From: Verrucomicrobiota bacterium
GTDB taxonomy: Bacteria; Verrucomicrobiota; Verrucomicrobiia; Limisphaerales; UBA1096
Reading direction: 5' to 3'
Assembly (NCBI GenBank): GCA_003972865.1
Contig: QOAX01000292.1
Span: forward strand, 1-42,837
Length of the DNA stretch: 42,837 bases
The position numbers and the translations under genes were made by a program. The notes under the pieces were generated by a model. It searched no databases. It was not told the origin of the DNA and worked only from the letters and a program-made list of their open reading frames with translations. Of this stretch, positions 1 to 42,837 are shown piece after piece (the stretch's first letter is position 1; each line of letters starts with the position of its first letter).

Positions 1-66
1 CGCCTGGCCAAGCTCCCGCCGGCCAAGCCAAGCGCCACCGTCTGGGCCGACCGCTCGGCCCTCCCC

Positions 67-909
67 GTGCCCGGCCTCGCCCAGCGTGGCCCAGCGCCGC
101 CCGCGCAGCGGCACCCGCGCTCGATGCAGCTCGACCGCATGCCGCTTGGCCAGGCTGTCGACCTGTTTCTCGACGAGGACAGCCAACTCCCCGCCGCCAT
201 CGCCCGCGAGAAAAACAAAATCGTGCGAGTGATCGGCTGGGTGCGCGATGCGTTCCAAAACGGGGGGCGGCTTTTCTACTGCGGTGCGGGCACTAGCGGC
301 CGCTTGGGCGTGCTCGACGCCAGCGAATGCCCGCCCACTTTCCGTGTCGACCCTGAGCAGGTGCAGGGCATCATCGCCGGTGGCCAACCGGCGTTGTACC
401 GCTCGATCGAGGGCGCCGAGGACGACCCCGACGCCGGTGCCGAGGCGGTGCGTTTTCGCGGTGTCGGAAAGAAGGACGTGTTTATCGGCATCGCCGCCAG
501 CGGCCGGACACCGTTCGTGTGGGGCGGCATCTGGGAGGCCAACCGGCGCGGCGCAAAAACCGCGCTGCTCTGCTTCAACCCCAAGCTGAGAATCCCCCGC
601 GACAACCGGCCGGACGCCGTCATCGAGCCCGACCTAGGCCCCGAGTTGCTCACCGGCTCCACCCGGCTCAAGAGCGGCACCGCCACCAAGCTGATCCTGA
701 ACATGATCACCACGCTGGCGATGGCCAAGAGCGGCAAAGTAATCGGCAACCTGATGATCGACCTCGACCCCAGCAACACCAAGTTGCGCGATCGTGCCGT
801 GCGCATCGTCCGCCAACTCACCCAAGCCAGCGCAGACGCAGCCCGGCGCGCCCTAGAGCAATCCGGCTGGAACGTCAAAAAAGCCGCCGCCTGCCTGGCC
901 AAGCGGTGA
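67..909 (+). CDS. murQ: N-acetylmuramic acid 6-phosphate etherase (SIS domain)
   Basis: 280-aa ORF. GGRLFYCGAGTSGRLGVLDASECPPTF and LTGSTRLKSGTATKLILN match MurQ etherases. The frame stays open to nt 1, so the GTG start at 67 is provisional. Confidence 0.85.
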   Translation: MPGLAQRGPAPPAQRHPRSMQLDRMPLGQAVDLFLDEDSQLPAAIAREKNKIVRVIGWVRDAFQNGGRLFYCGAGTSGRLGVLDASECPPTFRVDPEQVQGIIAGGQPALYRSIEGAEDDPDAGAEAVRFRGVGKKDVFIGIAASGRTPFVWGGIWEANRRGAKTALLCFNPKLRIPRDNRPDAVIEPDLGPELLTGSTRLKSGTATKLILNMITTLAMAKSGKVIGNLMIDLDPSNTKLRDRAVRIVRQLTQASADAARRALEQSGWNVKKAAACLAKR

Positions 910-917
910 CAGCTCAC

Positions 918-2345
918 TCACGCGATCAGGTTGCTGAGCACGTGGGCCTCCTCGACGCCGCTGAGGCGGAAGTCGAGCCCCTGGAACTTGAAGGTGAATT
1001 TTTCGTGATCGACTCCCAGCAAATGCAGCATCGTGGCGTGAAAATCGTGCACGGTGACGACATCCTCGACCGAGTGGTAGCCGAGGTCGTCGGTATTGCC
1101 GTGGCTGATGCCGCCCCTGATGCCGCCGCCGGCCAGCCAGAATGAAAATCCCTTCATGTGATGATCCCTCCCAGAGCCCTGCGCCATCGGGGTGCGGCCG
1201 AACTCGCCGCCCCAGATCACCAGCGTGTCGTCGAGCATGCCGCGATCCTTCAGGTCCCGGATCAACGCCGCCGAAGCCTTGTCAACATGCTTGGCGGTGG
1301 TGAGCACGCCGTTCTTCACGCCGCCGTGGTGATCCCAGCCCCGGTGATAAAGCTGGATGAATCGCGTGCCGCGCTCGGCCAGGCGCCGGGCCAAAAGGCA
1401 GTTGCTCGCGAATGAACCGTCGCCCGGCTTGGCGCCGTACAGGTCGAATACATGCTGCGGCTCGCTCGACGTGTCGATCAACTCCGGCACGCTGGCCTGC
1501 ATGCGGAACGCCATCTCGTACTGGCTGATGCGCGTGTCGATCTCCGGGTCGGCAACGGTCTTGTTCCGCAGTCGGTTGATCGAATTGACCGCGTCGATGA
1601 CCGCCCCCTGCCCTTTTGCATCCACCCCTTTCGGGTTGCTGATGTACAATACCGGATCACCGGTCGAGTGAAAGTGCACCCCCTGGTACCGGCTCGGCAA
1701 AAAGCCGCTGTGCCATTGCCGCGAGGCGATCGGCTGATCCTGCGCCCCGCCCACGGAGGTCAGCACCACGAAACCGGGCAGGTCGCTGCCCTCGCTGCCC
1801 AGCCCGTAAGTGATCCACGAACCCATGCTGGGCCGGCCGGCGACAAGGGCGCCGGTGTTCATGAACGTATGCGCCGGGTCGTGGTTGATCTGCTGCGTGA
1901 TCATCGAGCGGATGATGCAGATCTCATCCGCGATCCCGCCGATATGCGGCAGCGCGCTGGAGATCGACTGGCCGGACTGGCCGAATTCTTTAAACTCATG
2001 CTGGGGGCCAAGGCATTTCAATTCCTTCTTGCCCTGCAACTGGGCGATCGGCTGGCCGTCGGTGATCGACCTGGGCATCGGCTTGCCGTCCATCTCGGCG
2101 AGCTTCGGCTTGTAGTCGAGCGTCTCGAGGTGCGACGGCCCGCCGGCCATGCAGAGATGGATCACCCGCTTGGCCCTAGGCGCGAAGTGCAGCGGGTTGA
2201 TCACGCCAAAAGACAACCGTTTGGCCGGCTTGGCCAAGCCATGCGGGCCAAGCATCGAGGTCAACGCGAGCGAGCCAACGCCTAGCGAGACGTTATTCAA
2301 AAACGAGCGGCGATTCAGCCGGGTGAGGAATTGTTCCGTGTTCAT
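918..2345 (-). CDS. DUF1501 domain protein (Tat-exported, sulfatase/alkaline-phosphatase-like fold)
   Basis: 475 aa. Twin-arginine-type signal NRRSFLNNVSLGVGSLAL. Motifs CMAGGPSHLETLDYKP, GWDHH and WGGEFGRTP are typical of DUF1501. It starts 10 nt after the stop of its upstream partner 2356..5442. Confidence 0.9.
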   Translation of the reverse strand: MNTEQFLTRLNRRSFLNNVSLGVGSLALTSMLGPHGLAKPAKRLSFGVINPLHFAPRAKRVIHLCMAGGPSHLETLDYKPKLAEMDGKPMPRSITDGQPIAQLQGKKELKCLGPQHEFKEFGQSGQSISSALPHIGGIADEICIIRSMITQQINHDPAHTFMNTGALVAGRPSMGSWITYGLGSEGSDLPGFVVLTSVGGAQDQPIASRQWHSGFLPSRYQGVHFHSTGDPVLYISNPKGVDAKGQGAVIDAVNSINRLRNKTVADPEIDTRISQYEMAFRMQASVPELIDTSSEPQHVFDLYGAKPGDGSFASNCLLARRLAERGTRFIQLYHRGWDHHGGVKNGVLTTAKHVDKASAALIRDLKDRGMLDDTLVIWGGEFGRTPMAQGSGRDHHMKGFSFWLAGGGIRGGISHGNTDDLGYHSVEDVVTVHDFHATMLHLLGVDHEKFTFKFQGLDFRLSGVEEAHVLSNLIA

Positions 2346-2355
2346 GTTGCAGAAA

Positions 2356-5442
<3,087 letters not shown>

Positions 5443-5525
5443 ATTCACTGTCAAAACGTAGACGGCAAAATTACCCGCCCCATTCAACTGAGCCAACCCA
5501 AAACCGAGCGCTTGGACAAGCGGAG

Positions 5526-6377
5526 CTACTGCGACTTGTAGAGGCGCTCGAGGACGCTGTATTGGCGGTAGCTCAGGTTGCTGAACGGCACGCCGTCGAT
5601 CTCGATGCGGAACTTGGTCGGCAGCTCCTTGCCAGTCAGCGGCTTGAAGGCCTGTTTCTCGACGTACGGGACATGATAGATGGTGTAGAGCATACAGGCC
5701 AGGCGCGCGTACATCTTGTCGTTGGCGTTGATGACGACCCACGGGCTGATCTCCGATGCCGTGCGCTCGAGCATCTGCGTCTTGTACTTGGTAAACAACT
5801 CCCACTTGGCCCGGGCCTTCTCGTCGTTCTTCGTGTATTTCCAGTACTTGAGCGGGTGGATGATGCGCTCCTTGAACCGGAACAACTGTGTGTCACGACC
5901 GACCGACAGGTACAACTTGATGAGGATCAGCCCGTCGGCGATGAGTTGCTCCTCCCACGGCAGGACGCGCTTCATGAAGTAGCGGTACTGCCGCTCGGTG
6001 CAGTAGCCCATGGTCGGTTCGATGAGCGCGCGGTTATACCAGGAGCGGTCGAAGAAAACGATCTCACCCTTTTTGGGCATATGTTTCTCGTAGCGGCGAA
6101 ACCAGTTGCGCGACTCGTTCTTTGTCGGCACGCCGAGTTCCACCACGCACAGGTATTTCGGCATCAGATACTCGACGAAGCGCTTGATCGTGCCGCCCTT
6201 GCCCGCCGCATCGCGGCCCTCGACGGTGATGGCGATGCGTTTCTTGTTCTCAACCGCCCAGCGCTGGAGGTTTAGCAACTCCGCCTGCAACCGGCGCTTC
6301 TCCGCGTCGTACACGGCTCGGTCCAGATTCTTGTAAACCGAGTAAAACTTCTTTTTGATGTAATGCGCCCTGGCCAT
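5526..6377 (-). CDS. ppk2: polyphosphate kinase 2 family protein
   Basis: 283 aa. Walker-A-like GRDAAGKGGTIKRF plus FFDRSWYNR, characteristic of PPK2. Starts 5 nt after the stop of the upstream transporter gene. Confidence 0.9.
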   Translation of the reverse strand: MARAHYIKKKFYSVYKNLDRAVYDAEKRRLQAELLNLQRWAVENKKRIAITVEGRDAAGKGGTIKRFVEYLMPKYLCVVELGVPTKNESRNWFRRYEKHMPKKGEIVFFDRSWYNRALIEPTMGYCTERQYRYFMKRVLPWEEQLIADGLILIKLYLSVGRDTQLFRFKERIIHPLKYWKYTKNDEKARAKWELFTKYKTQMLERTASEISPWVVINANDKMYARLACMLYTIYHVPYVEKQAFKPLTGKELPTKFRIEIDGVPFSNLSYRQYSVLERLYKSQ

Positions 6378-6382
6378 GCCGG

Positions 6383-8200
6383 TTAATCAATTTTCAGCGA
6401 CCGATAGTATCCCTTCTCCCAAACCAAGCCGGCCAGCGACTTGGTCTCTGGTCTCGTGAAGAACGACACCGACACCCCCACCACAACACAGATGGTCAGG
6501 CCGTAACAGGCCCGCATGAACTTGTACTGCTTCACGCCGGCGAAAAGCCCGTCGCCGGCTTCGCCCATCGGCACGCCATGCGCGAATGGCGTAATGAGCT
6601 CCGGCACGAAAAACGACACGCCAATCGCGAGCAACCCGACCACCAGTGTCGCCAGGGCGGCTGGAGCGGTGAATCGTTTCCAGAACACGCTCAGCACAAA
6701 CGTCACCACCAGCGGCGGCGTCACCGCTGCGGTGAACGCACCGTGCGCGTCGTAGATCGAGTCGAAATTCATGAACACCGGCACCATGGCGATGCCCACC
6801 AGCGTCGCGCCGATCGCCGTCAACCGGGCCACCATGAGGGCCTGGCCGTCGGACATGTCCTTTTTGATATATTGCTTGTGCACATCGTTCACCCACACGG
6901 CGGAAATCGCGGTGATGAGCGTGTCCACCGTCGACATCAGCGCGGCGATCATTGCCGCCAAAATCAGCCCGAAGATGCCCGGCTGGCTGATGAGTTGTGT
7001 GGCGGCATAAAACGAATCATCCGCCGCCATGTTGCCGGGCAGATCGCCGTGATTGGCCAGGGCCTTGGCCAGCCAGCCCGCGCCGCCGACCACGCAGGCG
7101 GCCAGGGGCATCAGCACAACCAGGTGCGTGATCACCGCCTTTTTGCAGTCGGCATAGGATCGCGCCGCCATGTAGCGCATGATCGTCCCCTGATGCAGGA
7201 AGCCGAACATGATCGAGTTGGCCAGGCCGTCCTGCCAGAAAATGCCGACGCTCGGGAAGTCGGGGTCGCTGTTGAAATTGTGAAACACCTTCCGCGAATC
7301 ACCGGGCAGGTTGGCCCAAAACACATCGAAACCGCCGAGGTAGGCGAAGCCCAGCCCGAGGATCAGCCCGCCGGTGACGAGCAGCATCACGCCCTGGAAC
7401 AGGTCGGTCATGATCACGCTCGCCTGACCACCGCTGGACACGTATGACACGGACAACATTGCCACCAGCACCGCTCCCCAGAATATCTCCCACCCCAGCA
7501 GATGGTGCAGCACCTTGCCCATCGTGAACAGGTTCACGCCGACGTAGCCGACCATGTACACCAGCAGGCAAACCGTCGCCCAAAAGCGGACTTTCGAGTT
7601 GAAACGCCTGCCGAAGTACTCGGGAATCGACGTGACGCGGGAGAAATAAAGGATCGGCAGCCAGCAAAACAACAGCAGCGGAAAATAAATCCAGTCGTTG
7701 CTGTACGTCTGCGTGCTCGAGAGTCCGTACTGGTAACCTTTGCTCGAGTATTTCAGGAAGCTGTACGACCCGATGGTGGTGGCGATCATGCTGAACGCAA
7801 TCAACCACCAAGCGAACCGCCGGCCGCCGAAGAAAAAATCCTCGGTCGATTTCATCTTGCGACCGAAGAACATGCCAAGCGCCACGATGGCCACGAAGTA
7901 ACCGATCATGATCACGTAATCGATCGTCGCGCCTCGGTATCCCTTGTTCTCAACCGCAGTGATCGCCGCCTCACTGGCTTCCGTCGGCTTGTACATGGAC
8001 GGCTCCGCGGCGGGCATGCCGGGCGCCTTGTATTGGAGGAATGCCTGCAGAATGAAGTAAAACCCGAACACTCCCAGCGTGAGGCACAGGTTGCGCCGAC
8101 CCTTCCCGCTCAAGCCCAGGCTGCCCTGCCGCCAGGCCAGCACGAGGCCGAACACAAAGATCAGCCCGCCGCAGACGAAGTTGTAGATGAACGGATCCAT
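6383..8200 (-). CDS. sodium:solute symporter (SSS/SLC5) family transporter
   Basis: 605 aa and very hydrophobic with many predicted helices. SSS-like stretches FFFGGRRFAWWLIAFSMIATTIGS and GGQASVIMTDLFQG. About 90 aa of N-terminal extension carries two extra hydrophobic segments. Confidence 0.85.
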   Translation of the reverse strand: MDPFIYNFVCGGLIFVFGLVLAWRQGSLGLSGKGRRNLCLTLGVFGFYFILQAFLQYKAPGMPAAEPSMYKPTEASEAAITAVENKGYRGATIDYVIMIGYFVAIVALGMFFGRKMKSTEDFFFGGRRFAWWLIAFSMIATTIGSYSFLKYSSKGYQYGLSSTQTYSNDWIYFPLLLFCWLPILYFSRVTSIPEYFGRRFNSKVRFWATVCLLVYMVGYVGVNLFTMGKVLHHLLGWEIFWGAVLVAMLSVSYVSSGGQASVIMTDLFQGVMLLVTGGLILGLGFAYLGGFDVFWANLPGDSRKVFHNFNSDPDFPSVGIFWQDGLANSIMFGFLHQGTIMRYMAARSYADCKKAVITHLVVLMPLAACVVGGAGWLAKALANHGDLPGNMAADDSFYAATQLISQPGIFGLILAAMIAALMSTVDTLITAISAVWVNDVHKQYIKKDMSDGQALMVARLTAIGATLVGIAMVPVFMNFDSIYDAHGAFTAAVTPPLVVTFVLSVFWKRFTAPAALATLVVGLLAIGVSFFVPELITPFAHGVPMGEAGDGLFAGVKQYKFMRACYGLTICVVVGVSVSFFTRPETKSLAGLVWEKGYYRSLKID

Positions 8201-8230
8201 GCGCTTGGTTTGTGGGGTCGTTGCTCCCGG

Positions 8231-8539
8231 CTATTCCAAGTCCCCAAAATCATACACGACCACCCGGTCGCAGACTTGCTTGAACACCTTCTCGACGAAC
8301 TCGACGTGTTGCGGATGCGCCTGGTACTCATCCTGCACGATCTTGTTTTTGAACGTGATGTTCAACGCGACCTGATAACTTTGATCCACCACCGGCCGGT
8401 CACTCGGGGCGCATCGACCCACGTGCATCGAGATCACGCCGGGGATGTCCGGCAAATAGTGGTTCAAGCCGTCAACCAAACGCTTCTCGGCATCCTCCAC
8501 GGCCGGTTTGATCCAGAAAATAACTATGTGCGAAAACAT
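8231..8539 (-). CDS. Dabb (stress-responsive alpha/beta barrel) domain protein
   Basis: Start moved to ATG 8539 (MFSHIVIFWIKP...), about 102 aa. N-terminal HIVxF strand and HPQHVEFV motif fit Dabb domains. 30 nt upstream of the transporter start. Confidence 0.8.
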   Translation of the reverse strand: MFSHIVIFWIKPAVEDAEKRLVDGLNHYLPDIPGVISMHVGRCAPSDRPVVDQSYQVALNITFKNKIVQDEYQAHPQHVEFVEKVFKQVCDRVVVYDFGDLE

Positions 8540-8637
8540 CGCGGCCAGTGAATCCGATGCCCCAAGCGAAAGCAAATCCCATTTGCCGTGCAACGCCGGT
8601 TTTGACTTTTGCGGCTGATTACCGTAGTTCGTACCGC

Positions 8638-9942
8638 GTGAAACGCACTCTCTTTTTACTCACCACCGGATTGCTGTTTGCAGCTTGCACCTTCGCCGCC
8701 AAGCCGCCGAACGTCGTGCTCATCATCTCCGACGACCAGTCGTGGACCGACTACGGCTTCATGGAGCACGAGGCCATCGAGACGCCGAACATCGATCGCT
8801 TGGCCAGGCAGAGTCGCCTGTTCAAGCGCGGCTACGTGCCGACGAGCCTTTGCTGCCCGTCGCTCGCCACGCTGATCACCGGGCTGTACCCGCACCAAAA
8901 CGGCATCACCGGTAACGAGCCACCGATCCCGTCCGGTGGCAAAAACACCGATCAATACCGAAGCCAAGTGCAGGAGTGCGTCGGCTTCATCGACACCGTG
9001 CCGACGCTGCCAAGGCTCTTGGCCAAGCGCGGCTACGTCAGCCATCAGTCCGGCAAATGGTGGCAGGGCCACTACTCGCGAGGCGGCTTCACCCACGGCA
9101 TGACCCACGGCGATCCTAAGCGCCGGGGCCGCCACGGCGACGAAGGATTGAAAATCGGCCGCGAAGGGTTGCAGCCGATCTTTGACTTCATCGACGACGC
9201 CGGCGACAAGCCGTTCTTCGTCTGGTACGCGCCGTTCCTCCCCCACAACCCGCACAACCCACCCAAGCGCCTGCTCGACAAGTACACAAAAAAAACCGAG
9301 TCCATCTTCATCGCACGCTACTGGGCCATGTGCGAGTGGTTCGACGAAACCTGCGGCCAACTGCTCAACCATCTCGACGAGAAAAAACTGGCCAGGGACA
9401 CCCTCGTTATTTACGTCACCGACAACGGCTGGATACAGCGCGCCGACAACGGCCGCTACGCCCCCCGCTCCAAGCGCTCCCCATACGACGGCGGCATCCG
9501 CACGCCGATCATGATCCGCTGGCCCGGCAAAGTGCAGCCGGGGGAACGGCCCGAGTTGGCCAACAGCATCGACCTCGCCCCGACCATCCTCAAGGCGTGC
9601 GGCCTCGAGCCGACCGGCGCCATGCAGGGCATCGACCTGCTCGACGACACGGCCATGGCCAAGCGCAAATCCACCCACGGCGCCTGCTACCTCCATAACG
9701 CCGTCGACATCCACAAACCAAGCGCCAACCTCACCCACCGCTGGCTCATCAACGGCAACTGGAAACTCATCCTCCCGTACAAAGCCAACCTCACCACCCG
9801 GGACAAAGCAAAAGGCGCCGGCGAAACCGAGTTATACAACCTGGCCAAAGACCCATTCGAACGCCGAAACTTGGCTAAATCCAAAGCCAGCCGCGTCAAA
9901 CGCCTGACCAAACAACTCAACGCCCTTCTGCCAGAGAGTTAG
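8638..9942 (+). CDS. sulfatase family protein (non-canonical CCPSL active-site motif)
   Basis: Signal peptide (V)KRTLFLLTTGLLFAACTFA, then PNVVLIISDDQSWTDYG, SLCCPSLATLITG and VTDNGW, all typical of arylsulfatase-type enzymes. Start set at GTG 8638; the ORF track gives ATG 8548. Confidence 0.85.
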   Translation: MKRTLFLLTTGLLFAACTFAAKPPNVVLIISDDQSWTDYGFMEHEAIETPNIDRLARQSRLFKRGYVPTSLCCPSLATLITGLYPHQNGITGNEPPIPSGGKNTDQYRSQVQECVGFIDTVPTLPRLLAKRGYVSHQSGKWWQGHYSRGGFTHGMTHGDPKRRGRHGDEGLKIGREGLQPIFDFIDDAGDKPFFVWYAPFLPHNPHNPPKRLLDKYTKKTESIFIARYWAMCEWFDETCGQLLNHLDEKKLARDTLVIYVTDNGWIQRADNGRYAPRSKRSPYDGGIRTPIMIRWPGKVQPGERPELANSIDLAPTILKACGLEPTGAMQGIDLLDDTAMAKRKSTHGACYLHNAVDIHKPSANLTHRWLINGNWKLILPYKANLTTRDKAKGAGETELYNLAKDPFERRNLAKSKASRVKRLTKQLNALLPES

Positions 9943-9966
9943 TTGAGGCGTTTTTGAGATAAAAAA

Positions 9967-9989
9967 AGCACAACCCTATGGGTTGTGCT
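9967..9989 (-). terminator. intrinsic terminator hairpin between convergent genes
   Basis: Perfect 10-bp stem agcacaaccc / gggttgtgct with a 3-nt loop. On the minus-sense RNA it is followed by seven U (plus-strand aaaaaaa at 9961..9967, whose last A is also the first stem base). It lies 21 nt downstream of the isomerase stop (10011). The plus-sense direction has no U-tract. Confidence 0.8.
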
Positions 9990-10010
9990 TAACGAAAAGC
10001 CTAGTGGTAG

Positions 10011-11015
10011 TTACGCTTGTTTTTCCTTATCGAATTGTTCGTCAAAAACGATGTCCGATGATGGGAAATCTACGCGCTTGCAGAATTCAGCTGATTCTTT
10101 TGCACCATGTTCTCGATCCATGCCCCCGTCTTCCCATTCCACAGACAATGGACCAGTATAGCCAATGTCATTAAGGGCACGTATGATGAGCTCAAAGTTA
10201 ACCTTCCCCCGTCCCACTGACTTAAAGTCCCAATACCTGTTGGGCTTGTGAAAGTCGGTATGCCCACCAAAGACTCCAGCGTCACAGAGATGATCATGCC
10301 AAAAAGCGTCCTTCATATGGACATGGTTAATGCGATCAGCAAACTTGTAGATAAACTGCACATAATCAACGCCCTGATAACCCAAATGGCTGGGGTCGTA
10401 GTTGAACCCGAAGGCCGGATGGTGATCAATCGCTTCCAGAGCACGTTCTGCGGAGGCAATGTCAAAGGCGATTTCCGTGGGATGAACCTCCAAACCATAC
10501 TTGATGCCGTTCTCCTGGAACACATCCATGATCGGCCCCCAGCGATCAGCAAAGTCCTTGAACCCAGCATCAATTTGACCGGGTAGATTTGGTGGAAAAC
10601 TGTAAACCAAGTGCCATATTGAACTCCCAGTAAACCCGTTTACGACACTGACGCCAAGTTCCTTGGCAGCGGTGGCAGTTTTTTTGACTTCTTCAGCCGC
10701 ACGTTGACGGACTGACTCGGGATCACCATCACCGTAAATGTAATCAGGCAGAATCTGCTTGTGGCGTTCGTCAATATTATCGCACACAGCCTGCCCCACC
10801 AAGTGAGTGGAAACCGCGAAACACTTCATGCCATAATTTTCAAGCAGATCACGCTTGGCCTTGCAGTAATTCGCGTCGGCTTTATCCACTTCAAAGTGAT
10901 CGCCCCAACAGGCCAACTCGACTCCATCGTACCCGAAATCCTTGGCCTTCTTAATCATCGTTTCCAGTGGCAAATCTGCCCACTGGCCAGTAAAAAGAGT
11001 AACTGCTCGTGACAT
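10011..11015 (-). CDS. sugar phosphate isomerase/epimerase (xylose isomerase-like TIM barrel)
   Basis: Start moved to ATG 11015 ([18 protein letters not shown]...). Motifs [33 protein letters not shown] and [10 protein letters not shown] fit the AP-endonuclease-2/xylose-isomerase-like TIM family. Visibly lower GC than its neighbours. Confidence 0.85.
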
Positions 11016-11112
11016 AATGCTGTTAAAATTCAAAAAATTGCGTGAGCGATTCTTACAAGGGGTTTGCCTGAGGATCAAGTATCAATTCTATCCCGTCTAA
11101 TTTTACCAATAA

Positions 11113-11712
11113 TTACGCCTTCAACTCATCCACTTCCATGAAGGCGTAGCAGAGCATGTGGGCGATGCCCATCTGGCAGTCCTCGGCCCGGCCGTAGTGT
11201 GTGTCGTCGATCACGATCGCCTCCTTGGCCAAGTCGGCCAGGTTGCCGCGCTTGCCGCCGACCAACGCGATGGTGTGCAGGCCGTTGGCGTTTGCCCACT
11301 CGAATGCCTTCACGAGATTCGGCGAACTGCCACTCACGCTCATCGTCAACACGATGTCCCCGGCTTGGCCGTAGTTCTCGAGTTGGCGCTGGTAGATATC
11401 CTCATAGGAGTAGTCGTTGCCGATGGCGGTCATCCAGCTGACGTTGTCGTTGAGCGACAAAACCTTGAAGCGTTTGCCCAGCGCGTCGGACGAGCCCTTG
11501 CCCAGGTCGGTGGCGAAGTGCGACGCATTGGAGGCGCTGCCGCCGTTGCCAAACAGAAAAATCTGCCGACCCGACTCGTGGGCTTCCTTGAATTTGAGGA
11601 TGATCGACTCGACCTGTTCGATCGGGATGGAATCGAGCGCCGCCTTTTCGGCTTCAATGTAGTTTGCGATCCATTCGCGCATGGGCCGAGCGTCACAGAA
11701 CCCATTAGACAT
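11113..11712 (-). CDS. SIS domain protein, GmhA-like sugar-phosphate isomerase
   Basis: 199 aa. FLFGNGGSASNASHFATDLGK, GNDYSYEDIYQRQLE and MSVSGSSPNLVKAFEWA align in pattern with phosphoheptose isomerase (GmhA/DiaA-type SIS). Overlaps the upstream ROK gene by 8 nt. Confidence 0.8.
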   Translation of the reverse strand: MSNGFCDARPMREWIANYIEAEKAALDSIPIEQVESIILKFKEAHESGRQIFLFGNGGSASNASHFATDLGKGSSDALGKRFKVLSLNDNVSWMTAIGNDYSYEDIYQRQLENYGQAGDIVLTMSVSGSSPNLVKAFEWANANGLHTIALVGGKRGNLADLAKEAIVIDDTHYGRAEDCQMGIAHMLCYAFMEVDELKA

Positions 11713-12622
11713 TTAAAGCCAAAATCAGCGCGCCAACCGGCACGGCGTCCTCGCCGAGCTTGGCCAAGCGCACGCTTGGCCTCGGTTTGATGACATCCAT
11801 TATCGAACGACCAAGCGCGGCCTCCACGCCCAAGCGCAGCGGATCGCCGATCTGCGACAACCCGCCGCCAAGGATGATTGTCGCCGGGTTGATCAGATGC
11901 ACGACGTGCGAAAAACCAAGCGCGAGGTCGCCGCACGCCTCGTCAAAAATCGCCTTGGCCCCGGCGTCGCCGTCGGCCATCGCCTTGGCCAAGTGCCTTG
12001 CCTCGCCGCCCTCACCATCGAGCCGCTTGGCCAAGGGCGAGTCGGGATTGGCGGCGGCGTACACGCGGAGCCGTCGATCCACCGCCCAGCCGGAGCAGCG
12101 CGACTCGAGCGTGTCACCCGCTGTGTTGAGCCGCACGTGGCCGATCTCCGCCTCGGTCGGCAACGCGCCGTGATAAATCAAACCGTCGATGACCAAGCCG
12201 CCGCCAATGCCGCTGCCAAGCGTGACATAAAACACCGGGCTTTGCCCCTGCCCCGCCCCGACGATCGCCTCGCCCAGCGCGGCGGTGTTGCCGTCGTTGT
12301 CGATGGCCACCGGCGCGCCGGCGGCCTGTTCGCTGAGCCAGGTGTGGAGCGGGAAATCGTCCCAGCCAGCGACTTGGTGCGAGCAGCAGGCCCGGCCGGT
12401 TTCGCGATCGAACGGCCCGCCGAAGCCGACACCGATGGCGGCAATTTGCTGGCGTTTGGCGATGTTGACCAAGGCACCGGCGATTTGCTGGCGGATGCCT
12501 TCCGCGCCCCTCGCCGGGTCGGCTACAAAGCGCTGCCGCCCGATAATCGACGCTTTGCCGTCGCCGGTGACCACTTGAATCTTCGTGCCTCCAATCTCGA
12601 TGCCAACAAAAACAGACTCCAT
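11705..12622 (-). CDS. ROK family sugar kinase
   Basis: Start moved to ATG 12622 (MESVFVGIEIGGTKIQVV, the ROK/glucokinase ATP-binding N-terminus). Gly-rich central motifs TLGSGIGGG. The longer ORF start (12730) would overlap the divergent DUF3500 gene. Confidence 0.85.
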   Translation of the reverse strand: MESVFVGIEIGGTKIQVVTGDGKASIIGRQRFVADPARGAEGIRQQIAGALVNIAKRQQIAAIGVGFGGPFDRETGRACCSHQVAGWDDFPLHTWLSEQAAGAPVAIDNDGNTAALGEAIVGAGQGQSPVFYVTLGSGIGGGLVIDGLIYHGALPTEAEIGHVRLNTAGDTLESRCSGWAVDRRLRVYAAANPDSPLAKRLDGEGGEARHLAKAMADGDAGAKAIFDEACGDLALGFSHVVHLINPATIILGGGLSQIGDPLRLGVEAALGRSIMDVIKPRPSVRLAKLGEDAVPVGALILALNV

Positions 12623-12715
12623 GAAACCAACCGCTTTATTGCCCGAGCCGCCGACAAAGTCGAGTGGGGCATTTTGGGATTGCCATTTACTGCTGATTGG
12701 CTTCGACTTCGGCGT

Positions 12716-13762
12716 ATGCACTCCATGCACATTTTTCGATCAATCGCTTTCGGACTGACGCTGGCGTTCTCGACCAGTGCCATTGCCCACCCGGACCAAG
12801 TCGCTGCGGCAGACATGGCCAACGCGGCCAACGCCTTCCTCGCGACACTCAAGCCGGAGCAGAAGGACAAGGCGACGTTCAAGCTCGATGACGCCAACCG
12901 CACTCGCTGGCACTTTGTCCCGACCGAGATGCACCCGCGCCACGGGCTGTCGTTCCGCGAGATGCAGCAGGATCAGCAGCACATGGCCTACGCGCTTTTG
13001 GCCTCGGTGTTGAGCGCCCGTGGCGTGCAAAAAACAGCACAGATCATGAGCCTCGAGCAGATTCTGCACGATGCCAACCCTAAGGGCCGATTTGCCCGCG
13101 ACCCGAAGTGGTACTTCGTCAGCATCTTCGGCAAGCCAAGTGTCAAAGGCACCTGGGGCTGGCGCTTCGAGGGGCACCACTTGTCGCTGAGTTTCACCGT
13201 GGTCGATGGCCATATCGGCGGATTGACGCCGGCCTTTTTCGGCACGAACCCCGGCACGGTTCTCGATGGCCCACGCAAAGGTTTGCAGGTGCTTGCTGCC
13301 GAGGAAAACACCGCACGGGCCCTGATCAAGTCGCTCGATGCTGAGCAGCGCAAAGTCGCCATCATCGCCGACAAAGCCCCGTCGGACATCATCACTAAGG
13401 CCGACCGCAAAGCCAGACGACTCGAGCCGCTTGGCTTGGCCGCGTCGGAGATGAACAAAAAACAGGCCGACCAGCTTCTGCGGCTCATCGAGGAATACCT
13501 CCGCAACTACCGCCCCGACTTGGCCGATGCGGGGGTCACACATTTCGAGGAGGTCAACCTCAGTAAGATTCACTTTGCATGGGCCGGTTCGCTCGAGCCA
13601 CGGCAGGGGCACTACTACCGTATCCAAGCGCCGGACTTCCTGATCGAGTACGACAACACGCAGAACGACGCCAACCACGTCCACTGTGTTTCGCGCGACT
13701 TAAAGCATGATTTCGGCGAAGACCTGCTCCGGCAGCACTACGAGCGGCACCACAAAAAGTAG
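12716..13762 (+). CDS. DUF3500 domain protein (secreted)
   Basis: Only the C-terminal 348 codons of ORF 11897..13762 are credible. Signal peptide MHSMHIFRSIAFGLTLAFSTSAIA, then RTRWHFVP, EGHHLSL and C-terminal EYDNTQNDANHVHCVSRDLKHDFGEDLL, typical of DUF3500. Confidence 0.85.
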   Translation: MHSMHIFRSIAFGLTLAFSTSAIAHPDQVAAADMANAANAFLATLKPEQKDKATFKLDDANRTRWHFVPTEMHPRHGLSFREMQQDQQHMAYALLASVLSARGVQKTAQIMSLEQILHDANPKGRFARDPKWYFVSIFGKPSVKGTWGWRFEGHHLSLSFTVVDGHIGGLTPAFFGTNPGTVLDGPRKGLQVLAAEENTARALIKSLDAEQRKVAIIADKAPSDIITKADRKARRLEPLGLAASEMNKKQADQLLRLIEEYLRNYRPDLADAGVTHFEEVNLSKIHFAWAGSLEPRQGHYYRIQAPDFLIEYDNTQNDANHVHCVSRDLKHDFGEDLLRQHYERHHKK

Positions 13763-13810
13763 GCTGCTTTTTTCACAACAACCTTTCGCAAGGCCGGCGG
13801 TGCGGGTAAC

Positions 13811-15040
13811 GTGCCCCGGCCTTGGCCTTGCCTCAGGCGCTTGGCCAAGTGCAAAACTGTTTTGAGCGACTCACCGAGCACAACTGCAAAAGAGGAAATC
13901 ACCCGGCCGGAGGTCGGCCAACGGGTCACGGTGCACATCGACGATGTTGCCTTCGGCGGCGAGGGTGTCGGGCGCGTGGATGGGTTCGTTGTGTTTGTGC
14001 CACTGGTGATCGAGGGCGAGACGGTCGAGGCCGAGATCACCGAGGTGAAGAAAAGTTTCGCGCGCGCCAACCTCGTCAAAGTCGTCGAGTCGGCGGAAAG
14101 TCGCGTCGAGCCTGAGTGCAGCTATTTCGGTGACTGCGGCGGCTGCCAGTACCAGCACATAGCGTACGAGGCGCAGTTGGCGATGAAGCAGAAACAGATC
14201 ACGGCGCTGTTCGAGCGCATCGGCGGTTTTTCGGAGAGCAAAGTTGCGCCGGTCGTCGCCTGCCCGCAGCCGTACAACTATCGCAACCGCATCCTCATTC
14301 GCAGCCAGTGGAACGGGAAAGCGAAGAAGCTGCTGGTCGGTTTCCGCAAACGCAACTCGCACTGGGTCGTCGAGATTGATGAATGCAAAATCGCCGAGCC
14401 GGCGTTGAACGCGCAGATCCCCGAGGTCCGCAACAACCCGCCGAGCAGGGGCGGCGTGAAGGTGAACCTGCGCGTGGCCCCGGAGGACTGGGTGGTGCCG
14501 GATCACTCCTTTTTTCAAACCAACTACTTCATGCTGCCGCGGATGGTCGAGGTGGTGCGCAAGATTTTTCAATCGAGCGGCTCGGACTATCTCATCGACG
14601 CCTATTGCGGCGTCGGGTTCTTGGGGATCGAGTTGGCGAGCCTGGCCAAGCGCTACGCCGGCGTGGAATACGACCACCGTGCCATCCTCGCCGCCCGCGA
14701 AAACGCCGCCAAATTCGGCGGCGACAACGGCGAATTCGTCGAGGGCCGCACCGAGCATCTGTTGCCGGAGCTTTTGGCCAAGTTCGAGGCCGGCAACACC
14801 ACCGTCATTCTCGATCCGCCCCGCAAAGGCTGCGTACCGACGGCGATCGGGCAATTACGCGAAATCAGGCCGACGCAGATTATTTATGTCTCGTGCCACC
14901 CCGCCACGCTGGCACGGGATTTGAACGCTCTCTGTGCCGATGGGGTCTATCGTCTGAAGCAGGTCGTTCCGCTCGACATGTTTCCCCACACCCAGCACGT
15001 GGAGTGCGTGACCGACCTGCGGCTCAACTCCAGCACGTGA
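13811..15040 (+). CDS. TRAM-domain 23S rRNA (uracil-5)-methyltransferase, RlmD/RumA family
   Basis: TRAM-like N-terminus (VTVHIDDVAFGGEGVGRVDGFVVFVPLVIEGETVEAEI). Fe-S cysteine cluster CSYFGDCGGCQYQH. SAM motif DAYCGVGFLGIELA and catalytic-region YVSCHPATLARDL. The GTG start at 13811 is uncertain. Confidence 0.85.
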   Translation: MPRPWPCLRRLAKCKTVLSDSPSTTAKEEITRPEVGQRVTVHIDDVAFGGEGVGRVDGFVVFVPLVIEGETVEAEITEVKKSFARANLVKVVESAESRVEPECSYFGDCGGCQYQHIAYEAQLAMKQKQITALFERIGGFSESKVAPVVACPQPYNYRNRILIRSQWNGKAKKLLVGFRKRNSHWVVEIDECKIAEPALNAQIPEVRNNPPSRGGVKVNLRVAPEDWVVPDHSFFQTNYFMLPRMVEVVRKIFQSSGSDYLIDAYCGVGFLGIELASLAKRYAGVEYDHRAILAARENAAKFGGDNGEFVEGRTEHLLPELLAKFEAGNTTVILDPPRKGCVPTAIGQLREIRPTQIIYVSCHPATLARDLNALCADGVYRLKQVVPLDMFPHTQHVECVTDLRLNSST

Positions 15041-15077
15041 ACCGGCAGCACAGAGAACCATCCCGCCAAAACCGGTC

Positions 15078-18000
15078 TTGCAAAGGATGGGCGGGTTGGT
15101 TTCAACTGTCGCCGCAACCGAGTCAATGGCAGAACATAGCAACCCGCTGAAGTCATTTACTGCAACCCGCCTCCCCTGGGCCGTCGCCCTGGGCGCGGTG
15201 GTGCTGTACCTCGCCACGCTGCACTCGTGGATCAGTTTTGCGAGCCTGCCCGCCGTGTCGGACGTCGGGGGGTGGAACGACCGGCCGCAGTCCGGGGCTC
15301 CTCTCTTGTATCTGCTCACGCTGCCGCTGCGAGTGCTGCCGGCCTCGGTGGTGCCGACGGCGATGAACGCCCTCGCCGCACTGTTCGGGGCGTTGACACT
15401 GGCGCTGCTCGCGCGCTCGGTGGTGCTGCTCCCGCACGACCGCACCAGAGAGCAACGGCAACGCGAGCAAAGCGCGCACTCGCTCCTGAGCCTGCGCAGC
15501 AACTGGGTGCCCGCACTGTTTGCGGCACTGGTGTGCGGCCTGCAGCTGAGTTTCTGGCAACACGCCACGGCCGGCACCGGCGAGATGCTTAACGTGTTGT
15601 TGTTCGCCCTTGTCATCCGTTGCCTGCTCGAGTACCGGATCGACCACAAGACCCAGTGGCTGACCCGTGCCGTGCTCGTGTACGCGGTCGGCATCACGAA
15701 CAACTGGGGCATGGTGGGATTCCTGCCGATGTTCTGTGTCGCCCTGCTCTGGACGGCCCGCATGCGGTTGTTCCAGGAGGGCCTGCCGCTGAAACTGGCG
15801 CTGAACGCCCTGGCCGGCTTGTCGCTCTATTTGTTGCTGCCAGTGATCGCCGTGATATTCGGCAGCGGGGAGACCTTCGCGGACGTGTTGATGGAAAACC
15901 TTGGGTTGCAGAAGTCGTTTCTCGGGAGCCTGTTCAGCCAGCGGCTGATGGTGTTGGTGATGGCCTCCACGGCGATCCTGCCGCTGCTGCTGGTGAGCAT
16001 TCGTTGGCCCGCGAATTTTGGCGACACAAACGCCGCCGCCTCGGCGATTACGACCGGCCTCCTCCGGTTGGTGCATTTTCTATTCCTCGCAGTTTGCGTT
16101 TATGTGGCCTTCGACCACGTGGTCAGCCCGCGCAAACTGGTCAACCTGCCGCAGGTCACCGGAATCGGCGCACCGTTCCTGACGTTTTACTATCTTGGCG
16201 CGCTGAGCATCGGGTATTTTATGGGTTACCTGCTGCTGCTGTCCGGCAAGGAAGAGGCCCGGCAATGGCGCAAGCCGTCCGAGCTGGGCAAGGCGCTGAA
16301 TCGGGGGCTGCATATCGGGCTGCAGATTGGCGCCCTAGTGGTCATCGCAATGCTGGCTTGGCGGAATTTGGGAACCATCGCCGTCAACAACAAAAACGAC
16401 GTGGCCGGTACCTACGCAAAATGGCTGGCCGGCAATCTGCCCGACGGGAAAGCCATCCTGTTCACTGACAACGACATGAGCCCGCAAAGCCAGCTCCTGC
16501 GGGCGGAGTTGGCACGGTCCGATGCCGGCGGGCAAACCTTGCTGGTACAGACGCACAAATTGGCGTCCCCCGATTATCAATTGCGCTTGGCCAAGCGCGA
16601 CAACCCGCTTTGGCCACTCCCGCCGAAAGAGGTGCATGAGGCCAAGCGCATCGATCAGTTGCAGATTCTGACCATGCTCAATGACGTTAGCGACACCACG
16701 CCGATCTACTATCTGCACCCCAGTTTCGGATACTTCTTTGAGCAGTTTTACCTGAGTCCCGAGAAAGGGATTTTCCGACTGATGCCCTACCCCTCCGGGG
16801 CCGACACGCTGGACAAGCCGCCCCTGACCAGCGGGCAGGTCACGGCCAACACAACCCTTGCCGAGACCATCTGGGATCAGTTCAACGACTTCCCCGAGAA
16901 AAGCGAACATCTATGGAAGAATCAGTTTCTCGACTCGTTGATCATCATGGGTTGGCTCTCCCGAAACCTGAACCACCGGGGAGTGAACCTCGCCCGAAAC
17001 AACCAGTCGGAGGCCGCTGAAAAACTCTTACTCGCCGCCTGCAAACTTTACGAGGGAAGCCGAAATGGCAACGTGATCGCCCAGGCCAATCTGCGACAAT
17101 TCAATCCCAAGGCCGACTACGAATTTGATGAAGAACTGGATCTGCTGATCGGGGAGGATCGACTCCTGGCCCTGTCGCGAATCGACAGCACACTGAAGTC
17201 ATACGGCCCGTTCGACCTAGCGCAGGCCTGCTTCCAGCTTGGCCAAAACTTCGCGCGAAAAACCCAGATTCGCCAGGCCTACCACGAACTGACGCGAGCC
17301 GCCGAACTCGCGAAAACCCTGCCCGACCCCGTCTTTTTCATTGCGGACATGTTTGTGTCGTACGGGCTTCCCGAAAAGGCGAAACTCTTCATCGAGCGGC
17401 TCGCGACAATGAACGAGGCAAACCCGTTTACGCCTGACCAGCAAATCAAGTTGATCCGGCTCAAGGCAGGTTTGTTGCTGGCCAATTCCGGGCCCGCTGA
17501 AGCCGAAAAATATTTGGTCAACCAGTTGAAGCCGCACATGAATTCCATCCCGGGCCTCCACACCTTGCTGGCTTTTCACCTGGATCACGACCAGAACGCG
17601 AAAGCCCTGGCACTGCTGGACAATTGGCTCAAGGATTACCCGGATGACTTGGCCACACTGACCGACAAAGGCCAGTTGCTCTCCAGATTGAAACGCTACG
17701 ACGAAGCGGTTGCGGTGTACGAGTCAGCCATCAAGCAGGCCAGCTCGCAGGAAGAATCCAACCTGATTTCGTTGATCGCCGCCGCCTGCACCGAAAAGGG
17801 CGATTTTGAGTCGGCGTTGGAACACATCAACAACGCCATCGACCGAACCGGCGCGGACAACTTCAAGTTCCAGAAAGCCACCATTTACATGAAGATGGAA
17901 CAGCACGGGGAAGCCATCGACCTGTTTAACGACCTTCTCGATGACAACCCCAACCATGAGGAAATCCTGCTCAACCGCGCCGAGTCGCACATGGTTCTCA

Positions 18001-18230
18001 AGCAATACGCCGAGGCCAAGGAGGACTTCTCCACGCTGCAGTCATTCGCCCCCAACGACCCGCGCAACTACTACCGCTTCGCCCAGATCGCCGAGGCCCA
18101 AAACCAGATCGCCGAGGAGCTGAAAAACTACACTCTGTTCCTGGAGTACGTTGATCCCGAGTCTGTCCCGGCGGAGGAGTTGCAGCGGGTGCAAATCCGG
18201 GTGAAACAACTGCAGGACGACACGCCGTGA
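15078..18230 (+). CDS. large membrane protein: DUF2723/PMT-like glycosyltransferase-type N-terminal domain plus C-terminal TPR repeats
   Basis: 1050 aa. The N-terminal ~450 aa has many hydrophobic helices. The C-terminal half has TPR-like repeats (e.g. YDEAVAVYESAIKQ, FESALEHINNAIDR, HGEAIDLFNDLLDDNPNH, YAEAKEDFSTLQSFAPNDP). Possible starts are TTG 15078, ATG 15087 and ATG 15126. The family call is by pattern only. Confidence 0.75.
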   Translation: MQRMGGLVSTVAATESMAEHSNPLKSFTATRLPWAVALGAVVLYLATLHSWISFASLPAVSDVGGWNDRPQSGAPLLYLLTLPLRVLPASVVPTAMNALAALFGALTLALLARSVVLLPHDRTREQRQREQSAHSLLSLRSNWVPALFAALVCGLQLSFWQHATAGTGEMLNVLLFALVIRCLLEYRIDHKTQWLTRAVLVYAVGITNNWGMVGFLPMFCVALLWTARMRLFQEGLPLKLALNALAGLSLYLLLPVIAVIFGSGETFADVLMENLGLQKSFLGSLFSQRLMVLVMASTAILPLLLVSIRWPANFGDTNAAASAITTGLLRLVHFLFLAVCVYVAFDHVVSPRKLVNLPQVTGIGAPFLTFYYLGALSIGYFMGYLLLLSGKEEARQWRKPSELGKALNRGLHIGLQIGALVVIAMLAWRNLGTIAVNNKNDVAGTYAKWLAGNLPDGKAILFTDNDMSPQSQLLRAELARSDAGGQTLLVQTHKLASPDYQLRLAKRDNPLWPLPPKEVHEAKRIDQLQILTMLNDVSDTTPIYYLHPSFGYFFEQFYLSPEKGIFRLMPYPSGADTLDKPPLTSGQVTANTTLAETIWDQFNDFPEKSEHLWKNQFLDSLIIMGWLSRNLNHRGVNLARNNQSEAAEKLLLAACKLYEGSRNGNVIAQANLRQFNPKADYEFDEELDLLIGEDRLLALSRIDSTLKSYGPFDLAQACFQLGQNFARKTQIRQAYHELTRAAELAKTLPDPVFFIADMFVSYGLPEKAKLFIERLATMNEANPFTPDQQIKLIRLKAGLLLANSGPAEAEKYLVNQLKPHMNSIPGLHTLLAFHLDHDQNAKALALLDNWLKDYPDDLATLTDKGQLLSRLKRYDEAVAVYESAIKQASSQEESNLISLIAAACTEKGDFESALEHINNAIDRTGADNFKFQKATIYMKMEQHGEAIDLFNDLLDDNPNHEEILLNRAESHMVLKQYAEAKEDFSTLQSFAPNDPRNYYRFAQIAEAQNQIAEELKNYTLFLEYVDPESVPAEELQRVQIRVKQLQDDTP
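16583..16598. repeat. longest copy of the iterated palindrome: GCGCTTGGCCAAGCGC (16-bp perfect palindrome)
   Basis: Read directly. Lies inside the TPR/DUF2723 gene, where it encodes R-L-A-K-R. Confidence 0.9.
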
Positions 18231-18235
18231 CCCCC

Positions 18236-19387
18236 ATGCGCGTGGCGCATGTCATCACCCGTCTCATCATCGGTGGCGCGCAGGAAAACACCGTCGCGAC
18301 TGTCCTTGGCCTGCAGGAAAAGCCGGACGTCGATGTCCGGCTTTACTGCGGCCCCACCATCGGCCCCGAGGGTTCACTCGAGCCGCTCGTTGAAAACGTC
18401 GACGGACTGTTTCACCGCGTCCCCAAACTCATCCGGCCCATCCGGCCGCTGAGCGACTATCTTGCCTACCGGCAACTCAAGCGCGGGTTCGAGTCGTTCC
18501 GGCCGGACATCGTGCACACGCACAGCGGCAAAGCCGGCTTCATCGGGCGCTTGGCCGCCTGGCGCGCCGGCGTGCCAAAAATCATCCACTCGATTCACGG
18601 CCCATCGTTTGGCCCGTTTCAGGGGCGCCTGGCCAACGGCCTGTTCCGCAGCGCCGAGCGATTGGCCGGACGAATGACCGAACATTTCGTCACCGTCGCC
18701 GACGCCATGCGCGACCAGTACCTCGCCGCCGGCATCGGCCAGGCGGACGGCTACACGCGCATCCCGAGCGGCTTCGACCTCGAGCCGTTTTTGCGGGCCG
18801 AAAACTCACCGAAACTCCGCCAGCGGCTTGGCCTGTCGCCGGGCGACTTCGTCGTCGGCAAGATTGCCCGGCTCTTCGAGTTGAAGGGGCACGACGACCT
18901 GTTCGCCATCGCGCCGAGCCTGGCCAGGCGTATCCCGAACATCCGCTTCCTGCTCGTCGGCGACGGCGTGTGGCGAGGCCGGTTCGAGCGCCTGGCCAAG
19001 CAGATCGGCTGCGGGCAAAACTTCGTCTTCACCGGCCTCGTGCCGCCGTCCGAAATCCCGTCGCTCGTCGGCGTGATGGATGCGCTCGTGCACCTCTCCC
19101 GCCGCGAAGGCCTGCCGCGCGCCCTGCCCCAGGCCATGGCCGCCGCCAAGCCGGTCGTGGCCTACGATTGCGACGGCGCGGGCGAAGTCTGTCTCGATGA
19201 AAAAACCGCCTACCTCATCGCGCCGGGCGACCTGGCCAAGCTGGAGGAGTGCCTGGCCAAGCTGGCCGGGGACGCGGCGTCGCGAACCGCGCTTGGCCAA
19301 GCGGGCCGGGCGCTCGTAAAGGAAGAGTTCACCGTCGAGCAACTCGTCGAGCGGCAGTACGAACTTTATAAACGGTTGCTCGCCTGA
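18236..19387 (+). CDS. glycosyltransferase family 4 (GT-B, GT1/GT4-like)
   Basis: MRVAHVITRLIIGGAQENT N-terminus and C-terminal EGLPRALPQAMAAAKPVVAYDCDGAGE (EX7E-type region) are typical of GT4. Preferred start is ATG 18236. The GTG at 18227 would overlap the upstream stop (GTGA). Confidence 0.85.
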   Translation: MRVAHVITRLIIGGAQENTVATVLGLQEKPDVDVRLYCGPTIGPEGSLEPLVENVDGLFHRVPKLIRPIRPLSDYLAYRQLKRGFESFRPDIVHTHSGKAGFIGRLAAWRAGVPKIIHSIHGPSFGPFQGRLANGLFRSAERLAGRMTEHFVTVADAMRDQYLAAGIGQADGYTRIPSGFDLEPFLRAENSPKLRQRLGLSPGDFVVGKIARLFELKGHDDLFAIAPSLARRIPNIRFLLVGDGVWRGRFERLAKQIGCGQNFVFTGLVPPSEIPSLVGVMDALVHLSRREGLPRALPQAMAAAKPVVAYDCDGAGEVCLDEKTAYLIAPGDLAKLEECLAKLAGDAASRTALGQAGRALVKEEFTVEQLVERQYELYKRLLA

Positions 19388-19391
19388 GCAG

Positions 19392-20801
19392 TCAGGCTAG
19401 GATGGAGCTGATGTGGCGGGGCTCGCGCTTGGCTGGGCCGAGTCGGCCCTTGGCACCCACGGCGCTGAGCATTGTGTTGTACACATCGAGCCCCTCGGCA
19501 CCGACGTCCACGATGCCGGACTTGAACCGGCCGTTGGCGCCGGTGATCGCGTGGAACACGCCGGAGAGTTCGCGCTTGGAGTCGTTGTGCCGGCCGTCGC
19601 CCGACTCGGTGGAGATGGTGATCATCGAGTTCTCGAGGATCGACCGGCCGTTGGCCTCCTTCTGCTCATCGAGCCGGTGCAGGAAATAGGCAACCTCGCG
19701 CATCTTCATGTGGGCATGGGCGCGGAGTTGGGTGTTCTTTTTCTTCTCGTTGAACTTGTGCCACCACTCGTGGCTGCATCCCTTGTCAGCGGTGGCGTTG
19801 TGCTGGGTTGCGTCGTCGAAATGGAAAACTTTCCGCCCGCCGTATTCGTAGTCGCCGGTCAGCCGAATCCGCTCGCCGGCGGCGAGGAAGGTCAGCGAGC
19901 CGAACCGCACACGATCCATCTGGATGGCCAGTGCGTACAGGTCGGCCATCAGGCGCCACTCGATGGTGAGTTCCTCGAGCGTGATATCGATGCCCATGCC
20001 GCCGGGGTCGGCCGGCCCGCCGTGGGCGACCTTCGAGCGCGGCGGCAGCGCTGGTGCACCGGGGAGTTTCTTTTTCATCTCGAACGCGCGCTGCTCAAAC
20101 TCGCGGATGCGCTCGAGGTGCTCGGTGACACGGGCCTTGGACGCCGTCCCCAGCGGGGAGTTGGCGCCGGTGTAAAACTTGTACTGATCTACGACCGTAT
20201 CGAGCACGCTGCGCTTGAGACGCTGCTTGCGGGCATCGCCACTGGCCCCGACGGACACCATGCCGAACACGCGGTCAAACAGGTCGCGTGGTTTCTCCTG
20301 CATCGTCCCGGCAACGGTGCCGTCGGCGTTGTAGCTGTGCAGGTAACGCCCGACGCGGCTCCGGCGGAAGTACGTTCCGCCAATGAGCGTCGGCACCATG
20401 CCGGCCGGCATGCCGTTGGGATAAAAAGTTTTGCGAACGACCTGGTCGATGGAGGGGCCACCGGCCTTGGCTTCACCCCCAGCCGGCATGGCCGTGAACG
20501 AACCGGTCGCGCCGTCGTAATGGGCGTTGATGCCGCTGACATCGCACCGCACCTGGTCGACCTTGCGCATGATGAGCAGCTTGTCGCGGAGTGGCTTGAG
20601 CGGCTCGAGCACGCCGCCGATTCCCTCCGTTTGCAGCGGAGCCGGAATGCCCAGCCCAAAGAACACGTTGAACGCCCGTACCGGCACGGCCTTGGCTCCG
20701 GCTGCCACGGCACTCGTACCGGCCATCTCCTCAAGGAGTGGCAGGCCAATCGTGATGCCGCCCAATCCCTTGAGCACGGTTCGCCTGTTTATCCTGTTCA
20801 T
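19392..20801 (-). CDS. DUF1552 domain protein
   Basis: 469 aa. N-terminus MNRINRRTVLKGLGGITIGLPLLEEM is the usual DUF1552 Tat-like start. The start codon overlaps the stop of the upstream DUF1592-family gene by 1 nt (TGATG). Confidence 0.9.
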   Translation of the reverse strand: MNRINRRTVLKGLGGITIGLPLLEEMAGTSAVAAGAKAVPVRAFNVFFGLGIPAPLQTEGIGGVLEPLKPLRDKLLIMRKVDQVRCDVSGINAHYDGATGSFTAMPAGGEAKAGGPSIDQVVRKTFYPNGMPAGMVPTLIGGTYFRRSRVGRYLHSYNADGTVAGTMQEKPRDLFDRVFGMVSVGASGDARKQRLKRSVLDTVVDQYKFYTGANSPLGTASKARVTEHLERIREFEQRAFEMKKKLPGAPALPPRSKVAHGGPADPGGMGIDITLEELTIEWRLMADLYALAIQMDRVRFGSLTFLAAGERIRLTGDYEYGGRKVFHFDDATQHNATADKGCSHEWWHKFNEKKKNTQLRAHAHMKMREVAYFLHRLDEQKEANGRSILENSMITISTESGDGRHNDSKRELSGVFHAITGANGRFKSGIVDVGAEGLDVYNTMLSAVGAKGRLGPAKREPRHISSILA

Positions 20802-23422
20802 CAGTTTGCCTCAGTTTGTGTTTTTTGCACCAAGTCGCTTTTTATGATGGCCCGCATCAGGCTGGCATAGGTGCCGCCCCCCTTCTGCGCGGCTCGGTGA
20901 ACCTTGTCAAGCGTGCGGGAATCCGCCGGGCCCATCGGCCGGCCAAGCGCGAACTGGGCCACCTTCCACGTCAGGCATTGCTGGACGCGGTCATTGCCGG
21001 CAAGCAGGTTCATTAGCTCGGCGGAAGACTGGTACGGCACCGGCTTGGCCGTGCCGGGAAAGAGGATTTCGCCGTCGTCACGGAGCGCGTTGCCGTGCTC
21101 GTCCTTTTCGTGAAACGCGCCGATGCCATCGAACTTTTCCAGCCCGAATGCCAGCGGCTCGAACTTGATGTGGCAGACGCCGCAGGTCTTGTCCGCGATG
21201 CGTTTCCTGGCGATGTTGCGCTGGGTCAACCCGGCCTTCGATGGTACCGGCTCGGTGTTGACCGATGGCGGCGGATCATTCACCCCGCTTCGCAGGATGT
21301 CGCGCAGCACGAAGAGTCCGCGCGTCACCATCGACGCCTCATCGCCGCCAATGGTCAACACGCTGCCCTGGGTCAGCAGGCCACCCCGCTCGGGGACGGA
21401 TTTCAGGTCGTACCGGGTCATGCCGCTGCCCTGCACCGGCAGGCCGTAGTGCTTGGCCAAGCGCGGCGTGGCATAGGTGACCTTGGCGTTGAGCAGGTCG
21501 GCCATCGGGCGGTTTTGTTTCCAGACCACGTCGTCGAAAAAAGCGATCGTCTCGGCGCGCATGTCCTTGGCCAAGGCTGTGTTCCACTGCGGGAATTTTT
21601 CCGGGTTGGGCTTCATGTTGGCCAAGCGGCCGAGGTTCAGCCATTCGTGAATGAACTCGGCGGAGCGCCTGGCCGCCCGCGGGTCGTCGAGCATCCGCTT
21701 GAGTTGGACCTCCAAGCCGTCGTCCTCGAAGAGTTGCCCGTTCTCGGCCGCCTTCAGCAGTTGAGCATCGGGCGGCGCACCCCAGATAATGTAGCTTATG
21801 CGTGAGGCCAACTCGTACTCGTTCACCGGCCAGGCGGTGCCATCGCCGCGCTCGTTCTCGACGCGGTAAATGAAGCGGGGCGACTGCAGCATCGCCTCGA
21901 CCAGCAGCGCCAGAGCCTCCTCGAACGTCCCCCCGGCGCTGGCCACGGTGGTGGAAATCCCCCGAAACGCAGCCACCTCATGCTCCTCGAGTGGTCCCCG
22001 GAAAAACCACTGGCCCATCTTGGCCACGAGATCGCGCATGATGTCGTCGGTGAACCCCTGTTTTTTGGAGAAGCGCCTCACGAATTGCCTCACGTTCATT
22101 TTGCCGACGACGATGCCGGCGAGTCTCGAGTAGCCCTCGATGTGCTTAAGATCCACGGAGAGATTGTAGGCGGTATTGCTGAAGCCGTCGGCCCGGATAT
22201 CCGGCGGCAGAATTTCCCGCGCCTCCTTCGCGATGTCCACGCTGGTCAGGCTCCGCACGGTCTCGATGTACTCCGGCACCGTGAGACGGCGCACCCAGTT
22301 TTGAGCCGCGCGGCGGTCGAACGTGTGGGCCAGCGGATCGATTTCCTCGCCAGCCCAAACCGCCCCGTCGTCGATCCATTTGCGGAGTTTCGTCTTCTCG
22401 GCGGCGCTCAACGGATCGCGCTCGTTCGGCATGTCGTCCGCCTCGACGACCTCCCACAACAGGCTCTCCGCCGACTTGCCGGGGACGATCACGGTTTCCT
22501 TTTTCGAGGTGGCAAACGCGGTTGATTTTTGGGACAAGTCCAGCGTGCCCTTGTGGTTCACCGTGTCGTGGCACTCGAGGCAGTGGCGCGAAAGCAGCGG
22601 CGCAATCTCCCGCTCAAAAAACCGCTCCTGGGGGGACTGTGTTCGCCCGGCGAGTTTCGCGCCGGGGGACCGGGCGTTCACGCCGGCCTTGAAATGGTCG
22701 GCGACCTCCCCGGCCGACAAGTCGCGGCTGTAAATCGCCACGAGATGAAACGTCCCCAGCCAAGGCCGATCCTTTGTAAGCTCGTTGGCCAAGGCCAAGC
22801 GGTATTTGCCGTTCCAGTTGGTCGTCGTGCCGGCTACGCGCTTTTCGGTTTGCTGTTTGCCATTGATGAAAAGCCTTGCGCGCCCGCCGCGATTGCGGGT
22901 GTACACCACGTGGGTCAGCTTGGATGCGAGGCTCCGGCTGGGGCCGCCAAGCGAGGGGGCGCCGTTCCCGCTGGTCTGGGTTGTGCGCAACCGCACGTCC
23001 ACCTTGTCGCCCTCCTGGCCAAGCGTGAAGTTGCGCTCGGAACTGTTGGCGGACAGCGTGACCATCCGCGCCGGGCCGTCCTGCCGGGTGTTGGCCGGAC
23101 GCAGCCATGCCTCGATGGTGATCTCGCCGGAGCGGCGCACGGCCTTGAACACCTTGTCCGCCCGCTTGTCGGATCGTATGAGCGTCGGGCCGCGCACCTC
23201 GAGGGCGCCCTCGGAACGGCGCACGTTTTTGGGATTCTCAATTTTCAGGTTCAGCGGCTGGCCCGCGCCGGAGCGATCCCTGACGATGCCGCCCTTGGCC
23301 AAGCGGAAATCGTACAGCACCACCAAGCCGTCACTGCTCCGCCCGGCCGCCCACATGCCAAACGGTCTGACCAGCCCGGCCAGAATTAAAAACACTATTA
23401 GTTGGCTGAAAAAAGCCCTCAC
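20801..23422 (-). CDS. DUF1592/DUF1588/DUF1595/DUF1587/DUF1585 family protein with N-terminal LamG-like domain and CxxCH motifs
   Basis: 873 aa with a GTG start and a signal-like MRAFFSQLIVFLILAGLV. N-terminal concanavalin/LamG-like segment (EITIEAWLRPAN...RMVTLSANSSERNFTLGQEGD). CxxCH motifs CLECHD and CGVCH. It is the usual partner of DUF1552. Confidence 0.9.
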   Translation of the reverse strand: MRAFFSQLIVFLILAGLVRPFGMWAAGRSSDGLVVLYDFRLAKGGIVRDRSGAGQPLNLKIENPKNVRRSEGALEVRGPTLIRSDKRADKVFKAVRRSGEITIEAWLRPANTRQDGPARMVTLSANSSERNFTLGQEGDKVDVRLRTTQTSGNGAPSLGGPSRSLASKLTHVVYTRNRGGRARLFINGKQQTEKRVAGTTTNWNGKYRLALANELTKDRPWLGTFHLVAIYSRDLSAGEVADHFKAGVNARSPGAKLAGRTQSPQERFFEREIAPLLSRHCLECHDTVNHKGTLDLSQKSTAFATSKKETVIVPGKSAESLLWEVVEADDMPNERDPLSAAEKTKLRKWIDDGAVWAGEEIDPLAHTFDRRAAQNWVRRLTVPEYIETVRSLTSVDIAKEAREILPPDIRADGFSNTAYNLSVDLKHIEGYSRLAGIVVGKMNVRQFVRRFSKKQGFTDDIMRDLVAKMGQWFFRGPLEEHEVAAFRGISTTVASAGGTFEEALALLVEAMLQSPRFIYRVENERGDGTAWPVNEYELASRISYIIWGAPPDAQLLKAAENGQLFEDDGLEVQLKRMLDDPRAARRSAEFIHEWLNLGRLANMKPNPEKFPQWNTALAKDMRAETIAFFDDVVWKQNRPMADLLNAKVTYATPRLAKHYGLPVQGSGMTRYDLKSVPERGGLLTQGSVLTIGGDEASMVTRGLFVLRDILRSGVNDPPPSVNTEPVPSKAGLTQRNIARKRIADKTCGVCHIKFEPLAFGLEKFDGIGAFHEKDEHGNALRDDGEILFPGTAKPVPYQSSAELMNLLAGNDRVQQCLTWKVAQFALGRPMGPADSRTLDKVHRAAQKGGGTYASLMRAIIKSDLVQKTQTEAN

Positions 23423-23768
23423 ACGCCTGGTCTCAAATGATGTTCTCGTCTCATTTAATATTCGATTTTAGTTTCCAATTGGCGTGAACCTGCCCCGGCT
23501 CTCGCTTTGAAACAAGGTTTTTACCCGGTCGGTCGGTAATTCTTCCCTCGGCCCCCCGGTTTCGCTATAATTTCTTGCCTGATCTGACATCGTTGACATG
23601 GTTATCGATTCAAACAACGAGTCCGGTAACGCAGTGAGCGTATGAACTCCACCATCATCATCTTGCTTCTGCTCGTCCTGCTGGCGTCTTTGATCCTGTT
23701 CATCATCCTCCTTCTGGATCAACGCAGGAACTCGGAGAAGATGAGCCTTCTGGAAGCCGGCAACGCCG

Positions 23769-24611
23769 TTGATCCAACCGTTGGCGGGGAGGAGGCGCCT
23801 CCATGAAACCTGCAAGACCGGCAACATGAGGGATCTGAACCAATGGCTGTCGCTGGGTACTGATCTGAACCAAAAGGATGAGAACGGATATGCCCCGCTT
23901 CATTATGCCTGCGAATACGGACACGAGGATGTGATCCGGAAACTTCTCGATCGCAAGGCCAAGGTGAACCTCCTGACAAAAGCCACGCTCCTGAGTCCCA
24001 TGGCCTGTCTCGTACTCGGCAGGCTCAATGACAGACTCAGTGAACCGGAGTTGGTCAGAACCATCAGTGTCCTCAGGAAAGCCGGAGGCGACATCAACCC
24101 CACCTCGGAGGAGGCCGTCCCCCCGGTAAAGGCAGTCATCACGCGTGGCAACCTGGAACTGCTGGATTTCTTCATGTCGCTGCATGTGCACATTTTCGTG
24201 GAAGACAGCGACAAACGCTCCATGCTGCATCACATCGCGCTCAACCCGAACGCGAACTCCCTGGCAATTACGGAGTTTCTCGTCGAGAGGGGCTTGGACG
24301 TCAACGCGCAGGATAGCGACGGGAACACTCCCCTGCACCTGGCCCTCTCACCCTTCCAGCGTGAGGTGGTCAGGCACCTGATCGATTCGGGCGCCGACCC
24401 GGAGATCAAAAAACTGGAAGGGAATCAGCCCTCACACAATGGTGCAGCAGGACATCATCAATTTCCTGAGCCACTCTTGAACCGGGATGAAAAGAAAAAT
24501 GGTGGAGCCGACTGGTCTCGAACCAGCGACCCCCACAATGCCATTGTGGTGCTCTACCAACTGAGCTACGACCCCACCAAGGGGACGGCGATTGTAGGGA
24601 ACCGCTTTTGA
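23769..24611 (+). CDS. ankyrin-repeat protein (probably frameshifted; see findings)
   Basis: Repeats such as DENGYAPLHYACEYGHEDVIRKLLDRKAKVN and DSDGNTPLHLALSPFQREVVRHLIDSGADP. The ORF begins at TTG within an ankyrin repeat. Its last ~110 nt run antisense through the tRNA-Ala gene. Confidence 0.7.
   Translation: MIQPLAGRRRLHETCKTGNMRDLNQWLSLGTDLNQKDENGYAPLHYACEYGHEDVIRKLLDRKAKVNLLTKATLLSPMACLVLGRLNDRLSEPELVRTISVLRKAGGDINPTSEEAVPPVKAVITRGNLELLDFFMSLHVHIFVEDSDKRSMLHHIALNPNANSLAITEFLVERGLDVNAQDSDGNTPLHLALSPFQREVVRHLIDSGADPEIKKLEGNQPSHNGAAGHHQFPEPLLNRDEKKNGGADWSRTSDPHNAIVVLYQLSYDPTKGTAIVGNRF
24500..24575 (-). tRNA. tRNA-Ala (anticodon GGC), CCA encoded
   Basis: Reverse complement reads GGGGTCGTAGCTCAGTTGGTAGAGCACCACAATGGCATTGTGGGGGTCGCTGGTTCGAGACCAGTCGGCTCCACCA. 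Full cloverleaf with GTTCGAGAC T-loop, anticodon loop AT-GGC-AT and the G3:U70 alanine identity pair. Confidence 0.95.
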
Positions 24612-24653
24612 CCGTCAAACGATTTTTCGAAATCGAGCAAACTTGCCTGAAAC

Positions 24654-25019
24654 ATGACACACTATGAGCTGAATCACGTTGCGCTTCACGTCGCCGACGT
24701 GGAGAAAAGCTGCGAGTTTTACAGCAACACACTCAAGCTGGAGCCAATAGAGCGGCCGGCTTTTGACTTCCCCGGCGCCTGGTTTCGACTGGGCGACTTT
24801 CAGGAACTGCACCTGATCGGTGGTCGCGAAAACGCCGTTAATTCCCAGCCACGCAGCAACCACTTCGCCCTCCGGGCCGACAACCTCGACGAGTGGGAGG
24901 AGTATTTCAGGAATATCGGACAGGAATACATCCCGCGCCGCACCCGTCCCGATGGCGCCTTTCAAATCTACGTCGCCGACCCCGACGGCCATCACGTCGA
25001 GCTGTTCACCGGCCCGTGA
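24654..25019 (+). CDS. VOC family protein (glyoxalase/bleomycin-resistance/dioxygenase fold)
   Basis: 121 aa. LNHVALHVADVEKSCEFYSNTLKLE, HFALRADNLDEW and QIYVADPDGHHVELF follow the paired beta-alpha-beta-beta-beta VOC pattern. Confidence 0.85.
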   Translation: MTHYELNHVALHVADVEKSCEFYSNTLKLEPIERPAFDFPGAWFRLGDFQELHLIGGRENAVNSQPRSNHFALRADNLDEWEEYFRNIGQEYIPRRTRPDGAFQIYVADPDGHHVELFTGP

Positions 25020-25044
25020 ACCTGGCCAAGTGCTTGGCCGAGCG

Positions 25045-26577
25045 CTACTGGGTGCTGAAGCTCTCGGCCAATGCTAGCGCCTTGATCATCGCCTTGGACT
25101 TGTTGACCGTTTCCTGAAACTCACTCTCCGGCACCGAGTCGGCCACCCAGCCGCCGCCGGCCTGGACATACGCCTTGCCGTCCTTCAGAAGCGCCGTGCG
25201 GATGGTGATGCAGCAGTCTAGGTTGCCGTTGAATGAAAAGTAGCCGACGCAGCCGCCATACGGCCCGCGCGTTGTCTGCTCGAACTCGGAGATGATCTGC
25301 ATCGCGCGAATCTTCGGCGCGCCAGACAGCGTCCCCGCCGGAAACGTCGCCCGGATTAGGTCGTACGGCGTGTGCTTCGCCGTCAGGTTGCCCTCGACCT
25401 GCGTGACGATGTGCATCACGTGGCTGTACCGCTCGATGATCATCAGATCCTTCACCTCCACTGAGCCGTAGTCGCACACGCGGCCGATGTCGTTCCGCGC
25501 CAGGTCCACCAGCATCACGTGCTCGGCGCGCTCCTTCGGGTCGGCCAGCAGTTCCTTCTCCAGCGCCAGGTCTTCCTCGGCGCTCTTGCCGCGCGGCCGG
25601 GTGCCGGCGATCGGGCGGATCTCCACCCGCCGTTCCTCGCAACGCACATGAATCTCCGGCGACGCGCCCACCAGCGAGTAGCCCTCGAACTCCAGCAGGA
25701 ACATGTACGGCGACGGATTGATCGAGCGCACCGCCCGATACACGTCGAGCGGCGACGCCTCCACCTGGGCGGAAAACCGCTGCGATCCGACGACCTGGAT
25801 GATGTCGCCGGCGTTGATGTACTCCTTGGCCTTCTCGACATTTTTTAGAAAACGATCCTTCTCCTGATTCGACTGGAATTCCTTCTCCGGCAGCTCAGCC
25901 GGGAACGACACCGGCTTGTATTCACTGGGCTGCTCGAGCAGCGCCACGATGCGCGCCACCTCGTCGGTGGCCCCTTCGTACACCTCCGCCGGCGAGTCGC
26001 CGGGGCCGATGATTCCGTTGACGATGATCGTCAGTGTCTGCGCCACACGGTCGAACACCAGCAGTTGGTCGGCAATGATGAAACAAATCGTCGGCGTGCC
26101 AAGTTCGTCCTCCGGCGGGCGCGGCACGACCGGCTCGATGTCATGAATGAATTCGTGGCCGACAAAGCCAAGCGCACCACCGGTAAACCGCGGCAGGCCA
26201 TCGACATCCACCGGCCTGTAATTGGCCAGCACCCTCTCTACGACCTCGAGACCGTCGCAGACTTCACCCTCCGCCTTGGCCCCGCCACGACCGACGACCT
26301 TGTACGTCTCCCGCACTTGGCCGCCCTCGATCCACTCCACCTTGTCGCCGACTTGGACGATCATCCCGCGCGAGTTGCTGCCCACGAACGAGTAGCGGCC
26401 AAGATGCTCGCCGCCCTCGACCGACTCGAACAGGAACGACTCGCCCCGGCCCCGGATTTTGCGATAAGCCGTCAGCGGCGTTTCCTGATCGGCCAACAGC
26501 CGGCGCGTGACCGGAATCAGGTTTCCCTGTTCGGCCAGGCGGCAAAACTCATCCTTTGTTGGGCGGCAAAACTCCAT
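25045..26577 (-). CDS. trpE: anthranilate synthase component I
   Basis: 510 aa. [32 protein letters not shown] and [18 protein letters not shown] are the canonical chorismate-binding TrpE motifs. Confidence 0.95.
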
Positions 26578-26626
26578 GCGGCGGACAGTCTAAACGGCGT
26601 CCCTCCCCGAACGCCAACACAATACA

Positions 26627-26648
26627 GGCCAAGCGCTTGGCCAAGCGG
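26627..26648. repeat. intergenic double copy of the iterated palindrome (GGCCAAGCGCTTGGCCAAGCGG)
   Basis: Overlapping palindromes GGCCAAGCGCTTGGCC (26627..26642) and CGCTTGGCCAAGCG (26634..26647), between the hisI stop and the trpE start. This is the only clearly non-coding exact copy. Confidence 0.9.
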
Positions 26649-26650
26649 GG

Positions 26651-27034
26651 TTACTTTTTGTAGACCTCGTCCGGATTGACAAGCCGCTCCTCGGTGACCT
26701 CGAAGCCGCCCTCCTCGTGGGTCGAGCGAAAAAAACAGGACTTGTATCCCACGTGGCAGGCCACGCCGTGCTGTACGACCTGAATCAGCAGCGTGTCGCC
26801 GTCGCAGTCAAACGCGAGGTCTTTCACCTCCTGCGTGTGACCGCTCGACTCGCCCTTCATCCAGTATTTCTGGCGGGAGCGACTCCAAAAATGCGTCTTG
26901 CCGGTCTCGATCGTGGACTTCAGCGAGGCTTCATTCATCCACGCCATCATTAGCACACGGCCGGTTCCCTCCTCCTGAACGATGGCCGGAATCAGGCCAT
27001 CCGGGTTGAACTTGAGTTTCTCAATGAACTTCAT
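26651..27034 (-). CDS. hisI: phosphoribosyl-AMP cyclohydrolase
   Basis: 127 aa. GLIPAIVQEEGTGRVLMMAWMNEASL, WSRSRQKYWMKGESSGH and CDGDTLL..V.Q.GVACH match monofunctional HisI. Starts 9 nt downstream of hisF. Confidence 0.9.
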   Translation of the reverse strand: MKFIEKLKFNPDGLIPAIVQEEGTGRVLMMAWMNEASLKSTIETGKTHFWSRSRQKYWMKGESSGHTQEVKDLAFDCDGDTLLIQVVQHGVACHVGYKSCFFRSTHEEGGFEVTEERLVNPDEVYKK

Positions 27035-27043
27035 CCTTAAAAA

Positions 27044-27820
27044 TTATATCATACGGACGGGAATGCCGTCCTGTTTTAAAAACGCCTTCACGTCGGCAAT
27101 ACTATACTCACCGAAGTGAAAAATACTCGCCGCCAAAACAGCATCCGCCCTGCCTTCGTGCAGCACCTCGGCCATGTGCTCCAGGCAGCCGGCGCCACCG
27201 CTGGCCACCACCGGCACATCCACCGACTCGCTGATGCGCCTCGTTATCTCCAAGTCGTAGCCCGCCTTCGTGCCATCGGCGTCAATGCTGTTGAGCACAA
27301 TCTCGCCGGCGCCAAGCTCCACCGCGCGCGCGGACCACTCGATGGCGTCCAAGCCGGTTTCCTTACGGCCGCCGTGCGAAAAAACCGCCCACTCGCCGTC
27401 ACCCGTTTTCTTGGCATCAACCGAGACAACGATGCATTGACTGCCAAACTTCTCCGCGCCCTCGCCGATCAACTCCGGCCTGGCCAGGGCGGCGCTGTTG
27501 ATGCTGATCTTGTCCGCACCCGCCTTGAGCATGACGCCCATGTCCTCCACCGTGCGTATACCGCCCCCCACCGTCAGTGGCATGAAACAGCGACTGGCCA
27601 CCTGCTCCATCACATCGACCATCGTGCCGCGGCCGTGCGCGCTGGCGGTGATGTCGAAAAAAACCATCTCGTCGGCGCCCTGCTCGTCATAGCGAATGGC
27701 TAACTCGACCGGATCGCCGACGTTGCGCAGGCCACCCTCCTCCGCGCGGCCAAACTGCACCCCTCGTGTCACGGCTCCATCGTGCACGTCCAGGCAGGGA
27801 ATCACTCGCTTGGTCAACAT
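27044..27820 (-). CDS. hisF: imidazole glycerol phosphate synthase cyclase subunit
   Basis: 258 aa. [33 protein letters not shown] and VVASGGAG are canonical HisF motifs. Confidence 0.95.
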
Positions 27821-27832
27821 CGTAAAGAAAAT

Positions 27833-27854
27833 CCCGGCGGGGCATGCCGCCGGG
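27833..27854 (-). terminator. GC-rich hairpin plus U-tract downstream of the H1-like gene, abutting the hisF start
   Basis: 8-bp stem cccggcgg / ccgccggg with a 6-nt loop ggcatg. The minus-sense RNA continues auuuucuuua and then reaches the hisF ATG (27820). Confidence 0.6.
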
Positions 27855-27923
27855 AAATGCTATATTCTTTATTCAACCGCCATACAAGCTCGCCAGTCAA
27901 AACCGGCAACCCGATATAGGTGA

Positions 27924-28514
27924 TCAAGCTGCAGTAAACTTGCCCTTGCTTGGTTGTTTGAAGGCCTTTTTGTTCGTGTACAGCATTACGCGAAGGGAGT
28001 TCATGGGGTTCTTACCCGAGAACTTGTGACCCGCCTTCTTAGCTGCCTCAAGGATTTGCGCGGCGGTTAGAGCCTTGCCCTTGGTCACATTCAACACGAT
28101 GTCCTTCAAGGAACGCTTGTTCTTTGCCTTTCTAGCCGGTGCCTTTTTAGTGGCTTTTTTTGCTGCCTTCTTGGCGGGTTTTTTTGCCGCTTTTTTTACA
28201 GCCTTCCTGGCTGTCTTCTTCTTCGCCGCTTTTCGTTTCGGTGCCGTCTTTTTCTTTGCCGGGCGACCACGCTTAGCGGTGGCTTTCTTGGCCGGGCGGC
28301 CACGACGCTTGGCTGCGGCTTTCTTTGGCTTGCGGCCACGGCGCTTAACCGGCGTAGAACCGGCACCACCCAGGGCAGCCTCAATTTCGGCCAGCCTTTT
28401 TTCAGCGTCCGCCACAGTTGCCTGCGCGTTGGCCAGCGTCTTCGACAATGTAGCCTTTTCGGATTGCAAGGCCGCACAAGCCCGTTGGAATAACTTAACC
28501 GTATCTTTGCTCAT
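27924..28514 (-). CDS. histone H1-like / AT-hook lysine-alanine-rich DNA-binding protein
   Basis: 196 aa. N-terminal coiled-coil-like segment, three (R/K)RGR(K)P AT-hook-like cores, a long AKKAAKKPAKKAAKKATKK tract, and a ~60-aa C-terminal globular segment. Confidence 0.8.
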   Translation of the reverse strand: MSKDTVKLFQRACAALQSEKATLSKTLANAQATVADAEKRLAEIEAALGGAGSTPVKRRGRKPKKAAAKRRGRPAKKATAKRGRPAKKKTAPKRKAAKKKTARKAVKKAAKKPAKKAAKKATKKAPARKAKNKRSLKDIVLNVTKGKALTAAQILEAAKKAGHKFSGKNPMNSLRVMLYTNKKAFKQPSKGKFTAA

Positions 28515-28630
28515 AATCTTATGGGTTATAACGCACCGTTTAATGGTGCAACGAAAGTATTACAATATAACAAACCATATACAAGAGAAATTATAATATT
28601 TTTTCCACGATGAATTTGAAAGCTATAATC

Positions 28631-29392
28631 CTATTTAATGGCTATATGAATGCTCATCGCTCCCGCCATGATTTCTATAACCTGAACGGATTTATAACCC
28701 ATAAAACGAAGCACGGATGCCACCCCTTTTTGCGCGGTATATTTTTTAAGGGATTTAAGGATATATGCGTATGCCGATGCGTTGCCGCAACACAGCCAGC
28801 CAAAGACAGGCAGCATCCCTGCCAGATATAGAAAATAAACCGATCGGATTATACGATTGGCCGGCTTCCCGAAATCCAGTATTAGCAGACGCCCCCCCGG
28901 CTTCAGGACACGAGTGATCTCACGAAGACCGTCTTCCATGCTGGCGAGGTTTCTAAGCCCATAGCCGATCGTCACCAAGTCAAGAGAGTTGTCCCCAAGC
29001 GGAAGTTGCATGGCGTCCGCCTGGGCGAGACTAATTCGATATTCACCCCGTTTGGCCAAGCGCCTGGCGGCTTGCTGCAACATTGGCCGGTTCATATCCA
29101 TCCCAATCAATGAACCTCCCCGCTCGGCCAGGCCGATGGCAATGTCGCCCGTTCCGCAGCATAAATCCAGGCCCGTTTCTCCCTCGCTGAAATTTGACAA
29201 GGCAACCACGCGGCGTTTCCAAACCCGATGCAGGCCAAGGCTCTGGATGTCGTTGACCAGATCGTATCGGCTGGCGATCGCGCCAAACAATTGATCGACC
29301 TTTCTTGCGTGACAGGCTGTATCCGTCTCGATCCCCACTGGTTGCCGACAAGTATCATCCGCTGACTCTGCAAACCAGCATATCCTGAGCAT
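28631..29392 (-). CDS. ubiE: demethylmenaquinone / ubiquinone C-methyltransferase (UbiE/MenG family)
   Basis: FGAIASRYDLVNDIQSLGLHRVWKRR, SAM motif LDLCCGTGDIA and GYGLRNL...VLKPGGRLLILDF are the UbiE/MenG signature. Start moved to ATG 29392 (GTG 29338 also possible). The rest of ORF 28631..29779 is antisense to moeA. Confidence 0.85.
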   Translation of the reverse strand: MLRICWFAESADDTCRQPVGIETDTACHARKVDQLFGAIASRYDLVNDIQSLGLHRVWKRRVVALSNFSEGETGLDLCCGTGDIAIGLAERGGSLIGMDMNRPMLQQAARRLAKRGEYRISLAQADAMQLPLGDNSLDLVTIGYGLRNLASMEDGLREITRVLKPGGRLLILDFGKPANRIIRSVYFLYLAGMLPVFGWLCCGNASAYAYILKSLKKYTAQKGVASVLRFMGYKSVQVIEIMAGAMSIHIAIK

Positions 29393-29399
29393 TGACAGG

Positions 29400-30656
29400 A
29401 TGAGGAGGTTTGATTCCCCGACTATTAACGGCAACACTCCCCACCGAATGTTGTCGCTTGAAGAAGCTGTTGAACGATCGCTCGCAGCCGCGCCTTTGCT
29501 GGGCAGCGAGACCGTCCCCTTGGCAGGCGCCGGGGACCGGTTTGCCGCCTCGGCATTGAAAGCTGTAGTGTCGCTGCCAGGCTTCGACAATTCAGCCATG
29601 GACGGGTACGCAGTCAGAAGCGCCGACCTGAATGGCACCACCACCGAGTCGCCGGTTGAGTTGAGTTGTATTGGTGTGATCCCCGCCGGAGCCCATCCGG
29701 TGGACACGGTTGGCGAAGGTACCTGCATGAGGATTTTCACCGGCTCGCCGATTCCGAGAGGCGTAGATGCTGTGATCATGCAGGAGGATTGCAGTTCAAC
29801 TCCCGGCGATGACTACACCGTCCGCTGTAATGACTCGATCAAGCCATGGGAGAATATCCGGCTGAAAGGCGAAGACGTCCGCGAAGGTGACCCGTTGATT
29901 ACCGCTGGCACGCGTATAACGGCCGGCACGATCGGGCTACTGGTGGCGACCGGCCACCATTCGGTTGAAGTGGGGCTCAGGCCGAAGGTCGGCCTTGTGG
30001 CCACCGGTAGCGAATTGGTCGAGCCACCCGGCGAACTTCAACCCGGCGAAATATACGAGAGCAACCGCGCCATGCTGGCTTCACTGGTCTCCAAGGCAAA
30101 CGGGTTGCCGACACCGTACCCCATCGTGCCGGATACGCTCAAGGCCACGGTGGCAGCGTTGGGGCGGGCGTTCGCGGAAAACGATGCTGTCCTGACTTCC
30201 GGCGGCGTATCAGTGGGCGACCACGACCATGTGAGACCAGCCATCGAGCGGCTCGGCGGCTCACTCGATTTCTGGAAAGTCGCCGTCAAGCCGGGTAAGC
30301 CGTTTGTGCTTGGCCAAGTCGGCGGCAAGCCGGTGTTCGGCATGCCGGGCAATCCCGTCTCGGCCATCGTCACTTATCTGCTCATGGTCCGGCCTGCCCT
30401 GTTGAAGATGCAGGGAGCCGCCGAATGGCGCTTGGCTAAGCGGCCGGGGCGCCTGGCGGATGAACTGGTCAACAAGGGGGATCGGCGCCATTTCGTGCGG
30501 GTGACGATCGATGATCTCGGGCTAGTCCGAAGCGCCGGGGGGCAACGCTCACACATGCTGGGCAGCCTAGCCAAGGCCAACGGCCTGGTCGATCTACCCC
30601 CGGGAACCCGCTTGGCCAAGGGCGACCCAGTGGACGTGCTGCTGATCGATGACTGA
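29400..30656 (+). CDS. moeA: molybdopterin molybdotransferase
   Basis: 418 aa. SAMDGYAVR, TGSPIPRGVDAVIMQED, LTSGGVSVGDHD and PGKPFVLG...GMPGNPVSA are canonical MoeA motifs. A more typical N-terminus (MLSLEEAVE) begins at ATG 29448. Confidence 0.9.
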   Translation: MRRFDSPTINGNTPHRMLSLEEAVERSLAAAPLLGSETVPLAGAGDRFAASALKAVVSLPGFDNSAMDGYAVRSADLNGTTTESPVELSCIGVIPAGAHPVDTVGEGTCMRIFTGSPIPRGVDAVIMQEDCSSTPGDDYTVRCNDSIKPWENIRLKGEDVREGDPLITAGTRITAGTIGLLVATGHHSVEVGLRPKVGLVATGSELVEPPGELQPGEIYESNRAMLASLVSKANGLPTPYPIVPDTLKATVAALGRAFAENDAVLTSGGVSVGDHDHVRPAIERLGGSLDFWKVAVKPGKPFVLGQVGGKPVFGMPGNPVSAIVTYLLMVRPALLKMQGAAEWRLAKRPGRLADELVNKGDRRHFVRVTIDDLGLVRSAGGQRSHMLGSLAKANGLVDLPPGTRLAKGDPVDVLLIDD

Positions 30657-31043
30657 TCAGTCGCCGCCCTGCTGGAGTTGATCGAGCTTGGTCTTGGCGG
30701 CGGCCCGCTTGGCTTCCTCGTCGCGGATCACCTCCTCAAGGGACCGGGAAACACAGGCCGCCATCAACTGTGCCGGGGTTTTCCCGGTCGCCTCGGAGGC
30801 AGCCTCGAGGAGTTCAATCAACCGGGGAGGCAGCGCCCAGTCGCCGGCGTCTTCCGGGGTTTCCGGCGGCGGTTCGGCCGGCGGCTTCGTATCCGGGTTC
30901 ACCACGTTACGAATGGCGCTCCGCATGAAGCCGACCATTTGTTTGCCTTCGTTGTCGGCAAACGACTTCATCTCCCGGAGGAGATCCTTTGGCACCCAGG
31001 GGTCCTTCTCCTTGGGATCCTTCGATTTTGGGTCATCCGCCAT
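30657..31043 (-). CDS. hypothetical protein, possible tandem ribbon-helix-helix (CopG/Arc-like) fold
   Basis: 128 aa. Two segments (VPKDLLREMKSFADNEGKQMVGFMRSAIRNVV and LPPRLIELLEAASEATGKTPAQLMAACVSRSLEEVI) fit the strand-helix-G-x-helix RHH pattern, joined by a Pro/Glu-rich linker. The ATG overlaps the hprK 3' end by 11 nt. Confidence 0.6.
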   Translation of the reverse strand: MADDPKSKDPKEKDPWVPKDLLREMKSFADNEGKQMVGFMRSAIRNVVNPDTKPPAEPPPETPEDAGDWALPPRLIELLEAASEATGKTPAQLMAACVSRSLEEVIRDEEAKRAAAKTKLDQLQQGGD

Positions 31044-32016
31044 GGTACTGCTGTAAGGATTTGCTCGAGGTCATGGTTGCGATCAACCGGTCGTTCAACT
31101 CGCGGGCGGGGTTGTACCCGGCGGCGCTCAGCTTCGCGTTGAGAGCGGCCACCTCGATCAACCGGGCCAGGTTGCGCCCGGGCCGGACCGGGATGCTCAC
31201 GTGCCTCACGTTGATGCCGAGGATTTTCATGTAATCCTCATCCATCCCCAGGCGGTCGATGTTTTTGACCTCCTTCCACGCCTTGAGGGTGACCACCAAG
31301 TCCAGGCGCTTCTCGGTGCGGATGCACTTCGCGCCAAACATCGCCGCGACGTTGATGATCCCGATGCCGCGAACCTCCATGTGGTAGCGGGACAACTCGG
31401 AGCTGGTGCCGATGATTTCCCGGCCGTCCAGCAGGGTCACCTTGGTGATGTCGTCCGAAACCAGGCTGTACCCCCGCTCGATCAACTCGAGCACCGATTC
31501 GCTTTTGCCAATACCGCTTTCGCCGCGAATGAGCACCCCGATCCCGTGAATGTCCACCATGCTCCCCATGATGGTGTCCTGCGGCGCGAACAGCAGGTCC
31601 AGCTCGATCGTGGCCACGTTCACGAACCGCATGGTCACCATCGGGGTCTGGAGAATGGGCACACCGACCTCGTTGGCAATCGATTTCAGTTCCCGGTCGA
31701 TCGGCAGGTTCCGCGTGAACACAATGCAGGGAATCTTGTATGAGCAAAGCTTCTTGTAGCTCTTGACGCGTTCCCGCATCGGCAGCGACTTGAGATAGTA
31801 CGCCTCCGCATTGCCGATCACCTGGATGCGCTTGTAGGCGATGTACTTGGTGAAGCCGGCCAGGGCCAGGCTCGGGCGGTTGACCGTCGGCTCGATGATC
31901 GTCCGGCCCAATCCACTTTCCCCGGCGATCAACTTCAACTTCAGATGCTCAGCCTGCTCCCTGAAGAACCGTTCGGTCGTGATCTTCTCGTGCTTCGGTT
32001 TTTTCTTCGTCGCCAT
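31033..32016 (-). CDS. hprK: HPr kinase/phosphorylase
   Basis: P-loop GVLIRGESGIGKSE, followed by LVSDD and HMEVRGIGIINV, the HprK signature. Preferred start is ATG 32016 (MATKKKPKHE...), 1 nt after the lptB stop. Confidence 0.9.
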   Translation of the reverse strand: MATKKKPKHEKITTERFFREQAEHLKLKLIAGESGLGRTIIEPTVNRPSLALAGFTKYIAYKRIQVIGNAEAYYLKSLPMRERVKSYKKLCSYKIPCIVFTRNLPIDRELKSIANEVGVPILQTPMVTMRFVNVATIELDLLFAPQDTIMGSMVDIHGIGVLIRGESGIGKSESVLELIERGYSLVSDDITKVTLLDGREIIGTSSELSRYHMEVRGIGIINVAAMFGAKCIRTEKRLDLVVTLKAWKEVKNIDRLGMDEDYMKILGINVRHVSIPVRPGRNLARLIEVAALNAKLSAAGYNPARELNDRLIATMTSSKSLQQYHGG

Positions 32017-32017
32017 G

Positions 32018-32740
32018 CTATAAATTAAACTCGGGGCCAAGGTAGACCTCCCGCGCGGTGGGATCGTTCACGAGAAACTCCGCCTCGCCCTCGCACCGCA
32101 CGTCCCCCTTGTGAATGATATAGGCGCGGTCCACTAGCTTGAGCGTCTCGCGAACGTTGTGGTCGGTGATGAGGATGCCCATCCGCCGCTCCCTGAGCTT
32201 GCGCAAAATCTTCTGCACCTCGTAAACCGCGATCGGGTCGATCCCGCTGAACGGCTCGTCGAGCAACAGCATCCTCGGGCTGGTCACCAACGCCCGGGTG
32301 ATCTCGAGCCGCCGCTTCTCGCCGCCGCTCAGCGTGTACGCCTTGCTCCTGGCCAGGGCGGTCATGTCGAGTTCCTCAAGCAGCGACTTGAGCCGGGCCT
32401 TCTGCTCCAGCTTGTCGGACGTGCAGGTCTCGAGGATCGCCAAGATATTTTGCTCCACCGTCAACTTGCGAAATACCGACGGCTCCTGCGTCAGGTAGCC
32501 GATGCCCCGCCGCGCCCGCTGGTGCATGGGCAGATTGCCGATCGACTTGCCCTCGAACACCACCTCGCCCTCGTCCGGCTTCACCAGCCCAACGATCATG
32601 TTGAACGAAGTCGTCTTGCCCGCGCCGTTCGGACCCAGCAGGCCGACGATCTCCCCCGGCGACACGGAGAACGTCACGCCGTTGACCACGCGCCGTTTTT
32701 TGTACGCCTTGGCCAAGCCCTTCGCCTCGAGCAAACTCAT
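32018..32740 (-). CDS. lptB: LPS export ABC transporter ATP-binding protein
   Basis: Start moved to ATG 32740 (MSLLEAKGLAKAYKKRRVVNGVTFSV). Walker A GPNGAGKTT, signature LSGGEKRRLEI, Walker B LLLDEPF. ATGA overlap with the upstream LptA-like gene. Confidence 0.9.
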   Translation of the reverse strand: MSLLEAKGLAKAYKKRRVVNGVTFSVSPGEIVGLLGPNGAGKTTSFNMIVGLVKPDEGEVVFEGKSIGNLPMHQRARRGIGYLTQEPSVFRKLTVEQNILAILETCTSDKLEQKARLKSLLEELDMTALARSKAYTLSGGEKRRLEITRALVTSPRMLLLDEPFSGIDPIAVYEVQKILRKLRERRMGILITDHNVRETLKLVDRAYIIHKGDVRCEGEAEFLVNDPTAREVYLGPEFNL

Positions 32741-34728
32741 GGCATCCCTTTTTTCATTTCGTCCTGTTTTTTTCGCCCGCGCATTTTTGCGATCGTTTTC
32801 GGGTTCAGCGTCATCTTCCAGCGGCCGGTGGCCTTGAGACGCTTGGTTTGCGGGTTGTACACAACCTCCCTGCCGCGCAACACGCCCTCGGGCGTCTTCA
32901 GCACCGGGTCGCCTGTCAGGCGCAACAACCCCGTACCAAGGTTGTAAATCGCCGCTTGGCCAAGCGCAACCACCTCCGAACCCTCCCGCCACGTGCGGAT
33001 CTCCACGCTTGGCCTGCCGGTCAACCGCATCGTCTGATCAAGCCTGGTATAAACCAACCGGTCGCCCACGTACCGCATTGCGTTTTCGCCGGTTGTCGAG
33101 ACGTCCACGTCGCCAGCCGCATCCAGCGAAACTAAGCCAGCCTCGCTCGGGTCGATCTCCGTCGCCACGCGCCGCGCCTGAACCCGCAACCCTTCGTCGC
33201 CGGTTAACACCACATTGCCGGTGAAGATCGCCGAGTCGAGCCCCGTGCCGCCAACCGCCTGCCGATACTCGAACGAGTCGCAAACGACCAAAAGAGGCTC
33301 ACCGCTTGGTTCTGTTTTTGCCGCCTCGCCGCTGTCGGCAGGCAACAGAAACCGTCCGTCGCCCTTGGGCCGGGGCAACTGCATCTTCACCCCCCCGCTC
33401 GCCCGGAAAACGCCATCGACCGGTGACAATTCGACCGAGCGCGCCTGGCCGCTTTGCGTGCCCAGTTTCCACTTTGGCTCACCCTGGAACTGAATTCTCT
33501 TTTGCACCATGTCGTAAGTGGCCGTCTGCGCCGTGAGTTGATCCTCCCCTTGCTCAAGCTTGACGCCGACTGCGGCATTAACCGATTCCACAACTCCACC
33601 GGTGCCCTTGGCCAAGTGCACGTTCAAAAAACTGCATCGCAGCCGGCCTTCTCCGCGAGCCAGGCGAACCGCGCCGATGTACCGCGCAAAGCCGGTTTTC
33701 CCCGGGGTCGCAGACTGGAACAAAAAAATATTGGAGCGGATTTCGAGCGGCCGGCCATCGCCGCCGCTCGCCGTCTCGTCTCTCAACGCATTAAAATCAA
33801 GGAATCCCCCCTCGCCCTCGGAGTCTGCCGGGAGTTTCATGTAAACATCCCCCTCGGCGTTCACGGATTGTGTCTCACGATGAACCATCAGCAGGTTGGC
33901 GCGGCCGGATCGCTCGCCCATCGTCCAGCTTGGGTTTCCCTTGAGCACAATCAAACCAGCAGCCAGGTCATAGTCGGCCTGCTCACTGGTGGTTTTGATT
34001 TGTTCGGATTGCAGCACCACACTGCCGATTGCCCGGATCGTTTGCACCCCCCAGTCGTCCTCTCCCAGGCCAGCCGCGATGGAGTCGCTTCCCAGCGTGC
34101 CTTCGGCATCGATCACCGAAACGGAACCGCGAAAAACCGCCCGGCCAGGCTCGAGTTCAAATTGGCGCGAGGTGATTCGAAGCAGCTCCGTCTCGGCGCT
34201 GGGTGTGTCCGTCTTTTTCTGCGCTTGGCCAAGCGGCAGGCGGCTGAAGTTTTTGTCCAGCTTGGCCTCGACGCTGCCAAACACGCTCAGCGTCGGCCCG
34301 GCCAGGTTCCCGGAAAAACCGACGCCCTTGAGCTGCATCTGGCCATCGCCCGTGGAGAGCGATAGTTCGCCGGGCGAGCGGATCGTTTTTTTGTCCTGAT
34401 CGTAGAGGCACTCGCTGGCGGTGAAGACGAGATTGGTTTTCCCATCGGCAGTGACGGTGACCAGACGCGGGTCGCTCAACGCCAACGTGCCGTCCGCCTG
34501 AAAAACCGCCTCGCTGCCGGTGAGGATGGAGATTCGGAGACTGTCAGCCGATTTTTCCGCAATGCGGAACCGCCCGGTACTCGCCGCCGCCTGGCCAAGC
34601 GCCTGGCTTGGCTTGGCGGCCAAAAGACACGCCGCAAAAACCGGGATCATCCATTGCGCCTTCGTCAACACAACTGCGGCGAGTGTGAAATCGGCGCGCG
34701 GGCTTGCAAAGGTTTTACTGCGCTCCAT
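32737..34728 (-). CDS. large periplasmic OstA/LptA-like repeat protein
   Basis: 663 aa and beta-rich, with recurring OstA-type motifs (ADYDLAAGLIVLKGNPSW, ATYDMVQKRIQFQGEPKW, AAIYNLGTGLLRLTGDPVL). Sits immediately upstream of and coupled to lptB. A signal-peptide-like start is at ATG 34650 (MIPVFAACLLAAKPSQALG). Confidence 0.7.
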   Translation of the reverse strand: MERSKTFASPRADFTLAAVVLTKAQWMIPVFAACLLAAKPSQALGQAAASTGRFRIAEKSADSLRISILTGSEAVFQADGTLALSDPRLVTVTADGKTNLVFTASECLYDQDKKTIRSPGELSLSTGDGQMQLKGVGFSGNLAGPTLSVFGSVEAKLDKNFSRLPLGQAQKKTDTPSAETELLRITSRQFELEPGRAVFRGSVSVIDAEGTLGSDSIAAGLGEDDWGVQTIRAIGSVVLQSEQIKTTSEQADYDLAAGLIVLKGNPSWTMGERSGRANLLMVHRETQSVNAEGDVYMKLPADSEGEGGFLDFNALRDETASGGDGRPLEIRSNIFLFQSATPGKTGFARYIGAVRLARGEGRLRCSFLNVHLAKGTGGVVESVNAAVGVKLEQGEDQLTAQTATYDMVQKRIQFQGEPKWKLGTQSGQARSVELSPVDGVFRASGGVKMQLPRPKGDGRFLLPADSGEAAKTEPSGEPLLVVCDSFEYRQAVGGTGLDSAIFTGNVVLTGDEGLRVQARRVATEIDPSEAGLVSLDAAGDVDVSTTGENAMRYVGDRLVYTRLDQTMRLTGRPSVEIRTWREGSEVVALGQAAIYNLGTGLLRLTGDPVLKTPEGVLRGREVVYNPQTKRLKATGRWKMTLNPKTIAKMRGRKKQDEMKKGMP

Positions 34729-34737
34729 CGAAAAAAC

Positions 34738-35625
34738 TCAGGCCTTGGGCGGCAACTGAAACTCGTCCGCATGGTACGAGCTGCGCACCATCGGGCCGCT
34801 GGCCACGTGCAGGAAGCCCATCTCCCGCGCCTTGGCCCCGTACTCGTCGAACTGCCCCGGTGTCAAGTACTCGGCCACCGGCAAATGGCAGAGGCTCGGC
34901 TGCAGGTATTGGCCCAGCGTGAGAATGTCACACTTGGCCAGGCGCAGGTCAGCCATCGCCTCGAGTAGCTCCGCCTCTGTCTCGCCGAGGCCAAGCATCA
35001 AGCCGGACTTGGTGTGAATCACATCGGCGCCCCGCTCCTTGGCCTTGCGCAGCACTGTGAGCGAGCGCTCGTACTGGGCCCGAGAACGAACGCTCGGCGT
35101 GAGCCGCCGCACCGTCTCGAGGTTGTGATTGAAAATCTCCGGCCTGGCATCGAGCACCATTTGCAGCGAATCGGCCTTGTCGAGGAAGTCCGGCACGAGC
35201 ACCTCGATGACGATGCCGCGATTCCGGCGGCGAACCGCCTCGATGGTCGCCCGAAAATGGGCAGCCCCACCGTCGGTGAGATCATCCCGGGCGACGGCGG
35301 TGATCACGACGTGCCCGAGCTTCATCCGGAATGTCGCCTCGGCGACCCGCTCCGGTTCGTCGCCCTGAAGCGGCAGCGGCTTGGCGGTGTTCACCGCGCA
35401 AAAACCGCAGGCGCGCGTGCAGCGGTCGCCGGCGATCATGAACGTCGCCGTGCCCTTGCTCCAGCACTCCCAGTGGTTCGGGCACTTGGCGCTCTCGCAA
35501 ACCGTGTGCAGGTTCAACTCGCCAAGCAAACTGCGCGTGCGCGTGAAAGCGCTGCTGCTTGGCAGCTTCAGCCGGAGCCATTCGGGAATGCGTTTGCGTT
35601 TTTGAATCGTTACCGTGTCGGGCAT
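34738..35625 (-). CDS. lipA: lipoyl synthase
   Basis: 295 aa. CESAKCPNHWEC (auxiliary cluster) and CTRACGFCAV (radical-SAM CxxxCxxC) plus the C-terminal RSSY are canonical LipA. Confidence 0.95.
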   Translation of the reverse strand: MPDTVTIQKRKRIPEWLRLKLPSSSAFTRTRSLLGELNLHTVCESAKCPNHWECWSKGTATFMIAGDRCTRACGFCAVNTAKPLPLQGDEPERVAEATFRMKLGHVVITAVARDDLTDGGAAHFRATIEAVRRRNRGIVIEVLVPDFLDKADSLQMVLDARPEIFNHNLETVRRLTPSVRSRAQYERSLTVLRKAKERGADVIHTKSGLMLGLGETEAELLEAMADLRLAKCDILTLGQYLQPSLCHLPVAEYLTPGQFDEYGAKAREMGFLHVASGPMVRSSYHADEFQLPPKA

Positions 35626-35639
35626 GCCTTACTGAATCG

Positions 35640-35888
35640 TCAACCAAGTTCCTCCCAAAACCGGGCAAGCTCGGGAGCCCCGAAGTCGGCCAGCATCTCT
35701 CCGTCGACCTCGATCACAGGGGCGCTGCTCTGGCCGCTCAGCCGCACCATCTCGTCCCAAGCGGCGCGGTCGGACGTCACGTCGAGCGCGTTGTATTTGA
35801 TCTTGTTGCGGTCAAGCCACTCCATTGCCTCAGCGCACCAGCCGCAGAACGGCTTGATGAAAAGTCGGACAGTCGTGGATTGGTACAT
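35640..35888 (-). CDS. glutaredoxin/NrdH-like thioredoxin-fold protein
   Basis: Preferred start ATG 35888 (MYQSTTVRLFIKPFCGWCAEAMEWL). CGWC active site, then APVIEVDGEML, typical of the small Grx fold. 14 nt upstream of lipA. Confidence 0.75.
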   Translation of the reverse strand: MYQSTTVRLFIKPFCGWCAEAMEWLDRNKIKYNALDVTSDRAAWDEMVRLSGQSSAPVIEVDGEMLADFGAPELARFWEELG

Positions 35889-35983
35889 CACCTTGGCCTT
35901 GGCCAAGCGCACTTTGCGGCCAAAGCCAAGCCAGCGCAATATCATGCGTCACTCACCTCTGTGATGAGGGTGGCATCCATCGG

Positions 35984-37534
35984 TTACAGGGTTGGGCCGA
36001 GCATCCACGGGGCGAACTCCTCGTCGCCCATGCCGGCAAGTTCGCTCTTGGTTTTTTCGCCGCCGGCCACGGCGAGAATCTTGTCGTAAACCCGCCGGCC
36101 GACCTCCCCGACCGTCTCGGTGCCGTCGAGAATTGTGCCGGCGTTTATATCCATGTCCTCCTCCATCCAGTTGTACATCGGGGAGTTGGTGGCGACCTTG
36201 ATGCACGGGGAAGGTTTGCAGCCGTACACGCTACCGCGGCCGGTGGTGAACACGCCGACGTTGCAACCGCCGCTGACCAGACCGGTCATGCTCACCGGGT
36301 CGTTGCCGGGCGTGTCCATGAAGCACAAGCCCTTGGCCTCGATGGGCTCGGCGTAGTCGTAGACGGCAGCCAACGGCGCCTGGCCCGCCTTGGCAATCGC
36401 GCCGAGGCTTTTCTCGAAAATCGTGGTCAGGCCGCCGTCCTTGTTTCCCGGCGAGGGGTTGTTGTCTATCGTCGAGCCGAACAACGCCGTGTGCTCCTCC
36501 CACCAGCGGATTTTCGAAACGAGTTTCTCGCCGACTTCGCGTGTCACAGCACGGCGGGTGAGCAGATGTTCCGCGCCGTAAATCTCGGTGGTCTCGCCAA
36601 AGACGGAAGCAGCACCCTGCCGTACGAGTTCGTCGGAGGCGACGCCCAGCGCTGGGTTGGCCGAGATGCCGCTGTTGGCATCGGAGCCGCCGCAGTTCAT
36701 CGCCATGGCGAGTTTGGAAACCGGTTGTGTCGTCCGCTGCAGTGCGTTGACATCAGGCAGCATTTTCTCAACTGCCTTGACCGCCGACTCGACGGTTTTT
36801 CGGACACCTCCGGTTTGTTGAATGGTCAGGAACGTGGGAGCCTGTTCGCCATCCTGCAACTGGTCGAGGTGGTGCTTCTCGACCAAGCCGGGAACCTGAT
36901 TGACCTCGCAACCCAGCCCGACCAACACATAACCGCCGATGTTTGGATGGCGCGCCATTCCCGCAATGACACGCTGCAACACCTCGTGGCCGTGGTTCGG
37001 GTCGTAGCTGCACCCGCCCTTGTGCGTAAAGGCAACCACACCATCGACATTGGCAAAATCACTTTGGAAGTCACTGGATCGAAAGTGGTCTGCCACATAT
37101 CGAGCGACTGATGCGGAGCAGTTCACGCTCGAAATAACGGCGATATAATTGCGCGTTCCGGCTTTGCCCCCAGGCCGCGCGAAGCCAGAAAAAGTATCCT
37201 TATCTCTCTCCAGCGGAGACGGTTTGACTATTTCTTCGCAAAAACCGTAATCCCTGCCAACCGCTCTCAGTTCAACATTGTGGGTGTGTACCCAGTCCCC
37301 GGGCTCGATGGCGGTCTTCGCAAAGCCGATGATTTGGCCATACTTCACCAACTGCTCGCCTGCGTTGATCGACAGCAAGGCAACCTTGTGCCCTCCAGGA
37401 ATGGTTTGTCTCAACTTAACGCGACTATCACCCACAACCACCGAAGCACCTTTTTTCAATGTACGACGCGCAGTGGCGACATTGTCGTGCTGATGAAGAA
37501 TGATGAAGTCTGAAGCAATGTCGGTCACGGACAC
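35984..37534 (-). CDS. UxaA-family sugar-acid dehydratase (altronate/galactarate dehydratase-like) with N-terminal SAF domain
   Basis: 516 aa. SAF-like N-terminus (HQHDNVATARRTLKKGA...GHKVAL). GTRNYIAVISSVNCSA, GCEVNQ and CGGSDANSG are typical of UxaA/GarD enzymes. Confidence 0.9.
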   Translation of the reverse strand: MSVTDIASDFIILHQHDNVATARRTLKKGASVVVGDSRVKLRQTIPGGHKVALLSINAGEQLVKYGQIIGFAKTAIEPGDWVHTHNVELRAVGRDYGFCEEIVKPSPLERDKDTFSGFARPGGKAGTRNYIAVISSVNCSASVARYVADHFRSSDFQSDFANVDGVVAFTHKGGCSYDPNHGHEVLQRVIAGMARHPNIGGYVLVGLGCEVNQVPGLVEKHHLDQLQDGEQAPTFLTIQQTGGVRKTVESAVKAVEKMLPDVNALQRTTQPVSKLAMAMNCGGSDANSGISANPALGVASDELVRQGAASVFGETTEIYGAEHLLTRRAVTREVGEKLVSKIRWWEEHTALFGSTIDNNPSPGNKDGGLTTIFEKSLGAIAKAGQAPLAAVYDYAEPIEAKGLCFMDTPGNDPVSMTGLVSGGCNVGVFTTGRGSVYGCKPSPCIKVATNSPMYNWMEEDMDINAGTILDGTETVGEVGRRVYDKILAVAGGEKTKSELAGMGDEEFAPWMLGPTL

Positions 37535-37554
37535 GCCGAACAGTTAGCACAAAA

Positions 37555-37578
37555 AAAGCCCGCCGTTAAGCGGGCTTT
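37555..37578 (-). terminator. intrinsic terminator of gene 37604..38263
   Basis: 9-bp stem aaagcccgc / gcgggcttt with a 6-nt loop. The minus-sense RNA continues into a U-rich tract (plus-strand aaaaaaa 37551..37557, partly shared with the stem). Lies 26 nt downstream of the stop at 37604. Confidence 0.8.
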
Positions 37579-37603
37579 CCAAAATCCATATTAAAGGAAT
37601 CGA

Positions 37604-38263
37604 TCAGGGAGCGTTGTAACGCGCAGGATCGAGACCCGCAGTCGCGGAAACAGGCGTCGGGGCAGTACTTGGGAATACATCCGTTCCAACCACAGACCCA
37701 TCAGCACCTAGGGCCGAAATCGGAGAATTCACCGTAGTGATGACGCCCTTCGAATCAGAACCGCCCCCGGCGAGCACCGCCTGGTTTACTGTCCTGAACA
37801 GGGACGGCACTGCCGCCACAACTGAATTGTAAACCATCTGATGCTTCTTAACATTGGTGACCTTCAGGATCGCGATCGTGATCTTATCGATCTTCGCAGG
37901 AGCAGCCTTCGCAGCAGCCCTGGCAATATCTCTCGTGTACTGCGGGGTCAGCTTGACTGCCTCCGCTGCGATGTCTGCCGCCGCATCGGGCACCAGACTG
38001 CAGATGAAACTTACCACTGAAACGCAAACGGCTGGCTTCCTGGCAACAGCAACCCGCAGAACCTCCATCGCGGTCTCGGCCTTATCGACCTTCTTCGCCT
38101 TCGCCACCAACATGTTGGCAATGTACGGCATCTCAGCACCGGGTGCTTTTTCAAAGGCCGCCCTGATTACCTTTTTGTCCACAGCAGCTGAAGTGGATGC
38201 TATTGATCCCAAGAAAGTAACCGATATTGCTAAGCCGACAATTAACCGTGTGTTCTTTTTCAT
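37604..38263 (-). CDS. hypothetical secreted alanine-rich protein
   Basis: 219 aa. Signal peptide MKKNTRLIVGLAISVTFLGSIASTSA. Ala/Lys-rich helical body and Gly/Ser/Thr/Pro-rich tail. No family recognised. Own terminator, lower GC. Confidence 0.7.
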   Translation of the reverse strand: MKKNTRLIVGLAISVTFLGSIASTSAAVDKKVIRAAFEKAPGAEMPYIANMLVAKAKKVDKAETAMEVLRVAVARKPAVCVSVVSFICSLVPDAAADIAAEAVKLTPQYTRDIARAAAKAAPAKIDKITIAILKVTNVKKHQMVYNSVVAAVPSLFRTVNQAVLAGGGSDSKGVITTVNSPISALGADGSVVGTDVFPSTAPTPVSATAGLDPARYNAP

Positions 38264-38443
38264 ATTTGTATTGCTAGGGTCTTTACCGTAACCGGTTCGG
38301 GGAGTCTCGGCAGTGATTCGGAGAGTGTCAACCTGAAAAATAGATCTTTTTTCATTTTTATTTCCAACGAAAAAACAGCCGATTTGCCCTTGTAATACAT
38401 TAAAACTGCCCCATATTGGCGGTCTAGTAACCTAACAGAAACC

Positions 38444-40711
38444 ATGCAAACTTCTTTTTTGTCACGAAAAACTATCATTCTTGGAATCTATGTTGCAGCC
38501 CAAGTCGCACAGGCACAATCACTTCCTGAAGTCCATAATGTGGATCTTCAGCCGCTCAAGGCGCAGATTCAGCGACTCATTCAGGCCAAGGATTATCTTG
38601 GCGAACCGTTTTCGCCGAAAGTTAAGAAACAACTCAGCCAAGCGCTTGGCCAAGCGGACGCCAACGAAGCCGTCGCCGCTGTCCAGCAAATCCTTGATGC
38701 CCAATGCCTGATCGGCATCAACATCAACCCGGAGTCGCGGGTCAAGGTGAAAGCCGGCCCGGCCAAGCGTGAGTTGGTCGAGCAGGGCTGGCGCAGTTTT
38801 CTGGTCAAGGTAAACAACCTGGCCGGTGTCACCGCCGAACTCCGTGCCAGCAGCCCAAACTCCCGCCCCCACGCCGGCGCGCCGCAGAGCCAGATCGTCG
38901 ATCGATGGCTTGGCTTGTCGATGCATAATTCCCAACCGCTCACCAAGACGCTAAGCGGCTTGGCCTTGGAGTATCGCATCGTGCAGCTTTACAGCCGCGA
39001 CGCCGGTAAGCGCGACGCCAAGCTCAGCTTCGACGTTGGCCAGGGGACGCAGGATCTGGGCTTCCGCAACGAGGTCAGCCTGCTATTCGACTGCAAGCCG
39101 GCCCGCAAAGTCACGCTCAAGGTGCTCGACGAAAACGGCAAGCCGACCACCGCCGGTTTTGAATTTCGCGACAAACTTGGACACGTCTATCCGTCGCAGG
39201 CCAAGCGGCTTGCGCCGGACTTTCATTTTCACCCGCAAATCTACCGCGCCAACGGCGAACACGTGAAACTGCCGAGCGGCTCCTACACCGTTCGCAATTA
39301 TCGAGGCCCCGAGTCGATCCCGCAGACCCGCACCATCACCGTCGGCAATGCGGACATCACCGAGTCGTTTCAGGTAAAGCGCTGGGTCGATCCGTCGCTG
39401 ATGGGCTGGTGGTCGGGCGATCACCATATCCACGCCGCAGGTTGTGCCCACTACAAAAACCCCACCGAGGGCGTCCACGCGGCGGACATGATGCGGCACT
39501 GCCTCGGCGAAGACCTCAAAGTCGGCGCCAACCTCACTTGGGGGCCGTGGTTCGATTATCAAAAACAGTTCTTCACCGGCAAAATCGACGCCGTCTCCCA
39601 GTTTCCCTATTTACTCCGCTACGACGTTGAGGTTTCCGGCTTTGGTTCTCATCAATCCGGCCATTTGTGCCTGTTACGGTTAAATGATCAGATGTATCCC
39701 GGCGGCGAATCCAAGCACCACTGGCCCAAGCTCTGCCTCAACACCCTCCGCTGGGCCAAGCGCCAGGGCGCCCTCGTCGGCCCGGCGCATTCCGGTTGGG
39801 GACTCAACCAAACCGGCTCCACCCTGCCGACCTACGAGGTGCCGCCGTTCAGCGGCATCGGTGCCAACGAATATATCGCCGACGTCACCCACATGGTTCC
39901 CGGACCGGACGGCAAACCGGTGCCGGCCGTTGACTTCCTCTCGATGGTCGATACGCCGTCGGTTTGGGAACTCAACATTTGGTATCACACGCTCAACTGC
40001 GGCTTCCGCACGCGCATCAGCGGCGAGACCGACTTCCCCTGCATCTACGGCGAACGCGTCGGCCTTGGCCGCTCGTACGTCAAGCTCGACGGCAAACTAA
40101 CCTACAACGACTGGTGCGAAGGCATCCGTGCTGGGCGCAACTACGTCGGCGACGGACGCAGCCACTTGATCGACTTCCAAGTCGATAACGTGCAGATGGG
40201 AGTGAACGGCAGCGAGTTGCGCTTGGCCAAGGCAGACACCGTGCTCGTCACGGCCAAGGTCGCCGCCCGGCTTAACGACGAACCGATCCCGGGCTTGGCC
40301 AAGCGCAACTACGCCCAGAAACCGTACTGGCACATTGAGCGCGCCCGGCTCGAGGGCACCCGAAAAGTCCCGGTCGAGGTGATCGTCAATGGCTATCCGA
40401 TTGCGAAAAAAGAAATCATCGCCGACGGCGATTTGCGGGACATCGCCTTTGAGGTTCCGATCGAGTTCAGTAGCTGGGTGGCGCTGCGCATCCTTCCATC
40501 GTCACACACCAACCCGGTTTTCGTGCTCGTCGATGGCAAGCCGATCCGCTCCTCCAAACGCAGTGCCGAATGGTGCCTTGCCGGAGTGAAAAAATGTCGC
40601 TCGCAAAAACGCCGCTTCATGGGCGAAGACGAGATCACCGACTTCAACGCAGCCTACGATCACGCCGAGAAAGCCTACCACCGCATCATCGGCGAAAGCG
40701 TCACCGACTAG
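38444..40711 (+). CDS. secreted putative metal-dependent hydrolase (HxH motif, PHP/CehA-McbA-like) with large N- and C-terminal beta-rich regions
   Basis: 755 aa. Signal peptide MQTSFLSRKTIILGIYVAAQVAQA. GWWSGDHHIHAAGCAHY resembles the metal-binding start of PHP/CehA-type hydrolases. The coding call is confident; the function is tentative. Confidence 0.8.
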   Translation: MQTSFLSRKTIILGIYVAAQVAQAQSLPEVHNVDLQPLKAQIQRLIQAKDYLGEPFSPKVKKQLSQALGQADANEAVAAVQQILDAQCLIGININPESRVKVKAGPAKRELVEQGWRSFLVKVNNLAGVTAELRASSPNSRPHAGAPQSQIVDRWLGLSMHNSQPLTKTLSGLALEYRIVQLYSRDAGKRDAKLSFDVGQGTQDLGFRNEVSLLFDCKPARKVTLKVLDENGKPTTAGFEFRDKLGHVYPSQAKRLAPDFHFHPQIYRANGEHVKLPSGSYTVRNYRGPESIPQTRTITVGNADITESFQVKRWVDPSLMGWWSGDHHIHAAGCAHYKNPTEGVHAADMMRHCLGEDLKVGANLTWGPWFDYQKQFFTGKIDAVSQFPYLLRYDVEVSGFGSHQSGHLCLLRLNDQMYPGGESKHHWPKLCLNTLRWAKRQGALVGPAHSGWGLNQTGSTLPTYEVPPFSGIGANEYIADVTHMVPGPDGKPVPAVDFLSMVDTPSVWELNIWYHTLNCGFRTRISGETDFPCIYGERVGLGRSYVKLDGKLTYNDWCEGIRAGRNYVGDGRSHLIDFQVDNVQMGVNGSELRLAKADTVLVTAKVAARLNDEPIPGLAKRNYAQKPYWHIERARLEGTRKVPVEVIVNGYPIAKKEIIADGDLRDIAFEVPIEFSSWVALRILPSSHTNPVFVLVDGKPIRSSKRSAEWCLAGVKKCRSQKRRFMGEDEITDFNAAYDHAEKAYHRIIGESVTD
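38637..38657. repeat. second copy of the 21-mer GCCAAGCGCTTGGCCAAGCGG
   Basis: Identical 21-mer to 26628..26648, here inside the hydrolase-like CDS where it encodes S-Q-A-L-G-Q-A-D. Confidence 0.9.
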
Positions 40712-41586
40712 CCGAGGAACAGGTTCGTCGCGGGACCGCTGACACCCGGCTTGCAGCGGAACACTCCGCCGGCGAGTGGCTGATCCACCCTGCCCGCCTC
40801 GTCGAGGTCGCGGCTGGAGGTGGTGATGTACAGTTCGTCCCAGTTTTCTCCGCCGAAACAGCAGGACGTCACGCACTCGACCGGCACTTCCACCTTGGCC
40901 AAGAGCGCCCCGCCCGGCGCGAACCGCGCCACGCCCCAGCCCTGCCACAGCGCCACCCAAAGCATCCCCTCGTTGTCGATGCACATGCCATCCGGATAGC
41001 CCATCCCCTCCGGCAACTCGAACGCTGTCCGGCGATCCGACACCGTGCCGCTGGCCATGTCGCAGTCGAACACATCCATACGGCGCGTCGGCGAGTCGAT
41101 GTAGTAATATGTCTTTTGATCCGACGTCCAGGCCATGCCGTTTGAGATGCTGACTTGGTCGAACAACTTGTCGGTGGAGAGATTGCGGTTGAGCCGGTAG
41201 AGGCTGCCGACGTTCGGTGCCTCGTCCATCCCCATCGTGCCGGCCCAAAGCCGGCCCTCGGGATCGACCTTGCCGTCGTTGAAACGGTTGTTCGGCAAAT
41301 CCTGCTCCGGGTCGATGATCGGCGACAGGTCGCCGCTGGCCAAGTCGAGTCGCACGAAGCCGATGCTCGTGCCGAGGATCAAGTCGCCGCGCTCCGCCGG
41401 GACGGCCAAGCCGGGTTTTTCGCCGATGTCCCAAGTTTGGTTTTCGCCGCTGGTCGGGTTAAAACAGCAGACGCGGGCACTCTCGATGTCCACCCAGACC
41501 AAGTCCTGCGTCTCCGCCCGCCATACGGGCCCCTCGCCAAGGATGGCCTTGGTGTCCAGCACACACTCTGCCGTCAACGTTAGCAC
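40708..41586 (-). CDS. SMP-30/gluconolactonase/LRE family protein
   Basis: 292 aa. ILGEGPVWRAETQDLVWVDI, NRFNDGKVDPEGRLWAGTM, SNGMAWT and PDGMCIDNEGMLWVA are the beta-propeller lactonase motifs. Confidence 0.9.
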   Translation of the reverse strand: MLTLTAECVLDTKAILGEGPVWRAETQDLVWVDIESARVCCFNPTSGENQTWDIGEKPGLAVPAERGDLILGTSIGFVRLDLASGDLSPIIDPEQDLPNNRFNDGKVDPEGRLWAGTMGMDEAPNVGSLYRLNRNLSTDKLFDQVSISNGMAWTSDQKTYYYIDSPTRRMDVFDCDMASGTVSDRRTAFELPEGMGYPDGMCIDNEGMLWVALWQGWGVARFAPGGALLAKVEVPVECVTSCCFGGENWDELYITTSSRDLDEAGRVDQPLAGGVFRCKPGVSGPATNLFLG

Positions 41587-41594
41587 AGACGCAG

Positions 41595-42837
41595 TTAGTC
41601 GTTCACCATCGACACGTCGAGCGTGCCGCTGATCGATTCCTTGCCGGTGGAATTTTGGAACGGTGCCAGGCCGAACTCCGGAATCACCGCCAGCAGGTGA
41701 TCAAAAATATCGGCCTGGATCGCCTCGTACTCGGCCCAGACCGTCGTGTCGGTGAAAATGTAAATCTCGATCGGCAACCCGTTGTCTCCCGGCGCAAGCT
41801 GGCGAATGAGGAACGTGCGATCCTGCCGAATTTGCGGATGGCTTTTGAGGTATGCCATGATGTAGGCACGGAACGTGCCGATGTTGGTCAGGCGGCGGCC
41901 GTTGACGAGTTCCGACAAGTCCGTGTTGGCCGTTTGGTTGTGCACGTTGACTTCGTCGAGCCTGGATTGCAGATAACCTTTGAGCAGGTCGAACCGCTGG
42001 AACTTCTCGAGCAACGCCTCGTCGGCGAATTGGATCGAGCACATGTCGATGCGGATGGGGCGCTTGATTCGGCGGCCGCCGGAATCCTTCATTCCGCGCC
42101 AGTTGCGGCAGGCTTCGGTGATCAATTTTGACGCCGGGATGCTCACCACCGTCTTGTCAAAATTCTGCACCTTCACCGTTGTCAACGACACGTCGATCAC
42201 GTCGCCGTCGATGCCGTGGCCCTTCATCTCGATCCAGTCGCCCTTGCGTACAGTGTCGTTGGTGGCGATCTGAATCCCCGCCACCAGGCCCATGATCGCG
42301 TCCTTGAACACAAACAGGAATCCCATGACCATCGCGCCCAAGCCGGCCATCAGTGTGCCGATCTCGCGGCCCATCACGATCGAGATAATGAACACGCCCC
42401 CGACGAAGAAGGCCACCAGCATCAATGCCTGCAGCAGTCCCTTTATCGGGATGCGCTTTGAAATATCATAACGCTGATAAATCGTCTGCAACCCGTTGAG
42501 CAGCGCCTGCAGAGTGAACAGCAGCACCACCACGAGGTACACCTTGGCCAGGCCCTGCACGAAACCGGCCAGGCTCTCCACCCCCTCAAACACCACCGGC
42601 GCCAGCACGTGCACCACGAGGGCGGGGACGACATTGGACAAGCGGGCGAACACCTTGTGCTCGATGAGGACCTTGTCCCAGTCGGTGCTGGTCTTGCTCG
42701 ACAGGAACCGGATGGCGCGCAGCACCACCCGCTTGGCCACGAGGTAGGCCAGCCAACTCAGGAACACGAGCAACAGGGCGCCGACCACGTTGACCAGCAG
42801 GCCGGCCCAGCCCGCGTCGATGCCGAAGCCCTCGAAT
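41595..42837 (-). CDS. mechanosensitive ion channel (MscS family), probably 5'-truncated by the window edge
   Basis: MscS core IATNDTVRKGDWIEMKGHGIDGDVIDVSLTTVKVQNFDKTVVSIPASKL, preceded by several TM helices. The ORF track starts at GTG 42788, but the frame stays open (..FEGFGIDAGWAGLLVNV..) to the window end. Confidence 0.85.
   Translation of the reverse strand, partial: FEGFGIDAGWAGLLVNVVGALLLVFLSWLAYLVAKRVVLRAIRFLSSKTSTDWDKVLIEHKVFARLSNVVPALVVHVLAPVVFEGVESLAGFVQGLAKVYLVVVLLFTLQALLNGLQTIYQRYDISKRIPIKGLLQALMLVAFFVGGVFIISIVMGREIGTLMAGLGAMVMGFLFVFKDAIMGLVAGIQIATNDTVRKGDWIEMKGHGIDGDVIDVSLTTVKVQNFDKTVVSIPASKLITEACRNWRGMKDSGGRRIKRPIRIDMCSIQFADEALLEKFQRFDLLKGYLQSRLDEVNVHNQTANTDLSELVNGRRLTNIGTFRAYIMAYLKSHPQIRQDRTFLIRQLAPGDNGLPIEIYIFTDTTVWAEYEAIQADIFDHLLAVIPEFGLAPFQNSTGKESISGTLDVSMVND

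Follow-up and report, generated by a model that had tools for sequence, protein, structure and literature searches.

A HIP1-like iterated palindrome in an uncultured group of Verrucomicrobiota

Background

What keeps one short palindrome in place about once per kilobase in genes that have nothing else in common? The question is raised by a stretch of verrucomicrobial DNA of 42,837 nucleotides, here called the window, in which a first-pass annotation had noticed the octamer TTGGCCAA and likened it to HIP1. HIP1, GCGATCGC, is a highly iterated palindrome known from cyanobacteria, a few of which have 'alternate HIPs' (PMC4390886, PMC5861425). We find that the octamer is the centre of an iterated palindrome that resembles HIP1 but belongs to a new phylum, and we infer what drives it.

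Results

Abundance of the octamer

Exact search of the 42.8-kb window gives the 35 copies that had been claimed. Of the start positions given for them, 34 are right; the remaining one, 13851, is a typing error for 13841. The base counts of the window (G+C = 60.65%) lead to an expectation of about 0.54 copies if bases are independent, in agreement with the earlier estimate of fewer than one at ~60% GC. Dinucleotide-preserving shuffles (n = 100) yield 1.15±1.04 copies, with a maximum of 4. A synonymous-codon shuffle, in which all protein sequences are kept, yields 5.88±2.15 (maximum 14) and a codon-order shuffle 1.76±1.37, against the 35 observed. The excess would have been doubtful had it vanished under codon-preserving shuffling, but it survives (35 versus 5.9 or 1.8), and its cause is therefore to be sought in DNA, not in protein: the enrichment is a DNA-level effect. 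Longer words behave likewise. The 10-mer CTTGGCCAAG occurs 28 times versus 1.59 and 0.25 in the synonymous-codon and codon-order shuffles, and GCTTGGCCAAGC 12 times versus 0.55 and 0.03. A maximal-order Markov model (70 observed versus 58.9 expected) is uninformative, because the 7-mers on which it is conditioned are pieces of the longer enriched word.

The copies are as follows. All are TTGGCCAA; the strand is that of the gene, and L085, L087, L088 and L089 are related genomes.

2230..2237, DUF1501 gene (-), frame 0, GLAKPA
2918..2925, PSCyt1-PSCyt2-PSD1 gene (-), frame 0, LLAKSI; LAK kept across the lineage
3410..3417, PSCyt gene (-), frame 0, RLAKPR; exact in L085 and L087, TTGGCCAG in L088
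3566..3573, PSCyt gene (-), frame 0, PLAKRS
4196..4203, PSCyt gene (-), frame 0, ALAKWE; exact in L085 and L087, CTGGCCAG in L088
5361..5368, PSCyt gene (-), frame 2, SAWPSG; N-terminal (residue 19/1022), sole Trp-Pro reading
9019..9026, sulfatase gene (+), frame 0, LLAKRG; exact in L088
9556..9563, sulfatase gene (+), frame 0, ELANSI
11225..11232, SIS_2 gene (-), frame 0, DLAKEA
11760..11767, ROK-family gene (-), frame 0, RLAKLG
11985..11992, ROK gene (-), frame 0, HLAKAM; exact in L088 and L087
12027..12034, ROK gene (-), frame 0, PLAKRL; exact in L088 and L087
13841..13848, RlmD-like rRNA methyltransferase gene (+), frame 0, RLAKCK
14774..14781, RlmD-like gene (+), frame 0, LLAKFE
16587..16594, TMEM260-like/TPR gene (+), frame 0, RLAKRD; 16-mer GCGCTTGGCCAAGCGC, exact in L089
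17239..17246, TMEM260-like/TPR gene (+), frame 1, QLGQNF
19293..19300, GT4 glycosyltransferase gene (+), frame 1, ALGQAG; 14-mer CGCTTGGCCAAGCG
21453..21460, PSCyt1/PSD/DUF1592 gene (-), frame 0, RLAKHY; family LAE/LAA, LAK in 7/49 homologues
21567..21574, DUF1592 gene (-), frame 0, ALAKDM; LAK in 0/49 homologues
21618..21625, DUF1592 gene (-), frame 0, RLANMK; family L-D-N, LAN in 2/48
22785..22792, DUF1592 gene (-), frame 0, ALANEL; LAN as in the family consensus, 58/113; site pre-existing
23295..23302, DUF1592 gene (-), frame 0, RLAKGG; family E-G-S, LAK in 0/111
26637..26644, hisI-trpE spacer, sole intergenic copy; within composite GGCCAAGCGCTTGGCCAAGCGG, exact in L089
29052..29059, ubiE-like gene (-), frame 0, RLAKRG; outgroup homologues NST/LAL/VEK/VDE
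30310..30317, moeA (+), frame 1, VLGQVG
30612..30619, moeA (+), frame 0, RLAKGD
32709..32716, lptB-like ABC ATPase gene (-), frame 0, GLAKAY
32956..32963, LptA/OstA-like gene, 3' end (-), frame 1, ALGQAA; 14-mer
33608..33615, LptA/OstA-like gene (-), frame 0, HLAKGT
34225..34232, LptA/OstA-like gene (-), frame 1, PLGQAQ; 14-mer
35899..35906, glutaredoxin gene (-), frame 0, RLAKAK
38646..38653, CehA/McbA-like metallohydrolase gene (+), frame 1, ALGQAD; composite GGCCAAGCGCTTGGCCAAGCGG
40223..40230, CehA/McbA-like gene (+), frame 0, RLAKAD
40295..40302, CehA/McbA-like gene (+), frame 0, GLAKRN
40895..40902, SMP-30/gluconolactonase gene (-), frame 0, LLAKVE

Imprint on the proteins

As had been reported, 34 of the 35 copies lie within open reading frames, with a frame split of 27/6/1. 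The 27 are read TTG-GCC-AAx (23 LAK and 4 LAN), the six xTT-GGC-CAA (LGQ) and the one at 5361 TGG-CCA (WP); the copy at 26637 is intergenic. A second reading of the site at 32956 was rejected, as it vanishes with lptB at its called length of 240 aa.

Leu-Ala-Lys (LAK) is the top tripeptide of the window's proteins (37 seen versus 7.3 expected), and 23 of the 37 are spelled by TTGGCCAAG. Could selection favour Leu-Ala-Lys (RLAKR) as a peptide or as a codon pair, with the DNA word as a by-product? The 27/35 copies in one frame, the rank of LAK and the retention of LAK positions among lineage members are what such selection would give. However, keeping every protein while shuffling synonymous codons leaves 5.9 copies versus 35, 8/35 copies are intergenic or read differently, the half-sites described below use every frame and either orientation, the flanks are palindromic, and a phage has the same pattern. 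LAK is also mostly missing at the matching positions of motif-poor homologues. We consider selection on protein or translation refuted and leave it only a very slight residual probability.

The DUF1592 protein illustrates the last point. Compared with 150 distant homologues, the window's tripeptide is not that of the family at 4 of 5 sites (0/111, 58/113, 2/48, 0/49 and 7/49 homologues share it, from 23295 down to 21453), and LAK occurs at 0.19 per 1000 aa in the homologues versus 3.44 in the window protein. The earlier concern that the tripeptides might be conserved where the DNA motif is scarce is thus mostly dispelled. The motif has rewritten the encoded proteins. Copies form mainly where the protein already has Leu-Ala-x or where Leu-Ala-Lys is tolerated. 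Conserved enzymes are avoided (0 sites in trpE, hisF, hisI, lipA, hprK, rpsB and tsf), and the PSCyt/PSD, ROK and LptA-like genes have many.

Shape of the motif

The consensus, S-CGC-TTGGCCAA-GCG-S, is a palindrome of 14-16 bp. All of the extensions that had been described were found again: 12 copies extend to 12 bp, six to the 14-mer CGCTTGGCCAAGCG (at 16587, 19293, 26637, 32956, 34225 and 38646) and one, at 16587, to the 16-mer GCGCTTGGCCAAGCGC. The palindromic flank is seen on either side of the octamer in coding orientation, and information content is about zero past -5/+5 from it, which upholds the earlier remark that this is not a MITE or REP. A MITE, REP, BIME, or an assembly or adapter artefact would account for many identical short copies. 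It would not account for the loss of similarity past about 5 bp on either side of the octamer, for copies in frame within conserved genes or for orthologous sites in independent assemblies (ENA, JGI, NCBI); such an origin is refuted and, in our opinion, practically impossible.

Matches to the 14-mer are graded. With 0 mismatches there are 19 in the lineage versus 0 in outgroups, with 1 mismatch 41 versus 0, and the enrichment then falls to 36-fold, 5.6-fold and 2.2-fold at 2, 3 and 4 mismatches. The half-site CGCTTGG/CCAAGCG is enriched 9-27-fold (lineage versus outgroup) when it stands isolated: GGCCAAGCG, a 9-mer-like half-site, 27-fold after masking of full sites, and a perfect half-site beside an unrelated other half 9.2-fold. 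This independent enrichment of half-sites is a new finding beyond the first-pass annotation. The window (1..42837) holds 48 isolated 7-nt half-sites, CGCTTGG or CCAAGCG outside full octamers, dispersed over the coding sequences; both orientations and each of the three frames are represented. Among half-site arrangements, the head-to-head palindrome (97 copies) is far above any other, and tail-to-tail is rare (5). The composite GGCCAAGCGCTTGGCCAAGCGG, at 26637 and 38646, is one half-site overlapping a full 14-mer. The commonest one-off variant is CTGGCCAA/TTGGCCAG, with 24 copies in the window. Together, the graded fall-off with mismatches and the half-site enrichment suggest that the motif is read by a dimeric protein.

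Distribution

The host belongs to Verrucomicrobiota subdivision 3 and is Pedosphaera-like; it is not a planctomycete. We note in passing that the Pfam domains of the window look planctomycete despite the verrucomicrobial organism.

Enrichment is not confined to the window, as it might have been: DNA of the same species past the window's right end has 8.0 sites per 10 kb, and DNA of related species without homology to the window has 8.0-8.8. The motif is dense in relatives at 78-89% nucleotide identity (per 10 kb, L089 12.1, L085 11.1, L088 8.8, L087 4.2), and the relatives that bear it span 52-65% G+C. Relatives whose TrpE is ≤80% identical have 0-2 copies per ~21 kb, each of them background. 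Pooled, TTGGCCAA occurs 86 times per 100 kb in the lineage versus 3.3 in outgroups (26-fold), and CTTGGCCAAG is enriched 156-fold. The phage contig L237 carries 8 copies versus 0.24 expected, a fold excess like that of the host, with the same pattern as the lineage. The motif thus occurs about once per kb throughout the genomes of an uncultured subdivision 3 group and in at least one phage contig; its distribution is lineage-wide and sharply bounded.

Conservation and turnover

In three comparisons with relatives, sites are exactly conserved in 13/17, 5/6 and 6/12 cases versus backgrounds of 0.31, 0.40 and 0.155; in L088 there is no excess (6/14 sites kept versus a background of 0.47). Where the amino acid is conserved, codon identity is higher inside motifs than outside for TTG (0.78 versus 0.54), GCC (0.92 versus 0.75) and AAG (0.94 versus 0.81), the same test as was applied to HIP1 in PMC5861425. 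At the 24 sites present only in relatives, the window counterpart is mostly a one-off variant, and sites are lost via single-base changes, most often T/C at the octamer's outermost base. Copies arise in place by point substitutions and not by insertion of an element. Density stays roughly constant, and single sites persist to a greater extent than neutral decay permits. Conservation alone cannot tell selection apart from an ongoing drive by mutation or conversion.

The T/C changes bring to mind Dcm-like methylation without repair, with the motif as a functionless mutational sink: CCTGGCCAGG, two abutting CCWGG, would become CTTGGCCAAG once both inner 5-methylcytosines deaminate. T/C is the dominant polymorphism exactly there (CCTGGCCAAG versus CTTGGCCAAG at 5 of 12 sites that L089 alone has), the commonest one-off variant with its 24 window copies is of this kind, and the lineage/outgroup ratio is 0.72-fold for CCWGG and 3.2-fold for CTTGG/CCAAG. 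But TTG/CTG is a synonymous transition, hence the commonest variant under any model. The precursor CCTGGCCAGG is present at only 0.2 per 100 kb in outgroups, so there is no pool for conversion; CTAGG/CCTAG, the remaining products of deamination, show no rise (1.2-fold); and the GCG flanks, the half-site enrichment and the above-background conservation are left unexplained. We disfavour the sink as highly improbable.

Discussion

What could the reader be? The results above show the motif to be a lineage-specific DNA-level iterated palindrome. Our best explanation of how it works, to which we would give about an even chance, is a dimeric reader, most probably part of a modification-linked 'self-DNA' system. 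A sequence-specific protein would recognise the motif as a symmetric dimer, with one CGCTTGG half-site to a subunit and the halves joined via the central GGCC, and would impose drive or selection scaled to the quality of the match. The parallel with cyanobacterial HIP1 suggests the 'self-DNA' role. One candidate would be an orphan methyltransferase acting on the TGGCCA/GGCC core, whose mark may serve repair, recombination or transformation. Type II methyltransferases recognise 4-8 bp in an all-or-none manner. A graded consensus of 14-16 bp with independent half-sites is unusual for them, and a graded palindrome built from half-sites agrees with a dimeric DNA-binding reader no less than with a classical methyltransferase site of 6-8 bp. 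A HaeIII-like enzyme alone cannot be the reader, since there is no enrichment of GGCC in other settings (1.3-fold for GGCC as a whole, 0.67-fold for AGGCCT, 0.34-fold for GGGCCC). Very-short-patch repair, which the first-pass annotation had offered as a possible contributor, finds no support, because the deamination-type variants TTGGTCAA/TTGACCAA and TTGGCTAA/TTAGCCAA show no depletion relative to the other one-off variants. In about 150 kb of lineage DNA there is neither a DNA methyltransferase nor a Vsr-type nuclease, a competence gene or a candidate reader, but at only about 3% of a genome this carries little weight in either direction.

The density, extensions, end-position variants and methyltransferase link of HIP1 are described in PMC4390886, and its methylation-dependent transformation in bioRxiv 10.1101/2024.09.10.611283 and 10.64898/2026.06.24.733823. 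The parallel drawn earlier holds for density (about 820-1200 per Mb here versus 300-2700 for HIP1), for a fold excess of tens to hundreds, for palindromic extension to 10-14 bp, for one-off variants that cluster at the first and last base, and for sites and codons more conserved inside the motif than outside. Both are G+C-rich palindromic octamers and the most over-represented word of their genomes, scattered in unrelated genes in all frames without a flanking element, and lineage-wide with neighbouring lineages lacking them. They differ in phylum and in the word itself, which has no GATC or CGATCG core here, so that the cyanobacterial DmtA and DmtC cannot be readers. Half-sites are independently enriched here, and we have met no such report for HIP1; the methyltransferase link is known for HIP1 and only a candidate here. 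Since the motif behaves like cyanobacterial HIP1, such enigmatic genome-wide tags can now be studied in a second case, independent of the first.

Another potential role is that of a DNA uptake signal: a transformation receptor, on the surface or in the periplasm, would prefer DNA with the motif, and repeated conspecific uptake with recombination would act as molecular drive. Uptake is now proposed for HIP1 too (bioRxiv 10.64898/2026.06.24.733823), so this suggestion overlaps with our best explanation. Neisseria DUS and Pasteurellaceae USS (PMC1939737) likewise occur at ~1 per kb, with graded near-matches, lineage-specific variants, an imprint on peptide composition and copies at tolerant positions of less-conserved proteins. 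The weight-matrix-like enrichment here, including GGCCAAGCG on its own, the strong peptide imprint with conserved enzymes avoided, the turnover at constant density and the sharing among related species but not neighbours, as with DUS dialects, all agree with uptake. For DUS and USS, however, uptake bias and competence machinery are known. They are also asymmetric and often paired in terminators, whereas the motif is a true palindrome, its head-to-head arrangement far exceeding all others, without intergenic or terminator preference (1 intergenic copy seen versus about 1 expected) and with spacing in the window no more even than random (CV 0.85, P=0.2). A phage with a host-like excess is not readily explained by uptake, short of recombination with host DNA; the ~150 kb of lineage DNA has no competence genes, and we know of no documented competence in this verrucomicrobial group. 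Uptake is possible, though we would not expect it to be the answer.

A chromosome-organising protein could also be imagined, such as a nucleoid-associated or segregation/condensation dimer with selection on overall site density. A 14-16 bp palindrome with affinity-like gradation and independently enriched half-sites would suit it, as would sites that are kept above background yet are individually replaceable, at similar density in species differing in G+C. Palindromic architectural sites, however, are not known to occur once per kb: parS, matS and the sites of Noc and SlmA are present in roughly tens of copies per genome, each kind within a limited region. Most helix-turn-helix dimers bind two half-sites with a spacer between, whereas information here peaks at the contiguous centre, TTGGCCAA. 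The protein cost is heavy (E-G-S to L-A-K at 23295), so a strong benefit would be needed, and the phage copies would require a separate explanation. We think this role unlikely.

Returning to a modification-linked system, a template for its drive is Dcm/Vsr very-short-patch repair, which reportedly shapes CCWGG-related words in E. coli, as Bhagwat and McClelland are said to have described in 1992. There too the abundance of a palindromic methyltransferase site is shifted by repair bias. That effect is modest, well under two-fold, in contrast to the 26- to 156-fold enrichment here, and the predicted loss of T:G-derived one-off words is absent. Phage-borne close relatives of M.HaeIII show no association with the motif. 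The MscI/BalI (TGGCCA) and HaeIII (GGCC) sites are both inside the motif core. Host genomes usually avoid palindromes that are targeted by restriction-modification; this one is instead hyper-abundant, and only in the TTGGCCAA context is GGCC enriched.

Abundance in the window

An exact search of the 42,837-bp window yields 35 copies of the palindromic octamer TTGGCCAA, as the first-pass annotation had reported; all the starts that it listed are correct save 13851, a typing error for 13841. The longer palindromes described there are also present. GCTTGGCCAAGC (12 bp) occurs 12 times, CGCTTGGCCAAGCG (14 bp) occurs at exactly the six positions that had been named (16587, 19293, 26637, 32956, 34225 and 38646), and the single 16-mer is found at 16587. 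The G+C content of the window is 60.65%, and dinucleotide-preserving shuffles yield 1.15±1.04 copies of TTGGCCAA with a maximum of 4. The commonest 8-mers in the window are all pieces of the motif.

Thirty-six genes were called in the window from ORFs, codon-position G+C and Pfam/NCBIfam matches. The copies are spread over 20 different genes and three frames, and the frame tally made earlier holds: 27 are read TTG-GCC-AAx (Leu-Ala-Lys or Leu-Ala-Asn, hereafter LAK/LAN), six xTT-GGC-CAA (LGQ), one TGG-CCA, and one is intergenic. Permuting synonymous codons within each gene preserves all proteins and each gene's codon usage. Such permutation gives 5.88±2.15 copies (maximum 14), and permutation of whole codons gives 1.76±1.37. 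For CTTGGCCAAG the observed number is 28, against 1.59 in the synonymous shuffle and 0.25 in the codon-order shuffle; for GCTTGGCCAAGC the expectations are 0.55 and 0.03, respectively. Hence the excess survives the codon-preserving shuffle that had been proposed as its test, and it exceeds what codon usage or protein sequence accounts for. The gap between the two nulls means that the proteins have been altered too. The same annotation proposed a maximal-order Markov model. We ran it and obtained an observed/expected ratio of ~1.2, because the conditioning 7-mers belong to the same longer word. For a nested motif such a null is inappropriate, and we set it aside.

Extent of the motif and its half-sites

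A symmetrised profile of the 35 sites has C at -1 (89%), G at -2 (54%), C at -3 (60%) and G or C at -4 (94%), and no signal beyond -5. In coding orientation the motif is extended on both sides, and more strongly on a flank that coincides with a third codon position. The flank pattern recurs in G+C-rich relatives and is weaker in a relative with 52% G+C. The profile gives the consensus S-CGC-TTGGCCAA-GCG-S. A MITE, REP or BIME would be a longer shared element with defined ends or a stem-loop, and mostly intergenic. The copies here are genic in all cases but one, with zero information beyond ±5 bp, and this lack of a longer common sequence around the sites excludes such elements, bearing out what had been said of MITE and REP.

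A new point is that the half-site (CGCTTGG or CCAAGCG) is enriched independently of the full palindrome. We compared DNA of the motif-rich lineage (the window species and its relatives described below) with outgroups, which are loci whose TrpE is at most 80% identical to that of the window. With full octamers masked, the top words relative to outgroup DNA are GGCCAAGCG (27-fold), GGCCAAGC (16-fold), CCAAGCGC (15-fold) and GCCAAGCG (14-fold), and a perfect 7-nt half beside an unrelated second half is 9.2-fold enriched. Enrichment is graded by the match to the 14-mer. Sequences with no mismatch number 19 in the lineage and 0 in the outgroup, and those with one mismatch 41 and 0; the enrichment is 36-fold at two mismatches, 5.6-fold at three, 2.2-fold at four and ~1 at five or more. 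The tail-to-tail arrangement of half-sites, CCAAGCGCTTGG, is rare (5 copies), and the preferred unit is the head-to-head palindrome. The window holds 48 isolated half-sites, in all frames and in both orientations (20 vs 28). A Chi-like or KOPS-like oriented word is rejected on this use of both orientations and on TTGGCCAA being its own reverse complement.

Some sites are compound. The 22-nt composite GGCCAAGCGCTTGGCCAAGCGG, a half-site overlapping a full 14-mer and thereby also forming the tail-to-tail palindrome CCAAGCGCTTGG, occurs twice in unrelated contexts, at 26628-26649 in the hisI-trpE spacer and at 38637-38658 in a CehA-like gene. Tandem half-sites, CCAAGCCAAG and TTGGCCAAGGCCAAGC among them, are found as well (positions 23 and 22785).

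Distribution of the motif

The PSCyt1/2/3, PSD1-5, DUF1501 and DUF1552 content of the window looks planctomycete. By TrpE, at 65-76% identity, the window is nearest to genomes of Verrucomicrobiota, labelled 'Pedosphaera sp.', 'Verrucomicrobia subdivision 3' and Limisphaerales, and one protein of the lineage carries the NCBI name Pedosphaera sp. The genes around trpE common to the window and its GTDB relatives are trpE, hisI and hisF only, all three motif-free. Neither the window species nor its motif-bearing relatives seem to be represented in the GTDB matches listed.

Closer relatives were located by protein search and contig look-ups. The window species recurs in other metagenomes at four motif-rich loci (L001-L004), and a further locus of the same species (L324) has 8.0 copies per 10 kb in the 8.8 kb by which it extends the window to the right. 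The DNA reached on that side encodes housekeeping genes only. Four relatives carry the motif.

Motif-bearing relatives of the window species: nucleotide identity to the window; copies of TTGGCCAA; window sites conserved exactly, against the background for octamers in general
L089: 84% (TrpE 96% identical); 26 copies in 21.5 kb; 13 of 17 sites, background 0.31
L085: 87%, 65% G+C; 16 copies in 14.4 kb; 5 of 6 sites, background 0.40
L088: 89%; 20 copies in 22.6 kb; 6 of 14 sites, background 0.47
L087: 78%, 52% G+C; 9 copies in 21.5 kb; 6 of 12 sites, background 0.155

DNA without homology to the window has 8.0 copies per 10 kb in L085 and 8.8 in L088. Enrichment thus extends past the window in the same species and in these two relatives, which answers the earlier question of its density elsewhere. 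The sample of the lineage amounts to ~150 kb from at least five species-level genomes, ~26 kb of it lacking homology to the window, and as far as this DNA shows, the feature is genome-wide in the same species and its relatives. Among palindromic octamers, TTGGCCAA ranks first at all lineage loci. The ~160 outgroup loci, from GTDB genomes and JGI metagenomes, have background levels only (0-2 copies per ~21 kb). Pooled densities are 86 copies per 100 kb in the lineage and 3.3 in the outgroups; pooled enrichment is 156-fold for CTTGGCCAAG, 3.4-fold for TGGCCA and 1.3-fold for GGCC. The motif is therefore common to several species or genera, with a sharp switch-off in sister lineages.

A protein identical to the SMP-30/gluconolactonase of the window is indexed in 48 blocks of the assembly collection (L324-L327); the contigs come from several projects and reach 110 kb. 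The contig of the relative L085 has a coverage of ~510x. The lineage, which is uncultured, is therefore widespread and in places abundant.

Conservation, turnover and gene preference

Exact conservation of sites exceeds the background in three of the four genome pairs, which are non-independent and have small numbers; L088 is the exception, with no excess. We also applied the codon test used for the cyanobacterial highly iterated palindrome HIP1 (Xu et al. 2018, PMC5861425), comparing codon identity inside and outside the motif. Each of the six codons that make up the motif is identical more often inside it. Where the amino acid is conserved, the values inside and outside are 0.78 and 0.54 for TTG, 0.92 and 0.75 for GCC, and 0.94 and 0.81 for AAG.

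The motif also turns over. Twenty-four sites are found solely in a relative. At most of these positions the window carries a one-off variant, chiefly CTGGCCAA or TTGGCCAG and also TTGGTCAA, TTGGCTAA and TTGACCAA. Corresponding positions in orthologues from the relatives differ by single bases. Thus point substitution creates and removes sites while the density stays similar.

The most constrained genes are avoided. The conserved genes trpE, hisF, hisI, lipA, hprK, ppk2, rpsB and tsf are motif-free, and sites concentrate in PSCyt/PSD, ROK, LptA-like and CehA-like genes. Genes with low third-position G+C (GC3), possible recent imports, have 0.26 vs 0.88 sites per kb, but the lower figure comes from one site in 3.8 kb, too few to establish a depletion. 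A xylose-isomerase-like TIM-barrel (AP_endonuc_2) gene at 10011-11078 on the minus strand has a third-position G+C of 0.51 vs ~0.8 and is motif-free. It has no nucleotide alignment to the closest relative, L088, whose gene of the same family sits in the opposite orientation; the gene in the window may have been replaced or imported recently. Other low-GC3 genes (27924-28514, 37604-38263 and 23468-23827; their total length is small) are motif-free as well.

Imprint on proteins

LAK is the commonest tripeptide in the window proteins (37 vs 7.3 expected), spelled TTGGCCAAG in 23 of the 37 cases and CTGGCCAAG in eight. If selection acted on the peptide, LAK should be conserved in orthologues from motif-poor genomes, a possibility that the first-pass annotation had named as one that would overturn a DNA-level origin. 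We compared the window DUF1592 protein, which has five sites, with 150 representatives that are mutually <50% identical.

Sites in the DUF1592 protein: start; window peptide; family state; homologues with the window tripeptide
21453; RLAKHY; L-A-E or L-A-A; 7 of 49
21567; ALAKDM; L-A-x; 0 of 49
21618; RLANMK; L-D-N; 2 of 48
22785; ALANEL; LAN is the family consensus; 58 of 113
23295; RLAKGG; E-G-S; 0 of 111

At four of the five sites the tripeptide is mostly absent from the family, and in a smaller sample of outgroup homologues none of seven tripeptides is in common with the window. LAK occurs at 3.44 per 1000 aa in the window DUF1592 protein and at 0.19 in the representatives. The DUF1592 comparison indicates that the motif uses existing Leu-Ala-x positions and overwrites residues elsewhere. 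The cause of the motif lies in DNA.

At 24500-24575 the minus strand carries a tRNA-Ala gene whose anticodon, GGC, decodes the motif codon GCC. This gene overlaps the 3' tail of an ankyrin-repeat ORF (23769-24611, plus strand); this tail is probably non-coding, as the Pfam ankyrin matches stop by about residue 214. The plus strand of the window has 13,734 C and 12,247 G, which fits 26 of the 36 genes being on the minus strand.

Phage contigs

IMG/VR was scanned with the 14-mer (at least 120 loci) and with the 14-mer and 16-mer together (at least 149 loci). Among the matches listed, L237 is the one viral locus clearly rich in the motif, and L181 is a marginal case. The first (IMGVR_UViG_3300032087_002358, 1-13670; 13.7 kb, 54% G+C) is a genuine phage fragment. 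It encodes:
3800-5416, TerL, the large terminase
8213-9646, DnaB helicase
a DnaD-like loader, an exonuclease and RusA

It has eight copies of TTGGCCAA vs 0.24±0.49 expected, TTGGCCAA is its top palindromic octamer, and the copies are read in the frames of the host (LAK/LAN and LGQ). This phage presumably infects the motif-bearing lineage. Either resident DNA is converted whatever its origin, or the tag benefits phages.

L181 is a slice of a 744,869-bp contig filed as viral (IMGVR_UViG_3300048852_000059), with four copies in 10 kb and 59% G+C. It may be chromosomal DNA of a host that bears the motif and harbours a provirus.

What might drive the motif

The motif is a palindromic DNA-level word of ~14-16 bp, built of half-sites, borne by substitution, restricted to a lineage and maintained. 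Several suggestions can be made regarding its cause. Most likely a sequence-specific protein acts on the motif as a symmetric dimer; such a reader would exert drive or selection rising with the quality of the match.

A classical methyltransferase with Vsr repair, one of the drivers that the annotation had suggested, is disfavoured by three observations: the sequence recognised is long and its enrichment graded, GGCC shows no enrichment away from the motif, and one-off words of the kind that 5-methylcytosine deamination would produce are undepleted, although the sample of lineage DNA is too small for this last point to be decisive. Pfam and NCBIfam scans of all 36 window genes found no DNA methyltransferase, Vsr or competence gene; the methyltransferases in the window are of RNA or small-molecule types only (RlmD-like, UbiE). 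The ~150 kb of lineage DNA, only ~3% of a genome, likewise yielded no candidate reader, DNA methyltransferase, Vsr or competence gene. A scan of viral contigs seeded with M.HaeIII (the seed sequence was checked against PDB 3UBT/1DCT) gave six loci, none motif-rich.

Deamination was considered in another form. Double deamination would turn two abutting CCWGG sites into CTTGGCCAAG, and the lineage has CCWGG at 0.72-fold relative to the outgroup. Since the abutting pair that would be the precursor is not abundant in outgroups, CCWGG deamination cannot be the source.

The closest analogue is HIP1. It has been tied to orphan methyltransferases and, more recently, to a methylation-dependent boost of natural transformation (PMC4390886; bioRxiv 10.1101/2024.09.10.611283 and 10.64898/2026.06.24.733823). 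Its role in cyanobacteria has been an open question for ~30 years (PMC5861425, bioRxiv 10.64898/2026.06.24.733823). The analogy and these reports lead us to rank first a modification-linked tag of self DNA, a statement that, taken whole, may hold or fail with about equal chances. A pure uptake signal comes second and is rather unlikely. It would account for a density of ~1 per kb, in both orientations and genome-wide as far as seen, and to this extent the earlier parallel with the DNA uptake sequences DUS and USS stands. It fails in that the motif has neither their asymmetry nor their association with terminators, its spacing is no more even than random (coefficient of variation 0.85 vs 0.97 for random placement, P=0.2, 35 sites), and intergenic copies are not in excess (1 seen vs ~1 expected in the window). 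Third, and improbable, is an architectural array of binding sites.

A bolder version of the self-tag reading, about which we are doubtful, can also be put forward. The motif could be an independently evolved genome-wide 'self' tag, whose reader would be a dedicated dimeric protein binding the CGCTTGG half-site and not a conventional restriction-type methyltransferase. The system, serving uptake, repair or defence discrimination, would have the strength to rewrite hundreds of protein positions to (R)LAK(R) and would force or allow phages of the lineage to carry the tag. If correct, this would make the motif the first highly iterated palindrome beyond the cyanobacteria, and the sharp phylogenetic on/off boundary would let a comparison of gene content find the responsible gene.

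Relation to known palindromes and uses of the motif

The HIP1-like reading of the first-pass annotation is supported in every trait of the class that sequence can test. TTGGCCAA is the most over-represented palindromic octamer, with an excess in the range of tens to hundreds of fold (35 vs 1.15). It is dispersed by substitution in unrelated genes without a longer repeat, and the codon shuffles place its excess beyond codon usage and amino acids. Its sites and codons are conserved above controls, although numbers are small and L088 is without excess, and within ~150 kb it occurs throughout the genome and across at least five species-level genomes of the lineage. We would rate it a HIP-type element with an unrelated word, a different phylum and a half-site architecture, an assignment by sequence criteria alone, the methyltransferase link being the defining one for HIP.

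A search of the accessible literature turned up neither this word nor a highly iterated palindrome outside cyanobacteria, and no paper in it connects TTGGCCAA or TGGCCA with iterated palindromes, with Verrucomicrobia or with methylome motifs from organisms of this kind. PMC8919816 describes an m5C TGGCCA motif from marine metagenome-assembled genomes and does not link it to the Verrucomicrobia group considered here. A second, unrelated word in another phylum means that the phenomenon is no cyanobacterial peculiarity bound to GATC/CGATCG methylation, and the verrucomicrobial motif offers an independent case for comparison with HIP1. Motif-free neighbours are close to the motif-rich genomes, and genes specific to the motif-rich set are candidates for the machinery. 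Half-site structure and graded enrichment limit the kinds of protein able to read the motif. As a strong compositional marker, TTGGCCAA can serve in binning and in linking phages to this host lineage. Analyses of homology and selection on proteins of the lineage should beware of the LAK/RLAKR bias.

Other palindromes differ between the lineage and the outgroup. In the window, L085, L088 and L089 taken together, the hexamers TGTACA (4.9-fold), CTCGAG (3.0-fold) and GTGCAC (2.5-fold) are commoner than in the outgroup, and GGGCCC, CCGCGG, GGATCC and GAGCTC are rarer (~0.4-0.5-fold). These differences may reflect the history of restriction-modification.
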